From an uncultured Bacillota bacterium (GTDB lineage Bacteria > Bacillota_I > Bacilli_A > RFN20 > CAG-826), in contig CASEPN010000004.1 in assembly GCA_949289845.1 (NCBI GenBank), positions 69 to 64,068 on the forward strand: a stretch of DNA of 64,000 bases. The letters are read 5' to 3'. Numbering within the stretch: position 1 is the first letter of the stretch; the number at the start of each line of letters is the position of its first letter. Position numbers and translations under genes: made by a program. The notes under the pieces were generated by a model. That model ran no database searches, was not told the origin of the DNA, and saw nothing but the letters and a program-made list of their open reading frames with translations. Below are positions 1 through 64,000 of this stretch, one piece after another.

Positions 1-815
<815 letters not shown>

Positions 816-910
816 TTATCAACTTATTTCTAAGCCGATCGCTTGCGATCAGGCGCATGGAGAGAGCATGGGAACGTAGCGTTCGGTCTTCAGGGAGCAC
901 CGGCAAGCGG

Positions 911-1019
911 TCCGGTGGCTATGGCGCGGTGGTCATACCCGTTCCCATCCCGAACACGGAAGTCAAGCACCGCAGTGGCGACGATAGCTCCTCCGGAGCG
1001 AAAATAGCGCGCCGCCGGG
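911..1019 (+). rRNA. rrf: 5S rRNA (short, about 109 nt)
   Basis: CCCGTTCCCATCCCGAACACGGAAGTCAAGC core; terminal stem TCCGGTGGC/GCCGCCGGG. Confidence 0.95.
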
Positions 1020-1026
1020 CCGCGAG

Positions 1027-1052
1027 GCGTCCCCGAAAGGGGGCGCTTTTTT
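1027..1052 (+). terminator. rRNA operon intrinsic terminator
   Basis: GCGTCCCC-GAAA-GGGGGCGC followed by T6. Confidence 0.85.
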
Positions 1053-1077
1053 CGTGCCCCGCCCTTATACTCCCCCC

Positions 1078-1482
1078 ATGGCGAAAATGATCGAGCTGCC
1101 CCCGTCGCTCCTCCTTGCGAAGCGGGGGCTAACCCCCGAGGAAGCCTGGGGCGAGGCGGAGGACCGCCTCCACGAGGCGCTTCCTCTCCTGCTCCTTGAT
1201 AAAGACGGGCCGACCTACATCGGCTCTCCTTTCGAGGGTGGCTATCTCGCGGGCTTCCTCATGGACCCTTCTAAGGAAGGGAAGGCCCCCGAGGGCTGGG
1301 AGGAGATCGAGTTCGAGGGATGCTCCGGACTCATGGAGGAGATCCTGGAAGACCGCGAGACCTCCCTCGCCCACCTCATGGAGGAGGCAAGGATGCTATC
1401 TCTCCTCGTCGAGGAGGAGCCTCTCGACCTCGCCCGGGGCGGGATCCCCTATCTCTTCCTTCCCGCCAGGGAGGCTGGCTAG
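1078..1482 (+). CDS. hypothetical protein, possibly degenerate GyrI-like effector-binding fold
   Basis: Coding-like GC3 bias; YLAG...PEGWEEI pattern resembles GyrI-like domains; TATACT 6 nt before ATG. Confidence 0.6.
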   Translation: MAKMIELPPSLLLAKRGLTPEEAWGEAEDRLHEALPLLLLDKDGPTYIGSPFEGGYLAGFLMDPSKEGKAPEGWEEIEFEGCSGLMEEILEDRETSLAHLMEEARMLSLLVEEEPLDLARGGIPYLFLPAREAG

Positions 1483-1538
1483 GCCCGGCTTTCTTCCTCA
1501 GGAAGAAAGTGCGATAATGCCGCCGATTTGGAGATCCT

Positions 1539-1886
1539 ATGGACAAGAAGGACGCTAGGGAACTGGGTCGCGTGACCATCAAGGACGAGGTGATTGCCGA
1601 GGCGGCGAAGGAAGCCGCCCTCCTCTCCTATGGGGTGAAGGCGGTCGTCCCTCCCGGCTCCTCGCTCGGGCTATTTCCCGCCGACGAGAAGAAACCGCCC
1701 GTCCGCGTGCGCAAGAGCGCCCAGGGCTACGAGGTCGACATCTACGTCGTCCTCGCCTACGGGCTCAAGATGACCGAGGTCATCTCGAGCGTCCAGAAGC
1801 AGGTGTCCTTCTCCCTCCGCAGGAAGCTCCCGATCCACCTTTCGAAAGTGAACGTCTTCGTCGAGGACGTCAAGGAAGTCCACTAG
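1539..1886 (+). CDS. Asp23/Gls24 family protein (YloU-like)
   Basis: LGRVTIKDEVIA...YGV...VDIYVVLAYG...KVNVFVEDV; canonical position before DAK2 gene. Confidence 0.9.
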   Translation: MDKKDARELGRVTIKDEVIAEAAKEAALLSYGVKAVVPPGSSLGLFPADEKKPPVRVRKSAQGYEVDIYVVLAYGLKMTEVISSVQKQVSFSLRRKLPIHLSKVNVFVEDVKEVH

Positions 1887-1888
1887 CC

Positions 1889-3574
1889 ATGAAGTCATTG
1901 AACGGGCAGGCCCTTAAGAAGCTTCTTATCTCGGGCGCCAACAACCTATATAACCATTATCCGGAGATCGACCAGCTGAATGTCTTCCCCGTGCCGGACG
2001 GGGACACCGGGATGAACATGAACCTCACCCTCCGAAGCGGGGTGAAGGAGATCGTGAACAAGGGGGACGACTCCGTCGGGACGATCGCCCTCGCCTTCGC
2101 CGACGGCGTCTTCGGGGGCGCCCGCGGGAACTCGGGCTCGATCACGAGCCAGATCTTCCGCGGCTTCGCCGAGTCGCTCCGCGGCAAGAAGGAGGCGAGC
2201 GCCCATGACCTCGACCTCGCCTTCCGGAACGGGAAGGAGGTCGCCTACCGCGTCGTCGACAACCCCGTCGAGGGCACGATCCTCACCGTCATCCGCGAGG
2301 GAAGCGACGTCGCCCACGGGAAGACGAGGAAGGACATCTCGATCGAGGGCTACCTGAAGCTCCTGGTGGAGGCCGCCAGGGTTTCCCTCGAGCACACCCC
2401 GGAGCTTCTTCCCGTCCTCAAGGAGGTCGGGGTCGTCGATAGCGGCGGAGCCGGGCTTCTCGTGATCCTCGAGGGCATGCTTTCCGCGGCGGAAGGCCGC
2501 TTCGTCGAGCGGAACGAGGAGGCGCCGAGGCAAGAGTCCGCCGCCCCCCAGAAAAGCGCCTACGCCGGCGCGATGCTGAGCGAGGAGGAGGAAGGCTACG
2601 GCTACTGCACGCAGTTCATGCTGCGCCTGGGGACCCCGGAAGAGGGGAAGCGCCCCTTCTTCGAGGAGAAGTTCGCCCGCTTCCTCAAGAGCCACGGGAA
2701 GTCGCTCGTCTTCATGAGGAACGGCGACCTCGTGAAGGTCCATGTCCACACCCTCGCCCCGGGCGAGATGCTGAACTACGCCCAGAACTACGGCGAGTTC
2801 GTGACGATCGTCATCGAGAACATGAGCGAGGAGCACCGCAACATCCAGGAAGGGAAGGCCGCGACGGACTTCAGCGCCGCCGAAAGCGAGGTCGGGGAGC
2901 CCGACCATGAGTTCGGCCTCGTCGCCGTCTCCTCCGGGCCTGGCCTCGACAAGATGTTCCATGACTCCGGGGTCGACGTGATCGTCCCCGGGGGCCAGAC
3001 GATGAACCCCGCGACGGAGGACTTCCTCCAGGCGATCAAGCGCACCAGGGCGCGCCAGGTGTTCATCCTTCCGAACAACTCCAACATCGTGATGGCCGCC
3101 TCCCAGGCGTGCGACATGCTCGAGGGCGGGCCCCAGAAGGCCAGGGTCGTCCCGAGCAAGACCATCCTCCAGGGCCTCGTCGCCTGCTCCATGTACCAGA
3201 AGGAGGGGGACGGGGAGGACATCTACGAGAACATGCGGAGCGTCCTCAAGGAGATCCGTTCCGGCTCCGTGACCTTCGCGATCAAGGACGCGGACATCCA
3301 GGGCGTCCACGTGACGAAGGACTACTACCTCGCGATGAAGGACGACAAGACGATCGTGAGCTGCCTCAAGGACAAGGGGGAGGCGCTCCTGGCGCTCGCC
3401 GAGTCCCTGGTCGACGAGGACTCCTGCTCCCTCACCCTCATCTACGGGGAGGACGTGAAGGAGGAGGAGGCGGAAGCCCTTGGGAAGCTCCTCGAGGAAC
3501 GCTTCCCAGACGTCGAGCTGAACGTCCATCCGGGCGGGCAGCCGATCTACAGCTTCCTCATCGGCGTCCAGTAG
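1889..3574 (+). CDS. fakA: DAK2-domain fatty acid kinase subunit A (YloV)
   Basis: LNVFPVPDGDTGMNM, GARGNSG, VVDSGG, GGQTMNP, GGQPIY. Confidence 0.95.
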   Translation: MKSLNGQALKKLLISGANNLYNHYPEIDQLNVFPVPDGDTGMNMNLTLRSGVKEIVNKGDDSVGTIALAFADGVFGGARGNSGSITSQIFRGFAESLRGKKEASAHDLDLAFRNGKEVAYRVVDNPVEGTILTVIREGSDVAHGKTRKDISIEGYLKLLVEAARVSLEHTPELLPVLKEVGVVDSGGAGLLVILEGMLSAAEGRFVERNEEAPRQESAAPQKSAYAGAMLSEEEEGYGYCTQFMLRLGTPEEGKRPFFEEKFARFLKSHGKSLVFMRNGDLVKVHVHTLAPGEMLNYAQNYGEFVTIVIENMSEEHRNIQEGKAATDFSAAESEVGEPDHEFGLVAVSSGPGLDKMFHDSGVDVIVPGGQTMNPATEDFLQAIKRTRARQVFILPNNSNIVMAASQACDMLEGGPQKARVVPSKTILQGLVACSMYQKEGDGEDIYENMRSVLKEIRSGSVTFAIKDADIQGVHVTKDYYLAMKDDKTIVSCLKDKGEALLALAESLVDEDSCSLTLIYGEDVKEEEAEALGKLLEERFPDVELNVHPGGQPIYSFLIGVQ

Positions 3575-3618
3575 GAAGGAGGGGCCTCGGCCTCTCCTTT
3601 TTCTTCTATAGTTTCCCC

Positions 3619-5589
3619 ATGAAGGAGCCATCCCTCAGCGCCTCGCTCCGGAACGCGGGCTTCCGGACCCCTTTGGACGTCCTGGAGCACCTCCCTGTTC
3701 GCTACGAGGACCTGGCCCTCACGAAGGCGCATGAGCCGAAGGACGGGGAGAGGGTGGTCTGCCTCGGGCATGCGATCCCCGGGTCCTTCCGTCTCACGCG
3801 GTTCCTGAGGAGATGCCTCGTGAGCTTCCGCTTCGAGACGAAGGGAGGGAGGACCCTCCTCGTAGAGGCTTGGAACCGCGAGTACTTGATGCGGGACAAG
3901 TCGTTCTCCACGCGGGAGCTCCTCCTCGTGCTGAAGCGCGAGGAACGGAGGAGGAGCTACTCCTTCCTGTCCGCCCACCGTCCGGAGGAAGGAGGGAGGC
4001 TCGTCCCCGTCTACCGCCTTCCGGAAGGGCTCTCCCAGGGCTCGTTCCGGACGCAGCTCCTCCGCCAGGAGGAGAAGCTAAGGGGCAAGGTGGAGGACAT
4101 CGTCCCGGAGCATCTCCGGGCGCGCTACAGGCTGCTCCGGAGGGAGGAGGCGCTCCATAAGGCCCACTTTCCGAGCTCCTACGAGGAGGCGAAGGAAGCG
4201 CTCAGGACATTGAAGTATGAGGAAGCCCTCCTATACGAGCTGAGGAACCTCCTCGCAAGGAAGCGCCACCGGGGCGAGGGGCGGGAGAGCCGCCGCAAGG
4301 TGGATAAAGAGAAGGTCCTTTCGTTCGTCTCCTCCCTTCCCTACCCCCTCCTCGAGGACCAGCGGAAGGCCCTCGAGGAGATCCTTTCCGACATGGACGG
4401 GAAGGGGGCGATGTACCGCCTCCTCCAGGGGGACGTGGGGACGGGGAAGACCCTGGTCGCGGCCCTTGCCGCCTACGCGAACGGCACTAGGGGCGGGCAG
4501 ACCGCCCTCATGGCGCCCACCGAAACCCTGGCAAGGCAGCACTACCTCACCCTCTCAAGGCTCTTCGAGGGCACTTCCTTCCGGGTCGCCCTTTTGACGG
4601 GCGGGACCCCGGGGGAGGAAAGGCCGGCGATCCTCCAGGACCTTCGGGACGGGGACATCGACCTCCTCGTGGGGACGCACGCCCTTTTCGCCAAGAGCGT
4701 GGATTACTTGAACCTCAGCCTCGTCATCATCGACGAGCAGCATAAGTTCGGCGTGGCCCAGAGGACCTCGCTTTTGGGGAAGGGGGAGGGGGCCGACCTC
4801 CTCCTCATGAGCGCGACCCCGATTCCGAGGACCCTCGCCCTCACCCTCTTCGGGGACATGGACGTCAGCACCCTCCGGGAGTTTCCCAAGGGCAGGAGGA
4901 AGGTGGAGACCAAGTGGTGCGCCCCTGACGACCCGGAGGTCCTCCAGGCGGTGCTGGACACCCTCGACGAGGGGAGGGAATGCTTCGTCGTCCTTCCCCA
5001 TATCGAGGGTGAGGACACCCTCAAAAGCGCCCGGAAGGCCTTCGATAGCTTCGCGAGGCTCTTCCCGGGGAAGTGCGTCCTCCTCCACGGGAAGATGGGG
5101 CGGGAGGAGCAGATGGAAAGCGAGCGGCTGTTCCGCGCGAAGGAACGCCCGATCCTCGTGGCGACGAGCATGGTGGAGGTCGGGATCGACGTCCCGGAGG
5201 CCGGGCTTCTCATCCTTTACGAGGCCGGGAGCTTCTCCTTGAGCGCTGCCCACCAGCTCCGGGGAAGGATCGGGCGGGATGGGAGGAAATCCCTCTGCCT
5301 CCTCGTCGACGAGAGGGGCCCCAGGGAAAGCGAGAGGATCAAGACCCTCCTCAATACGGAGGACGGCTTCCTCATCGCCGAGAAGGACCTCGCCCTCCGT
5401 GGTCCCGGGGAAGTCGCCGGCACGAGGCAGAGCGGACTCCCGGACTTCCGCCTCTTGAACGCGGTGGACGACTTCCGCATCTTCGAGTGCGCCCTCCATG
5501 ACGCGGAAGCCCTTCTCGAGGACCCCTCAAGGAAGGGGGAGAGGGCGATCGCCCTCGCCGAGGAAGGGGAGGAAGTGAGCCGGGGCTAA
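3619..5589 (+). CDS. recG: ATP-dependent DNA helicase RecG
   Basis: RLLQGDVGTGKT, IIDEQHKFG, MSATPIPRTL, HQLRGRIGR, DLALRGPGE; true start ATG 3619 rather than ORF-track 3109. Confidence 0.95.
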   Translation: MKEPSLSASLRNAGFRTPLDVLEHLPVRYEDLALTKAHEPKDGERVVCLGHAIPGSFRLTRFLRRCLVSFRFETKGGRTLLVEAWNREYLMRDKSFSTRELLLVLKREERRRSYSFLSAHRPEEGGRLVPVYRLPEGLSQGSFRTQLLRQEEKLRGKVEDIVPEHLRARYRLLRREEALHKAHFPSSYEEAKEALRTLKYEEALLYELRNLLARKRHRGEGRESRRKVDKEKVLSFVSSLPYPLLEDQRKALEEILSDMDGKGAMYRLLQGDVGTGKTLVAALAAYANGTRGGQTALMAPTETLARQHYLTLSRLFEGTSFRVALLTGGTPGEERPAILQDLRDGDIDLLVGTHALFAKSVDYLNLSLVIIDEQHKFGVAQRTSLLGKGEGADLLLMSATPIPRTLALTLFGDMDVSTLREFPKGRRKVETKWCAPDDPEVLQAVLDTLDEGRECFVVLPHIEGEDTLKSARKAFDSFARLFPGKCVLLHGKMGREEQMESERLFRAKERPILVATSMVEVGIDVPEAGLLILYEAGSFSLSAAHQLRGRIGRDGRKSLCLLVDERGPRESERIKTLLNTEDGFLIAEKDLALRGPGEVAGTRQSGLPDFRLLNAVDDFRIFECALHDAEALLEDPSRKGERAIALAEEGEEVSRG

Positions 5590-5632
5590 GGCGCCCAGGA
5601 AAGGAAGGGGGAAACCCGCTATAATCCGGGCT

Positions 5633-6619
5633 ATGGAAAAACTAGCGATCGCCGTGGACATGATGGGCTCCGACAAGGGCCCCGGGATGGCCCTTGAGGC
5701 CGTCCGTTCCTTTCATGAGAAGAATCCTGGAGTCCTCCTTTATCTCGTAGGAAGGAAGGAGGAGCTCGGGGACGTCTCCTCGCTCGGGGAGCTCGTGGAA
5801 GCGCCCGACGTCCTTCCGATGACCGCGGGGGCGCTCGACGTCATCCGCGCGAAAGGAAGCTCGATCTACAAGGCCTCCTCCCTCGTGAGGGAGGGGAAGT
5901 GCTCGGCGGTCGTCTCCGCGGGCGGGACCGGGGCCTTCCTCTCGAGCGCCGCCCTCATCCTCGGGAAGGCGGAAGGCGTGCTCCGGCCCGCGCTGGCCGC
6001 CTCGCTCCCGAACTTCCGGACCGGGGGGCATACGATCCTCCTCGACTGCGGCGCAAGCAACGAGAACTCCGGGGAGGAGCTCATGCAGTTCGCCCTCATG
6101 GGCGCCCTCTACCAAAGGATCGTCTACGGGGTCGATAAGCCCAAGGTGGCGCTCCTTTCCAACGGTGCGGAGGAAGGGAAGGGCTCGCCCGAAGGGAAGG
6201 AAGCCTATCGCCTCCTGAAGGAAAATCCGAAGGAAGAGTACGAGTTCATCGGGAATGTCGAGGGCAAGGACGTCCTCGAGGGCCCGATGGAGGTGCTCGT
6301 GACCGACGGATATAGCGGGAACGTCCTCATGAAGGGCGTCGAAGGGGCCGCGAAGGCGATGGGCCACCTCCTAAAGAAGGCCTTCATGACGAATATCTCC
6401 ACGAAACTTGGATATCTTTTGGCAAAAAAGGGAATGGCCGGCCTCAAGGAAAGCCTCGACCCCTCCTCGATCGGCGGGGCGATGCTCCTGGGCGTAAAGG
6501 GCGTGGCGGTGAAGGCCCACGGGGCGAGCGACCCCAAGGGCTTCCTGAGCGCGCTTTCCCTGGCTTCCCGTATGGCGAAGGGGGATATGGCCGCGGAGCT
6601 CGCGCGCCTTCTTTCGTGA
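5633..6619 (+). CDS. plsX: phosphate acyltransferase PlsX
   Basis: IAVDMMGSD, RPALA, LDCGA, GNVEG, VTDGYSGN, VKAHG. Confidence 0.95.
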   Translation: MEKLAIAVDMMGSDKGPGMALEAVRSFHEKNPGVLLYLVGRKEELGDVSSLGELVEAPDVLPMTAGALDVIRAKGSSIYKASSLVREGKCSAVVSAGGTGAFLSSAALILGKAEGVLRPALAASLPNFRTGGHTILLDCGASNENSGEELMQFALMGALYQRIVYGVDKPKVALLSNGAEEGKGSPEGKEAYRLLKENPKEEYEFIGNVEGKDVLEGPMEVLVTDGYSGNVLMKGVEGAAKAMGHLLKKAFMTNISTKLGYLLAKKGMAGLKESLDPSSIGGAMLLGVKGVAVKAHGASDPKGFLSALSLASRMAKGDMAAELARLLS

Positions 6620-7332
6620 GGATGGGCAGGGAAAGGATCCTGGAGCGCCTCCAGGCCCTCGGGGTTTACCCCCGCGAGGAGAACGTCCCACTCTACGAGC
6701 TCGCCTTCACCCATAGCTCGGTGAACGGGAACGCGGGGACTCGCCACAAGGACTACGAGCGACTCGAGTTCCTCGGGGACGCCCTGATGGGTTTCCTCGT
6801 CGGGGAGCTTTGCTACGAGCTCCACCCGGAGCTCCAGCAGGGAGGGCTGACCGCCCTCCGCGCGCATTTCATCCGGACGGAAGGGGAGGCTTCCCTTGCA
6901 AGGAAGCTTGGCTTCGGCCCCCTCGTCCTCGTCGGGAGCAGCTTCCAGGGGGACCCTGAAAAGAACGATTCCCTCATGGAAGACGTCCTCGAGAGCTTCC
7001 TCGGCGCGCTTCTTTTGGACCAGGGTCTCCCCTTCGCCCGCTCCTTCGTACGGAACATCCTCGAGGAGGAGGTGACCTCCACCGTCCTACCCTCTACGGA
7101 GAACCCCAAGAGCGAGCTCCAGGAGGTCATCCAGGCCGACCATAGGGAGTCGGTGACCTACCGCCTCATCTCGGAGAAGGGGCCCGCCCACGAGAAGACC
7201 TTCGTCGTCGGGGTCTACTTCGAGGACCAGGAGCTGGCCCGCGGGACGGGAAGAAGCAAGAAAGAGGCCGAGACCATGGCGGCCCGTCTCGCCCTCGAGA
7301 AGCTCGCCGACCGCGAGGAGGAGGGCGCCTGA
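6616..7332 (+). CDS. rnc: ribonuclease III
   Basis: AFTHSS, ERLEFLGDA, dsRBD NPKSELQE...GRSKKEAE; start may be ATG 6622. Confidence 0.95.
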   Translation: MRMGRERILERLQALGVYPREENVPLYELAFTHSSVNGNAGTRHKDYERLEFLGDALMGFLVGELCYELHPELQQGGLTALRAHFIRTEGEASLARKLGFGPLVLVGSSFQGDPEKNDSLMEDVLESFLGALLLDQGLPFARSFVRNILEEEVTSTVLPSTENPKSELQEVIQADHRESVTYRLISEKGPAHEKTFVVGVYFEDQELARGTGRSKKEAETMAARLALEKLADREEEGA

Positions 7333-8309
7333 TGGGCCTTTTCTCCTTCCTCCGCGAGAAGTTCTCGAAGAAGCCCCGGGACGAGCGGCAGGATAGCTAC
7401 GAGAAGGGACTCAGGAAAAGCAGGGCCGCCTTCGCCGACCGGCTGAAGGAGCTTTCGAAGCGCTACGGGAAGGCCAGCGGGGCCTATTTCGAAGAGCTGG
7501 AGGAGATCCTCATCGAGGCCGACGTCGGGGTTTCGCTCACCCTCCGCCTCGTCCAAGGCCTCATGGAGAAGGCCAGGAAGGAAGGGATCGAGGACACGAC
7601 AAGGCTCAACGAGGAGCTCGTCGACCTCATGTTCCTTGGCTACGTGGGCGAGGGGAAGATCGAGAACGAGATCCATTTCGCCCCCGAGGGACCGACCGTC
7701 CTCCTCATGACCGGGGTGAACGGGGTGGGCAAGACCACGACGATCGCCAAGCTCGCGCTCCGCTACCAAGGGATGGGAAAGAAGGTGATGCTCGTCGCCG
7801 GGGACACCTTCCGCGCCGGGGCGAGGGAGCAGCTTTCCATCTGGGCCGAGCGTCTTTCCTGCCCGATCGTCCTCGGAAAGGAAGGGGCCGACCCCGCCTC
7901 GCTTTGCTACGAAGGGGCGGAACGGGCCCTGAAGGAGGGGATCGACCTTCTCATCGTCGACACCGCCGGACGCCTCCAGACGAAGCAGAACCTCATGGCG
8001 GAGCTTTCGAAGATGCGGAAGGTGCTCGGGAAGATCATCCCGGGCGCGCCCCACGAGACTTTCCTCGTGATCGACGCGACGACAGGGCAGAACGGGGTCA
8101 GCCAGGCGAAAGCCTTCGAGGAGGCGACCCCGCTGACTGGAATCGTGATAACCAAGATGGACGGGACGAGCAAGGGCGGGATCATCCTCTCGATCCGTGA
8201 CGAAATCGGCGTGCCCGTCCGCTTCATCGGCCTTGGGGAAAGGATGGAGGACCTCCGGGAGTTCGACCTCGAGGAGTATCTGCATGCGCTCCTCCTTGCC
8301 CATGAGTGA
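7332..8309 (+). CDS. ftsY: SRP receptor FtsY
   Basis: GVNGVGKTTT, DTFRAGA, DTAGR, TKMDGTSKGG. Confidence 0.96.
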   Translation: MGLFSFLREKFSKKPRDERQDSYEKGLRKSRAAFADRLKELSKRYGKASGAYFEELEEILIEADVGVSLTLRLVQGLMEKARKEGIEDTTRLNEELVDLMFLGYVGEGKIENEIHFAPEGPTVLLMTGVNGVGKTTTIAKLALRYQGMGKKVMLVAGDTFRAGAREQLSIWAERLSCPIVLGKEGADPASLCYEGAERALKEGIDLLIVDTAGRLQTKQNLMAELSKMRKVLGKIIPGAPHETFLVIDATTGQNGVSQAKAFEEATPLTGIVITKMDGTSKGGIILSIRDEIGVPVRFIGLGERMEDLREFDLEEYLHALLLAHE

Positions 8310-8604
8310 GCTTGAGCGGAGGGTCCGTTTGGTCCGTCTTTACGACCTATACGGGCCTCTTCTCTCCCCGGCGCAGAGGAAGGCCTTCGAGAGCCGCTAC
8401 CTGGAGGACCTATCCCTTGGGGAGATGGCAGAAGAGGAAGGCGTCTCGCGCGCAGGTATCCAGGACGCGGTGAAAAAAGCCGAAAGAAAACTTGAGGAAT
8501 GCGAGGATAAGCTCGGATTCCTCGGACGGGTGGAGAAAGTCCTCGGGCTTCTCGAGGAAGGCAAGGAAGAGGAAGCGAAGGAGGTGCTTAGGGATGGCAT
8601 TTGA
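8302..8604 (+). CDS. ylxM: YlxM family (SRP-associated) protein
   Basis: LYDLYGPLL...YLEDLSLGEMAEEEGVSR; between ftsY and ffh. Confidence 0.88.
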   Translation: MSELERRVRLVRLYDLYGPLLSPAQRKAFESRYLEDLSLGEMAEEEGVSRAGIQDAVKKAERKLEECEDKLGFLGRVEKVLGLLEEGKEEEAKEVLRDGI

Positions 8605-9928
8605 GTCTTTGACGGAAAAGTTCCAGCGGGTCTTCAAGAAGATGCGGGGGGAGAGCACCCTCAGCGAGAAGAACATCGAAGGGGCGCTGGGGGAGATCCG
8701 GGTCGCCCTCCTGGAAAGCGACGTCAACTACAAGGTCGTGAAGGAGTTCCTCCAGCATGTGCGCGAGAAAGCGCTCGGGCAGGAGGTCCTCCTTAAGGTC
8801 AATCCGAGCGAGATGCTCGTCAAGATATGCCACGACGAGCTCCTCGCGCTCCTTGGCTCCGGGGAGACCGCCCTGAAGCGCGGGAAGCCCCTCACGACCA
8901 TCCTTCTCGTCGGCCTCCAGGGCTCGGGCAAGACCACCACCGCGGGTAAGCTAGCCCTCCGCCTGAAGGAGAAGGAAGGGAGGAAGCCTCTCCTCGCCGG
9001 GCTTGACGTCTATCGCCCCGCGGCCATCGACCAGCTTCGGGAAATCGCTTCGAAGATCGACGTCCCCTTCTTCAGCCTCGGGACGAAGGCGGATCCCGTG
9101 GACATCGCCCTCAAGGCGCGGGAGGAGGCGCTAAGCCTGGGCAGGGACACTCTCATCCTCGACACCGCGGGACGGCTTCAGATTGACGAGCCCTTGATGG
9201 AGGAGCTCCGGAACATCATCCAGAAGGTCCATCCGGAGGAGTCCCTCCTCCTCGTGGACGCGATGGCGGGCCAGGACGCGGTGAACGTCGCCAAGGCCTT
9301 CCATGAGTCCGTTCCTCTCACGGGCATCGTGATGAGCAAGCTGGACGGCGATGCGAAGGGAGGCGCGGCCCTTTCGATCAAGCACATGTCCGGCCTTCCC
9401 ATCAAGTTCGCCGGCGTGGGCGAGAAGCTCGAGGACCTCGAGGAGTTCCATCCCGACCGCATGGCCGACCGCATCCTCGGGATGGGGGACGTCGTGAGCC
9501 TCGTGGAGAAGGCCCAGGAGGTCATTTCCGAGAAGGAGGCCGCCCGCGCGGGGAGGAAGATGCTCGAGGGGGAGTTCACTCTCGAGGACATGATCGACCA
9601 GATGAAGATGGTCCGCCGGATCGGCTCCCTAGGGGCGATCGCGAAGATGATCCCGGGCATGCCTTCCCTCACGGACGAGCAGAAGGAGAGGGCTGAGCGC
9701 GAGATGAAGATCTTCGAGGTCGTCGTCTCCTCGATGACTCCTTATGAGAGAAGGCATCCGGAATGCCTCAAGAACTCCAGGAAGCAGCGCATCGCCCGCG
9801 GGTCCGGCACCACGCAGGCGGACGTGAACCGCGTGCTCCGCAAGTACGAGCAGAGCCGTGATATGATGAAGAAAATGAAGGGTCTCAAGGGCGGGCGCGG
9901 CCTTCCCCCGGGATTCCGCGGTTTCTAG
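8594..9928 (+). CDS. ffh: signal recognition particle protein Ffh
   Basis: MAFESL, GLQGSGKTT, DTAGR, RILGMGD, RIARGSG; SD GGAGGT before ATG 8594. Confidence 0.97.
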   Translation: MAFESLTEKFQRVFKKMRGESTLSEKNIEGALGEIRVALLESDVNYKVVKEFLQHVREKALGQEVLLKVNPSEMLVKICHDELLALLGSGETALKRGKPLTTILLVGLQGSGKTTTAGKLALRLKEKEGRKPLLAGLDVYRPAAIDQLREIASKIDVPFFSLGTKADPVDIALKAREEALSLGRDTLILDTAGRLQIDEPLMEELRNIIQKVHPEESLLLVDAMAGQDAVNVAKAFHESVPLTGIVMSKLDGDAKGGAALSIKHMSGLPIKFAGVGEKLEDLEEFHPDRMADRILGMGDVVSLVEKAQEVISEKEAARAGRKMLEGEFTLEDMIDQMKMVRRIGSLGAIAKMIPGMPSLTDEQKERAEREMKIFEVVVSSMTPYERRHPECLKNSRKQRIARGSGTTQADVNRVLRKYEQSRDMMKKMKGLKGGRGLPPGFRGF

Positions 9929-9937
9929 GAGGTAGGA

Positions 9938-10822
9938 ATGGCATCCATCAAGGACAGGCTCGTCGCCTGGCATAGGCGGCGGGGCACGAAGAAGGTCGAC
10001 GACGCGCGCGATCGGAACATCAAGGACGTTGACGGGGTCGAGAGCCTCGAGTTCCCTTATGGCCCCGGAAAAGGGAAGTACTGGCGGCTGGACGTCCATC
10101 GCCCGGCGGAAAGGAAGGATCCTCTTCCCGCGATCCTGGTTGTCCACGGGGGAGGCTTCTCCTATGGGACCAAGGAGACGTACCGCCTATACGGCCGCTA
10201 CCTCGCCAAGCAAGGCTTCGGGGTCGTCGTCTTCAGCTACCCCCTGGCGCCGGAAGCGCGCTTCCCGACCCAGCTCCTGGCGGTGGACAAGGCGATGGAA
10301 TGGCTCAAGAACAATGGGGAGCGACTTGGAATATCCTTGGAAAAGCCCCTTCTTTTTGGGGATTCCGCGGGGGGACACCTAGCGTTCCACTATGCCGAGA
10401 TCTGCGGGAGGGCCGATCTGAGGACCCTCTTCCACCAGCACTGGGGCACGAACTTCAAGTGCCCTCTTGCGATCGGAGGCCTCGGGCTCAACTGCGCGAC
10501 CTTCCGGAACCTTTCCGATCCCGAAGACTCCCTGAACCATTGGCTCGGGACCGCGGGGCGCCTTGGAAAGGAGCTCGATCCCCTCGCCTTCGTCGGGGAC
10601 TATCTCCCGCCCATGTACCTTCTGACGGGGGACGGGGACTTCCTCCTCGGGGAAAACCAGGCGATGCACCGGCTCCTCGACGAGGCGGGCATCCCGCACG
10701 GGTATAAGGAATACGTTGGGAAGAACGCCCCTCTTTCCCATGTGTTCCACTGCAACTTGGCCCTTGAGGAAGCCCTTGAGGCGAACCAGGACGAGATCCA
10801 GTATTTGATGAAGAGGCGCTAG
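9938..10822 (+). CDS. alpha/beta hydrolase (HSL-like esterase/lipase)
   Basis: HGGGF oxyanion motif, GDSAGG nucleophile elbow, C-terminal H. Confidence 0.88.
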   Translation: MASIKDRLVAWHRRRGTKKVDDARDRNIKDVDGVESLEFPYGPGKGKYWRLDVHRPAERKDPLPAILVVHGGGFSYGTKETYRLYGRYLAKQGFGVVVFSYPLAPEARFPTQLLAVDKAMEWLKNNGERLGISLEKPLLFGDSAGGHLAFHYAEICGRADLRTLFHQHWGTNFKCPLAIGGLGLNCATFRNLSDPEDSLNHWLGTAGRLGKELDPLAFVGDYLPPMYLLTGDGDFLLGENQAMHRLLDEAGIPHGYKEYVGKNAPLSHVFHCNLALEEALEANQDEIQYLMKRR

Positions 10823-11607
10823 TCCTCTTCCTTATGAAGGAAGCGCCGCCCTTTCTCGAGGGCGGCTTTTTCCCATTTTGCCTCCCGGAGGCCGTCGAGC
10901 TCCTCGAGGAGCTTCCGGTCTTCCTTCGTGAGGGGGAGCCGCTCGAAGAGATCCGGCCTCCTTTCCCTCGTGATGCGGAGCTGCTCCCTCCTCCTCCAGA
11001 GGCGGATCGCCTCGTGGTTCCCGGAATAGAGGATGTCGGGGACCTTCATCCCGCGGTACTCGTAGGGCTCGGTCCACTGGGGATATTCGAGGAGGGGCTC
11101 GTTGAAGCTTTCTTCCCCAAGGGACTCGTTCGCGATCGCCCCGTCGAGGAGGCGGATGACGGAATCGGCGATCGCCATCGAGGGGATCTCGCCTCCCGTG
11201 AGGACGAAGTCGCCCATGGAGACTTCCTCGTCGACGAAGGAGGACACCCTCTCGTCGACTCCCTCGTAGTGGCCGCAGACAAGGATCGCTCCCGCTTCCT
11301 TCGATAGCCTCACGGCGTCCTCTTGCGCGAACCTTTTGCCCCTCGGGGACATGAGAAGGACGCGGCTTCCCGGGGCCCTCCTCTTCGCCTCCTCTATCGC
11401 ATCGACGATCGGCTGCGCTTTCTGGATGAGCCCCGCCCCTCCTCCGATGGAGGGGGTGTCGGTCCTGCCGTAGCGGTCCTTGGTGAAGTCGCGGATCTGG
11501 ATCGCTTCGAAAGAGGCGACGCCCTTGGCAAGGGCGCGCTTGATGATGCTCTGGCTCTCGAAGCCCTCGAACATCTCGGGGAACAGGGTGAGGACCTGGA
11601 TCTTCAT
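10819..11607 (-). CDS. trmD: tRNA (guanine-N1)-methyltransferase TrmD
   Basis: LTLFPEMF, CGHYEGVDER, SMGDFVLTGGE, LLEYPQ. Confidence 0.97.
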   Translation of the reverse strand: MKIQVLTLFPEMFEGFESQSIIKRALAKGVASFEAIQIRDFTKDRYGRTDTPSIGGGAGLIQKAQPIVDAIEEAKRRAPGSRVLLMSPRGKRFAQEDAVRLSKEAGAILVCGHYEGVDERVSSFVDEEVSMGDFVLTGGEIPSMAIADSVIRLLDGAIANESLGEESFNEPLLEYPQWTEPYEYRGMKVPDILYSGNHEAIRLWRRREQLRITRERRPDLFERLPLTKEDRKLLEELDGLREAKWEKAALEKGRRFLHKEED

Positions 11608-12122
11608 AAAAGCCCCGGGATGACCTGGATGACGATCTTCTTGCTCTCGAGATCAAGGTCGAGGACGAACTTCTTGTCGAGGAAAGGGACGGTGAAGCGC
11701 CCGCCTTCCTTCTTCTCGACGACGAGGTTGAGGACGGGGGCGTTCTGCATGGTGTCGACGACCGTCCCGAGGAGATTCCCGTCCTGGTCGAAGCAGGAGA
11801 GTCCCTTGAGGTCCTCCAGCCGGTAGTATCCCTCCGGGACGGGCGCCTCTTCCTTCCGGATGTAGAGAGAAAGCCCGCGGAGAGACTCCGCTTCCTCAGG
11901 GGTGCCGATTTCCTCGAAAAGGAAGGTGAGGGAGTTTCCCGAGGCACGGCAGGAGCGAAGCGTCAGCTCCCTTCCTCCTTCCTTTTCGTCCTCTCTTCTT
12001 GCAAGAAGCTTCCTCCCCTTGGTGAAGCGAAGCTCCGGGAAGCTCGTCAGGGAGCGGGCCTTGACCTCGCCCTTGAGGGCGAAGGGCTTACCGAGCTCGG
12101 CGACCTTGATCCACTCGTCCAT
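11604..12122 (-). CDS. rimM: ribosome maturation factor RimM
   Basis: KPFALKGEVK...YYRLEDLKG...IPGLL; synteny. Confidence 0.92.
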   Translation of the reverse strand: MDEWIKVAELGKPFALKGEVKARSLTSFPELRFTKGRKLLARREDEKEGGRELTLRSCRASGNSLTFLFEEIGTPEEAESLRGLSLYIRKEEAPVPEGYYRLEDLKGLSCFDQDGNLLGTVVDTMQNAPVLNLVVEKKEGGRFTVPFLDKKFVLDLDLESKKIVIQVIPGLL

Positions 12123-12141
12123 GGAGAAAAAGAACGCCTTC

Positions 12142-12420
12142 CTAGGCGTTCTCCCCCTCGGCCTCGGAGAAGCTTTCGAACTTCAGGTGGACCCTGGTGT
12201 TCGTGTCCTCGGCCTTGGCGGCGATGCGGATGACCTCGCGGAGGGCGTTGGCAACGACCCCGCGCTTCCCGATGAGGCGCTTGGTGTCCTCCTCGTCGGC
12301 GCAGATGAGGATCGTGAGGTCGCGGTCCGACCCGGAGGGAATCTCGCGGATGATGATGTCGTCGGGATGCTCGACCATCGGGTCGATCAGGCCGTGGATG
12401 GCCTTGACGTAGTCGGCCAT
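12142..12420 (-). CDS. khpA: KH-domain RNA-binding protein (KhpA/YlqC)
   Basis: LIGKRG GxxG loop; position after rpsP; start MADYVK at 12420. Confidence 0.88.
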   Translation of the reverse strand: MADYVKAIHGLIDPMVEHPDDIIIREIPSGSDRDLTILICADEEDTKRLIGKRGVVANALREVIRIAAKAEDTNTRVHLKFESFSEAEGENA

Positions 12421-12422
12421 CC

Positions 12423-12695
12423 TTAGTTCTTCTTGGCCTTCGCGGCGTTGAACTTGGCGATGATGCCCTTGGCGGTCAGCATCGCGCGGACGGAGTCGCT
12501 GGGGATGGCCCCGTTCTGGAGCCACTTGAGCGCCTTCTCCTCGTCGATCACGGCCTCCTTGGCGCCCTTGGCGGGGTCGTAGATCCCGATCTGCTCGATG
12601 ATGCGGCCGTCCCTGGCGGAGCGGCTGTCGCTGGCGACGATGCGGAAGAAGGGATCCTTGTGGCGTCCGATGCGGGTGAGTCTGAGCTTGACCAT
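12423..12695 (-). CDS. rpsP: 30S ribosomal protein S16
   Basis: MVKLRLTRIG...PFFRIV..DSR..RDG..IE.IG.YDP. Confidence 0.98.
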   Translation of the reverse strand: MVKLRLTRIGRHKDPFFRIVASDSRSARDGRIIEQIGIYDPAKGAKEAVIDEEKALKWLQNGAIPSDSVRAMLTAKGIIAKFNAAKAKKN

Positions 12696-12730
12696 GTTGA
12701 GTTATCTCCTATGTGCTTTCTACGGAGCGG

Positions 12731-12775
12731 AATATCCCCTTCATGAAATGGTTTGTCAAGTTGATTTGCTTGACA
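12731..12775 (-). promoter_or_regulatory. rpsP promoter with TGTCAAG-N8-CTTGACA inverted repeat
   Basis: Minus strand TTGACA-17 bp-GATATT; inverted repeat 12754-12775. Confidence 0.6.
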
Positions 12776-12980
12776 TCGTTAATGTGAATTGGCCTTTGCC
12801 AAAGGAAAGGGGTGGTATATTTCCGGCTAATCTAACGTCGCATGTTAACTTAGCCGGAAAGTTAGGTCTCAGGTTACTGCGGAGTATTTCGAAGACTTAG
12901 CCAGGCACTGGAGTTTTTGGCCCATTTGCGTTTGCTACCGTCGGCTTCGCTATCTGGCCTAAGGGCGTCCATGTTCGCCC

Positions 12981-13009
12981 TTGCCCAGGGACACTGGGTG
13001 GCGTATATT
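12981..13009 (+). promoter_or_regulatory. rplS sigma-A promoter
   Basis: TTGCCC-17 bp-TATATT. Confidence 0.6.
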
Positions 13010-13032
13010 CCACGAGCACGCGAAAGCGCGCC

Positions 13033-13068
13033 GACGGGCTCCGCTGGGCCGACCCCCATGAACCCCGG
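13033..13068 (+). ncRNA. L19 ribosomal protein leader (cis-regulatory RNA)
   Basis: GGGCTCCGCTG...CATGAACCCC resembles the TCCGCTG...ATGAAC core of the L19 leader, directly upstream of the rplS SD. Confidence 0.7.
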
Positions 13069-13090
13069 GAATCATAAGGAGGAAATGACT

Positions 13091-13456
13091 ATGGACATGA
13101 ACTTGGTCGAAAAGGTCACTTCCCGTCAGATTCGGAACGACATCCCGAACTTCTCGGCCGGCGACACCGTCAGGGTGAGCGTCCGCATCGTCGAGAACAA
13201 GAAGGAGCGCATCCAGGCGTTCGAAGGCGTGGTCATCTCTCGCCAGGGCCACGGAGTGAGCGAGACTTTCACGGTCCGCAAGATCTCCAGCGGCATCGGC
13301 GTGGAGAGGATCTGGCCGATCAACGCCCCCTCGATCGCGAAGATCGAAGTGGTCCGCCACGGCAAGGTCCGTCGCGCGAAGATACACTACCTGCGCAAGC
13401 TCTCCGGGAAGGCCGCCCGCATCAAGGAGACGGAAGCCAAAGCGAGCCGCAAGTAG
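13091..13456 (+). CDS. rplS: 50S ribosomal protein L19
   Basis: [43 protein letters not shown]; SD AGGAGG. Confidence 0.98.
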
Positions 13457-13471
13457 GCTGCTAGCTCGACG

Positions 13472-13497
13472 AGAAGGCGCCGCGAGGCGCCTTTTCT
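13472..13497 (+). terminator. rplS terminator
   Basis: AGAAGGCGCC-GCGA-GGCGCCTTTTCT. Confidence 0.8.
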
Positions 13498-13548
13498 AGT
13501 TATTGGGCAAATTCCATAATTATTTCTGTAATCTGCTAGAATATTCTT

Positions 13549-14891
13549 GTGAAGCAAGAAATTCGGACAAGATGCCGCTTTGCTTTTAGGCTTCCTGCCC
13601 TTCTCGCCGTTTCCCTTGCCATGGGAGGCCTTGCCTTCGCCTCGTGCGATAGTTCCGAGCCCAGGAACGTGCTCGGTGGCATGGACCCCTTCGAGACGGG
13701 GGAGGCGCCCTCCCTGGCGATCAGGGAAAGAGGGACGCTTGATGAAGCCGAGTCGAGCAAGGGGCTTCCCGGCTCCTATGTCCCGGGCGAGAACGATTCC
13801 TGGGAGAGGGCCACTCCGCTCAATGAGATGCGGATGGGCGGGATTCTTTCTCTTTCCGGCACCCTTGAGGCCGGGCTTTCTCTGAAAGGGGACGGGAACG
13901 GGTCGACGTGGGCCGACGAGGACTGGTATCTACTTCATGTCCAATGCCATGGGGAAGTCTCTTGGGGGATCGATGGCGAAGGCCTCTACGCGGCGGGCTG
14001 GTTCCTTCCTGCCTCTGCGAGCTCGCCGCAAGAACTGTCGATCCTTGGCGTCGCATCTCCGGGGGATGCCGGCAAGGCAGATCTCCCTTCCCGGGTTCTT
14101 TCTTTCTTTCCGTTCGTGCGAAGGGGAATTTGGCGGAGGCCAAGGACTATTCCTTGTCCTTCTCTCTCGAGGAGCCTTCTGCTTCCGAGCCACCTTCCCC
14201 TGGCGCTTTGGATGCCGAGGAGCAGGGGCTTCCGCTCCATTTCACCCTTGCCCAGGCGCTCCCGGGCGGGGCTTCCTCTTTCCTTGGGCAGGGATCAGGC
14301 TCGATGAATCTTTCCTGGCACCCTTATTGGAGGGAGCTGGAGAGGGTGGCGCCCGGCGGCTATGTCCCGGCGATGAACATCGACTTCCTTTCCGGGGAAG
14401 TGGCAAGGGACCTTGTCGAGATCGCCATGGACCTGGAAGGCGTATCCTCGTTTGAGATCGAGGGCGGAATTCTTCGCTACGTGGATTCGGAAGGCTGGGA
14501 GGTTCGGCACGACTTCCTTGCCAAGGAGCACGGGGAGATGATCCTTCGGGCGGCTGCGGCCTTGTTCGGGCGCTCCTCGGACGGAATCGACATGGATCGG
14601 TTCAGGATGGCGATGCCTTCTCTTGTCTATGGGCTCGGGACTGCTAAGGGCTTTGATGGCGTTTCCAACGGGAAATGGGTTCGCCTTTCCCCTTATGTCC
14701 TCCTTGAGGATGGCGTGGCTTCCTGGGGGGCCGGGGCGCTCGCCGATGGCATGGCAAGAATTAGCGATGGATGTTTCACGGACGGGCAGCGGACCGCTTA
14801 TCCGGACGACTACCCGCTTGGTGAGGGAGCCATTGCGGATGAAGGAACGGCAGGCTCAACCTACGTTCCTTTCGCCGCTTTCCCTGGCTAG
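13549..14891 (+). pseudogene. frameshifted putative lipoprotein (PPC-like beta-sandwich motifs); pseudogene, phase-variable gene or 1-nt sequencing error
   Basis: Signal peptide with lipobox LAFASC; ENDSWERATPL...DEDWY in frame 1 continues as PGSFFLSVR...DYSLSF in frame 3 after about 14085-14110. Confidence 0.6.
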
Positions 14892-14943
14892 CGCAATCAG
14901 GACGGGATGCTCGCCAGCGCTCCTGCGCCTATAATCCAACCGC

Positions 14944-15738
14944 ATGGAAAGCGGATATGGCGTGCGCAAGGAATCCTTATCTCCTCTTGGGAAGAAGAAC
15001 GGGCTTTCCTGGAAGAAGAGGGCCCGCGCGATCCTGAAGGTCATTCTTTCGGCGCTCATCGCCGTCCTTCTATCGGGGGGCTCGCAGATCCTTTACTGGC
15101 GCTACGCCTACGGGACCTTCCTGGTGAACGGGTCCTCCATGTACCCGACCCTCAACCACGACGCGGAAATGTGGGTGGACGGCAGGCTTTCCCAGATCCC
15201 TCCCGCGGATATCGGCGCCTTCGACGGAGGGGAAGGGACGGAGTATGTCTGCGATTTCGGATTGATGGACGATTCCGAGGACTTCCGTGATTCCCTTGAA
15301 CGTTTTTCCATAGTTATCACCTACTTTGACGAGGATTTCCGGAATGGCGAGCTCTCGCCCGGTGCCGCCCCTAAGATCAAGCGGATCGTCGGGCTCCCAG
15401 GGGAGACCATCCAGATCGACGCTTCCGGCTCCTTGTTCGTTGACGGAGAGGAGGTTCCTCAGGACTTCGTCCCCGAATGGGGAGAGGACTATTTCCAGGA
15501 CCATCTTCACGAGACCGGATCCGTGGCCTCCTATGCGCTTGGCGAGGATGAGTACTTCCTCCTGGGCGATAACCGCGCGAAGGGCGCTTCTGACGACAGC
15601 AGGTTCGAGGGTCCCGTCTCCTCTTCCTCGCTGATCGGGAAGGCGATCGCCGTCGTCGGGAAGTGCGTCTATCGCGCCTATGACGGCTCGACGAGCTTCC
15701 AGTCCTATCGCTGGCCATGGGAGGTCATGTGCCTATGA
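14944..15738 (+). CDS. lepB: signal peptidase I
   Basis: GSSMYPT (Ser), IKRIVGLPGE (Lys), GDNR...SDDSR. Confidence 0.93.
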   Translation: MESGYGVRKESLSPLGKKNGLSWKKRARAILKVILSALIAVLLSGGSQILYWRYAYGTFLVNGSSMYPTLNHDAEMWVDGRLSQIPPADIGAFDGGEGTEYVCDFGLMDDSEDFRDSLERFSIVITYFDEDFRNGELSPGAAPKIKRIVGLPGETIQIDASGSLFVDGEEVPQDFVPEWGEDYFQDHLHETGSVASYALGEDEYFLLGDNRAKGASDDSRFEGPVSSSSLIGKAIAVVGKCVYRAYDGSTSFQSYRWPWEVMCL

Positions 15739-16604
15739 GCGCGACTTTCTCCCAAGGCATCCATCATTTCCCGGGCCACATGAAGAAGGCCCTGGATAGG
15801 CTTGCCCCTTACGTGAAAGGGGCGGATTTCCTTGTTGAGATATGTGATGCCAGGGCCCCCTTCAGCACCAGGAACCCTCTTTTCGACACTCTTGCCGGGG
15901 CGAAGCCCCGACTCATCGTCTTGTCGAAAGGGGATCTCGCCGACGAGCCCGTCACCTCCTCATGGGTCGCGTATTTCCGCGGGAAGGGGATCCCGGCTTT
16001 CTCCGGGAACCTTGTCGCTGGGAAGATTCTTCCTCTCCTAAGGGAATGCTCGAAGGGCCTTCTTGAAAGGAAGAGGGAGAAGGAGCGGAGGATCGGGATG
16101 AAGCCCCAGGACGCGCGCATCCTCGTCTTCGGCGTCCCGAACGTCGGGAAGTCGACTTTCATCAACGCCTTGGCGGGAAGAAGGCGGCTCAAGAGCGAGA
16201 ACCGCCCCGGCGTCACCAGGGCCGAGCAGTGGCTCCGGATCGAGGGGGGATTCACGTTGCTTGACACCCCGGGGATCCTTCCGATGCGCTACGAGGAGAA
16301 GGAGCAGGCGCTTCATCTCGCGCTCCTGGGTTCCATCCCGGACCGCATCCTGCCGGAAGACCAGCTTTTTCTCGCTTTGATCGGCTTTCTGCGAGAATAT
16401 TACCCATCTTCTTTAAGGGAACGTTTTGGAATCGAAGATATTTCCGGAGTTGCCCCCGAGGACATCGAGTCCGGCGTCGCCCTTCGCCGTGGCCTCCTCG
16501 GGATGCACGGGGAGCCGCGCCTTGAGGAAGCGGGATCGCTTCTCCTCCGGGAGTTCCGGGCCGGGCTTCTTGGCAAGATGAGCCTGGAGCGTCCCTGTGC
16601 TTAG
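15735..16604 (+). CDS. rbgA: ribosome biogenesis GTPase RbgA (YlqF)
   Basis: FPGHMKKA, DARAP, GVPNVGKST, PGVT, DTPG. Confidence 0.95.
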   Translation: MSATFSQGIHHFPGHMKKALDRLAPYVKGADFLVEICDARAPFSTRNPLFDTLAGAKPRLIVLSKGDLADEPVTSSWVAYFRGKGIPAFSGNLVAGKILPLLRECSKGLLERKREKERRIGMKPQDARILVFGVPNVGKSTFINALAGRRRLKSENRPGVTRAEQWLRIEGGFTLLDTPGILPMRYEEKEQALHLALLGSIPDRILPEDQLFLALIGFLREYYPSSLRERFGIEDISGVAPEDIESGVALRRGLLGMHGEPRLEEAGSLLLREFRAGLLGKMSLERPCA

Positions 16605-17217
16605 CTTCGAGAGACGCTTCTTCAAGGAGGGCTATCGCTTCCTCGCCGGGGTGGACGAGGCCGGGAGAGGTCCTCTCGCAGGGCCGCTCGTCGCCGCCGC
16701 GGTCATCTTCCCGGAAGACTACCGGAACGAGGACATCGACGATAGCAAGAAGCTGAGCGCGAGGAAGCGGGAGTCGCTTTTCGGTCCCATCCAGGAGAAC
16801 GCGCTCGCCTACGGGATTGCCGTGCTTGGGGCGGAGGACATCGACAGGCTTAACATTTACCAAGCGACGAGGGTGGCGATGGGGAAGGCCTTGGAGTCCC
16901 TTTCCCCCAGGCCTGACTTCATCATCACGGACGCGATGCCCTTGGAAGGACTCGCCTGTCCTGCCCTTCCTTTGGTGAAGGCGGACGCCCAGTGCCTGAA
17001 CGTGGCGGCCGCCTCGATTCTTGCCAAGGTGACGAGGGACCGCCTGATGGACGAGCTGGACGTGCTTTACCCGGGGTATGGGTTCCGCCGGAACAAGGGA
17101 TACGGGACCAAGGAGCACCTCGAGGCGCTGGAGCGCCTTGGCCCGATCCCTGGCATCCACCGCCGTTCCTTCGGCCCGGTCAAAGCGGCTTTGGAGAAGA
17201 AAGTCTTACTGTTCTAG
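16597..17217 (+). CDS. rnhB: ribonuclease HII
   Basis: GVDEAGRGPLAGP, DSKKL, AAASILAKV, KGYGT. Confidence 0.96.
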   Translation: MLSFERRFFKEGYRFLAGVDEAGRGPLAGPLVAAAVIFPEDYRNEDIDDSKKLSARKRESLFGPIQENALAYGIAVLGAEDIDRLNIYQATRVAMGKALESLSPRPDFIITDAMPLEGLACPALPLVKADAQCLNVAAASILAKVTRDRLMDELDVLYPGYGFRRNKGYGTKEHLEALERLGPIPGIHRRSFGPVKAALEKKVLLF

Positions 17218-17267
17218 GGCACTTTCCGCCCTCCCTCTCCTATAAGGGGTTTGGGAGGAACGAAGAA

Positions 17268-18080
17268 ATGCACAAAGGGAGCGATTTGCTCCTTGCCCTT
17301 TCCACGCACTACGGCGGGGACTGGGACAAGGAGATGGGGGCGGTCCGGAGAAGGGAGTACCTGAGCAAGGAGGTCATAGAGGAGTCCCTTGCGAAAGTCG
17401 GGAGCATGGGAGTGGTCACGATGCTGGACGATTCCTTCCCGCCCCAGCTGCGGCCGGTATGGAAGCCCCCGCTGGTCCTTTACTATGAAGGGGATTTCTC
17501 CCTCGTCCAGAAAGAGGAGAAGTGCGTCACCTACGTCGGGTCGAGGGACTGTAGCGCCTACGGGGCGAAGATGGCAAGGGAGATCGGCGCCGGGCTCGCC
17601 AAACATGGCTACGTCCTTGTCTCGGGCCTTGCCCGCGGGATCGACGCGGCGGCGATGGAAGGGGCACTCGAGGCAGGCGGGCGCGTGGTCGCGGTGCTCG
17701 GCACGGGAGTGGACGTCTGCTACCCGTTGGGAAACAAGCCTCTTTACGAGCGAATCAGGCGCTCCGGGCTTCTCCTCAGCGAGTATCCCCCGGGGACGAA
17801 GGCGAAGCCCGAGCACTTCCCGATGCGGAACCGGATCCTTGCCTTCCTGAGCAAGGTGGTGGTGATCGGGGAGGCGGGACCGAGGAGCGGCACCGCGGTC
17901 ACCGCGAACTACGCGATCGGGAGCAGCAAGGACGTCGGCTGCATCCCTTTCCGGGCGGGAGAGGGGTCCTTGTGCAACCGCCTCATCAACCAGGGGGCCT
18001 ACCTGATCGACGGGCTGGACGACCTCCTCTTCCTCCTCGAGGGGCTCCCTAAGAAAGAAAATTCCGAAGAGGATAAATAA
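17268..18080 (+). CDS. dprA: DNA processing protein DprA
   Basis: VGSR, VSGLARGID, SEYPPG, FPMRNRI; start ATG 17268. Confidence 0.93.
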   Translation: MHKGSDLLLALSTHYGGDWDKEMGAVRRREYLSKEVIEESLAKVGSMGVVTMLDDSFPPQLRPVWKPPLVLYYEGDFSLVQKEEKCVTYVGSRDCSAYGAKMAREIGAGLAKHGYVLVSGLARGIDAAAMEGALEAGGRVVAVLGTGVDVCYPLGNKPLYERIRRSGLLLSEYPPGTKAKPEHFPMRNRILAFLSKVVVIGEAGPRSGTAVTANYAIGSSKDVGCIPFRAGEGSLCNRLINQGAYLIDGLDDLLFLLEGLPKKENSEEDK

Positions 18081-18172
18081 TCCTTTATTTATCAGGGCGC
18101 ACGTCTCGTCCGCCTCTCTTGCGCGGGAAAGGAAAGCACCCCTATATTCTTGCCTCGAGCGGAGGTTTGCCT

Positions 18173-20290
18173 ATGAAGCTTGTGATCGTCGAGTCCCCGA
18201 AGAAATGCGAGACCATCCAGGGGTACCTGGGCCCGGAATACAAGGTCATGGCCTCGCAGGGCCATATCCGCGACCTCAGCACGAAGGGACGGGGAGGACT
18301 CGGCATCAACGTCGAGGAGGGCTTCCTCCCCGATTTCGTCATAAACCCTGAGAAGAAGCGCATTGTCGACTCCCTCCGGAGGGAGTCGCGGAAGGCGGAG
18401 GAAGTAATCCTCGCGACCGACCCTGACCGCGAGGGGGAGGCCATCTCCTGGCATCTCGCCCAGGTGCTTTCCCTTCCCGTCGAGGACACGAAGCGCCTTC
18501 AGTTCCACGAGATTACCAAGCCTGCCCTGGAAGAGGCGATCGCCCATCCGGGGCGCATCGACATGAACCTCGTCAACAGCCAGGAGACGAGGCGCATGTA
18601 CGACCGCGTCATCGGCTTCAAGCTGTCCGGTCTCCTCAAGCGCAAGATCAGTGCGAAGAGCGCCGGGCGCGTCCAGTCGGTCACCCTCCGCATGATTTGC
18701 GACAACGACGAGGAGATCGCCGCCTTCAAGCCCGAGGAGTACTGGACCATCTCCGCGACCATCGCCCTGGAAGGCGGGAATTCCCTTGCCCTGTCCCTCG
18801 AGAAGGTCGATGGGAAGGCCCCGGAGATCCATTCGAAGGAAGAGGCGGACAAAATACTTGCTCGCATCGAGGGGGCGCTTCGGCTCATCTCGCTCCAGAA
18901 CGTCGAGCGGAAGGTCCAGAGCAAGCCTGCCTTCACCACCTCCACCATGCAGCAGGAGGCGTATAACCGCTACCGCTTCTCGCCTTCCAGGACCCAGTCC
19001 ATCGCCCAGCGCCTTTACGAGGGCGTCGCCCTCGACAAGGGGGAGAAGATTGGCCTCATCACCTACATGAGGACCGACTCCACGAGGATCAGCCCGGAGT
19101 TCTACGAGCGCCACGCGAAGCCCTACATTCTCGAGCGCTTCGGCGAGAAATACCTTGGAAAGCCCAAGGCCATGAAGAAGCAGGGGCGCATCCAGGACGC
19201 CCACGAGGCGATCCGCCCCACGGGGACCCATCGGACCCCGGAGTCCTTGAAGCCCTATCTCTCCAGCGACGAATACAAGCTCTATAAGCTCATCTACGAG
19301 CGCGCCCTCGCCTCGATGATGAGCGACCGGGTCGAGATGGTCTCGACCGCCCTCTTCGACGTGGCGGGACTCACCTTCAAGGCCAGCGGGACGAGGACCA
19401 TCTTCCCGGGCTTCGAGGCGCTCCTCCACGAGGAACGGGAGGAGAAGGAGCTTCCCCTTCTCGAGGAAGGGAAGGAGTACCCCCTCCTTTCCAAGGAAGG
19501 GGAACAGAAGTTCACCAAGGCCCCCGCCCGCTTCACCGAGGCCCGGGTCGTCCGCCTCATGGAGGAAAGAGGCATCGGGAGGCCGAGCACCTACGCCTCG
19601 ACGATCAAGACCCTCAAGGACCGGGGGTACGTCACTTCCGACAAGGGCGTCCTCACCCCGACGGAAAGCGGGAAGAAGACGACCCTTGTCCTCAAGAAAT
19701 ACTTCCCGGAGGTCGTCTCCCCCGAGTACACGGCGAACATGGAGACAAAGCTCGACGAGATTGAGGAAGGTCGCGAAAGCCGCCTCGAGGCGATGGAGGA
19801 GTTCTACGGACCCTTCATGGAGAAGTTCGAGAAGGTCCAGAAGGAGATGTACAAGGACCCGGACGAGGAGACGGGCGATCTTTGCCCCGTCTGCGGCTCG
19901 CCCTTGGTGAGGAAGAAAGGGCGCTATGGCCCCTTCGTCTCCTGCAGCGCCTATCCCAGCTGCACCTACGTCAAGAAGGAAGGGAAGACGCCTGTCTTCA
20001 CCGGCGAGAACTGCCCTGAGTGCGGGAAGCCCCTCGTCGAGAGGAAGGACAGGAGGGGGCGGACCTTCGTCGGATGCTCCGGCTATCCGGAGTGCCATTA
20101 CATCAAGGGCGCCGAGGGCCGGAAGAAGGAGGCTCCGGAGCATGTGAAGAAGTGCCCGGACTGCCAGGATGGCTGGCTTGTGCGCCGCCATGGGAGGCGC
20201 GGGGACTTCCTCGGGTGCACCAACTTCCCCCGCTGCCACCACATCGAAAGCATTGAGGGCTCCTCGAAGAAGGATGACAAGGACGAGTGA
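18173..20290 (+). CDS. topA: DNA topoisomerase I with C-terminal Zn ribbons
   Basis: VIVESP, ATDPDREGE, SAGRVQS, ITYMRTDS, three CxxC ribbons. Confidence 0.97.
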   Translation: MKLVIVESPKKCETIQGYLGPEYKVMASQGHIRDLSTKGRGGLGINVEEGFLPDFVINPEKKRIVDSLRRESRKAEEVILATDPDREGEAISWHLAQVLSLPVEDTKRLQFHEITKPALEEAIAHPGRIDMNLVNSQETRRMYDRVIGFKLSGLLKRKISAKSAGRVQSVTLRMICDNDEEIAAFKPEEYWTISATIALEGGNSLALSLEKVDGKAPEIHSKEEADKILARIEGALRLISLQNVERKVQSKPAFTTSTMQQEAYNRYRFSPSRTQSIAQRLYEGVALDKGEKIGLITYMRTDSTRISPEFYERHAKPYILERFGEKYLGKPKAMKKQGRIQDAHEAIRPTGTHRTPESLKPYLSSDEYKLYKLIYERALASMMSDRVEMVSTALFDVAGLTFKASGTRTIFPGFEALLHEEREEKELPLLEEGKEYPLLSKEGEQKFTKAPARFTEARVVRLMEERGIGRPSTYASTIKTLKDRGYVTSDKGVLTPTESGKKTTLVLKKYFPEVVSPEYTANMETKLDEIEEGRESRLEAMEEFYGPFMEKFEKVQKEMYKDPDEETGDLCPVCGSPLVRKKGRYGPFVSCSAYPSCTYVKKEGKTPVFTGENCPECGKPLVERKDRRGRTFVGCSGYPECHYIKGAEGRKKEAPEHVKKCPDCQDGWLVRRHGRRGDFLGCTNFPRCHHIESIEGSSKKDDKDE

Positions 20291-21566
20291 GGTCCACGTC
20301 CTCGGGGGAGGACTGGCCGGAAGCGAGGCAGCCTGGGCGCTCCTCAAGGCCGGCTTTCCCGTCGTCCTCCACGAGAGGCGCCCCCTCAAGGGGGACGGAG
20401 CTCATGAGACGGGGCTCCTCGGGGAGCTTGTCTGCAGCAACAGCCTCAAGGGGGAGCGGCTCGACAACGCCTGTGGCCTCCTGAAGGAGGAGATGCGCCT
20501 CCTCGGCTCCTTGACGATGGAGGCCGCCTCCTTCGCCCGTGTCCCGGCGGGGAACGCCCTCGCGGTGGACCGCCAGAGGTTCGCCTCCTTCATCACCGAG
20601 CGCCTCCTTTCCACCCCGGGCTTCCGCCTCGTCCGGGAGGAGGTTTCCTCGATCCCGGAAGGGGAGCCATGGATCCTTGCGACCGGGCCTCTCACCGACG
20701 GCCCCCTCCTCTCCTGGCTCGAAACTCTTCTCGGGCAGGAGTCCCTCCATTTCTACGACGCCTCCGCGCCGATCGTCCGGAAGGATTCGATCGACATGGA
20801 CGTCGCCTACTTCAAGAGCCGCTTCGGCCAAGGGGACGATTCCTACATCAACTGCCCCTTCACTAAGGAGGAGTACTTCCTCTTCGTCCGGGAGCTGGTC
20901 TCTGCCAGGCGCGTACTCGACCACGGGCGGAAGGGGGAGTTCTTCGAAGGCTGCCTCCCCATCGAGGTCATGGCCGCCAGGGACGTGGAGACGCTCCGTC
21001 ACGGGCCCTTGAAGCCGTTCGGACTGAGACGCGAGGAGGGGCACCGCCCCTACGCGGTCGCCCAGCTCCGCCAGGACGATGCCCTCGGGGAGCTATATAA
21101 CCTCGTCGGCTTCCAAACGAACCTCGCCTTCCCTGAGCAAAAGCGCGTCTTCTCCTTGATCCCGGGCCTCGGGAAGGCGGAGTTCGTGCGCTACGGGCTC
21201 ATGCACCGGAACTCCTACGTCGACGCGGGGAAGCACCTCTCGGAGGACCTTTCCTTCGTCTCGATGCCTTCCCTTTTCCTCGCCGGCCAGCTTTCTGGGG
21301 TTGAGGGCTACGTCGAGAGCGCGGCGACGGGGATCCTCGCGGGCCGCTACCTCGCGAGGAGGCTCATGGGGCTGCCCTTCCATCCCCTTCCCCTAAGGAC
21401 GATGCTCGGGGCGCTCCTCTCCTACATCCTCTTCCCCCGGCAAGGCCGGCTCGAGCCCATGAACGCGAACTGGGGGCTCCTGGGAGTCCACAAGGAAGGA
21501 AGGGAGAAGGCTTCCGAAGAGAGCCTCGCCCTCCTCAAGGACTACCTCAGGGAGGAGGGCCTATGA
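20274..21566 (+). CDS. trmFO: folate/FAD-dependent tRNA m5U54 methyltransferase TrmFO
   Basis: GGGLAGSEAA, ELVCSNS, VGFQTNL, AGQLSGVEGY. Confidence 0.96.
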   Translation: MTRTSEVHVLGGGLAGSEAAWALLKAGFPVVLHERRPLKGDGAHETGLLGELVCSNSLKGERLDNACGLLKEEMRLLGSLTMEAASFARVPAGNALAVDRQRFASFITERLLSTPGFRLVREEVSSIPEGEPWILATGPLTDGPLLSWLETLLGQESLHFYDASAPIVRKDSIDMDVAYFKSRFGQGDDSYINCPFTKEEYFLFVRELVSARRVLDHGRKGEFFEGCLPIEVMAARDVETLRHGPLKPFGLRREEGHRPYAVAQLRQDDALGELYNLVGFQTNLAFPEQKRVFSLIPGLGKAEFVRYGLMHRNSYVDAGKHLSEDLSFVSMPSLFLAGQLSGVEGYVESAATGILAGRYLARRLMGLPFHPLPLRTMLGALLSYILFPRQGRLEPMNANWGLLGVHKEGREKASEESLALLKDYLREEGL

Positions 21567-22453
21567 GCGCCTCCCCTGAGGAGTACCTTTCCTGGCTTCG
21601 TTACGCCAGGGGCTATAGCGAAAGGACCGTCCAGGCCTACGGGAGGGACGTCAAGGACTTCCTCCTCTACCTCAAGGGGGAGGGACTGGACTACCGGAGG
21701 ATCGGAAGGGACGAGATGAGGGAATATATCGCCTCCCTCCTCTCCCGCGGGCTTTCGCACCGCTCCTTGTCGAGGCACCTTTCCGCCCTCCGCGGGCTTT
21801 ACTCCTACCTCATGAGGGAGGGGGCCGTCCTCACGAGCCCTCTAGCGGGCATCCGCGCCCCGAAGGCGAGGAAGACCCTGCCCGACGTGCTTTCCATGAA
21901 GGAAAGGGAGCGCCTTCTTTCCTTCCGGGCGGAGAAGGAGGATCCCCTTTCCCTCAGGGACGAGGCGATCGTGCTCCTGCTCCTTTCGACGGGGCTCAGG
22001 GCATCCGAGCTCCTTTCCCTCGACCTCTCCTCCCTCGACTTCTCGCGGAGGCTCCTCCGGACGATGGGGAAGGGGAGGAAGGAGAGGATCGTCCCCTTCT
22101 CGAAGGACGCCGCGTCTTCCTTGGCGCGCTACATCGGGAAGGGCCGTCCCTCGCTAGCGAAGGAAGGGGAGAAGGCCCTCTTCCTGAACGCCAGGGGGAC
22201 GAGGCTTGGGGTCCGGGGTCTCGAGGACATCCTCCGGAGGATGGGGGAGAGGCTCGGCCTCCCTCCTGGGCTTCATCCCCACGAGTTCCGCCACACGTTC
22301 GCAACCTACCTCCTCGAGGGCGGGATCGACCTCCGCACCGTCCAGGAGCTGATGGGGCACCGCTCCCTGGATAGCACCGAGATCTACACTCACCTCTCCA
22401 GGAAGACATTGCGACTCGAGCACCAGAAGGCCTTCCCCGGGAAGAAGGGGTAG
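21563..22453 (+). CDS. xerC: tyrosine recombinase XerC/CodV-like
   Basis: TGLRASEL, GKGRKER, HPHEFRHTFAT, LMGH...TEIY; canonical place after trmFO. Confidence 0.88.
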   Translation: MSASPEEYLSWLRYARGYSERTVQAYGRDVKDFLLYLKGEGLDYRRIGRDEMREYIASLLSRGLSHRSLSRHLSALRGLYSYLMREGAVLTSPLAGIRAPKARKTLPDVLSMKERERLLSFRAEKEDPLSLRDEAIVLLLLSTGLRASELLSLDLSSLDFSRRLLRTMGKGRKERIVPFSKDAASSLARYIGKGRPSLAKEGEKALFLNARGTRLGVRGLEDILRRMGERLGLPPGLHPHEFRHTFATYLLEGGIDLRTVQELMGHRSLDSTEIYTHLSRKTLRLEHQKAFPGKKG

Positions 22454-22521
22454 CATTTCGGCGTTTACTTGGCCCTTTCCGCGCGCTAATATTTCGCTCG
22501 GCCGTCTTTTCAAGCGGCCAA

Positions 22522-22625
22522 ATGCACACTCCGTGGATGAAGACCCGGTGTTCCCCAAGGCGGGCGAAAGAGCTTAAAAAGCGCCTGGGGTGGGACCTTT
22601 TGGAAGCGGGGGAGGAACAAACACG
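22522..22625 (+). ncRNA. rpsB (S2) leader RNA
   Basis: CACAC...GGTG...GGAGG layout of the rpsB leader in a structured 5' UTR. Confidence 0.6.
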
Positions 22626-22637
22626 AAGGAGGTCTCC

Positions 22638-23639
<1,002 letters not shown>

Positions 23640-23641
23640 CC

Positions 23642-24487
23642 ATGGCCGAGAAGAACGTCATCGAACTCATCAAGCAGCTCCGCGAGCGCACCGGCGCCGG
23701 CATGATGGACTGCAAGCACGCCCTCGAGGAGAACGGCCTCGACATCGAGAAGGCCATCGACTGGCTCCGCGAGAAGGGCATCGCCAAGAGCGCCAAGCGC
23801 GCTGGCAGGACTGCCTCCGAGGGGCTTGCCGCCCTCAAGGCCTGCACCAAGTGCGGGAAGGCCGTCATCTGCGAGGTCAACTGCGAGACCGACTTCGTGA
23901 GCGCCTCCGACAAGTTCCACGCCCTCGTCGACACGGTCGTCTCCTACCTCATGGACAACGAGCCCAAGTCGATCGAGGAGGCCAGGGAAGGCACCTTCCA
24001 GGCGTTCCAGGACGCCGGGATCGCCCTCGGGGAGAAGCTCGACTTCCGCCGCTTCCAGATCGTGAAGCTCGAGGAAGGGCAGGGCTTCGGTACCTACGTC
24101 CATATGAAGGGCAAGATCGCCACCCTCCTCGTCCTCAAGAAGGACGATCCGGAGCTTGGCTACGGGCTTGCGATGCACGTGTGCGCCAACGCTCCCCTCT
24201 ACCTCACCCTTGCCGATGTCCCGAGCGAGGAGCGCGAGCGCGAGCTTGCCATCGCCAGGACCGAGGTCAGCGAGGATCCGAAGCTCCAGGGGAAGCCGGA
24301 GGCCGTCAAGGCCCAGATTGTCGAGCGGAAGGCCGACAAGGTCCTCTCCGCTTCTTGCCTCCTCCTCCAAGAGTACCTCCTCGAGAGCGGCAAGAAGGTC
24401 GGTGACCTCCTCAAGGAGCACGGGAATGAGATCGTCTCCTTCGTCCGCTACCAGGTGGGCGAAGGCATCCAGAAGAGCGCCGAATAG
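23642..24487 (+). CDS. tsf: elongation factor Ts
   Basis: LRERTGAGMMDCK, EVNCETDFV. Confidence 0.98.
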   Translation: MAEKNVIELIKQLRERTGAGMMDCKHALEENGLDIEKAIDWLREKGIAKSAKRAGRTASEGLAALKACTKCGKAVICEVNCETDFVSASDKFHALVDTVVSYLMDNEPKSIEEAREGTFQAFQDAGIALGEKLDFRRFQIVKLEEGQGFGTYVHMKGKIATLLVLKKDDPELGYGLAMHVCANAPLYLTLADVPSEERERELAIARTEVSEDPKLQGKPEAVKAQIVERKADKVLSASCLLLQEYLLESGKKVGDLLKEHGNEIVSFVRYQVGEGIQKSAE

Positions 24488-24506
24488 GCTCCTCCAGAAG
24501 TGAAAC

Positions 24507-24534
24507 GGGGTCCGCGAGGGCCCCTTTTCCTTTT
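24507..24534 (+). terminator. tsf terminator
   Basis: GGGGTCC-GCGA-GGGCCCC-TTTT. Confidence 0.7.
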
Positions 24535-24554
24535 CCCTTCCTTAAAATAAGGCC

Positions 24555-25337
24555 ATGGACAGACGCTTGTTCGAAATCGGGGAGGGAGAGCTTCCCCTTG
24601 AGGAAATCCGCCCTGACTGCGGCTTCCTTTCGATCTTCCGGAAGGTAGGGGTCGTCGGGGATTCCCTTTCCGCCGGAGAGTTCGAGTCAAGGAACCCCGA
24701 TGGAACGGTTTCCTATCACGACATGCATGAGTATTCCTGGCCCGCCATCCTCGGGCGCATCACCGGTGCCGAGTGGCATAACTATTCGCGGGGCGGGATG
24801 TCCGCGCGGGAGTTCCTGGGAGGCTATGCGGAGGAACGGGGCTATTTCGAGAAGCTCCCTTGCCTCATCGTCTCCTTGGGCACGAACGACCTCTTCGTAT
24901 ACCATCACCCCCTGGGGAGCGCGGAGGACGTCCATCCTCTTTCCCCAAAGGAGAACCCCGACACTTTCCTAGGGAACATTGGGGGGATCGTGAGCCGCTA
25001 TCGGGCTCTGGAGCCTGCCCTTCGCCTCTTCCTAGTCGGCCCGATGAAGGACGGGTCCTCGCCCCTCAGGGATTCCCTCGTGGAGAAGGCGACGGCGGAG
25101 CTTGGGAAGGTCGCGCGCCTCTTCCCGCACGGCTATCTCCTCGACATGGCGCGCTACGGTATCGTCTGGGACGAGGAAACGAGAGGTCGCTACAGCCTCG
25201 GCTATCACCCGAACCCCATGGGCTACCACGCCTACGCCCTGATGGTGGGCAACTACATCGACTACCTTATCCGGGCGAACATGGAGGATTTCAAGGAGGT
25301 CCCCTTCATCGGGACCGGGCTTTCCTACTGTAATTAG
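24555..25337 (+). CDS. SGNH/GDSL hydrolase family protein
   Basis: GDSL, G, GTND, HPN blocks. Confidence 0.85.
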   Translation: MDRRLFEIGEGELPLEEIRPDCGFLSIFRKVGVVGDSLSAGEFESRNPDGTVSYHDMHEYSWPAILGRITGAEWHNYSRGGMSAREFLGGYAEERGYFEKLPCLIVSLGTNDLFVYHHPLGSAEDVHPLSPKENPDTFLGNIGGIVSRYRALEPALRLFLVGPMKDGSSPLRDSLVEKATAELGKVARLFPHGYLLDMARYGIVWDEETRGRYSLGYHPNPMGYHAYALMVGNYIDYLIRANMEDFKEVPFIGTGLSYCN

Positions 25338-25393
25338 GGGTTTCGTCCCTCCCTTGCCCGAGGAATGGGGCGTGCGTGTATAATCTTTAGCCG

Positions 25394-26113
25394 ATGGAAC
25401 CAATGTACAAGACGGTGATCCTCAAGGTTTCGGGCGAATCCCTGGCCGACGAGGGCGACAAGACGATTCTCGACAGCGCAAAGCTCGCCTCGATCGCCTC
25501 CTCGATCAAGGAGGCGCATGACCTCGGGGTCCATATCGGGCTGGTCGTCGGGGCCGGGAACATCTGGCGAGGGAAGCTCGCCCAGAAGGTCGGCATCGAG
25601 CAGGCGACCGGGGACTACATGGGGATGCTGGGGACAATCGTGAACGCGCTCGCCCTCCAGAGCGCCCTCGAGGACCTCGGGCTTTCCACGAGGGTCATGT
25701 CCTCCTTGAACGTCCCCCAGGTGTCCGAGCCCTACATCCGGAGGAAGGCGCTTTCCCACCTCGAAAAAGGGAGGGTCGTCATCTTCGCCGGAGGGACGGG
25801 AAACCCCTTCTTCACGACTGACACGACCGCATCCCTCCGCGCCCTGGAGATGAAGGCGGACGCCATCATCATGGGGAAGAACGGCGTGGAGGGCGTCTAC
25901 GACAGCGACCCGAGGCTCAACCCCGACGCGAAGCTCCTCCAGGAACTGACCTACAAGGAGGTCCTCGACAGGAACCTCGGCGTCATGGACCTCACCGCGG
26001 TGACGATGCTGAAGGACAAAGGCATCGTGATCCGCGTCTTCAACATGGACGACTTCGGCTCCTTGGTGGGAGTCATACAGGGAAACATGATGGGAAGCAC
26101 CATCCACGACTAG
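25394..26113 (+). CDS. pyrH: uridylate kinase
   Basis: ILKVSGE, GAGNIWRG, DYMGML, GNPFFTTD. Confidence 0.97.
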   Translation: MEPMYKTVILKVSGESLADEGDKTILDSAKLASIASSIKEAHDLGVHIGLVVGAGNIWRGKLAQKVGIEQATGDYMGMLGTIVNALALQSALEDLGLSTRVMSSLNVPQVSEPYIRRKALSHLEKGRVVIFAGGTGNPFFTTDTTASLRALEMKADAIIMGKNGVEGVYDSDPRLNPDAKLLQELTYKEVLDRNLGVMDLTAVTMLKDKGIVIRVFNMDDFGSLVGVIQGNMMGSTIHD

Positions 26114-26123
26114 GAGGCTAATT

Positions 26124-26669
26124 ATGGAAATCGTGGTCAAGAACGCGGAAGCCAAGTGCGAAGGGGCGCTCGAGTCGCTCGGAAGAGGGCTCGGGAAGCT
26201 TCGTTCCGGGCGGGCCAACCCCGCGATGCTGAACGGCGTTACCTGCGACTACTACGGGGAGAGGATGGAGATCACCTCCCTTGCCGGCATCTCGATGCCC
26301 GAGCCGAGGCAGCTCCTCGTGAAGCCCTATAGCAGGGAGGACATCAAGGCGATCGCCGCCGGCATCGTAGCGGCGAACCTCGGGATCAACCCCCAGGTGG
26401 AGGCCGACGCGATCCGCATCATCATCCCGCCTCTCACCGAGGACGTGAGGAAGCAGCTCGCCAAACAGGCGAAGTCCCTGAGCGAGGAAGCAAAGGTCGC
26501 CATCCGCAACATCCGGAACGAGGCCCGCGACCTCATCAAGAAGGACGAGACCATGTCCGACGACTACAAGGAGAGGGTCGAGGCGGACCTCCAGAAGGTC
26601 ATCGACGCGGCGATGAAGAAGGTGGACGAGACGCTCGCCGCGAAGCAAAAGGACATCATGACGATCTAG
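26124..26669 (+). CDS. frr: ribosome recycling factor
   Basis: LRSGRANP, PPLTEDVR, KVAIRNIR. Confidence 0.96.
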   Translation: MEIVVKNAEAKCEGALESLGRGLGKLRSGRANPAMLNGVTCDYYGERMEITSLAGISMPEPRQLLVKPYSREDIKAIAAGIVAANLGINPQVEADAIRIIIPPLTEDVRKQLAKQAKSLSEEAKVAIRNIRNEARDLIKKDETMSDDYKERVEADLQKVIDAAMKKVDETLAAKQKDIMTI

Positions 26670-26683
26670 CCTAGTGGGCTATG

Positions 26684-26718
26684 AAAATAGGGGCGCGCTT
26701 AGTGGTGCGCCCCTTTTT
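26684..26718. terminator. bidirectional terminator between frr and the LRR gene
   Basis: AAAA..AGGGGCGCGC-loop-GTGCGCCCCT-TTTT between convergent genes. Confidence 0.7.
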
Positions 26719-26741
26719 CGTTGCAAATCAAGAGCGAAATA

Positions 26742-27617
26742 CTAGATTTTAAGAATACCGTCGGTGCAGGTGACCTCGGTGATCGAAGAGCCTTCCGCCC
26801 AGTCGCTCGCCTTCTTTACGAGGCTCCAGGCGGCCCTGGTGCCCTCGAAGGAGAGGCTGTCGAGCCCGCTTCCGGAGAAGACGCTGCTCCCGATCTCCTC
26901 AACGCCGACGGGGAGGCTCATCTCAAGGAGGGAGGCGCAGCCCATGAAGGCCTCGCTTCCAATGCCCACGAGCGCGCCCGGGACATCGATTTCCACAAGG
27001 GAGGAGTTCTTGAAGGCTCCCTTTCCGATGGAAAGCCCGTTACCAAGGCGACCTTCGGTCAGGTAAACGGTCTGTATCGGAGCGTCCTGGAAGGCATAGT
27101 CGCTGATTTCCGAGAGGGGTGCCTCGAAATAGATTTCGCGAAGGGAGGAGCTTTCTTCAAGAAGGGGCTCCCCATCTCCCACGACGGCGACCCTCGCAAG
27201 CGCGCCGGAGCGATATTCAAACCGAGGAGCGATGCAGGCAGTCGCCCCTTCCGGTGGGACGAGCTCATCGATCCGGTAGTAGCCGGTCTCCTCATGAAAG
27301 GAGAGACCGATCGTGCCAGAGGGGGTTCCTTCCTCCTCGATGCGGAGCATGTTCCCGTCGTAGTAGCCTGCTCTCCCGTCCTCGTAGTGAGTGGGAGTCT
27401 CCCCAGTTTCCGGAACGGAATTGAGGCCTATTGCGCCGACGACGATCGCCGCGGTCATGAGGGCGACGAGCAAGACGCCTAGCGATCCGGCGACGATGTA
27501 GGTGATCATCGCCTTCTTGCGGATGGCCTCCGAGCTCTGGTCTACGGAAGGCGCCTCGCTCTTGCGGATGGGCGTCCGGACGCGGGGTTCCTCGCTTTTC
27601 TTCTCTTCTTCGTCCAT
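26742..27617 (-). CDS. membrane-anchored BspA-type leucine-rich-repeat (LRR_5) protein
   Basis: One N-terminal TM helix; IGKGAFKNSSL..I.VP, IGSEAFMGCASL..MSLP, IGSSVFSGSGL repeats. Confidence 0.82.
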   Translation of the reverse strand: MDEEEKKSEEPRVRTPIRKSEAPSVDQSSEAIRKKAMITYIVAGSLGVLLVALMTAAIVVGAIGLNSVPETGETPTHYEDGRAGYYDGNMLRIEEEGTPSGTIGLSFHEETGYYRIDELVPPEGATACIAPRFEYRSGALARVAVVGDGEPLLEESSSLREIYFEAPLSEISDYAFQDAPIQTVYLTEGRLGNGLSIGKGAFKNSSLVEIDVPGALVGIGSEAFMGCASLLEMSLPVGVEEIGSSVFSGSGLDSLSFEGTRAAWSLVKKASDWAEGSSITEVTCTDGILKI

Positions 27618-27692
27618 GGCTAGGGATGATAGACGATTCCTCGCGCTCGCGCACCTAGGCTATGAGCCCTTGCGGGCGCTATAATTTCCTAG

Positions 27693-28415
27693 ATGCGTAA
27701 AGAAGGCCTTTCGCTGAAGATCCCCCGCCACATCGCCTTCATCATGGACGGAAACGGACGATGGGCCAAGAGGCGTGGGCTCCCTCGTTCCGCCGGGCAT
27801 AAGAGGGCCTGCGAGAGGCTCGGCGAGGTTTTCGACGCGTGCAAGGGCCTCGGCATTCCCTGCGCGAGCCTTTATGCCTTCTCCACAGAGAACTGGAGCC
27901 GCCCTGAGGAGGAGATCCGCCTCCTGATGGGCTATCTCTTGAATTTCTGCGAGAAGGAGTTCCCAAGGCTCCAGAAGGACGGGGTCCGCCTTCTTCATTC
28001 GGGGAGAAGGGACCGCCTTTCCCGTGAGGTTCTTTGCGCCCTGGACAAGGCGGTGGAGTCAAGCAAGGAGAACGATTCTCTCATCGTCAACGTCTGCCTT
28101 GACTACGGGGGCAGGGAGGAGATCGCCGAGGCCGCCCGTAGGTTCGCCCGCGATGTCCAAGGGGGCATGGACGTCGACTCGCTCGATGAGGAGGGCTTCC
28201 GGAAATACCTATATCACCCGGAGCTCCCTGACGTCGATCTTCTGGTCCGGACGTCTGGAGAGGAGAGGATTTCCAATTTCCTACTCTTTGAGCTAGCTTA
28301 TGCGGAGTTTTATTTCACTCCTACATGCTGGCCTGACTTCGGCAAGAAAGAGCTCGAGCTTGCCTTGGAGGAGTTTTCGCGGCGGGACAGGCGCTTCGGG
28401 AGGATAGAGGGATGA
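27693..28415 (+). CDS. uppS: polyprenyl (undecaprenyl) diphosphate synthase
   Basis: HIAFIMDGNGRWA, YAFSTENW, RTSGEERISNF. Confidence 0.97.
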   Translation: MRKEGLSLKIPRHIAFIMDGNGRWAKRRGLPRSAGHKRACERLGEVFDACKGLGIPCASLYAFSTENWSRPEEEIRLLMGYLLNFCEKEFPRLQKDGVRLLHSGRRDRLSREVLCALDKAVESSKENDSLIVNVCLDYGGREEIAEAARRFARDVQGGMDVDSLDEEGFRKYLYHPELPDVDLLVRTSGEERISNFLLFELAYAEFYFTPTCWPDFGKKELELALEEFSRRDRRFGRIEG

Positions 28416-29455
28416 ACCTTCAGGAAGAGTTCCGGATGAACAAGCCTGGCGAGGGCTACAAGGCCTCCCTGAGGAGCCGCGTCATCGTCGCCATCATCCT
28501 CATCCTTATCCTTGTCCCGATGATTTTCCTCGGGTCGTGGTACTTCTTCGCGGTGATGGCGCTTTTCCTTGCAATCGGGGTCTACGAAATCATGAAGGCC
28601 CCTGGCAAGAAGTACGGCTGGTGGGTGTGGGTCATCACGTACGTGGCGACCTTCCTCTACGTCTACTGGTTCGTCCTAAAGACGAATCTCGGGGCCTGGC
28701 TAGACGACCCGAACGGGTACGCCTTCTCCCTTGAGGAGCATTACGGGGGCCTCACGATCTCCGTCATCGGGATCGCGACCACGCTTGCCTCCTATTTCCT
28801 CGTCGCGCTTCTCGACAAGCGCTTCGACTTCGGGGACGTCGCCTACTTCTTTCTGATGACCTTCCTGGTGGGCATCGGCTTCCAGAGCCTATTCTTCCTC
28901 CGCTACTACCCGTTCTACCTTGCCGGGGAGATGCCTGAATACCTCTGGTACGAAGGACTTGGAGGATCCGCGCTCATCGGGAACACGAACTTCCGCTACC
29001 TTCTCTCCTCGTCCCTCTTCTTCCTGATGGCGGCGGGCACCATCATCAATGACACCTGCGCCTACTTCGGGGGCATCTATTTCGGGAAGCACAAGCTCAC
29101 GCGCATTTCTCCCAAGAAGACGTGGGAGGGCTTCGTCTTCGGCGTTGTTGGCTCCTTCCTTGCCAACTGCGCGATCCTCTTCTCCATGGCGGGCGCCGGC
29201 TACCCCGTCCTTCCTACGCTTGACCTTGCCCATTGGTACTGGATCCTTCTTGTGGCGATCGCGATTCCTCTGATCGCTGTCCTCGGGGACCTTTCCCTCT
29301 CCCTCATCAAGAGGCACTTCGCGATCAAGGACTTCGGGACGGTGCTCCGTGGGCACGGGGGAGTGCTCGATCGCGCCGACAGCATCATGTTCGTCTCGAT
29401 CGGGCTTTCCATCCTGATGATCTTCATCGGGCACGGGTGGAACTTCTTCGTCTGA
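28412..29455 (+). CDS. cdsA: phosphatidate cytidylyltransferase
   Basis: DTCAYFGG, ISPKKTWEG, GDL..S.IKR..IKD.G..L.GHGGVLDR. Confidence 0.95.
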   Translation: MNLQEEFRMNKPGEGYKASLRSRVIVAIILILILVPMIFLGSWYFFAVMALFLAIGVYEIMKAPGKKYGWWVWVITYVATFLYVYWFVLKTNLGAWLDDPNGYAFSLEEHYGGLTISVIGIATTLASYFLVALLDKRFDFGDVAYFFLMTFLVGIGFQSLFFLRYYPFYLAGEMPEYLWYEGLGGSALIGNTNFRYLLSSSLFFLMAAGTIINDTCAYFGGIYFGKHKLTRISPKKTWEGFVFGVVGSFLANCAILFSMAGAGYPVLPTLDLAHWYWILLVAIAIPLIAVLGDLSLSLIKRHFAIKDFGTVLRGHGGVLDRADSIMFVSIGLSILMIFIGHGWNFFV

Positions 29456-30612
29456 TGAAAAGGGTTCTGCTCCTTGGCGTCTCCGGGAACATCGGCACCC
29501 AGGCGCTGGACGTGCTTGGGAAGGCGAGGGACTCCTATTGCCTGGAAGGAATCAGCGTAGGCAGAAATTCCGATGTTGTAGATGGGATTCTCAAGGATTT
29601 TCCTACAATCCGTCTTGTGTATCTGATTGATTCGGAGAAGGCGGGTTTCCTTCGGAAGAAGCACCCATCTATCCGTTTCTTCTCCGGGGAAGAGGGCCTG
29701 GGGGAGATTGTCGAGGCCTTCCGGGGAGATATCGTCCTCAACGCGATCCTGGGCTTCGCCGGACTCCTGCCTAGCCTTCGGGCGCTGGAGAAAGGGAAGG
29801 TGCTCGCCCTGGCGAACAAGGAGAGCCTTGTCGTCGGGGGCGCGCTCATCCCTCCGCTTCTTGAAAGGCACGGTGGCTCCATCATTCCGATCGATTCGGA
29901 GCATGTCGCCTTCCGGAAGTGTCTGAACAAGGCGAGGGGCAGGCCTTGGAAGAAGTTCCTCATCACCGCCTCCGGAGGCGCCTTTCGCGACTTCTCCCGC
30001 GAAGAGGCGAGGTACCTCCCTGCGGACTGCGCCCTCGTGCACCCGACCTGGAAGATGGGGAAGAAGATCACCATCGACAGCGCGACGATGTTCAACAAGG
30101 GCTTCGAGATCATCGAGGCGATGAGGCTTTTCTCAATCAAAAGGGAGGAGATCGAGGTCCTCATGCACCGGGAATCCCTTGTCCATAGCGCTATCCTCTT
30201 AGAGGATGGGAAGTATCTCGCCGACGTGGGGAAGCCCGACATGAGGGAGGCGATCCGCTTCGCCTTGGAAGGAGGGACTTCCTCCTCCGGCGTCGTGGAG
30301 GTCTCTTCCCTGGACGAAATCGAAGGTGCTAGCTTCGCCCCGTTTTCTTCGGAACGCTTTCCTGCCGTCTCGATCGCCATGGAGGCGGAAAGGATGGGAG
30401 GGGACAGGACCGCTGTCCTCAACGGCGCGGACGAGGAGGCTGTGGCCCGCTACCTGAAGGGCGAGATTGGGATCCTCGGGATTGAGAAAGCGGTCGCCCT
30501 GGCGCTCCATGAGGTGCCGGGCGGGGCCGGCTTGTCGTATGATGCTCTTCGCGCATCCGACCGGAACGCCCGTTCCTTCGTGCGCAGCCTTCCTGCGAGT
30601 GCCTTGAACTGA
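29455..30612 (+). CDS. dxr: 1-deoxy-D-xylulose-5-phosphate reductoisomerase
   Basis: LGVSGNIGTQ, LANKESLV, PIDSEH, HPTWKMGKKITIDSAT. Confidence 0.96.
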   Translation: MKRVLLLGVSGNIGTQALDVLGKARDSYCLEGISVGRNSDVVDGILKDFPTIRLVYLIDSEKAGFLRKKHPSIRFFSGEEGLGEIVEAFRGDIVLNAILGFAGLLPSLRALEKGKVLALANKESLVVGGALIPPLLERHGGSIIPIDSEHVAFRKCLNKARGRPWKKFLITASGGAFRDFSREEARYLPADCALVHPTWKMGKKITIDSATMFNKGFEIIEAMRLFSIKREEIEVLMHRESLVHSAILLEDGKYLADVGKPDMREAIRFALEGGTSSSGVVEVSSLDEIEGASFAPFSSERFPAVSIAMEAERMGGDRTAVLNGADEEAVARYLKGEIGILGIEKAVALALHEVPGGAGLSYDALRASDRNARSFVRSLPASALN

Positions 30613-31946
30613 TGAACACCTTTATCACGATCCTCATCCTGATCCTGATGCTCGGGATCCTCCTTGCGACCCATGAGCTCGGGCATCTTCTTCTTGCGAA
30701 GGGATTCAACGTCTTTTGCCTAGAGTATTCGATCGGCTTCGGGCCCAGGCTCTTCAAATTCCGGAAGAGGGGCGGCGAGACGGACTATTCCCTGCGCCTT
30801 CTTCCCTTGGGCGGCTACGTGTCGATGTACGCGGAGGGGGTCGAGCTCGAAGACGGGCAAAGCGTCCCCCCGGAACGTTCCATTGAGGGGATAAGCGCCG
30901 GCAAGCGGGCGCTCGTGATGCTCGGTGGCATCGCGATGAACCTGCTCTTCTCCCTAATCTTCACCTTCATCTACGCCCTCGCCTTCCCGAACTCCTACCA
31001 GGCCCAGGCAATCTACGTGGACACCGGGTTTTCCACTTCCATCTGCTCCGCGAGCGCCCTCTGGGGCGAAGGGGAACTAGGAGGGGAAGCCTTCGACTAC
31101 GAGCACGAGAGGATCTATAGCCCTGAGATCCTGATGGATGCGAACCTCAACCAGCGCGGCTACCTCATCGACTCGGAGGTCGTGATCGGCGAGGAGACGT
31201 ACGCCGCGGTCTTCCTTTCCTCCTCCCTTTCTGGGACGAGGCTCCTGGACGGGCTCACCTTCTATCCGATCGACATGGGGAAGGCTGTGACGGCCGAGGA
31301 TGAGGCGCTTGGGATCTTCGGGCGCCCCGATTTCATGGCGAGCCCTTATTCCTTCAAGGGAGGCGAGACCTTCCGTCTTGACCTCATGGTCATCTCCGCG
31401 GAATCCCCGGAGGCGCGGCCGGAGCTAGATGCCGCCACTCTTGCCGAGGCGGTGGATAACCCCGTTTCCATCGAGGTCTCCGCAGTCGAGGAAGGCGGCT
31501 CCCTCCGCCTAACGGGCACGGACTTCCGCCTTGCGATCTTCGAGGCGTACGCCCCGCTCGGGGAGCGTTTCCAGACCGGGTGCGAGTACTTCGCGAACTT
31601 CTTCGTCGCGATCGGGCAAGGGCTAGGCGCGCTCTTCTCCTTTGACTTCAGCCAGCTGGGCTCGGTCGTCGCGATGGGAAGCGTTCTCTCCCAGTCCTCC
31701 GCGGCCATGGGGTGGGGAAGGACCTTCTTCTTTTATGGCGGCTACCTCGCGCTGAACCTCGCGATACTGAACCTCATCCCCATCCCTGGCCTCGACGGCT
31801 GGCAGCTTCTCGTCACCGGGGTGGAGAAGGTGTTCCGCCGCAAGATTCCGGACAAGATCAAGAACATTGTCTCCTACGTCGGTCTTGGGCTTCTCCTGCT
31901 CCTCGGCGTGGGTATCATCGTGAAAGATGTCATTGGCTTGTTCTGA
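30612..31946 (+). CDS. rseP: RIP metalloprotease RseP (M50), PDZ not recognisable
   Basis: HELGH, FGP, LPLGGYV, NLIPIPGLDG. Confidence 0.9.
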   Translation: MNTFITILILILMLGILLATHELGHLLLAKGFNVFCLEYSIGFGPRLFKFRKRGGETDYSLRLLPLGGYVSMYAEGVELEDGQSVPPERSIEGISAGKRALVMLGGIAMNLLFSLIFTFIYALAFPNSYQAQAIYVDTGFSTSICSASALWGEGELGGEAFDYEHERIYSPEILMDANLNQRGYLIDSEVVIGEETYAAVFLSSSLSGTRLLDGLTFYPIDMGKAVTAEDEALGIFGRPDFMASPYSFKGGETFRLDLMVISAESPEARPELDAATLAEAVDNPVSIEVSAVEEGGSLRLTGTDFRLAIFEAYAPLGERFQTGCEYFANFFVAIGQGLGALFSFDFSQLGSVVAMGSVLSQSSAAMGWGRTFFFYGGYLALNLAILNLIPIPGLDGWQLLVTGVEKVFRRKIPDKIKNIVSYVGLGLLLLLGVGIIVKDVIGLF

Positions 31947-31955
31947 GGTTCTTGG

Positions 31956-34900
31956 ATGAGGGATATCACCGCGCGCTTCCTTCGTTCCATCGGCGTGCCC
32001 GAGGGCTCGCTCGACGTCGAGCTCATCGCGGCGAAGAGGGTCGCGGGGAACGTCCTTTCGATGACCATCCGGAAGGAAAGTCCCTGGCGGGCCGAGGAGC
32101 TCGAGCTCTTCATCGAGGGCCTCGGGACGATCGACTACGCCTACGAGATGTCCTACGTATACGGGAGGAGGCCCTCCCAGGGGGATCTCCTCTCCCTTTT
32201 TAACGACTGGTTCTTCCTGCACGAAAGATGCGGGGCGCATGAGCTTCTTTTCCCTGGGGAAGGGGGAATCCAGATCGTCCCGATGGAAGGGGAAGGGGCA
32301 GAGGCCCTGAAGATGAAGGCCAGCCGCTTCCAGGATTTGCTTCGCTACATCTGCTATCCGCCCGAGTTCCTCGAGGTGGGGCTCTTTGAGAAGAAGGAAC
32401 AGTCTTTGGAAGAGCCAGAGGAGGCTCCCGATGCCTTGGGCACCCAGGAGGAACCCTTCCCCGAACCTATCCCTGAACCTCAGGACGAGGACTGGGAGAA
32501 GGCCAGGGCCGAGGAAGAGGCGAGGGAAAGGGAACTCGGGAAAGAGGCCGGGAGGCTCTATGTCGAGTCGATCCGCGCGGAAAACATTGCAGAAACCAGG
32601 CGAAGGGCGAAAAAACGGGGGAACTACGTTTCCTGCTCCTCGATCAACGAGGCCCTTTCCCTCCAGTCTGGGAATGTCGAGATCGCCGGGCGGATCGCCT
32701 CCATGGACTTTAAGAGGACGAGGAAGGGCGGCTTCGGTGGAAGCATGCTTCTTTACGATGCCACCAACGGAGTCTTCTGCCGCTCCTTCTCGGGGAAGGC
32801 TCTCCCCGAGGACTTGCTGAAGTCCCTCAAGGTCGAGGATTACATCCTTGTCCGAGGGGGAATCGAGCTCGACGAGCGCATGAACGAGCTCCAGATCTAC
32901 GTCCACTCCATCGAACAGCTCGGGGAATACCCGATGAGGGACGACCCCTCTCCCGTGAAGAGGGTGGAGCTCCACCTCCACACGAGAATGTCCGCGATGG
33001 ACGGGATCGGCGACATGGACGCTTACTGCAGGCTTGCCGCCCATATGGGTATGAAGGCGATCGCGGTCACCGACCACGCTGTCATCCAGTCCTTCCCTGA
33101 GGCGGAGCAAGCCGGGAAGAAGCACAAACTCAAGGTGCTCTACGGCTGCGAGTTCAACATGTTCGACTACCCGAGGTATGTCTTCAACGGGACGGACGTG
33201 CCTCTTGCGCGGGGGCGCTACTGCGTCTTCGACTTCGAGACCACCGGGCTAAGCGCCATCTACGACCGCCCGACGGAGTTCGGCGCGGTCATCCTTGAGA
33301 ACGGGGTGGTCGTTGACCGATTCGACACCTTCATCAACCCAGAGATGCCGATTCCTCCCTTCATCGCGGAGAAGACCCGCATCACCGACGAGATGGTGAA
33401 GGACGCCCCGAAGAACGACGAGGCGCTGGAGAAGATCCTCGCCTTCGTGGGGGACGCCGTCATGGTCAGCCATAACGCGACCTTCGACATCGGCTTCCTG
33501 AACGCCATGTGCGCTCGCGCGGGAAAGCCGCCCGTCAAGAACGCGGTCGTCGACACGCTAGCCCTCAGCCACTATCTCTTCCCGAACGCGAAGGGCCACC
33601 GCCTCGGCGACCTTTCCAAGAACCTGAAGCTAGAGGTGTACAAGGAAGACGCCGCCCACCGCGCGGACTTCGACGCCGAGGCCCTTTCCTCTGTCTGGCA
33701 GGCGATCATCAGCCTGCTCCTCAAGGAGGATCCCGCGCTCACGGTGAAGGGGCTGGCGAATTTGCGGAGCGACAACCCGAACCTCTTCAAGCACCTGAGG
33801 GTCAGGCACTGCATCGCGCTGGCAAGGAACAGGGAAGGCCTGCGCTCGCTTTATCGGCTCATTTCGGAAAGCCACGTCCGGTACCTGGCCTCCGGCTCCG
33901 AGCCGAAGATCCCGAGGACGGAGATCGAGAGGTACCGGAAGGACCTTATCCTGGGATCCGCCTGCTTCAACGGCGAGGTGTTCGAGGCCGCTTCGAGAGG
34001 CCGTTATGAGGATTTGGTCGAGGCGTGCCGCTTCTATGACTATGTCGAGATCCAGCCTCCCGCGAACTATTCCTACCGCGTGAACATCGGGGACTTCTCC
34101 GAAGGGCGCGTTGTGGAACTTCTCCAGCTCATCGCCAAGGCCGCCGGGGAGGCGGGGGTGCCGGTTTGCGCGACAGGGGACTGCCACTACCCGGATCCTG
34201 AGGACAAGGTCGCGAGGGACGTCCTCATCGCCTCTCCTTCCGTCGGACGTGGGACGCATCCTTTGATGAGGGCCCGTTCCCGCGTCGCCTACTTCGATAA
34301 CCCGGACCAGCACTTCCGCTCGACGGAGGAGATGGTCGAGGCCTTCAGTGGGATCTTCCCGCCCGACTACGTCCGGAAGATCGTCATCGACAACACGAAC
34401 GAGGTCGCCGACAAGTGCGAGGTGTTTCCGATTCTCAAGGACAGGCTCTATGCTCCGACATCGAATTTCCCTGGAAGCGACAAGGAACTGCGGGATATCT
34501 GCTATCGGAACCTTCATGAGAAGTACGGGGACAACCCCGACCCGCTCATCGTGGAACGTCTTGAGAAGGAGCTGAAAGGCATCATCGACAACGGCTATTC
34601 CGTCACCTATCTCATCGCCCACTACATCGTGAAGAAGGCCCATGAGGACGGCTATATCGTCGGTTCCCGTGGCTCGGTAGGGTCGAGCTTCACCGCGACG
34701 ATGGCAAACATCACCGAGGTGAATCCGCTCCCTCCGCATTACCTCTGCCCGAAGTGCAAGCACTTCGAATGGGGCGAGGGCGTTCGCTCTGGTTTTGATC
34801 TTCCTGAAAAAAAGTGCCCGGTCTGCGGGGAAACGATGATCCATGACGGCCAGACGATTCCCTTTGAGACCTTCCTTGGCTTCCACGCCGACAAGGTCCC

Positions 34901-36404
34901 GGACATCGACCTGAACTTCCCCAAGGACTACCAGGCCAGGGCTCACGACTACGCCAGGGAGCTTCTTTCCTCAAAGGAAGAGAACGAGGCCATCGCGAAG
35001 GGGCTCGCCCTGGATTCTCCCCACGTCGTGCGTGCCGGCACCATCTCCACGCTTGAAGACAAGAAGGCGATCGGCTACGTGAGAGGCGCCTACTTCGAGG
35101 ACTACCTGAAGATGGACCCGAATTCCGAGACCCGCGGGTTCATCCGCGCCCTTGCCCATCGGATCGTCGGCTCGAAGCTGACCACTGGCCAGCATCCGGG
35201 CGGCATTGTCGTTATCCCCAGGGACATGGACATCTTCGACTTCACCCCGTTCCAGTACCCTTCCGACGACCCTGAGAAAAGCTGGCTCACGACCCATTTC
35301 GAATTCGCGAGCATGCACGACTGCCTTTTGAAGCTGGACCTTCTCGGGCATGTCGATCCCCTGGCCCTGCGTAGCCTTTCCCTTAGGACAGGGATATCTG
35401 CCGAAAGCCTCCCCCTCGGGGATCCGAAGGTGCTTTCTCTCTTCAACTCTCCTAAGGAACTAGGGCTCAAGACGAATCCTCTCGGCTTCCTGACAGGATC
35501 GATCTGCCTCCCGGAGTTCGGCACGAACTTCGTCCAGAGGATCCTCGCAGACGTCCATCCCCATTCCTTCGACGACCTTCTGATTGTCTCTGGCCTTAGC
35601 CACGGGACGGACGTCTGGGCGAACAACATCCAGGACCTTGTGAGGGATGGGACCGCCACGCTCCGCGAGGTCGTCGGATGCCGCGACGACATCATGACCT
35701 ACCTCATCTCCTGCGGGGTTTCCTCGCTCGACGCATTCAAGATCATGGAGACGGTCCGCAAGAAGGACAAGAACCTCGACGAGAAGCAGGAGGCCATGAT
35801 GAGGGAGCACGGGGTTCCCGATTGGTACATCGCCTCCTGTCGCAAGATCCAGTACCTCTTCCCGAGGGCCCATGCGACCGCCTACGTCATTAATGCTGTG
35901 CGGAACGCCTGGTACAAGCTCTATCGCCCCCTGGACTTCTACGCGACCTATTTCAGCGTCCGTTGCGACAGGAAGTTCGACCTTGAGGCGATGACCTCAG
36001 GCGAGGAGGCGGTCCTCCGCGCCTACCGGACTCTTTCGGAGAGGGCAGGCACTCCCGAGGCCAAGGACCTTGACGCCGCCTACATGAAGTCGCTTCAGGC
36101 CGCCGCGGAGCTTTATGACCGCGGCTTCCGGGTAGGGAAAGTCTCTATCACTCGCTCCCTTGTCTCGGACTGGCTCGTCGACGAGAAAGAAAATATGCTC
36201 ATCCCGCCCTTCACCGCCTTAAGCGGGCTGGGGGACGCCGCCGCGGAGACCGTGGTCCGGGAACGCGAGAAGAAGCCCTTCCTCTCCCAGGAGGATCTCA
36301 TGGAACGCACCTCCCTTACGAAGAAGCACCAGGAGGAGCTGAGGAGGTGCGGCGCTTTGGACGGGCTTAACGAGTCGGACCAGCTCTGGCTCTTTGACTT
36401 CTAG
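31956..36404 (+). CDS. polC: DNA polymerase III PolC
   Basis: PHP ELHLHTRMS, embedded exonuclease FDFETTG, VGSRGSVGSS, PDIDLNF, FPRAHATAY. Confidence 0.97.
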   Translation: MRDITARFLRSIGVPEGSLDVELIAAKRVAGNVLSMTIRKESPWRAEELELFIEGLGTIDYAYEMSYVYGRRPSQGDLLSLFNDWFFLHERCGAHELLFPGEGGIQIVPMEGEGAEALKMKASRFQDLLRYICYPPEFLEVGLFEKKEQSLEEPEEAPDALGTQEEPFPEPIPEPQDEDWEKARAEEEARERELGKEAGRLYVESIRAENIAETRRRAKKRGNYVSCSSINEALSLQSGNVEIAGRIASMDFKRTRKGGFGGSMLLYDATNGVFCRSFSGKALPEDLLKSLKVEDYILVRGGIELDERMNELQIYVHSIEQLGEYPMRDDPSPVKRVELHLHTRMSAMDGIGDMDAYCRLAAHMGMKAIAVTDHAVIQSFPEAEQAGKKHKLKVLYGCEFNMFDYPRYVFNGTDVPLARGRYCVFDFETTGLSAIYDRPTEFGAVILENGVVVDRFDTFINPEMPIPPFIAEKTRITDEMVKDAPKNDEALEKILAFVGDAVMVSHNATFDIGFLNAMCARAGKPPVKNAVVDTLALSHYLFPNAKGHRLGDLSKNLKLEVYKEDAAHRADFDAEALSSVWQAIISLLLKEDPALTVKGLANLRSDNPNLFKHLRVRHCIALARNREGLRSLYRLISESHVRYLASGSEPKIPRTEIERYRKDLILGSACFNGEVFEAASRGRYEDLVEACRFYDYVEIQPPANYSYRVNIGDFSEGRVVELLQLIAKAAGEAGVPVCATGDCHYPDPEDKVARDVLIASPSVGRGTHPLMRARSRVAYFDNPDQHFRSTEEMVEAFSGIFPPDYVRKIVIDNTNEVADKCEVFPILKDRLYAPTSNFPGSDKELRDICYRNLHEKYGDNPDPLIVERLEKELKGIIDNGYSVTYLIAHYIVKKAHEDGYIVGSRGSVGSSFTATMANITEVNPLPPHYLCPKCKHFEWGEGVRSGFDLPEKKCPVCGETMIHDGQTIPFETFLGFHADKVPDIDLNFPKDYQARAHDYARELLSSKEENEAIAKGLALDSPHVVRAGTISTLEDKKAIGYVRGAYFEDYLKMDPNSETRGFIRALAHRIVGSKLTTGQHPGGIVVIPRDMDIFDFTPFQYPSDDPEKSWLTTHFEFASMHDCLLKLDLLGHVDPLALRSLSLRTGISAESLPLGDPKVLSLFNSPKELGLKTNPLGFLTGSICLPEFGTNFVQRILADVHPHSFDDLLIVSGLSHGTDVWANNIQDLVRDGTATLREVVGCRDDIMTYLISCGVSSLDAFKIMETVRKKDKNLDEKQEAMMREHGVPDWYIASCRKIQYLFPRAHATAYVINAVRNAWYKLYRPLDFYATYFSVRCDRKFDLEAMTSGEEAVLRAYRTLSERAGTPEAKDLDAAYMKSLQAAAELYDRGFRVGKVSITRSLVSDWLVDEKENMLIPPFTALSGLGDAAAETVVREREKKPFLSQEDLMERTSLTKKHQEELRRCGALDGLNESDQLWLFDF

Positions 36405-36440
36405 TCCCGATGTGCTAGTATCCGCTCCGCGGAAATCCGC

Positions 36441-36517
36441 CGGGACGTAGCACAGCTTGGTAGTGCGCCTGGTTCGGGACCAGGAGGTCACGGGTTCAAA
36501 CCCCGTCGTTCCGACCA
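36441..36517 (+). tRNA. tRNA-Pro(CGG)
   Basis: Cloverleaf; CCTGG-TT CGG GA-CCAGG; CCA end. Confidence 0.96.
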
Positions 36518-36740
36518 CCGAGAACGAATGCCGAGAAATCGGCATTTTTGTTTATTTGGCGGACTTTTGCGTAATTATTTATCTAGAGAGAGGAGCCGAA
36601 AACTAATGAGTGGCTGTTTATCTGAGTGTGTGTTCGTCTCTTGGCTTCGCCTTCTTGGGGCCTTTCGGATGTCGGGATCGCACGCGGATTGCGCCTTCGC
36701 ACTTCCTTCCTGCCTTAAGTAAGAGTAATGTATGCGCGCT

Positions 36741-36817
36741 GCGCCCGTAGCTCAGCTGGACAGAGCACTTCCCTCCTAAGGAAGGGGTCAGGCGTTCGAA
36801 TCGCCTCGGGCGCGCCA
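36741..36817 (+). tRNA. tRNA-Arg(CCT)
   Basis: CTTCC-CT CCT AA-GGAAG; A20 and G73 Arg identity elements; CCA. Confidence 0.96.
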
Positions 36818-36867
36818 GAGCACCTTAGCGCCGTCTGGCGCTTTTTTGAAAAAGGCGGACTTGCCGC

Positions 36868-37203
36868 CTAGAAGGAGCCCTCGTAGTTCGCGATGGGGAT
36901 CGTGTACATCGCTCCGTGGATGGCCTGGAAGTTCCCGGTATGCTCCCGGATGAGGACCTTCAGTCCCTCGAGCCGTTCCTCGTCCAGGATGATGAACATT
37001 GTGGTGGAGCCGGCGTATTCGCTCGGGGTCTCGGCGATGTCGGACAAGGAGAGCGCCGCATGGGGGCCGTCGAGACCTTCGATGATGTGCCGGAGCCCCG
37101 CTGTCTCGAGGATCGTCGCGTTATAGCCGCTATCGAGGATGGCCCTATGCAGGGCGTCTGTCCTCGGGCCTTTGTCGAGCACGGAATAGAGTAGGACCTT
37201 CAT
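36868..37203 (-). CDS. P-II-like small protein
   Basis: ATILETAG...STTMFIIL..E....I.E..G......MYTIPI pattern of GlnB-like family; SD GGAG. Confidence 0.65.
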   Translation of the reverse strand: MKVLLYSVLDKGPRTDALHRAILDSGYNATILETAGLRHIIEGLDGPHAALSLSDIAETPSEYAGSTTMFIILDEERLEGLKVLIREHTGNFQAIHGAMYTIPIANYEGSF

Positions 37204-37311
37204 CTGCTCTCCTTCTGGGAATCCGGATTATCCCAACCGGAGGCGACCTTGTGAAGCGCTTCCTTGCATGTTTTTTCCTCCTATCGCTTGGCACCATCCT
37301 ATAGTTGAGCC

Positions 37312-38727
37312 ATGCCTGAGGTATTGGATAGCATCATTTCTGGAAGCCCGTTCGAAGTGCTTCTCCCGGTCGCGTTGATTCTTGTGCTCGCGAAGGTGCT
37401 TGGCCTTCTCTTTGAGAAAATCAAGGTTCCCGCGGTTCTCGGCTTCCTTTCCGCCGGGCTTCTGGTCGGCCTTCTCTCCTTCATTCCCGGGGAGACGGTG
37501 ATCACGGACTATACGAGGACAGGGATCGACATCCTCGGGAAGTTCGGCGTGGTGCTGATCCTGTTCAGCGCCGGGCTGGAGACCGACATGAAGAAGATGA
37601 AGGCAGTCGGCCTTCCTGCGGTAGCGATCACCATGGCCGGGGTGTTTCTTCCGATGCTGTTCGGTTTCCTGCTTGCGTTCCTTTTTCGGGTCTATGGCGG
37701 AATCGAAGCGGACTTCCTTGAGCCTGGGATCGACCCTGTCTGGAGCGATCTTTACTACGGAGTGATCCTCACCGCGACTAGCGTCTCGATCACGGTCGCT
37801 ACACTGAAGGCCTTGGGGAAGCTTGACGGGAAGGTTGGCTCGGCCCTTGTGTCGGCGGCGATCATCGACGACGTGCTTGGGATCCTCCTCCTTTCGATCG
37901 TCCTCTCGCTTTCGGGCACGAGCTCCGGAGGAGGGGACTTCAATCTCCTAATCTACATCGTCGAGGCATGCGGGGTGACGGTCGGGGGAGTCCTGGAAAT
38001 CGTCCTGGTGCTTCTCAACATGCTTATCTTCGTCTTCCTTTCGGTGGGCGCTGGCTACTTGATGAGGCGCCTCTTCAACTGGCTGGGGGAGAAGTATCCG
38101 CATCACATCCGGCTTCCGATTCTTTCCCTCGCCTTCTGCTTCCTATGGGCCTATCTCGCGCAAGGCCTCTTCCAGATCGCGGACATCACCGGCGCCTATA
38201 TCGCGGGCATGATCCTTTCTCCCACGAAGCCCAAGGAATATATCGACCATCGCGCGGAGACGACGATGAACGTCTTTTTTGTCCCGATTTTCTTTGCCTC
38301 GGTTGCTCTGAAGATGTACGACGCGACCATGGACTTTACTGATGGGCTCTTCCTGACGTTCGGCTTTCTCTATGTCTTCGCAGGGCTTCTCGGCAAGTTC
38401 CTCGGGGCTGGGACTGCCTCCCTTGCCTGCCGGTTCTCGCTAAGGGATTCCCTCGCGATCGGGACCGGGATGATGGCAAGGGCGGAGGTGCTCGTCGTGA
38501 CCGCCCAGACAGGCGTGGATTCCAGCCTCGTCAGCCCAGGGATCATGCCTTTCACCCTTCTCCTCATCCTCGTCTCGAGCTTCCTTACTCCGCTTCTACT
38601 GCGCCTTATCTATTGCAAGAATGCCTCCGGTAAGGGAGGAAATGAGACTTCTTCCCAGGAAGCGCCTTCTTTAGCGAAGGATGGCAAGGAATCCGCCCTT
38701 GACAGGGAGGCCTTCGCCGTCCTATAG
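37312..38727 (+). CDS. cation:proton antiporter (CPA2/NapA-like)
   Basis: Multi-TM; FSAGLETD, ATSVSIT, AAIIDD, GMMARAEV. Confidence 0.92.
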   Translation: MPEVLDSIISGSPFEVLLPVALILVLAKVLGLLFEKIKVPAVLGFLSAGLLVGLLSFIPGETVITDYTRTGIDILGKFGVVLILFSAGLETDMKKMKAVGLPAVAITMAGVFLPMLFGFLLAFLFRVYGGIEADFLEPGIDPVWSDLYYGVILTATSVSITVATLKALGKLDGKVGSALVSAAIIDDVLGILLLSIVLSLSGTSSGGGDFNLLIYIVEACGVTVGGVLEIVLVLLNMLIFVFLSVGAGYLMRRLFNWLGEKYPHHIRLPILSLAFCFLWAYLAQGLFQIADITGAYIAGMILSPTKPKEYIDHRAETTMNVFFVPIFFASVALKMYDATMDFTDGLFLTFGFLYVFAGLLGKFLGAGTASLACRFSLRDSLAIGTGMMARAEVLVVTAQTGVDSSLVSPGIMPFTLLLILVSSFLTPLLLRLIYCKNASGKGGNETSSQEAPSLAKDGKESALDREAFAVL

Positions 38728-38755
38728 TCCGCTTCGCGCCGAAAGGCGTGGCGAT

Positions 38756-38831
38756 GGGGCGTTAGCTCAGCTGGGAGAGCGCCTCCATGGCATGGAGGAG
38801 GTCGTGAGTTCGATCCTCATACGCTCCACCA
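38756..38831 (+). tRNA. tRNA-Ala(GGC)
   Basis: G3:U70; CCTCC-AT GGC AT-GGAGG with A32-U38; CCA. Confidence 0.96.
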
Positions 38832-38930
38832 TCGCGATACAGACTCCGGTTCGCCGGAGTTTTCTTTTTTCGAGAGATTAATGCGGCATCTATTCCGCTT
38901 ATGGGTAATATATCGGCTGGGAGAAAGGCT

Positions 38931-41339
38931 GTGGACAAGGACTCTCTAGATAAGAAGGCGAGGGAAATCCTCGCTAGCCTGGCGGACCGGGAGAAATGCC
39001 TCCTCCTTTTCGGAAATGGGATGTGGAAGACCCACGGCATCAAGGGCAAAGGCGTCCAGGAGGTCGAGATGCACGACGGGCCTCTCGGGCTTCGCGTCCC
39101 CCTTGACGAGAAGACCTCTGGGTTCGCTGAGCCCGTGGAAAAGGCGACGTGCTTCCCTTCGCCGGCTCTCCTCGCCTGCTCATGGGATCCTTCGCTTCTA
39201 GAGGCCGTCGGATCGATGGTTGCCAAGGAAGCAATCACACTCCATACGGATCTCCTCTTGGCTCCTGGCATCAATATCAAGAGAAATCCTCTTTGCGGAC
39301 GTAATTTCGAATATTTCAGCGAAGACCCCCTTCTTGCCGGGATATTAGGGGCTTCCTATATCAAAGGCGTGCAGAAGGAAGGCGTCGGGGCCTGCCTGAA
39401 GCACTTCGCCTTGAACAACCAGGAACATAACCGTTTCGCCTATAGCGCGGAAGTCGACGAGAGGACGATGAGGGAGTTCTACCTGCGTCCTTTTGAAATC
39501 GCGGTCAAGGAGGGAGAGCCTTGGGCGGTGATGGCCGCCTATAACCGTGTGAATGGGACGTTCTGTTCCGATAACTCCTATCTTCTGGAGGATGTCCTGT
39601 TTGGGTCCTGGAACTTTCAGGGCCCTGTCATCAGCGACTGGGGAGGGACCGCGGACCCTGTCCGTTCTCATGACTTCGGCCTTTCCTTGGAGATGCCATG
39701 TTCCTTCAGCCGCCTCCGGGAACTAAGAAGAGCCTTGAGGAAAGGGGAACTTCGGAGAAGCAAGCTGGACGAGGCCGCGCTTCGGATGGTGAAGCTTTCC
39801 TTGCTGGCTTCGAACCGGACCAAGGAGACAGAGGGATGGCGTTTTTCTGACTCCCATGGGCTTGCTAGGAAGGCCGCGGCAGAGTCGATCGTCCTTGCCC
39901 GGAATGAAAGGCATATCCTCCCTCTGAAGGACTACAAGGAGTGTTGTGTGATCGGCGGAATCGCCGAGAGGATGCCCTTCCAAGGGAAGGGCTCGAGCAG
40001 GGTGACCGCGCAGGCGGCGACGAACTTCCTTTCCGCGGCGCCGGACGAGGACATTCCCTATGCCCAGGGATATCCGATGGGGCTTCCTAACGAGCTTTCC
40101 GCCCAGGAACTCATGCAGGAGGCGGTCGAGGTTGCTTCCGGGACTAAGAACGTGATCCTGTTCCTCGGCATTCCCGAAGGGGTGGAAAGCGAAGGCGACG
40201 ACCGGAAGGACATGCGCCTTCCGTCTGATCAGATGGCTCTTTATGAGGCGGTCAGAGCAATCAACAGGAACACGATTGTCGTCCTTGTCGGGGGAGCCCC
40301 GGTAGAGCTAGGAGGCCTTCTCGAGAGTCCCGGCCTTGTTCTTTCCTATCTCGGAGGGGAAGCTGGCGCGGAAGCGATCGAGGACGTCTTGTCCGGGAGG
40401 GTCAATCCCTCTGGGAAGCTCGCCGAGACATGGCCCTTGCGTTATTCCGACGTCCCAAGTTCTTCCTACTACGGAAAAGAAATCAGGACGGCCTCCTATA
40501 TGGAGTCCTTCTTTGTCGGCTATCGGTATTTCTGCTCCGCGAAGACTGCCCCTGGACTGCCTTTCGGGCATGGGCTCAGCTACACGGAGTTCTCCTATCG
40601 CGGAGCGCGTCTCAATCCGGAGGCGAAGATGCTTGAGGTCGACTTGGAGAATGTTGGCGACTTGCCTGGAGAAGAGGTCGTTCAGGTATATGCGAGGTAC
40701 GAAGGGAAGGATGCGCTTATGCCGGAAAGGCAGCTCTGCTGCTTTGCCAAGATTGCCATGCTGCCCGGCGAAAGAAAGACAATAACTCTTCAAATTTCAG
40801 ATAGAACTTTTGAAATTTGGGATTCTTTAACGCATTCTTTCAAGACTCTCGCGGGAAAGTATTCCTTCTTAGTGGGTTCTTCCAGCACCGATATCCGGCT
40901 CGAGCCCATTCCTTACGAAGTTTCCCGCGACAAGGATTCCTACAAGGCCGACAAGGGGTACCTTCAGTCGCTCAAGGCGTATTTTGACTTCCGCCGGAAA
41001 GGGGTGCTCGAGGTTGATGCGGATAGCTTCTCCGCGTTGCTTGGAAGGCATCCGACGCCCGATATCGCGAGCTCTCCAAGGCCCTTCGATCTGAACTCCA
41101 CCATCCGCGAGATGGAAGACTGCCAATTTGGGAAATTGGTAGGGCGAATGGTCAGAAGACGCTTCCGCGATAAGAGCGAGGCGGACCTCTCCTCGGTCAT
41201 CGACGTGCCCATCCGGATGGTTTCCGGATTCTTCAGCCCTAAGTTCGCCGGCTTTGTCGTCGAATGCTGCAATGGGCGCTTCCTGCATGCGCTCATGCGC
41301 CTCTTCATCGGAACACGCGGGATGAGGTTCCGGGCCTAG
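38931..41339 (+). CDS. glycoside hydrolase family 3 (beta-glucosidase-like) with Fn3-like domain
   Basis: DGPLGLR, GRNFEYFSEDP, KHFA, SDW nucleophile, FGHGLSYT; start GTG 38931 (SD AAAGG) or ATG 38901. Confidence 0.93.
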   Translation: MDKDSLDKKAREILASLADREKCLLLFGNGMWKTHGIKGKGVQEVEMHDGPLGLRVPLDEKTSGFAEPVEKATCFPSPALLACSWDPSLLEAVGSMVAKEAITLHTDLLLAPGINIKRNPLCGRNFEYFSEDPLLAGILGASYIKGVQKEGVGACLKHFALNNQEHNRFAYSAEVDERTMREFYLRPFEIAVKEGEPWAVMAAYNRVNGTFCSDNSYLLEDVLFGSWNFQGPVISDWGGTADPVRSHDFGLSLEMPCSFSRLRELRRALRKGELRRSKLDEAALRMVKLSLLASNRTKETEGWRFSDSHGLARKAAAESIVLARNERHILPLKDYKECCVIGGIAERMPFQGKGSSRVTAQAATNFLSAAPDEDIPYAQGYPMGLPNELSAQELMQEAVEVASGTKNVILFLGIPEGVESEGDDRKDMRLPSDQMALYEAVRAINRNTIVVLVGGAPVELGGLLESPGLVLSYLGGEAGAEAIEDVLSGRVNPSGKLAETWPLRYSDVPSSSYYGKEIRTASYMESFFVGYRYFCSAKTAPGLPFGHGLSYTEFSYRGARLNPEAKMLEVDLENVGDLPGEEVVQVYARYEGKDALMPERQLCCFAKIAMLPGERKTITLQISDRTFEIWDSLTHSFKTLAGKYSFLVGSSSTDIRLEPIPYEVSRDKDSYKADKGYLQSLKAYFDFRRKGVLEVDADSFSALLGRHPTPDIASSPRPFDLNSTIREMEDCQFGKLVGRMVRRRFRDKSEADLSSVIDVPIRMVSGFFSPKFAGFVVECCNGRFLHALMRLFIGTRGMRFRA

Positions 41340-41340
41340 C

Positions 41341-42279
41341 ATGCTGATCACTTCGCTTCTGATACAGCGTTCCCTTTCTAAGCTCCACCGTGATAGGAGC
41401 GACAATAGTCCTGCTTTCCCTTTCTATGAACCTGCCTCGCTGGGACTGAAAGAGAAACCTTTCTCTTTCCGTTCGGGGCGCTGGCTTCTTCGCGGTTCCT
41501 TCTATTGGAAGGGGGAAGAGTTTCCTGAGAAGCCCCTGATTGTCTTCTTCCACGGGCTGGGCAGCGGCCGCATCGCCTACCTTCGCCTTATGGCGGCCTA
41601 TGCGGGGGAAGGCTATCCCGTAGCTTCCTTCGACTACACGGGGTGCGGCGAAAGCGAAGGGCCTTGCATCTACGGGCTTGGCCATGTCCTTAAGGACGTT
41701 CGTTCTTTCTTTGGGTGGCTGAGGACTCAGAAGAAGCATGGGTCCTTCCCGATTGTTTTTTCGGTGGGTCATTCCTGGGGCGGCTTCGCCTCTCTTCTTT
41801 CCACGGGAGAGCCGCAAGTCCGGAAAGCGATCTCTTTCGCTGGGTTCCTCTCCTATTCGGACATCGTCCTCAAGTACTTTCCCAAGAAGCTTCGGGGCCT
41901 TCTTAGGCCAGCGGTTTGCCTTTCCCTGTTCCTGGATGGAGGGCTTCTCGGCAATCCTTCCGCGAAGAAGGTCGTCATGGGTTCCTCGGCGAAGATCCTC
42001 TACATCCAAGGGACAGAGGATGAGATGGTTCCGCCTGCATGCGGGATCGAACGACTCAATGAACTTGGCCGTTGCAACGGCAGGATTCAGACGATTCCGG
42101 TTGACCACATGGGACACCAGCCGTATTTGGCGAAGGAAGCGGAACTCCATTACCTTGAGTATCTGAAGAAAGGGGAAGGCACGCTTCATCCGGCGGGAGA
42201 GGGTTCTATGGATCTAGAGCTTGCCACCCGCCTAAATCCAAGGCTCATGAAAGTCTCATTCGACTTTCTTAGGCGGTAG
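41341..42279 (+). CDS. alpha/beta hydrolase
   Basis: FFHGLG, DYTGCGES, GHSWGG, QGTED, GH. Confidence 0.87.
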   Translation: MLITSLLIQRSLSKLHRDRSDNSPAFPFYEPASLGLKEKPFSFRSGRWLLRGSFYWKGEEFPEKPLIVFFHGLGSGRIAYLRLMAAYAGEGYPVASFDYTGCGESEGPCIYGLGHVLKDVRSFFGWLRTQKKHGSFPIVFSVGHSWGGFASLLSTGEPQVRKAISFAGFLSYSDIVLKYFPKKLRGLLRPAVCLSLFLDGGLLGNPSAKKVVMGSSAKILYIQGTEDEMVPPACGIERLNELGRCNGRIQTIPVDHMGHQPYLAKEAELHYLEYLKKGEGTLHPAGEGSMDLELATRLNPRLMKVSFDFLRR

Positions 42280-42297
42280 GGGTATATTTCGCCACGT

Positions 42298-42382
42298 GCA
42301 CTGGTGGCGGAATTGGTATACGCGCTAGTCTCAGGAGCTAGTCGGGAAACCGGTGTGAGTTCGACTCTCATCCAGTGCACCA
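42298..42382 (+). tRNA. tRNA-Leu(CAG)
   Basis: CTAGT-CT CAG GA-GCTAG, long variable arm, CCA. Confidence 0.95.
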
Positions 42383-42387
42383 TGTTT

Positions 42388-42464
42388 GCGCCCGTAGCTC
42401 AGATGGATAGAGTGCAACCCTCCGAAGGTTGAGGTCAGGCGTTCGACTCGCCTCGGGCGCGCCA
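42388..42464 (+). tRNA. tRNA-Arg(CCG)
   Basis: CAACC-CT CCG AA-GGTTG; CCA. Confidence 0.96.
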
Positions 42465-42548
42465 ATATGTAAGATGTCCCGATTTAATCGGGATTTTTTC
42501 TTGCATGAAACAATAGACAAAAGTCCACTAATAGACAATTATATATGT

Positions 42549-43046
42549 ATGGCAGAGAAAGACAGACGTTTTCGGAAGAGCGAGTCAGCCTTGCTGAACG
42601 CTTTCGTCTCCCTTCGTCCCCAAGGGCCTGTCTCGGTTTCCGATATCATCCGTGAAGCTGACGTGAGCAAGGCGACTTTCTATCTTCACTACGCTTCTGT
42701 TCGAGAACTGGCGAACGCTGCTCTCGACCTTCTTATCTCCAAACTCGTAATGTCGATGGGAGGCCAGGAATGCGTTGAGCGGCTGATCACTGGCATTTCC
42801 CAGGAGTCGCGTCTTTGCAAGGCGGTCCTCCAGGAGAATTCCTCTTCCCTGTCTGAAGCTATCCTCCTTACTTTCCCCTTTGTCTTCGAGCCCTACTTGG
42901 GGGCGGGCCTTTCTGCCTCGGAGGGAAAGAGGCAGGCGCGCTGTCTGGCCTACGCTCTCGTGGGATACCTCCAAGGCGCATATTCAACCCGCCAAAAGCC
43001 CACCTTCGAAGGTTGGGTCAGGACAATGTCTGGGCTTCGGTTTTGA
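42549..43046 (+). CDS. TetR/AcrR family transcriptional regulator
   Basis: DRRFRKS...VSVSDIIREADVSKATFYLHY; upstream AATAGACAA repeat (42512, 42530) may be an operator. Confidence 0.85.
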   Translation: MAEKDRRFRKSESALLNAFVSLRPQGPVSVSDIIREADVSKATFYLHYASVRELANAALDLLISKLVMSMGGQECVERLITGISQESRLCKAVLQENSSSLSEAILLTFPFVFEPYLGAGLSASEGKRQARCLAYALVGYLQGAYSTRQKPTFEGWVRTMSGLRF

Positions 43047-43066
43047 AGTGATATAGTTACGCAGCC

Positions 43067-43152
43067 GCCCGTGTGGCGAAACGGTAGACGCAGCGGACTC
43101 AAAATCCGCCGAGCCAAAACTCATGCCGGTTCGAGTCCGGCCACGGGCACCA
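43067..43152 (+). tRNA. tRNA-Leu(CAA)
   Basis: GCGGA-CT CAA AA-TCCGC, long variable arm, CCA. Confidence 0.95.
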
Positions 43153-43222
43153 CTCCGATCAGGGGTGTTTTTTCTTTTGCACCTATAGGACAAGCGGCCC
43201 TCTCTGCGGTATAAATCTGGCC

Positions 43223-44599
43223 ATGAGCATTGTTGCTGGCGCCCTCTTGCCGCACCCCGCATTCAGTATCCCGGAGGTGGGCAAAGGGGAAGAGCGTTCC
43301 ATTGGTTCGGTAGTGGAGGCGATGGGCGAGATCGCGAAAGAGCTCGCCTCCCTCAAGCCTGATACCATTGTGATCATTTCGGGGCACTCAGAAGGCTACC
43401 GGGACTATTTCCAGCTTTTCGACGGCGAGGTCGGCATTGGCTCAATGGCGGGCTTCGATGCCTCTGATATCAACTTCCGGGTCCTCTATGACAAGCAGTT
43501 TGTCAGGACCATGGCCGAGCTTGCACGCAAGGGCACTTTCCCTGCAGGAACAATGGGGGACAAGGGAAGCTTTCTTGATTATGGGGTCATGGTGCCCCTC
43601 TACTTCCTTAACAAGGAGATGCCCTCCGTTCACATCGTGCGTTTGGCCATTTCTTCGCTCCCTTTCCTAAGCCACTATCTCCTTGGGAAGATTGTGGCCG
43701 AGACGAGCCAGCGCCTTGGGAGAAGAACGGTCGTCGTAGCCTCAGGGGACTTGTCCCACCATCTTTCGAAATTAGAAGACTCATCTCTTTCCGCGTTGGC
43801 CTTCCAATACGAAGAAGCCATGCAGAAGTCCCTTAAAAATGCGAATTTCCTAGATTGGCTTACTGTGGATCCCACGACTCTCGCCGCTGCAGGAGAGTGT
43901 GGCCACCGCCCCTTGTTAATCATGGCGGGCGCCCTTGACGGACGGCATGTTAAGGTGTGCCACCATACCCATGAGATTTATCTTGGGACCGGCTACTCCA
44001 GCGCTTGCTATGTAGCCGAAGGAAGCGATCCTACCAGGAGGTTCGACTCCCTTTACCTAAGTCGGGAGGCCCTTGCCTGTTCGAACGCGAGGGCTAAGAG
44101 CGACAAAGTCGCCGCTCTTGCCCGAAAGGCGATGGAGGTTTGGGTGGCCCAGCAGGCCAGGATCGCCTGTCCTGAAGAGGAACCCTTCTCCCTGCCTTCC
44201 AAACCGGTTTTCGTCACAATTCGGGTGCATGGCTCGATGCATGGCTGCATCGGCGCGATAAGGCCGCTTCGGTCGAAACTAGGAGAGGAAGTCATCGAAA
44301 GCGCGATCTCTGCGGCAAAAGACTCGCGCTTCCCTCCTTTGACGAAGGAAGACCTTCCTTATCTCGATGTCACTGTTGATGTCCTGGGGGCTCTCCAGAG
44401 AATCCATTCGATCTACAAGCTCGATCCGAAGAAATACGGCGTCTACGTGCAAAGCGGTAAGCGGCATGGCTTCGTCCTTCCCCGCCAGGAAGGGGCGATG
44501 ACGATCGATAGCCAGCTCGCCGCGGCTAAGAGAAAGGCCGGCATCGAGTTCGATGAGCCGGTCACTCTCTACCGCGTCCCCTCGAACCAGCACCGCTAG
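43223..44599 (+). CDS. LigB/Memo-like domain fused to AMMECR1 domain (AmmeMemoRadiSam protein A type)
   Basis: PHP, SGH, SGDLSH, GECG in N-terminal part; FVT...GCIG...DSRF..L...DL..VDVL...DPKKYGV in C-terminal part. Confidence 0.82.
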   Translation: MSIVAGALLPHPAFSIPEVGKGEERSIGSVVEAMGEIAKELASLKPDTIVIISGHSEGYRDYFQLFDGEVGIGSMAGFDASDINFRVLYDKQFVRTMAELARKGTFPAGTMGDKGSFLDYGVMVPLYFLNKEMPSVHIVRLAISSLPFLSHYLLGKIVAETSQRLGRRTVVVASGDLSHHLSKLEDSSLSALAFQYEEAMQKSLKNANFLDWLTVDPTTLAAAGECGHRPLLIMAGALDGRHVKVCHHTHEIYLGTGYSSACYVAEGSDPTRRFDSLYLSREALACSNARAKSDKVAALARKAMEVWVAQQARIACPEEEPFSLPSKPVFVTIRVHGSMHGCIGAIRPLRSKLGEEVIESAISAAKDSRFPPLTKEDLPYLDVTVDVLGALQRIHSIYKLDPKKYGVYVQSGKRHGFVLPRQEGAMTIDSQLAAAKRKAGIEFDEPVTLYRVPSNQHR

Positions 44600-44625
44600 A
44601 TGGCGCTTGTGCTAAAGTAGCCGCG

Positions 44626-45270
44626 ATGTCTATCTGGAACAAATTTAGGTACGCGAACTGGAAACGCCTCTTGGCGATCGTTTTTTCGGTCATCGCGCTT
44701 GTGGGTTCGATCACGGGCTACGCGATCACCATGATCAACAGCGCTGGCCTCGGTTCGATGGATAACTTCACGAACATGGCCCTCGAGACCCTGAGCGTCA
44801 TCGTGATGCTTCTCGTCGCCTACTACCTTCTCGACGGGAACGTCAGGAACTCGAACTCCGCCTACAGGGGAGTGCTTAGCTTCGTGATGATCATGGCCCT
44901 CAATGGCGTTCTCGACATCCTCGATTTCATCATCCAGATCGCTGCCGGGGGATTTGCTGAGATTTTCCTAAACGCGTTCATGATCGTCCTGGCCGTGGCC
45001 TCCGCGGTCATCGGCTTCGTCCTCTATCGGAAGATCATGGGCTATCTTGCGGGCTCCTACATGGCGCCCACATACAAGAACCTTATGTTCTGGACGATCG
45101 CTTTCGTCGTGGTCTGCGTCCTTTACTCCATCACGATGGTTGTATATTCTGCGATTTTCCTTGCTGCCGACCCCTTGTCCTTGTACAGCTGGGCAGCCTT
45201 CGTTTCCGTTCTCCCGAACATCGCCTTCCCTCTCGCGATCCTCTTCACGACGATGCGGCTGGCCCACTGA
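44626..45270 (+). CDS. hypothetical multi-pass membrane protein
   Basis: About six hydrophobic segments; extended -10 TGcTAAAGT 7 nt before ATG. Confidence 0.8.
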   Translation: MSIWNKFRYANWKRLLAIVFSVIALVGSITGYAITMINSAGLGSMDNFTNMALETLSVIVMLLVAYYLLDGNVRNSNSAYRGVLSFVMIMALNGVLDILDFIIQIAAGGFAEIFLNAFMIVLAVASAVIGFVLYRKIMGYLAGSYMAPTYKNLMFWTIAFVVVCVLYSITMVVYSAIFLAADPLSLYSWAAFVSVLPNIAFPLAILFTTMRLAH

Positions 45271-45315
45271 CCATCCTTCCAAGAGGTCTCTTTTCCCTCT
45301 ATAATCCTCGCCCGT

Positions 45316-45403
45316 GAGGGGAGTAGCGGTTCGCCAAGCTCGACATCCCGCCGGAGCCCATCCGGCCGGGCTTGACGGGGTCGATCAGCCCACGCCAGAC
45401 CTC
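45316..45403 (+). ncRNA. yybP-ykoY (Mn2+) riboswitch
   Basis: GAGGGGAGTAGC...CGACATC..CCG/CGG...GCCAGACCTC, downstream of TATAAT (45300) and upstream of a P-type ATPase. Confidence 0.82.
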
Positions 45404-45429
45404 CAACGCCTTTTGGCAAAGGAGTGAGC

Positions 45430-48144
45430 ATGTTCGAGAACAGAAGCCCGAAGGACGTCCTGGCTGAGCTTTCGGTCGACCCGTCGCTAGGCCTTGATGG
45501 CAAGGAAATTGAAAGAAGACGCGCGCTTTACGGAGAAAACAAGCTTCAGGAGGGCAAGAAGAAAGGTCCTCTGGCCATCTTCCTTGGCGAGTTCAAGGAT
45601 CCGATGGTCATCGTCCTTTTCGTCGCCGCCCTCATCTCGATGATCGTCGGCATCGTCCAGAAGGACTACGAGCAGTTCATCGACGTCGGCATCATCATGG
45701 CCGTCGTCGTCATCAACGCGATCATCGGCACCATCATGGAGACGAAGGCCGAGAAGGCCTTGGAGGCGCTCAAGAAGCTTTCTTCCCCGACCGCGACCGT
45801 CCGCAGGGAAGGGAAGATCGTCGAGGTCAAGGCGAGCGAGCTCGTGCCCGGCGACATCGTCATCCTTGAGGAAGGACGGACCGTTCCCGCCGACCTCCGT
45901 CTTCTCAAGTCCTTCTCCATGAAGAGTGACGAGTCCTCCCTCACGGGCGAGTCTCTCCCCGTCGAGAAAGACGCCGACCTCGTCCTTACCGAGGAGGTTG
46001 GCCCTGGCGACCGCCTGAACGTCTGCTACATGTCCACCCCGATCGTTTACGGACGCGGGGAGGGCGTGGTCATCGCCACGGGCATGAACACCGAGATCGG
46101 CCGCATCGCTTCCTCCCTTGACGAAGGGGGCGAGGAGCAGACCCCTCTCCAGAAGCAGCTCGCGAAGCTTTCCAAGTTCCTGGGCATTCTTGCCGCCGGC
46201 GTCGTTGCCCTCATGCTCATCGTCAGCCTCCTATATAGCGCCTTCCTCACCCAGGACATCGAGACCGCCTGGATCGGGGACCTCATGGACAGCGTCTCCC
46301 TCGCGGTCGCCGCGATTCCCGAGGGACTCCCGGCCGTCGTCACCATCGTCCTTGCCCTTGGCATGTCGAAGATGGTCAAGGTCAACACGAACGTGAGGCG
46401 GCTCGCCTCCGTCGAGACGCTTGGCGCAGTCTCCGTAATCTGCAGCGACAAGACTGGCACCCTCACTGAGAACAAGATGACCGTCGTCGGGGCCTATCTC
46501 CCCGGGAAGCTCTATAGGGGAGACGAGCTTTCGGGCGATTCCCTGGTCACCCTCGCGAAGGGCATGTGCCTTTGCTCGGACGCCTCCATCGAGAAAGGCG
46601 TCTATGGCGACCCCACCGAGGTCGCGCTCGTGCGCTTCGCCGACTCCCTCGGGATGAAGAAGAGCGACCTCGAGCGTTTCGAGCTCCGCGTGGACGAGCT
46701 CCCCTTCGACTCCGTCCGCAAGATGATGTCCACCCTGAATGAAGGGGAGGGCGGCAGAAAGCTCTACACCAAGGGCGCGATCGACCAGATCCTCGCCCGT
46801 TGCACCCGCATCCTCGAGAGCGGAGCCTCTCGCCCCATCACGGAAGAGGACGTCCGGCTCGCTCAAGAAGCGTCCGCCTCGATGAGCGCCGACGCGCTCC
46901 GCGTCCTCGCGCTCGCGATAGGCGAGAAGGGCGAGGTCAAGGAGGAGAACCTGACCTTCGTCGGCCTCGTCGGCATGGTCGATCCTCCCAGGGAGGCTGC
47001 CAAGCCCGCCGTCCTCCGCCTCCGTCACGCCGGCATCACGACCATCATGATCACGGGCGACCACCGCGACACCGCCTTCGCCATCGCCAGGGAGCTGGAC
47101 ATCGCCTCCTCCCCCGACCAGTGCATGACGGGGGCCGAGATCGATGCCTGCACGCCGGAAGAACTCCAGGAAAGGGTGGAGCACGTGCGCGTCTTCGCCC
47201 GCGTCTCGCCCGAGAACAAGGTCGCCATCGTCAAGGCCATCAAGGCCAACGGCAGGATCGTCGCGATGACCGGGGACGGCGTGAACGACGCCCCGAGCCT
47301 CAAGCAGGCCGATATCGGCATCGCGATGGGCATCACCGGGACGGACGTCGCCAAGGGCGCGGCCGACATGGTGCTCACCGACGATAACTTCGCCTCCATC
47401 GAGAAGGCCGTCGAGGAGGGGAGAGGCATCTACGCCAACATCCGGAAGACGATCTTCTTCCTTCTCTCCTGCAACATCGGCGAGGTCCTCGCGATGTTCG
47501 TCTCGGTCCTCATCGGTTTCCCTGCGCCTCTCGTCGCGGTGCATCTCCTCTGGGTCAACCTCATCACCGACAGCCTTCCCGCGGTCGCCTTGGGCGCCGA
47601 CAAGAAGCCAGAGGGCATCATGGACGAGCAGCCCCGCGACCCGAAGGAGAACGTCTTCGCGCGGGGCGGCTACCTCACCGTGTTCGGCTATGGCCTCGTC
47701 ATCGCCCTGGCCACGATCATCGCCTTCCTCATCCCCGCCTTAAGCAACGGGGCGTTCACCCATTCCGAGATCGTCAGCTACTTCGCGGTGGTCGACGAGG
47801 CTACGGGAATCCAGCTGAACCTCGAGGAATCCCAGTCGATGGCTTTCTGCGTCCTCTCGATCTCCCAGCTCTTCCATATGCTCGGGATGACCGACCCCGG
47901 ACATACCGTCGTCCGCGTGCTTCGGGACAAGAACTGGCTCCTCTGGGGCGCCTTCTTCGTGGGCATGGCCCTCCAGTTCCTCGTCATCGAGACCCCGGGG
48001 CTCAATAACTTCTTCAGCGTCTACACCTTGAGCGACCATCCGCTTGACTATCTTTACGTCTTCCTCCTGGCCCTGACGCCACTCGTGGCGCATGAGCTAT
48101 ATGTCCTCTACCGGACCATTCATAAGAGGGTGGTGGCGCGCTAG
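45430..48144 (+). CDS. cation-translocating P-type ATPase (P2A, Ca2+/Mn2+, YoaB-like)
   Basis: TGES, IPEGL, DKTGTLT, TGDGVND, WVNLITD. Confidence 0.95.
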   Translation: MFENRSPKDVLAELSVDPSLGLDGKEIERRRALYGENKLQEGKKKGPLAIFLGEFKDPMVIVLFVAALISMIVGIVQKDYEQFIDVGIIMAVVVINAIIGTIMETKAEKALEALKKLSSPTATVRREGKIVEVKASELVPGDIVILEEGRTVPADLRLLKSFSMKSDESSLTGESLPVEKDADLVLTEEVGPGDRLNVCYMSTPIVYGRGEGVVIATGMNTEIGRIASSLDEGGEEQTPLQKQLAKLSKFLGILAAGVVALMLIVSLLYSAFLTQDIETAWIGDLMDSVSLAVAAIPEGLPAVVTIVLALGMSKMVKVNTNVRRLASVETLGAVSVICSDKTGTLTENKMTVVGAYLPGKLYRGDELSGDSLVTLAKGMCLCSDASIEKGVYGDPTEVALVRFADSLGMKKSDLERFELRVDELPFDSVRKMMSTLNEGEGGRKLYTKGAIDQILARCTRILESGASRPITEEDVRLAQEASASMSADALRVLALAIGEKGEVKEENLTFVGLVGMVDPPREAAKPAVLRLRHAGITTIMITGDHRDTAFAIARELDIASSPDQCMTGAEIDACTPEELQERVEHVRVFARVSPENKVAIVKAIKANGRIVAMTGDGVNDAPSLKQADIGIAMGITGTDVAKGAADMVLTDDNFASIEKAVEEGRGIYANIRKTIFFLLSCNIGEVLAMFVSVLIGFPAPLVAVHLLWVNLITDSLPAVALGADKKPEGIMDEQPRDPKENVFARGGYLTVFGYGLVIALATIIAFLIPALSNGAFTHSEIVSYFAVVDEATGIQLNLEESQSMAFCVLSISQLFHMLGMTDPGHTVVRVLRDKNWLLWGAFFVGMALQFLVIETPGLNNFFSVYTLSDHPLDYLYVFLLALTPLVAHELYVLYRTIHKRVVAR

Positions 48145-48204
48145 CGCTTTCCCCTTTGCCAAGAGGGCGAGGAGGGCTTATAGTCTCCCCGCCCTGAGGG
48201 CAAG

Positions 48205-48280
48205 GCCGTCTTAGCGCAACTGGCAGAGCAACTGAATCGTAATCAGTAGGTTGGGGGTTCGATTCCCTTAGACGGCACCA
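48205..48280 (+). tRNA. tRNA-Thr(CGT)
   Basis: ACTGA-AT CGT AA-TCAGT; CCA. Confidence 0.95.
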
Positions 48281-48380
48281 TCGGAACTTGGCCTCGGTTC
48301 GTCCGGGGCTTTTTCCGTCCTCCCCCTTGATATCCTCCGCGGGCTTGCTATAAAATCCGCCCTGCGTCCAAAAGGCGCAC

Positions 48381-48456
48381 GGGTGCTTAGCTCAGCTGGG
48401 AGAGCGTCTGCTTGACGTGCAGAAGGTCAGGAGTTCGATCCTCTTAGCACCCACCA
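48381..48456 (+). tRNA. tRNA-Val(GAC)
   Basis: TCTGC-TT GAC GT-GCAGA; CCA. Confidence 0.96.
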
Positions 48457-48545
48457 TCGAGAGAACGCGGGCTCGGCCCGCTTTTTTCGTCCCGAATCGT
48501 TCCATTCTTGGTAATATCAAGGAAAGAATCAAGGAGGGGTTCACC

Positions 48546-48758
48546 ATGGCCGAGGAGAAGAAGGGGAGCGGGAAGACCTATCACATCACCCAGAGGTCCG
48601 AGGACGGGATGTGGCAGGTGAAGCTCGCCAACGGGTCGCGGGCGCTAAAGAGGTTCCGCACCCAGAAGGAAGCGATCGAGTACGCGGAGAAGGTCTCCGA
48701 CAACCAGGAGGGCTCCATCCGCGTCCACGGCAAGAACGGGAAGATGAGGAAGAAGTAG
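48546..48758 (+). CDS. DUF2188-family small protein
   Basis: YHI...W.VK..G..RA...F.TQKEAI..A......I.VHGKNG; SD AGGAGG. Confidence 0.8.
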   Translation: MAEEKKGSGKTYHITQRSEDGMWQVKLANGSRALKRFRTQKEAIEYAEKVSDNQEGSIRVHGKNGKMRKK

Positions 48759-48813
48759 GTCTTCCTCGACAAGCGCGATCTCCTTGGCTACAATAGCGAG
48801 GCCGCGAGGCGAT

Positions 48814-48887
48814 GCATCTGTAGTTCAATGGTAGAACTCCAGCTTCCCAAGCTGGTCACGCGGGTTCGATTCCCGTCAGATGCTCCA
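48814..48887 (+). tRNA. tRNA-Gly(CCC)
   Basis: CCAGC-TT CCC AA-GCTGG; U73; CCA. Confidence 0.96.
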
Positions 48888-48916
48888 GAAGCATCGGCCC
48901 CCTTCCGGGGGCTTTT

Positions 48917-49816
48917 TCAGTCCTCGCGGAGAGGCCTTCCGTCCTTGTCGTAGTTCTCCGATGACCCTTTCTTCCCGGGGTCGATGAGGATGAGTCTCCG
49001 GAGGGCGCTTTCGAGCTTCCCGAACTCCTCCTTGCCCTTCCGTCTCCGTTCCTCGTCCCTTTTCCTCGTCGTTTCGGGGATGTAGGAGAGGATTTCCGCC
49101 TTCTTCCCGGCGTAGACCGCCTTGGCCTTCCTTCGGATCGCCTCGTAGCGAGCCTCGATCCCGCTTTCCCTGGCAAGCTCCCTTGCCTTTCCGAAAAGGT
49201 TCAGCGACCTGACGAGGTCATAGAGGAAGACGCCGTAGATCCCTCCCATGAAGAAGAGGAAGAGGAAGTTCACCGCGTCTCCGGCCGTTCCTCCTTCGAA
49301 TAGGTAATGGAACATCGCCTGGAACATCTCGTAGATGAAGGGCCCCGCCCCGTAGTAGTAGAGCACGTCCACGACGAGCCAGATGAGGGAGAAGAGAGGG
49401 CAGACGACGCCGAGGAGGTTCCCTCTCATGTTCCGGTAGTCCCAGAGCCTGACATGGAAGCCCTTGACGAAGATGAGGCCCGCGAGGAACTCGAGGAGGA
49501 CGAGGGAAATCCAGATGCATCCGATGGGGACGAGGTCCCATGCCGTCGCCCCGGATGCCTCCTCCCTCCCGAACATCCCTCCCATAGGGTTATATAAGGG
49601 AACGGAGTCGGGGAGAAGGACGTAGAACATCCAGCAAAGGGAAAGCATCACGAGGATCCCGAAGCCGTATAGAGGGAGCCACGGGCCTTCCATGAAGCCA
49701 GGGTTCACCCACTTCTTCGCCGAGAAGAACCTCCGGAAGATGACTTCGAGGAGATAGCCTCCCATCGATCCCACGAGGAAGATGAGGAGGAACACCATCA
49801 AGTACTTGCTTGCCAT
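48917..49816 (-). CDS. putative ABC transporter permease (CmpB/TMEM229-like membrane protein)
   Basis: GYLLEV..R, NPGF..GPWLPLYGFG, LWDY....N..G.VC..FS..W. Confidence 0.8.
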   Translation of the reverse strand: MASKYLMVFLLIFLVGSMGGYLLEVIFRRFFSAKKWVNPGFMEGPWLPLYGFGILVMLSLCWMFYVLLPDSVPLYNPMGGMFGREEASGATAWDLVPIGCIWISLVLLEFLAGLIFVKGFHVRLWDYRNMRGNLLGVVCPLFSLIWLVVDVLYYYGAGPFIYEMFQAMFHYLFEGGTAGDAVNFLFLFFMGGIYGVFLYDLVRSLNLFGKARELARESGIEARYEAIRRKAKAVYAGKKAEILSYIPETTRKRDEERRRKGKEEFGKLESALRRLILIDPGKKGSSENYDKDGRPLRED

Positions 49817-49987
49817 GCCTGATTCTGACCCCAATGGGCGAAGGATGCCAGCGGAAGCTTGATCAAGCGAGCGCTTTCCTTCCGTTATTCAAATTTCTTT
49901 CCTAGGAAAGAGGACTTTTGCAAGGTTATCGGAATAGCAAGGAAAACCGCTCTACACTCCTTTGTTTTGCCGGGATAAAGTTTGAGC

Positions 49988-50488
49988 ATGGAAAGGGATG
50001 AAAAGGACTATCTCGAGCATTGCCTTGCTCTCCTGAAGGAACGTGGCGTGACCGTGGAGGACATCGCCGACTGCGCCCGCTACCTCCAGAGCGGCTACCA
50101 CCATTCCCTGAAGACAGAGGAGCTTTGCCTGAGCGTCCTCAAGGTCCTGGAGAAAAGGGAGGTGCAGTTCGCCGTCATGACGGGCATCGCCCTGGATAAG
50201 GCCGCCGAGCAGGGCCTTCTCCCCGACAAGGAGCTGGAAGGGCTCCTCATGGAGGATGCGCCCCTCTACGGGGTGGACGAGGTGCTCGCCTACGGGATCT
50301 GCAACACGTACGGCTCGATCGCCCTTACCAACTTCGGTTTCATCGACAAGGACAAATACGGGATCATCCGGAAGCTGAACGAGGCCGGGAAGGGGACCGG
50401 TCGCTGCAACACCTTCCTGGACGACCTCGTCGGAGCGATTGCCGCTTCCGCGGCCTCGCGCTTCGCCCATAACGTGGAGGAGGAATAG
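49988..50488 (+). CDS. phosphatidylglycerophosphatase A family protein (YutG-like)
   Basis: KREVQ, YGVDE, YGSIA.TNFG..DK.K.GII, TFLDD. Confidence 0.87.
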   Translation: MERDEKDYLEHCLALLKERGVTVEDIADCARYLQSGYHHSLKTEELCLSVLKVLEKREVQFAVMTGIALDKAAEQGLLPDKELEGLLMEDAPLYGVDEVLAYGICNTYGSIALTNFGFIDKDKYGIIRKLNEAGKGTGRCNTFLDDLVGAIAASAASRFAHNVEEE

Positions 50489-50491
50489 GAA

Positions 50492-51304
50492 ATGCCAGGC
50501 GCAAACTTCGGGAACCCGACCTTCGTCGCGGAATTCGTCCTCGCGATATTCATCTTCCTCGGGATCGACGCCCTGCTCTTCCTCATCGTGAAGAGGTGGG
50601 CCGCCACGCTTTCCCTCCTCATCCCCGAATTCTTCGCCCTTCTCTTCTACTGCGTGGGCATGCCATTGCTCGGGCTTTTCTTCCTTATCCTCATGGGTGT
50701 CGCCGCGGTGCTCGTTCTCTTCGTCAACATGAACGTTTTCCGCGGATATCTCTCGAACCGTGGGGATTCTGCATTGTTCCGCCTGAGCGCAAGGAAGAAG
50801 AGGAAGGAGCCGGAGCGCCTTTACGACCAGGACGCCTTCCTTGAGAAGCTCGTCCTTGCCGCGATGAACATGTCCAGGCTCCGGAGAGGCGCCCTCATCA
50901 CGATCGAGAGGAAGGACGACATCCTCGACGAGGCCAAGCTCGGCGAGGTGATCCGCCAGAAAGGGGTGCGGATCGACGCCCCCTTCGTCCCTGAGCTCGT
51001 CGAGACCATCTTCTACGAGGGGACAAGGCTTCATGACGGGGCCATCGTCGTCAAGGACGGGATCATCCTTCGCGCGGCCGTCTTCTTCGCCGCCACGGAG
51101 CGCCCCCTGAACGGCAAGTATGGCTCCCGCCACCAGGCCGCCATCGGAATCAGTGAGAAATCCGACTCCGTCACCCTTGTCGTCAGCGAGGAGACGGGTC
51201 GCATCGCGATCGCCTTCCAGGGCGAGCTGACCCACGTGACGCCGGATAACCTCCTCCGCGTCCTCGAGGACGACCTCTCCTACTCCGAGGACGAGGAAGA
51301 CTAG
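50492..51304 (+). CDS. cdaA: diadenylate cyclase CdaA
   Basis: Three N-terminal TMs, GALI, LHDGA, GSRHQAA, VSEETG; next to glmM. Confidence 0.88.
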   Translation: MPGANFGNPTFVAEFVLAIFIFLGIDALLFLIVKRWAATLSLLIPEFFALLFYCVGMPLLGLFFLILMGVAAVLVLFVNMNVFRGYLSNRGDSALFRLSARKKRKEPERLYDQDAFLEKLVLAAMNMSRLRRGALITIERKDDILDEAKLGEVIRQKGVRIDAPFVPELVETIFYEGTRLHDGAIVVKDGIILRAAVFFAATERPLNGKYGSRHQAAIGISEKSDSVTLVVSEETGRIAIAFQGELTHVTPDNLLRVLEDDLSYSEDEED

Positions 51305-51336
51305 GAAAGAAAGCCTTCTTACTTATAATTTCCAAG

Positions 51337-52662
51337 ATGAAGCATCTTTTTGGGACGGACGGGATCCGCGGGGTAGCGAACGCGGACCTCACCTTGGACG
51401 TGGCCGCGCGCCTTGCCCGGGCGCTCGCCCTGACCCACAGGCAGATATACCTTGGGATGGACACCCGCGAGTCCTCGCCCATGTTCGCGGGGCAGATCAT
51501 CGCCTCCGCGCTTTCCGCGGGCGCCGATGTCTACGACATGGGCGTGGTGGGGACGCCTGGCGTGGCCTATACCCTCGCCTCCCTTAGGAGCCCCCATCCG
51601 ATCGGCATCGTCGTCACCGCCTCCCATAACCCCTACCAGGATAACGGCCTCAAGGTGATTGCCTCCGGAGGAGGGAAGCTTCCCGTGGAGGAGGAGAGGA
51701 GACTCGAAGGGGCGATGGCCTATTCCGGCCTCGAGCAGGTTAAGAACCCGGGTGTGGGCCAGTATGTCTCCGGGAAAAGCCTTCGGACCGACTACATCGA
51801 TCACCTCAAGACCATCTGCCCTCGCGCTTCCTATGAGGGGACGCTCATACTGGACTGCGCCAATGGCGCCCTGAGCGCCTACGCCTCCTCGGTCTTCCAC
51901 GCCCATGGGATCAAGACGAGCATCACCGCGAATCGTCCCGATGGGCGGAACATCAACGCCGGCGTGGGAGCGACCTCCATCGACCAGACGAGAAGGAAGG
52001 TGTTTCGGGACGAGGCGAGGCAGAAGGACCTCCTCATCGCCTTCGACGGCGATGGGGACCGCCTCATGATGGCCCTTCCGAGCGGGACGGTCATCGACGG
52101 GGACGCCCTTTCCTACCTCGTGCTCAAGGCGGAGCTCGAGCAGGGAAGGCAAGGGGACTTCGGGATCGCCCTGACGAAGATGTCCACCCTCGGCACCATC
52201 CGTTCCATCCGGGCCCTGGGCGTTGAGCCGGTGATCACCGACGTGGGTGACCGCGCCCTTGCCGAGGCGCTTCGAGACGGTGGCTTCCTCCTAGGGGCGG
52301 AGCAATCCGGGCACGTCATCTTCCCAGAGGAGATGCCCACAGGGGACGGCATCCTCACCGCCCTCCGCTTCCTGAGCCTCTACCATAGCGAGCGCGAGAT
52401 CCGCTGGGCGCTGAAGACCTACCACCCCAGCTACCAGGAGCTGATGAACTTCTCGTTCCGCTCCCGCGAGGACCTCGGTAATTTCGTCGAGAGCACTGCC
52501 TACCGGAAGTTCGTCGCCCTGTTCGGGAAGGAAGGGGACTCCCGGGTGTTCATCCGCCCGAGCGGCACGGAGCCTGTCCTCCGCGTCCTCCTCGATTTCC
52601 CGAGCAAGCTCGAGGCAGCCGAGGCTAGGGCGAGGATCATGGACTTCATGGAGGCTCGCTAG
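51337..52662 (+). CDS. glmM: phosphoglucosamine mutase
   Basis: FGTDGIRG, TASHNP, FDGDGDR, GAEQSGH, RPSGTEP. Confidence 0.92.
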   Translation: MKHLFGTDGIRGVANADLTLDVAARLARALALTHRQIYLGMDTRESSPMFAGQIIASALSAGADVYDMGVVGTPGVAYTLASLRSPHPIGIVVTASHNPYQDNGLKVIASGGGKLPVEEERRLEGAMAYSGLEQVKNPGVGQYVSGKSLRTDYIDHLKTICPRASYEGTLILDCANGALSAYASSVFHAHGIKTSITANRPDGRNINAGVGATSIDQTRRKVFRDEARQKDLLIAFDGDGDRLMMALPSGTVIDGDALSYLVLKAELEQGRQGDFGIALTKMSTLGTIRSIRALGVEPVITDVGDRALAEALRDGGFLLGAEQSGHVIFPEEMPTGDGILTALRFLSLYHSEREIRWALKTYHPSYQELMNFSFRSREDLGNFVESTAYRKFVALFGKEGDSRVFIRPSGTEPVLRVLLDFPSKLEAAEARARIMDFMEAR

Positions 52663-52663
52663 G

Positions 52664-54400
52664 ATGTGCGGGATCGTCGGGGCTGCCGCTAGCTTCCCGA
52701 TGAGGGATTTCCTTCTAAAAAGCCTTTCAAAATTGCAATATCGTGGCTATGACTCCGCGGGAGTGGCCTATTTCGATGAGGTTGCCGCCATCCATGCCTA
52801 TCGGACGGTGGGTTCTGTCGAGATGCTGGAAGGGATGCTTCCCTCTTTCTCCTCGCGCCTTGCGATCGGCCATACCCGCTGGGCGACGAACGGGCTTCCG
52901 AGCCTGAAGAACGCCCATCCCCAGACCTCGCTCCATGGGCTCGTCACCCTCGTCCATAACGGCATCATCGAGAACGAGCAGACCCTGAGGACATTCCTGG
53001 AGAAGAGGGGCTATTCCTTCCGCTCCTCCACGGACACCGAGCTCATCGCGGACTTCCTTGAGGTCTCCCTTTCGGACGGAAACATGCCGGAGGAGGCCCT
53101 TTCCTCTCTCTTCCGTTTCCTGGAAGGTTCCTTCGCGCTGGCCATTCTCATTAAGTCCTTTCCCGGTAAACTCTATTTCGCGAAGCAGTCCTCGCCCCTT
53201 GTGCTGGGGCGCGGGGAATGCGGGCATCTCGTCGCGAGCGACCCCGCCGCCTTGGTGGGCTACGCGGATTCCTTCTACGACCTTGAGGACGGCTATTACG
53301 GCTACGTTTCGGAAGAGGAGGCGAAGCTTTATCTCGACGGCAGGGAGATCCCGCCTTCCTTCAAGGAAAGGAACCTGGGGAAGTACGAGATCGACCTCAG
53401 GGGCTACCCCCACTTCATGATCAAGGAGATCGAGGAGGAGCCCGAGGTCCTCATGGGGCTGAAGGAGGCCATCCAGGCGATTCCGGAAGACTTAGTCAGC
53501 CTTGTTAGGGAAGCGTCCAGCATCTCGCTCATCGGGTGCGGGTCGAGCTTCCACGCGGCCCTTCTTGCCGCCAGGGCGGCCAGGAGGCTCGGGAAGAGGG
53601 CGAACGCCATCCCCGGGAGCGAGTTCACCATCGATCCCCCGCCCTTCGAGGACGGGGCCATCTTCTTCCTCCTCTCCCAGTCCGGCGAGACGGTCGACAT
53701 CCTCGACGTGCTTCCCCTTCTCCCGAAAGGAAGGGCGATCGCGGTCACCAACGCCCCCCATAGCAGGCTTGCCCGCGAAAGCGCCCATCACCTGTTCCTC
53801 GACGTCGGGGCGGAAGTCGCCGTCGCCGCGACCAAGACCTTCCTCGGCGAGGTGGCCCTCCTCAACGGGCTTTTCCTAAGGGCCTCGGGGAAGGGAGGGA
53901 CAGAAGGGATCGACGAGACATCGCGCTCTCTCCGTGAGGTGATCGCCAGGAAGCACGAGATCCGCTCTACCGCCTCCGCCATCGCAAGGGCCGGACACCT
54001 TTACTTTATCGGGCGCGCAGAGGGGAACGAGGCCGCGATGGAGTGCGCCCTCAAGGTCAAGGAGGTCGCCTGCTTCCGCTGCGAGTCCTTCCCGAGCGGG
54101 GAGCTGAAGCACGGTCCGATCGCCCTCATCGAGAAAGGCACGCCTCTCGTCGCCTTCTCCACCGGAAGAGGAGAGGCGATGGTGAGGCTGAATGCGAGGG
54201 AGGCCGAGGCCAGGGGAGCCTCTGTCCTCTTCCTCGGAAGCAGGAAGGAGGACGACTTCCCGATCGATTCCCTTCCGGGCGTCCTCGAGGCGCTCCCGCT
54301 CGTCTGCTACGGGCAGCTTCTCTCCTACTTCCTCGCCCTCGAGCTCGGGAAGCCTTGCGACAGGCCGAGGAACCTCGCCAAGTCGGTGACGGTTCGCTGA
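52664..54400 (+). CDS. glmS: glutamine-fructose-6-phosphate transaminase
   Basis: MCGIVG, YRGYDSAG, GHTRWAT, SQSGET, PRNLAKSVTV. Confidence 0.96.
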   Translation: MCGIVGAAASFPMRDFLLKSLSKLQYRGYDSAGVAYFDEVAAIHAYRTVGSVEMLEGMLPSFSSRLAIGHTRWATNGLPSLKNAHPQTSLHGLVTLVHNGIIENEQTLRTFLEKRGYSFRSSTDTELIADFLEVSLSDGNMPEEALSSLFRFLEGSFALAILIKSFPGKLYFAKQSSPLVLGRGECGHLVASDPAALVGYADSFYDLEDGYYGYVSEEEAKLYLDGREIPPSFKERNLGKYEIDLRGYPHFMIKEIEEEPEVLMGLKEAIQAIPEDLVSLVREASSISLIGCGSSFHAALLAARAARRLGKRANAIPGSEFTIDPPPFEDGAIFFLLSQSGETVDILDVLPLLPKGRAIAVTNAPHSRLARESAHHLFLDVGAEVAVAATKTFLGEVALLNGLFLRASGKGGTEGIDETSRSLREVIARKHEIRSTASAIARAGHLYFIGRAEGNEAAMECALKVKEVACFRCESFPSGELKHGPIALIEKGTPLVAFSTGRGEAMVRLNAREAEARGASVLFLGSRKEDDFPIDSLPGVLEALPLVCYGQLLSYFLALELGKPCDRPRNLAKSVTVR

Positions 54401-54453
54401 ATTGGAAAAGAGGGGGCGTTTGCCTTAGAATTCAGGGAAAGCGAGGCAAGAAG

Positions 54454-55194
54454 ATGGCAACACCCCACATCAACGCGAGCAAAGGCGACTTCGCGAAGGT
54501 CGTCCTCATGCCCGGGGATCCCCTCCGGGCGAAGTGGATCGCGGAGAACTATCTTTCCGACGTCCGCCTTGTCAACGAGGTGAGGGGAGCGCTCGGCTTC
54601 ACGGGAAAGGGTCCCCGCGGAGGCCTTGTCTCCGTCATGGCAAGCGGCATGGGGATGCCCTCGATCGGCATCTACTCGCATGAGCTCTTCGCTGAGTTCG
54701 GCGTGGAAAGCATCATCCGCATCGGCACGATGGGCACCTACCAGCCGGACGTCGGCCTTCGTTCGATCGTCCTTGCCCAGGGGGCCTGCACCGACAGCAA
54801 CTGGATGGGCCAGCACGACCTTCGCGGAGGGACCTTTTCCGCGATCGCCGACTTCGGGCTTCTCCATAAGGCATATCTCGCCGCGAGAAAGAAAGGCCTC
54901 GAGGTGCACGTGGGGAACATCCTTTCCGCGGACATCTTCTACGACCATGACCCCTCGACTTGGAAGAAATGGGCCGGGCTCGGGGTGCTCGGGGTCGAGA
55001 TGGAGGCCTATGGGCTTTACGCGAACGCCGCCTCCATGGACAAGAAGGCGCTCGCCCTCCTGACCGTCACGGACAGCTTCCTCGGAGGAAAGAAGCTCAC
55101 GAGCGAGGAGAGGCAACTTGGCCTCGGCGAGATGGTGGAGACCGCCCTCCTGGTGGCCGAGAGCGAGGTTGGATGCCCTATTCTGTCAGACTGA
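54454..55194 (+). CDS. deoD: purine nucleoside phosphorylase DeoD
   Basis: MATPHI, MPGDPLRAK, GMGMPSIGIY, VEME. Confidence 0.95.
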   Translation: MATPHINASKGDFAKVVLMPGDPLRAKWIAENYLSDVRLVNEVRGALGFTGKGPRGGLVSVMASGMGMPSIGIYSHELFAEFGVESIIRIGTMGTYQPDVGLRSIVLAQGACTDSNWMGQHDLRGGTFSAIADFGLLHKAYLAARKKGLEVHVGNILSADIFYDHDPSTWKKWAGLGVLGVEMEAYGLYANAASMDKKALALLTVTDSFLGGKKLTSEERQLGLGEMVETALLVAESEVGCPILSD

Positions 55195-55796
55195 CGCTAT
55201 TCATCGTGGTGGCTGTGATCATCGGCCTCCTTTTCCTTGCTATCTTCCTGCTCCCTCCCCTGAGGCGCGCCCTATACCGCCGCCATCCCATGCGCATGTT
55301 CTACCGCCATGTGATGCGGACGGCCCGGGACGGCGACTACTACCTCATCAACGACTTCACCCTCAGGACGGGGAAGGAGGAGTTCATCCACGTGGATCAT
55401 CTCCTCGCCGGGGACAAGTACCTTTACGTCGTCACGGACCGCTACTACGAGGGCGCGGTGAACGCCAAGCCCGACGACTTCCGCTGGCTCCTCTACGAAC
55501 GGGGCGGGGGGAAGCGCTATGTCTCCAACCCCCTCGTCGAGAACAAGACGGCGATGGAGCGCCTTTCGATCCTGAGCGGAATCCCGACCTCCTATATGGT
55601 CGGCGTGGTGCTCGTGAACGATGACTGCTTCGTGAACCGCTACGACTCGGAGGACGGCGAGAACTTCCTGGTGAGCGAACGGAAGTTCGCGCGCCTTGTC
55701 CGCGATTTCGAAGGACGGGGGGTGGAGCCCTTCCGGAAGGAAGAGCTCTGGCAGACCGTCCAGGACCTTCATGAGCTGAAGGAAGGAGATAGGTAG
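55173..55796 (+). CDS. membrane-anchored NERD-like domain protein
   Basis: N-terminal TM; YLIND...HVDHLLAGDKYLYVV...W.....NPL. Confidence 0.7.
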   Translation: MPYSVRLTLFIVVAVIIGLLFLAIFLLPPLRRALYRRHPMRMFYRHVMRTARDGDYYLINDFTLRTGKEEFIHVDHLLAGDKYLYVVTDRYYEGAVNAKPDDFRWLLYERGGGKRYVSNPLVENKTAMERLSILSGIPTSYMVGVVLVNDDCFVNRYDSEDGENFLVSERKFARLVRDFEGRGVEPFRKEELWQTVQDLHELKEGDR

Positions 55797-55797
55797 G

Positions 55798-56901
55798 ATG
55801 GAAGAGGAAAAGAAATATCGCGCGAATCCGCGCGCGCTTTATCGGGAAACGGCTAGTTTCCTCCCGAAGGCGCTGAAAGGGCTATGGCCCATCTTCCTCA
55901 TCTCCGCGGTGTTCGCAGCGGCGGTCGGCTTCAGCGGCTACATGCCCGTGCTCCTCTTGCTGACGGTGCCCTTCATCCTTCTTCCTTTCTATGCTTCCCT
56001 CACGATCGGCGTCTCTCTCATCTCCCAAGGGAGAAATGCCGACGGGCGGACGCTTGGGAAAGGGCTCCTGGCCTATTTCCGGCCTCCTTTCTTCGGAAGC
56101 TACGGCATCACGAGGACGTTCATCTACGGGGCGCTCCTCCTCCTGCTCCTCGGGCCGGTGATCACCCTCATCGCCGCACTCACCGCCGAGAACTGGAACC
56201 CTGCCCTCATGGAGGAGATCGACGCCCTACTCTCGAGCCTTGGCTCTACGGGGAGCCTTGGGGTGAGCATCGAGGAGCTCCTCACGGAGTACCCCCAGCT
56301 CATGCTTTTCGAGAACGCGGTCCTCGCCTCGGAGCTCGGCGTCGTGTTCCTGCTTTATGTGCACCGGCAGAACCGGGCCGCCATCATCCCCCATATCGCC
56401 ATCCATCTCTCGAACCCCTCCCTGGCCAGGGCTATCTTCGAGCGAGCCTTCCACGGTCCCTATGGCCTTCGGAAGGACTACTACGTCGGGGCGCTCCCAG
56501 GCTACGTCGCACCTGCGCTTGGTTATGTGATCGGGGTCTTGATCGCCGCGTTCACGCCGCTTGGCCCGCTCTGGATGTCCGCCTTCGGGCTAATGCTCGG
56601 GCTCCTCTTCCATGTCCTTTCTCTCATCTGGCACCTTTCCTTCGTGGAAAGGCTCTTCGCGAAGTACGAGCCGCTCTTCCGCGAGGAGACGATCCTCCTC
56701 TTCCGCCAGAGCGCCGATCGCTACGAAGCCATGGGCGAGATGGGGCGCGAGTATGCCGAGAGGATCCGCGAGAGCCTTCGTGAGCAAGAAGAGAAGGGTT
56801 CTGAGGGGGAGGTTCCTGCCCCTGAGAAAGAAGAAGAGGCGCCCGAGGACAAGGGACGCCCGAGCCTTGACGACTACGGAAGGCGGGACGGAAGCGACTA
56901 G
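55798..56901 (+). CDS. hypothetical multi-pass membrane protein with acidic tail
   Basis: Several TM segments, coding-like codon bias, tight operon spacing. Confidence 0.8.
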   Translation: MEEEKKYRANPRALYRETASFLPKALKGLWPIFLISAVFAAAVGFSGYMPVLLLLTVPFILLPFYASLTIGVSLISQGRNADGRTLGKGLLAYFRPPFFGSYGITRTFIYGALLLLLLGPVITLIAALTAENWNPALMEEIDALLSSLGSTGSLGVSIEELLTEYPQLMLFENAVLASELGVVFLLYVHRQNRAAIIPHIAIHLSNPSLARAIFERAFHGPYGLRKDYYVGALPGYVAPALGYVIGVLIAAFTPLGPLWMSAFGLMLGLLFHVLSLIWHLSFVERLFAKYEPLFREETILLFRQSADRYEAMGEMGREYAERIRESLREQEEKGSEGEVPAPEKEEEAPEDKGRPSLDDYGRRDGSD

Positions 56902-57509
56902 CCCTTCCGGAAGATGAGCCCGAGCACCATCGGGATCGTCCTGAAGAAGATCACGAAATCCTGCCTGAAGGAGAAATTCCGTACATATTCCCCATCGTTT
57001 TTCGCTTTTTCAAGAATGTCGTGCCGGCATTCCATCCGGAGCTGGGCGAGGCCGGTGAGCCCGGGGCGCACTAGGAAGGGATCGTTCTCCTGGGCTTTCC
57101 TTGCCTCGTACAGGGGGACTTGGTACTTCGCTTCCATCATCGGACGCGGACCGATGAGGGACATGTCGCCTCGGAAGATGTTCCAAAGCTGGGGAAGCTC
57201 GTCCATCCGGCTCACGCGTAGGAAGCACGCGAACTTCGGAAGGACTTTTTTTGTTTCCTTCAGGTCTTCCGCTCCGACATGGGAGGGTGCATCCACCCTC
57301 ATCGTCCTGAATTTGTAGATGATGAAGGGCCTTTCGTCTCTCCCGAGCCTTACCTGTTTGAAAAGGATAGGACCAGGGGAGCCGGCTTTGACGAGGATCG
57401 CCCCAATCAGGAGGAAAGGGGAGGCGACAATTAGGCCAAGCCCGGAGACCAGGATGTCCATCGCTCGCTTGAAGAAGCGGAATCCGAGCGTGCCGGGCCT
57501 TCGTTTCAT
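56898..57509 (-). CDS. bacterial sugar transferase (priming phosphoglycosyltransferase, small PglC/WcaJ-type)
   Basis: KRAMDI, F.Q.R.G, KFRTM, DELPQL.N...GDMSLIGPRP, PGLTGLAQ. Confidence 0.92.
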   Translation of the reverse strand: MKRRPGTLGFRFFKRAMDILVSGLGLIVASPFLLIGAILVKAGSPGPILFKQVRLGRDERPFIIYKFRTMRVDAPSHVGAEDLKETKKVLPKFACFLRVSRMDELPQLWNIFRGDMSLIGPRPMMEAKYQVPLYEARKAQENDPFLVRPGLTGLAQLRMECRHDILEKAKNDGEYVRNFSFRQDFVIFFRTIPMVLGLIFRKG

Positions 57510-57577
57510 TCGCCGGGCAAATATACCGCGCGGGCAAGGGAAGAAAAAGCCCGGCGTCATCGCCGGGCGTCTTCTCC

Positions 57578-57651
57578 TGGAGCAAGTGACGGGAATCGAA
57601 CCCGCGTGTTAACCTTGGCAAGGTTACGTTCTACCATTGAACTACACCTGC
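57578..57651 (-). tRNA. tRNA-Gly(GCC)
   Basis: Reverse complement TAACC-TT GCC AA-GGTTA; CCA. Confidence 0.96.
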
Positions 57652-57752
57652 GCCGCTCCTCTCGAAGCGAAGCGATTATATAGAGGGTCCCTGGCGATGG
57701 CAAGAGAAAGCGACCGCTCCTATAATCTCCCCCGCGAAAGGAAGGTGTCCCT

Positions 57753-59429
57753 ATGGTTGGAAACGATGAGATCGCCGAGCTCCTGCTTCCCGAGACGAAG
57801 CTGACTCCCGAGGAGCTGGAGGCCCGCTACCCGGAGAGGAACCTTCCCGAAGGGGCATACGTAACGCGCTTCGCCCCCTCGCCGACCGGGTTCCTCCACA
57901 CGGGGAGCCTCTTCACCGCATTCCTCGCCCATCGGCTCGCCAAGCAGTCGGGGGGAGTCTTCTTCCTCCGGATCGAGGACACGGACACCAAGCGCACGAT
58001 CGCCGGCTCCGCGGAGGAGCTGATCGAGCAGCTATCCCGCTTCGGGATCGTCGCGGACGAGGGTTTCCTCCCTGAGGGGGAGAAGGGGGCCTACGGGCCC
58101 TACCGCCAGAGCGAGAGAGGCGAGATCTATAAGGTTTTCGTGAAGAAGCTCCTCAAGGAGGGAAAGGCCTACCCTGACTTCTGCACCGCCGAGGACCTGG
58201 CGAAGATCCGCGCGGTCCAGGAGGCGAGCAAGGTCATCCCTGGCTACTGGGGGCCCTACGCGAGGGACCGCAAGCTCACGAATGAGGAAAGGAAGGAGAG
58301 GATCCTCAGAGGTGATCCATGGGTCATCCGCTTCCGGAGCGAGGGGAACCACGACCGCAAGGTCCGCTTCCACGACGAGATCCGGGGCGACCTCGACATC
58401 GCCGAGAACGACATCGACGTCGTCATCCTCAAGAGCGACGGCCTACCCACCTACCATTTCGCCCACGTCGTGGACGACCACCTGATGAGGACCAACCTCG
58501 TCTCGCGGGGCGAGGAGTGGATCCCCTCCACCCCCGTCCACCTTGAGCTCTTCCGCGCCCTTGGCTGGGAGCACCCCCGCTACGCCCACCTCCCGGTCAT
58601 CATGAAGCTCGACCACGGGAACAAGAGGAAGCTTTCCAAGAGGAAGGACCCGGAGGCAGCGGTCTCCTACTTCCTGAAGGAGGGCTACCCGCCTGAGTCG
58701 CTCCTCGTCTACCTCATGTCCATCGCCAACTCGAACTTCGAGGAGTGGACCGAGAAGGAAGGCTCCTTCGACTACCGCCTCTTCTCCTTCTCCCTAGGGA
58801 AGATGTCCCTGGACGGGGCCCTCTTCGACCTCGACAAGCTGACCTTCTTCTCGCGCGAGCTCCTCGCCAAGTGGAGAGGGAAGGACATGCTCCCGCCCCT
58901 TCTTTCCTGGGCGAAGGACAACGATCCTGCCCTCGCCTCCCGCATCGAGAGGGATCCCTCCTACATGGAGAAGATCCTCGACATCGAGAAGGACCGGCCC
59001 AACCCCCGCAAGGACTACGCGAAGTGGTCCGACGTCGGCCCGGCGACCGCCTTCTTCTACCGCGATCTCTTCGAGCCCCTCGAGGAGAAGGGCTTCCCCT
59101 ACGACCCGAAGTACGAGCTCTCTTTCGTCTCCTCCTGGCTCGAGGAGTGCGCGGGGAAGATGCTCTACGGAGTCGACGAGGCCACCTGGTGGAGCGGAGT
59201 GAAGGAACTTGCCTCCAAGCGCGGCTTCGCGACCAGGAACAAGGACTACAAGGAGCATCCCGAGGACTACGTCGGCTCCCTCGTGGACGCCGCGGAGCTC
59301 CTGCGCCTGGCGATCACGGGGGCCAAGCGCTCCCCGAACCTCCACGAGGTCATCTCGATCCTCGGGGAGGAGGAGACGAAGCGCCGACTTCTCCACGAGG
59401 TGCGCCGGGCTGAGGATTCCGTCCAATAA
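57753..59429 (+). CDS. gltX: glutamate--tRNA ligase
   Basis: RFAPSPTGFLHTG, RIEDTD, PTYHFA, KLSKR. Confidence 0.96.
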   Translation: MVGNDEIAELLLPETKLTPEELEARYPERNLPEGAYVTRFAPSPTGFLHTGSLFTAFLAHRLAKQSGGVFFLRIEDTDTKRTIAGSAEELIEQLSRFGIVADEGFLPEGEKGAYGPYRQSERGEIYKVFVKKLLKEGKAYPDFCTAEDLAKIRAVQEASKVIPGYWGPYARDRKLTNEERKERILRGDPWVIRFRSEGNHDRKVRFHDEIRGDLDIAENDIDVVILKSDGLPTYHFAHVVDDHLMRTNLVSRGEEWIPSTPVHLELFRALGWEHPRYAHLPVIMKLDHGNKRKLSKRKDPEAAVSYFLKEGYPPESLLVYLMSIANSNFEEWTEKEGSFDYRLFSFSLGKMSLDGALFDLDKLTFFSRELLAKWRGKDMLPPLLSWAKDNDPALASRIERDPSYMEKILDIEKDRPNPRKDYAKWSDVGPATAFFYRDLFEPLEEKGFPYDPKYELSFVSSWLEECAGKMLYGVDEATWWSGVKELASKRGFATRNKDYKEHPEDYVGSLVDAAELLRLAITGAKRSPNLHEVISILGEEETKRRLLHEVRRAEDSVQ

Positions 59430-59471
59430 AAAGTTGCATCCTCCTTGAGGGCGTGCTATAAAACGCTCCGC

Positions 59472-59546
59472 GGCCCTGTGGTCAAGCGGCTAAGACGCAA
59501 CCCTCTCAAGGTTGAATCCCGGGTTCGATTCCCGGCTGGGTCACCA
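59472..59546 (+). tRNA. tRNA-Glu(CTC)
   Basis: CAACC-CT CTC AA-GGTTG; CCA; U6:U67 mismatch in acceptor stem. Confidence 0.93.
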
Positions 59547-59627
59547 ACGAAGCGCGAGGCCCCGGAACTTCCGGGGCCTTTTGCTTGCCTTCCCGCCCAA
59601 GGGGAATGAGGGTATCCTTCCTTAGTC

Positions 59628-61232
59628 ATGGCAACCAAGTACGTGTTCGTAACGGGAGGCGTGGTCTCCTCCCTTGGGAAGGGCATCTTCGCCTCTTCCC
59701 TCGGCCTTCTCCTGAAGTCGGGCGGGCTCCGGATATCGATGATGAAGCTCGACCCCTACCTGAACATCGACCCCGGGACAATGTCTCCTTACCAGCATGG
59801 GGAGGTCTACGTGACGGAGGACGGGGCCGAGACGGACCTCGACCTTGGCCACTACGAGAGGTGGATCGACGAGAACCTCACCAAGGAAAGCTCCCTTACC
59901 TCGGGGAAGGTGTACATGTCCGTCATGGACAAGGAGAGGCGCGGGGACTACCTCGGGGCCTGCATCCAGGTCATCCCGCACGTGACCGACGAGATTAAGA
60001 TGAGGATCCGCGAGGCGGCGAGGGTCCAGAAGGCGGACGTCATCATCTGCGAGATCGGTGGGACGGTGGGGGACATCGAGTCCCTTCCCTTCCTCGAGGC
60101 GATCCGCGAGATGAGACTCGAGGAAGGCTTCGGCTCCACCCTCTTCGTCCATAACACCCTCGTCCCGTATCTTCGCTCAGCGGAGGAGACGAAGACGAAG
60201 CCGACCCAGCACTCGGTGAAGGAACTCCTGTCGCTTGGCATCCAGCCCGACGCGATCGTCCTTAGGACCGAGGTGCCTCTCACGGATTCCCAGCTGAAGA
60301 AGATTTCCCTCTTCTGCAACGTTCCTCCCGAGGGGGTGTTCACCGCGCTCGACGAGAAGGTCGTCTACGACCTCCCTGTCCACCTCCATGAGCAAGGGCT
60401 CGAGTCCTATGTCCTTAGGAGGCTTGGCCTCGAGGAGAGGGAGAGCGACCTCTCCTCCTGGAAGAAGTGGGTCGACTCCTTCAAGGAGAGGAAGGGCAAG
60501 GTGAGGATTGCCCTCGTCGGGAAGTACGTCGAATTGAAGGACGCCTATCTTTCGGTGAAGAGCGCCCTCGTCCACGCCGGGACGAGGCTTGGCCGGAATA
60601 TTGAGATCGACTGGATCAAATCCTCCTCCCTGACCGAGGAGAACTGCGCTTCCCTTCTTGGAGAGGCCGACGGGATCCTCGTCCCCGGAGGCTTCGGGGA
60701 GCGGGGGAGCGAGGGGAAGAAGCTCGCGATCCGCTATGCCCGGGAAAACGGGGTCCCCTTCCTTGGGATCTGCTTCGGGATGCAGCTCGCCATCATCGAG
60801 TTCGCCCAGCATGTCCTCGGATGGGAGGATGCCGACTCCGCGGAGTTCGATCCCCACTGCGCCCGCCCTGTCATTGACCTTCTCCGCGGGCAATACGACG
60901 GCATCGAGCTCGGGGGCACGATGCGCCTTGGGAACTATCCCTGCCTTACGAAGGAAGGGTCCCTCGCCCGGAAGCTATACGGGCAGGAAAGGATCGAGGA
61001 GCGGCACCGCCACCGCTACGAGTTCAACTCCCGCTACAGGGAGGACTTCGAGAGGGCCGGGCTTTCCTTCTCCGGGATCAATCCGGACTCCGGCCTCGTC
61101 GAGATCATCGAGCTTCCCGGCCATCCCTATTTCGTCGCCTCGCAGTTCCATCCCGAGTTCACCTCGCGCCCCCTCCGCCCCAACCCCCTCTTCCTGGGCT
61201 TCGTCGAGGCGGCGATGAAGAGAAGTGAATGA
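59628..61232 (+). CDS. pyrG: CTP synthase
   Basis: GGVVSSLGKG, KTKPTQHS, GICFGMQ, RHRHRYE, FHPE. Confidence 0.98.
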   Translation: MATKYVFVTGGVVSSLGKGIFASSLGLLLKSGGLRISMMKLDPYLNIDPGTMSPYQHGEVYVTEDGAETDLDLGHYERWIDENLTKESSLTSGKVYMSVMDKERRGDYLGACIQVIPHVTDEIKMRIREAARVQKADVIICEIGGTVGDIESLPFLEAIREMRLEEGFGSTLFVHNTLVPYLRSAEETKTKPTQHSVKELLSLGIQPDAIVLRTEVPLTDSQLKKISLFCNVPPEGVFTALDEKVVYDLPVHLHEQGLESYVLRRLGLEERESDLSSWKKWVDSFKERKGKVRIALVGKYVELKDAYLSVKSALVHAGTRLGRNIEIDWIKSSSLTEENCASLLGEADGILVPGGFGERGSEGKKLAIRYARENGVPFLGICFGMQLAIIEFAQHVLGWEDADSAEFDPHCARPVIDLLRGQYDGIELGGTMRLGNYPCLTKEGSLARKLYGQERIEERHRHRYEFNSRYREDFERAGLSFSGINPDSGLVEIIELPGHPYFVASQFHPEFTSRPLRPNPLFLGFVEAAMKRSE

Positions 61233-62098
61233 TCCTCTTCCTTCACGGAGCGCTCGCCCGGAGGGACAAAGGCATTCTCCCGCGGAGTATCCGTTCCTTT
61301 CTCATGAAGGAAGGGCTTCCCTTCAAGGAGCTTTCCGCATTGGACCGGGAAGACTATTTCAAAGAAGTTGGCTCCCTGGTGAAAGGGGACACGCTCCTCG
61401 CCCTTGGGGGAGACGGCACCCTTTCCCTTGTCGCGGACGCCCTCATGGGCATGCCTGAGGAAGAGCGTCCCGCCTTCCTCCTCATTCCCGGGGGCACCCT
61501 CGGGGACGGGGCGAGGAACATTTGGGGAAGGAAGTCCCTTCCCCGGCTCCTTTCCTCCCTCAAGGACGGCAGGAGGAAGAAGATCGACGTCCTCAGGGCG
61601 GAGCTGGAGGACGGCCCATCCGTGCATTTCCTCTACATGATCTCCGCGGGGGCTTTTTCTAGAGTGGCCTCGCGGGCCTCGAGGAGGAGCAAGGCTCTAT
61701 TTGGGCGACTTACATATCTTGCCCACGCCTTCTTCGAAGCGGTTTTCTCCCGAAAGGAGATAGAGGTCTCCCTTCTCCTCGATGGCGGGAAGGTGGCAAA
61801 GGAACGACTTTCCTTCCTCCTCGTGCTGAACGGGAGGAGGATCGCGGGCCTTCCTCTTCGCAGATACGGCCCGATCGACGACGGGAAGGCCGAGGTGAGG
61901 CTAGGAAGGGGGAAGGGGCTTGGGTCCGCTCTGAGAACACTTGCTTCGCTTCCTGGAGATATCCACAAAACCCCATCTCTTTTGGCGGATTTTTCCCAAA
62001 TGGTCGAGATTTGCATAGATGGAGAGCCTTATCGCTCCACCTCCCTGCGGATCGAGGTTTTGCGCAAGGCTCTCGAAATCCTTATTCCTAGCGAGTAA
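61229..62098 (+). CDS. diacylglycerol/lipid kinase family protein
   Basis: GGDGT, IPGGT.GD, IDGE. Confidence 0.82.
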   Translation: MILFLHGALARRDKGILPRSIRSFLMKEGLPFKELSALDREDYFKEVGSLVKGDTLLALGGDGTLSLVADALMGMPEEERPAFLLIPGGTLGDGARNIWGRKSLPRLLSSLKDGRRKKIDVLRAELEDGPSVHFLYMISAGAFSRVASRASRRSKALFGRLTYLAHAFFEAVFSRKEIEVSLLLDGGKVAKERLSFLLVLNGRRIAGLPLRRYGPIDDGKAEVRLGRGKGLGSALRTLASLPGDIHKTPSLLADFSQMVEICIDGEPYRSTSLRIEVLRKALEILIPSE

Positions 62099-62200
62099 AG
62101 CGCCCCGCCTTTGCGAGGATTTTCTTTAAGAAACCCCTTTCAGCATTCAGGCCATTGGCTATAATCCATCCATACATATTTGGGAAAAGGAGACCCGAAC

Positions 62201-64000
62201 ATGAAGAAAAGCGCTGTCGTTCTCTCCATCCTGGCATTCGTATTCACGGTGCTGGGCATCGTCCTCATCGGACTGACCCCGATGATTTCCGCGACGAACT
62301 GGCTTCCGACGACCGGTTTCGTCGACACCGCCCAGGCGTTCATCGACGCTTTCTTCACGAGCACCGCGCCCTACGCGAAGGCCTGGAGCCTCATGCTCGA
62401 GGGGAACATCTACTGCGTGCTAGCCTTCGCGGCCGTCTGCGTGTTCCTCGTCCTCTGGCTCGTGCACTTCATCGTGCTCCTTGCCAGGAGGCGCTACCGC
62501 TCCCTCTTCCCGAACCTCATGTGGCTCATCTTCGGCGGCATCACGACCGGCTTCTGCTGCATGGCCCTCGTCCCCGGGATGCTTCCCCTGAACGAGGCGA
62601 CCGCCGCCCTCAGCACCAACCTCAACGGCGTCAACGTCTTCCGTTTCCTCTTCCTCGGGCAGGGCGAGACCGCTGCCTTCGTCAATAGCGGCGATAACCC
62701 CGCGCTCGCCTGGGTCCTTGCGATCGTGATGGCGCTCCCGGCCGCCCTCGTCTCCCTCGCCTGGCTCTTCGGCATCATCTCCGTCATCTGCGGGATCGGC
62801 GACTGCATCGCCAACCCCGGCGCCAAGCGCGACAGGAGCAAGGCCGCCGAGCGCGCCAAGGCCCGCGCCCTTTCCGACGCCCGCCTCCCGGTGGACGACG
62901 AGGACGCTCTCAAGGCGGCGATGTACGACGAGCTCGACCCGAGCCCCAAGGCCGTCCCTGCTCCTGCCGAGAAGAAGAGCGACATCCCTGTGATCGTCCA
63001 GCACATCTACTACAACGGCCAGCCGGTCTCCGAGACCAGGACCGAGCCGAAGCCCGAGCCCAAGCCCGAGCCCAAGCCCGAGCCTGCCCCCGCCCCTGAG
63101 GTGAAGGAGCAGGAGAAGGAAATCCACATCCACATCTATAACCCCGCGCCCGAGGCGAAGAAGGAGGAGCCGAAGCCCGAGCCCAAGCCAGAGCCTCTCC
63201 CCGAGCCCAAGCCCGCGCCCGCTCCCGTCGAGGAGGAGCGCCCGCTCACCGCTCGCGAGCTCCGCGCCATCATCAAGGAAGCGCTGGACGACCACGACCA
63301 TCCCGATAACGACCGCCCGCTCACCGACGAGGACGCCAGGCAGCTGGTCCGCGAGGAGCTGAGCGAGTACTACGATAGGGAGCTTCCCGACTTCGAGGAT
63401 GACTACATCGACGAGGAGGACGAGGGGCTCCTCACCATCGACGAGCTCCGCGACGTTATCCATGACGAGATCGCCGAGGCCCTCGCGGGGCTGAAGCCCG
63501 CCGAGGAGACCCCTGCTCCTGAAGAGCCCGCCGAGGAGCCCGCGAAGGAGGAGGCAGCCCCTGCGGTCAGCAAGGACGACATCAAGGCCATCGTCCAGGA
63601 GGAGATTGCCGCGCTCGTCCGTTCCCTCGACGAGAAGGAAGCCGCCCGCAAGAGCGAGGAGGACGCCAAGGCCGAGGAAGCCAAGAAGGCTGAGGAAGCC
63701 GAGGCAGAGGCCGCCAAGGCTGAGGCCATGAAGAAGGCCGAGGAAGAGGAGGCCCTTCGCGCCAAGAAGGAAGAGGAGGAGCGCGCCGCCCGCGAGGAGG
63801 CCGCCGCCCTCCAGGCCGAGGTCGATAACGCCCAGAACGAGGCCATCCGCGCCCTCCAGGACTCCCTCCTGAAGGCCGAGGACATCCGCGAGATCCTCAA
63901 GGAAGAGCTGGCGAAGCTCCCGCGCCCCGAGCCCGTTGTCATCGAGAAGACGATCGAGGCGCCCGCGCCCGAGCCCCAGCCCGAACCGGAGCCCGAGCCC
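62201..64000 (+). CDS. large membrane protein, about four TMs then Pro/Glu/Lys-rich repeat region; partial, runs off window
   Basis: Not in ORF track because no stop in window; 600 open codons from ATG 62201 with SD AAGGAG and TATAAT at 62160; codon usage like rpsB/tsf. Confidence 0.9.
   Translation, partial: MKKSAVVLSILAFVFTVLGIVLIGLTPMISATNWLPTTGFVDTAQAFIDAFFTSTAPYAKAWSLMLEGNIYCVLAFAAVCVFLVLWLVHFIVLLARRRYRSLFPNLMWLIFGGITTGFCCMALVPGMLPLNEATAALSTNLNGVNVFRFLFLGQGETAAFVNSGDNPALAWVLAIVMALPAALVSLAWLFGIISVICGIGDCIANPGAKRDRSKAAERAKARALSDARLPVDDEDALKAAMYDELDPSPKAVPAPAEKKSDIPVIVQHIYYNGQPVSETRTEPKPEPKPEPKPEPAPAPEVKEQEKEIHIHIYNPAPEAKKEEPKPEPKPEPLPEPKPAPAPVEEERPLTARELRAIIKEALDDHDHPDNDRPLTDEDARQLVREELSEYYDRELPDFEDDYIDEEDEGLLTIDELRDVIHDEIAEALAGLKPAEETPAPEEPAEEPAKEEAAPAVSKDDIKAIVQEEIAALVRSLDEKEAARKSEEDAKAEEAKKAEEAEAEAAKAEAMKKAEEEEALRAKKEEEERAAREEAAALQAEVDNAQNEAIRALQDSLLKAEDIREILKEELAKLPRPEPVVIEKTIEAPAPEPQPEPEPEP
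63044..63220 (+). repeat. 12-bp tandem repeats GAGCCCAAGCCC encoding EPKP (two blocks; a third EP block at window end)
   Basis: EPKPEPKPEPKPEP at 63044-63085 and EPKPEPKPEPLPEPKP at about 63167-63214. Confidence 0.8.

Follow-up and report, generated by a model that had tools for sequence, protein, structure and literature searches.

Candidate leaderless genes behind -10-like hexamers in an uncultured small-genome lineage of Bacilli

The signature of leaderless genes, a -10-like hexamer set directly before the start codon, has already been published, also for a minority of Firmicutes and for mycoplasmas, and as these papers describe it the signature is unusual for this group (PMC3160421, PMC6028130). 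In the bacteria that GeneMarkS-2 assigns to its group C, such as the Actinobacteria Mycobacterium tuberculosis and Streptomyces coelicolor and, in Deinococcus-Thermus, D. deserti, the first T of TANNNT is placed about 12 nt before the start (PMC6028130, PMC3160421), the motif being confined to operon-first genes and the other genes having a Shine-Dalgarno sequence (SD) at the same distance. For the leaderless genes of M. tuberculosis a box-to-start distance of 6-8 nt is given (PMC6028130). Group C is reported for only 36 of 1064 genomes of the Bacilli/Firmicutes group (PMC6028130) and for 717 of 4930 species models of the human microbiome (PMC8153819), and the largest gap in start errors is reported for its genomes (PMC8153819). 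TA-like signals are counted in 56 of 209 Firmicutes genomes, with a mean of 4.2% and a maximum of 16.6% of genes, Lactococcus lactis being one example (Fig. 1D legend; PMC3160421). Among the Mollicutes, a 5' UTR of 8 nt or less is reported for 16% in Mycoplasma pneumoniae, the figure for "some mycoplasmas" being about 18%; transcription start sites (TSSs) of Mesoplasma florum fall on start codons, and the TSS is placed 6-7 nt past the -10 box (PMC7745072). Ribosomal protein S1 is absent in M. pneumoniae (PMC10568206).

The genome considered here shows the hallmarks of the TA-led or group C organization in the position of the motif, its restriction to first genes, the retention of SD and the share of operons, the predicted leaderless share being 25-50% of operons in group C (PMC6028130) and 29-41% of divergent-first genes here. 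The phylum of the Actinobacteria and of Deinococcus-Thermus is, however, not that of this tiny 1.3 Mb genome. The central positions of the hexamer carry information here, with TATAAT dominant, whereas the high-GC Actinobacteria show TAnnnT (PMC3160421). The proportion of candidates, some 10-13% of genes, lies inside the published Firmicutes range and near its top (PMC3160421); signal and phylum-level label are shared with these Firmicutes, but the present lineage is uncultured and has a small genome. With the Mollicutes, genome-reduced relatives in the broad Bacilli, it shares that S1 is not found and that putative leaderless and leadered genes stand side by side; it differs from them in that SD precedes 8.1% of M. 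pneumoniae genes while an SD core precedes about half of the genes here, and in that TSSs were mapped for the mycoplasmas, the present case being read from the sequence. We found no literature pairing "leaderless" with RF39, and the order of this genome is not asserted to be RF39.

The window, that is the whole stretch of 64,000 nt that was analysed, contains sixteen genes for which the original prediction had described such a hexamer, and re-reading the sequence returned every hexamer, start codon and spacer exactly as it gave them. Coordinates run from hexamer to start codon, on the plus strand with ATG unless stated. The spacer is 6 nt at six sites: ORF1078 (134 aa, no family; 1066-1080, TATACT), downstream of the 5S rRNA and of a terminator-like hairpin plus T-run; recG (3607-3621, TATAGT), with a terminator-like hairpin and T-run (3578-3595) directly 5'; a putative lipoprotein gene whose signal peptide carries a Cys (13537-13551, TG-n-TAGAAT, start GTG), with a terminator upstream at 13471-13496; a 260-aa ORF that had been called an SGNH gene and has no NCBIfam match (24543-24557, TAAAAT); a CPA2-family antiporter gene (37300-37314, TATAGT); and a PgpA/CobZ-like phosphatase gene (49976-49990, TAAAGT). 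It is 7 nt at five: plsX (5620-5635), uppS (27680-27695) and glmM (51324-51339), all three with TATAAT, an amrA-like AMMECR1/Memo-like fusion gene (43210-43225, TATAAA) and ORF44626 (44613-44628, TG-n-TAAAGT). Two sites have 8 nt, lepB, for signal peptidase I (14930-14946, TATAAT), and on the minus strand a 291-aa ORF that had been called an LRR gene (27615-27631, TATCAT), divergent from uppS with 75 nt between them. Two have 9 nt, pyrH (25379-25396, TATAAT), where a second ATG 9 nt 3' is possible too, and pyrG (59613-59630, TATCCT), lying 3' of a tRNA (59472-59543) and of a terminator hairpin. The remaining site has 10 nt and belongs to a sugar phosphotransferase gene on the minus strand (57507-57525, TATATT), which a tRNA and its terminator precede; the upstream ATG of this gene (57560) falls within the terminator hairpin. 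All the hexamers except TATAAA of the amrA-like gene, which has no final T, conform to TANNNT (15 of 16), and the predicted lack of SD is borne out by GGAG, GAGG and AGGA, which occur at 0 of the 16 sites between -18 and -4. At the five sites with 8-10 nt, including pyrH, pyrG and the sugar phosphotransferase gene, the spacer would imply leaders of 1-3 nt or weaker sites and not strictly leaderless mRNAs.

The genes that had been set against these carry strong SDs, as described: rpsB (22615-22640, plus strand; AGGAGG before ATG 22638), frr (26105-26126, plus strand; TAGGAGG before 26124), which starts 10 nt past pyrH, rpsP (start 12695, minus strand; TAGGAG) and rplS (13072-13095, plus strand; AAGGAGG), the true ATG of which, at 13093, is set by the L19 profile. 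Unlike the sixteen listed genes, rpsP and rplS do have two-element -35/-10 promoters; that of rplS is TTGCCC-17-TATATT at 12981-13009 on the plus strand and leaves a leader of about 75 nt. The anti-SD tail of the 16S rRNA, whose inspection had been suggested, is intact, its 3' end including CCTCC. Genome-wide, GGAGG peaks at -12 (68 occurrences), an SD core precedes 52% of genes, and 350+2 of the 513 operon-internal genes have an SD. SD initiation serves the operon-internal, the ribosomal-protein and the remaining unit-first genes.

Extended to the whole genome (1.30 Mb, 61% GC), with starts taken from a purpose-built, motif-blind gene finder not benchmarked against a genome with mapped starts, the positional motif analysis that had been proposed gave a sharp TANNNT peak 12-13 nt before starts, in 118 of 1122 genes against a background of 19.9 (Poisson p ~1e-50). 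By offset the counts are 81 at -12, 37 at -13 and 19 at -14, as against about 3-12 at each position from -60 to -40 (n=1124). When the 50 nt upstream of each gene were shuffled, 41.4 +/- 6.2 genes (maximum 58) had the motif at -12 to -15, and 149 of 1122 have it in the genome; on the window's contig it is found in 10 of 55 genes, against 1.9 +/- 1.4 (maximum 8 in 500 shuffles). The hexamers are as rare as had been claimed, TANNNT having a frequency of 0.0026 per position and TATAAT being present, with both strands counted, only 134 times; 48 of these 134 lie 6-9 nt before a candidate start. An unbiased count of hexamers at -12/-13 returned two classes only, SD words and TATAAT-type words. TATAAT heads the non-SD words (29 versus 0.12 expected), followed by TAGAAT (15 versus 0.06), and TATACT, TAAAAT and TATCAT are also present. 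The consensus of the candidates is TATAAT with T1, A2 and T6 fixed and a C-rich spacer, the base preceding the start codon being C in 61% of them; ATG is the start in 197 of 218 candidates versus 917 of 1126 genes overall. The arrangement had been called pervasive. It is genome-wide, embracing about 10-13% of genes and, in raw counts, about 29-41% of unambiguous unit-first genes, but it is not that of the majority.

Position within transcription units separates the genes clearly, the motif being found before 139 of 611 unit-first but only 20 of 513 operon-internal genes. Where the upstream neighbour is divergent, 78 of 266 genes have it with strict starts, versus 9-20 at seven control offset sets, and 109 of 266 with any candidate start, versus 21-41 at control offsets. 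Among co-directional candidates with a gap below 100 nt, a terminator lies just 5' in 26 of 77, versus 30 of 589 other genes; in the window recG, pyrG, the sugar phosphotransferase gene and the lipoprotein gene show this succession of terminator and hexamer. With a terminator directly upstream, the hexamer is the only promoter-like element left before the ATG. Classical -35/-10 promoters at the listed sites were considered and rejected, since a two-hexamer promoter scan of positions 1-20000 of the window gave 3 sites, none at a listed gene, versus 1.9 in shuffles, and since a canonical -35 element is absent; the aligned candidates have only a faint TTG (T 33%, T 28%, G 35%) at -23 to -21 from the hexamer. 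In mycobacteria, too, the -35 element is poorly conserved.

The core of the original prediction, namely that the hexamers are -10 boxes that set the 5' end of the transcript on or next to the start codon, lineage-wide and alongside SD-led genes, is supported by every computational test run: (i) the peak at a spacer of 6-7 nt; (ii) the restriction to unit-first genes; (iii) TATAAT as the top non-SD hexamer, and (iv) the conservation in the genus described below. Most probably the hexamers are, for the most part, -10-only sigma-A promoters, with transcription beginning at the AUG or no more than 3 nt from it. In this model the hexamer, occasionally TG-extended, would act as the -10 element from a distance of 6-7 nt, less often 8-10 nt, before the start codon, and RNA polymerase would begin with the A of the AUG or with a base 1-3 nt ahead of it; a spacer of 6 nt puts the A of ATG seven nt past the hexamer, which is the usual TSS distance. 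As such an mRNA has no room for an SD, leaderless translation would be required, the ribosome binding the 5'-terminal AUG. From these patterns we infer promoter activity of the hexamers, a TSS at the AUG and translation of the resulting mRNAs. The habit would be genome-wide, concerning some 120-150 genes or about a third of those that are first in their unit.

The comparison with low-GC relatives that had been recommended drew on samples of 100-400 kb from four genomes in the genus and six outside it, which are not independent of one another. The peak is present in 4 of 4 sampled genus genomes, spanning 37-61% GC, and absent or borderline in the six outside; in AT-rich relatives (26-29% GC) TANNNT is depleted at -12/-13 (0.35x). 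Conservation is also seen gene by gene. Orthologues in relative G021 are candidates too for 37 of 48 candidates of this genome versus 39 of 238 other genes, the corresponding figures being 29 of 52 versus 25 of 169 in G009 and 6 of 10 versus 7 of 71 in G016; at control offsets no such difference is found in these three genomes. The start codons of the candidate pairs lie in the same residue register in 28 of 37, 17 of 29 and 4 of 6 pairs, respectively. The G021 counterparts of ORF44626 and of the PgpA/CobZ-like gene both have TAAAAT, 6 nt and ATG, that of the sugar phosphotransferase gene TAAAAT, 8 nt and ATG, and that of the amrA-like gene TAGAAT, 6 nt and an ATG at most two codons from the equivalent residue. 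For glmM, 0 of 16 orthologues in the genus showed the arrangement; conservation is statistical and not universal.

Of the other readings, the one that survives best, improbable as we judge it, accepts the hexamers as real promoters and denies that translation begins at the adjacent ATG: it would begin further 3', after an internal SD, the mRNAs would be leadered and the pattern would come from mis-called starts. Our coding-potential rule did prefer downstream codons for 4 of the 16 genes (the SGNH gene, pyrH, the antiporter and the amrA-like gene), and several listed genes have no profile that anchors the N-terminus, support of this kind not being found for the starts of lepB, the antiporter, the lipoprotein, ORF1078, the SGNH gene and the LRR gene. 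On the other hand, profile N-termini agree with the proposed starts of pyrG (residue 2 at profile position 2), plsX (residue 6 at position 3), pyrH (residue 5 at position 1), glmM and uppS, those of pyrG, glmM, plsX and uppS beginning a few residues from the proposed Met. Moreover, wrong starts would give no peak only one to two nucleotides wide, nor is the shared register of orthologous candidate starts expected from them, and the upstream start of the amrA-like gene, one of the four disputed, is matched in G021.

Somewhat less probable still is that the AT-rich hexamer acts in translation, on an mRNA with a leader, as a non-SD ribosome-binding site or an A/U-rich enhancer similar to GeneMarkS-2 group B, and not as a promoter. 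In favour of this, its distance from the start equals that of the SD and a -35 partner is not apparent. A translation signal would, however, precede operon-internal genes as well, and the comparison of first with internal genes is what separates group B from group C in the GeneMarkS-2 description (PMC6028130); the near absence of the motif before internal genes here departs from group B, in which first and internal genes have the same motif. The fixed T1, A2 and T6 of the TATAAT consensus, its C-rich spacer and the terminators directly 5' of many sites speak against it too, and a multi-domain S1, the protein that usually reads A/U-rich leaders, was not found either in this genome or in 40 relatives. 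As for composition or chance, by which AT-richer intergenic DNA would gather TANNNT or the TAA and TAG stops of upstream genes would create the pattern, intergenic TANNNT is indeed about three times the genome average (1936 in 114,393 intergenic bases, both strands), but the shuffled upstream regions fall far short of the observed count, neighbouring offsets, as internal controls, stay low, the AT-rich relatives are depleted, and the signal reaches its maximum at genes lacking a co-directional upstream neighbour, where no upstream stop codon could produce it, so that we give this account almost no credence.

Two further claims of the original prediction are weakly supported. The first was that pyrG has no room for its attenuator, which in the Bacillus subtilis type is a terminator hairpin in a transcribed leader, set between promoter and gene. 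This is plausible, as about 45 nt are left between the tRNA terminator and the pyrG ATG, the only hairpin with a T-run near the gene lies directly after the tRNA and upstream of TATCCT, and an Rfam scan of the window returned rRNA and tRNAs only and no cis-regulatory leader; against it, TATCCT with its spacer of 9 nt makes a weak hexamer, and transcription may run on from the tRNA into the gene. The TATCCT hexamer is kept in the 96-97% relatives, while pyrG of two low-GC relatives (82-83% PyrG identity) has an SD instead, and the idea that the arrangement is ancestral was dropped because these relatives are SD-led. The second claim, that ancestral operons were split, may find an echo in 9 of 18 conserved co-directional pairs that are no more than 20 nt apart outside the genus and here have a wider gap with a leaderless-type promoter, although the numbers are small and the pairs were pooled over related genomes.

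With slightly less than even confidence we propose that leaderless initiation was gained, or much expanded, at the base of the genus, the surrounding order of genome-reduced Bacilli, in which S1 was not found, otherwise depending on SD, and that it was held gene by gene while GC ranged from about 37% to 61%. Some genes would have switched state, pyrG and glmM having turned leaderless in the high-GC branch alone and deoD, leaderless in G021, having a short leader here. Across 41 genomes (this one and the 40 relatives), leaderless-rich or not, no S1 match passed the cut-off and none covered several domains, the cut-off alone being a poor test, as only 2 of 14 control genomes pass it. S1 status was rejected as the explanation of the lineage difference, since the protein is not found in leaderless-rich and other genomes alike.

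The known mechanism of leaderless initiation is unchanged by this finding. In practice, gene callers that expect an SD will misplace starts in this lineage, as our own coding-potential rule did for four of the sixteen genes, while promoters become readable straight from the sequence of an uncultured organism, giving a first operon map. The genus also lets leaderless-rich genomes be compared, inside one lineage, with SD-only sister lineages over a very large shift in GC, and such a comparison could inform how initiation modes turn over. If leaderless initiation was indeed gained at the base of the genus, its genomes would form a natural series in which genes move between SD-led and leaderless expression, and would allow a test of whether genome compaction, which leaves about 45 nt to hold terminator, -10 box and ATG, drives the switch.

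The original prediction was that 16 genes of the window carry a −10 box 6–10 nt before the start codon and lack a Shine-Dalgarno (SD) sequence. When the sequence was re-read, hexamers, start codons and spacers (the nucleotides between hexamer and start codon) agreed exactly with it at 16/16 sites, the SD core was absent at −18 to −4 in all 16 genes, and SDs were present before the contrast genes rpsB, frr, rpsP and rplS. TANNNT fits 15 of the 16 hexamers, the exception being the amrA-like site, TATAAA. That the start codons are simply wrong is contradicted by a specific control: NCBIfam profiles anchor the N-termini proposed for five genes, with residue 2 of PyrG falling on profile position 2, residue 5 of both GlmM and PyrH on position 1, residue 6 of PlsX on position 3 and residues 8–10 of UppS on position 1. 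For the sugar transferase, ATG 57509 is the sensible start, since the longer ORF would begin at an ATG (57560) inside the hairpin that terminates the tRNA before it. In rplS, AAGGAGG precedes the true ATG at 13093, a start fixed by the L19 profile. The rpsB frame from ATG 22638 (22638–23639) overhangs the S2 profile by about 26 residues at the N-terminus and about 80 at the C-terminus, and gives a sub-threshold match to the 'sunset domain' S2 variant (221 bits, cut-off 710). The putative lipoprotein gene (13549–14891, plus strand) looks frame-shifted: across two overlapping ORFs (13549–14307 and 13908–14891), coding potential stays in frame 0 as far as about 14000 and is in frame 2 between about 14150 and 14750, which could reflect a broken gene, a fault of the assembly or the presence of two genes.

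The arrangement extends to the whole genome, G000 (1,298,076 bp in 4 contigs, 61% GC, 98% complete; the window is C4:69-64068, C4 being contig CASEPN010000004.1). A self-training dicodon gene finder of our own, blind to upstream motifs and run with table 11, gave 1126 genes and a coding density of 91.7%. With offsets taken from the hexamer's first T, TANNNT occurs 81 times at −12, 37 at −13 and 19 at −14, and about 3–12 times at each offset from −60 to −40, so that the genome-wide motif analysis proposed in the original prediction did find a peak near starts; the peak persists when every ORF is begun at its first start codon (76 at −12). The two peak offsets hold 118 matches, against 19.9 from background offsets. 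A compositional effect is contradicted by a specific control, the shuffling of each upstream 50 nt, with 149 matches observed and 41.4 ± 6.2 in shuffles genome-wide, and 10 and 1.9 ± 1.4 for the contig of the window. Accepting any candidate start close to the coding onset gives 218 candidates, meaning genes with TANNNT 6–9 nt before the start codon, versus 62–108 at six shifted control offset sets, from which we estimate about 120–150 real leaderless-type cases. An unbiased hexamer count at −12/−13 returned SD words and −10-box words only, TATAAT being found 29 times for 0.12 expected and TAGAAT 15 times for 0.06; 48 of the 134 TATAAT in the genome stand 6–9 nt before a candidate start.

The hexamers would be −10-only σA promoters from which transcription starts at the AUG or 1–3 nt before it, and the resulting mRNAs would be leaderless and translated without an SD. 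An alternative, that the hexamer is a non-SD translation signal, is contradicted by a specific control; the motif is carried by 139/611 unit-first genes versus 20/513 operon-internal genes. Genes with a divergent upstream neighbour are necessarily unit-first, and 78 of 266 have the motif at strict starts (9–20 at control offsets), or 109 at any candidate start (21–41). Among the 218 candidates the spacer is 6 nt in 110, 7 in 59, 8 in 29 and 9 in 20, a C stands directly before the start codon in 61%, and ATG is the start in 197 (917/1126 genes overall); the 6-nt spacer, preceding C and ATG preference are what transcription beginning at the A of ATG would lead one to expect. Of 77 co-directional candidates with a gap <100 nt, 26 have a strict hairpin with a T-run no more than 80 nt upstream, compared with 30/589 other such genes, and in recG, pyrG, the sugar transferase and the lipoprotein gene, terminator, −10 box and ATG are packed within about 45–70 nt. 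Aligned candidates and a two-hexamer promoter scan of positions 1–20000 revealed essentially no −35 element at leaderless-type genes. Elsewhere SD use is normal (GGAGG peak at −12, SD core in 52% of genes), and the 16S 3′ end, whose inspection had been proposed, retains CCTCC. The leaderless interpretation is well supported computationally and, in our judgement, probably correct. Two leaderless-type promoters stand back to back in the 75-nt divergent spacer 27618–27692, TATCAT for the minus-strand ORF and TATAAT for uppS.

The leadered genes provide the contrast. Each gene of the divergent pair rpsP and rplS is served by a classical two-hexamer promoter: for rpsP TTGACA-17-GATATT (12731–12759, minus strand), followed by a leader, and for rplS TTGCCC-17-TATATT (12981–13009, plus strand), with a leader of about 75 nt. 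In SD-led unit-first genes a −10-like hexamer tends to stand just 28–43 nt or so before the start (17268, 18173, 36868 on the minus strand, 54454 and 57753 in the window, and also genome-wide; dprA, topA, deoD and gltX are examples), which implies very short 5′ UTRs of about 15–30 nt, barely enough for an SD.

This kind of signal is already known, and G000 adds another member. Zheng et al. 2011 (PMC3160421) describe TANNNT with its first T about 12 bp before the start in 56/209 Firmicutes genomes, where it marks 4.2% of genes on average and at most 16.6%; the G000 signal is exactly that one. Group C of Lomsadze et al. 2018 (PMC6028130), whose mark is a Pribnow box some 10 nt from the starts of genes that come first in operons, includes 36/1064 Firmicutes, with 25–50% of transcripts leaderless in group C bacteria, and GeneMark-HM assigns 717/4930 human-microbiome species models to this group (PMC8153819). 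Mycoplasma pneumoniae, without S1, has 16% leaderless-like transcripts (PMC10568206), and in Mesoplasma florum TSSs lie 6–7 nt past the −10 box, some on start codons (PMC7745072). G000 has every sequence-level feature of the published leaderless-rich class. Multi-domain ribosomal protein S1 was not found with TIGR00717 in 41/41 searched genomes of the order (G000 and 40 relatives), where matches were single S1 domains only, in frames of about 720–750 or 120–140 aa, although this cut-off alone is a poor S1 test because just 2/14 control genomes pass it; the result is alike for leaderless-rich genomes and the others.

The same gene finder was run on 100–400 kb pieces of nine other genomes, which are kin and so not independent samples. 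The ratio of TANNNT at −12/−13 to background, conservative because background offsets contain real promoters of leadered genes, is 5.9 in G000 (61% GC) and, in its genus, 5.8 in G009 (55% GC), 2.9 in G016 (43%) and 1.8 in G021 (37%; p 9e-4); in other genera of the family it is 1.7 in G064 (49%; p 0.05), 1.0 in G053 and 0.8 in G074, and in other families 1.2 in G030, from only 85 genes, and 0.35 in both G028 and G038. Reciprocal best matches of G000 candidates are also candidates more often than those of other genes in G021 (37/48 vs 39/238), G009 (29/52 vs 25/169) and G016 (6/10 vs 7/71), a difference not seen at control offsets and small or absent beyond the genus (in G028, 6/27 vs 16/99). 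Where both orthologues are candidates, start codons share the residue register in 28/37, 17/29 and 4/6 pairs, respectively.

The order has small genomes (0.9–2.0 Mb). The nearest PyrG records (96–97% identical) are labelled uncultured Bacilli or Firmicutes bacterium, and the next named relatives, Oscillospiraceae, Bacillus and Lentibacillus, are only 57–60% identical. The GC swing within one 'genus' is very large (61% in G000, 37% in G021; 59628–61232 compared with L004/L005 and G021), and despite it PyrG is 82–83% identical and the median orthologue identity 63%; in most other genera of the family the glmM locus has 27–50% GC. GlmM (51337–52662) is unusually divergent, with 48% identity to G021, the closest genus genome with a match (PyrG of G021, 83%), 34–38% to other genus members and 31–38% to other genera of the family.

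Ancestral operon splitting in this lineage had also been proposed. In conserved co-directional pairs whose downstream gene is a G000 candidate, pooled over related genomes, the 18 pairs outside the genus are separated there by 20 nt (median) and in G000 by 43 nt, with 9/18 at ≤20 nt in the outgroup, which is suggestive but thin. It had further been suggested that leaders such as the pyrG attenuator have no room here. Upstream of pyrG the sole hairpin directly follows a tRNA, 5′ of the weak TATCCT hexamer (spacer 9 nt), and an Rfam scan of the window detected no leader there.

Individual arrangements have diverse fates. The 49988 gene, ORF44626, the amrA-like gene and the sugar transferase keep theirs in G021, while that of glmM recurs in 0/16 genus orthologues; pyrG is SD-led in two low-GC relatives, and deoD is leaderless-type in G021 and has a short SD leader in G000. 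Individual genes are caught switching between leaderless and SD-led states. The trait, strong in a single genus, persists there over 37–61% GC, and in the sister lineages that were sampled it is weak or was not detected. What remains of most interest is evolutionary: a genus-level trait maintained over a wide GC range, together with gene-by-gene switching.
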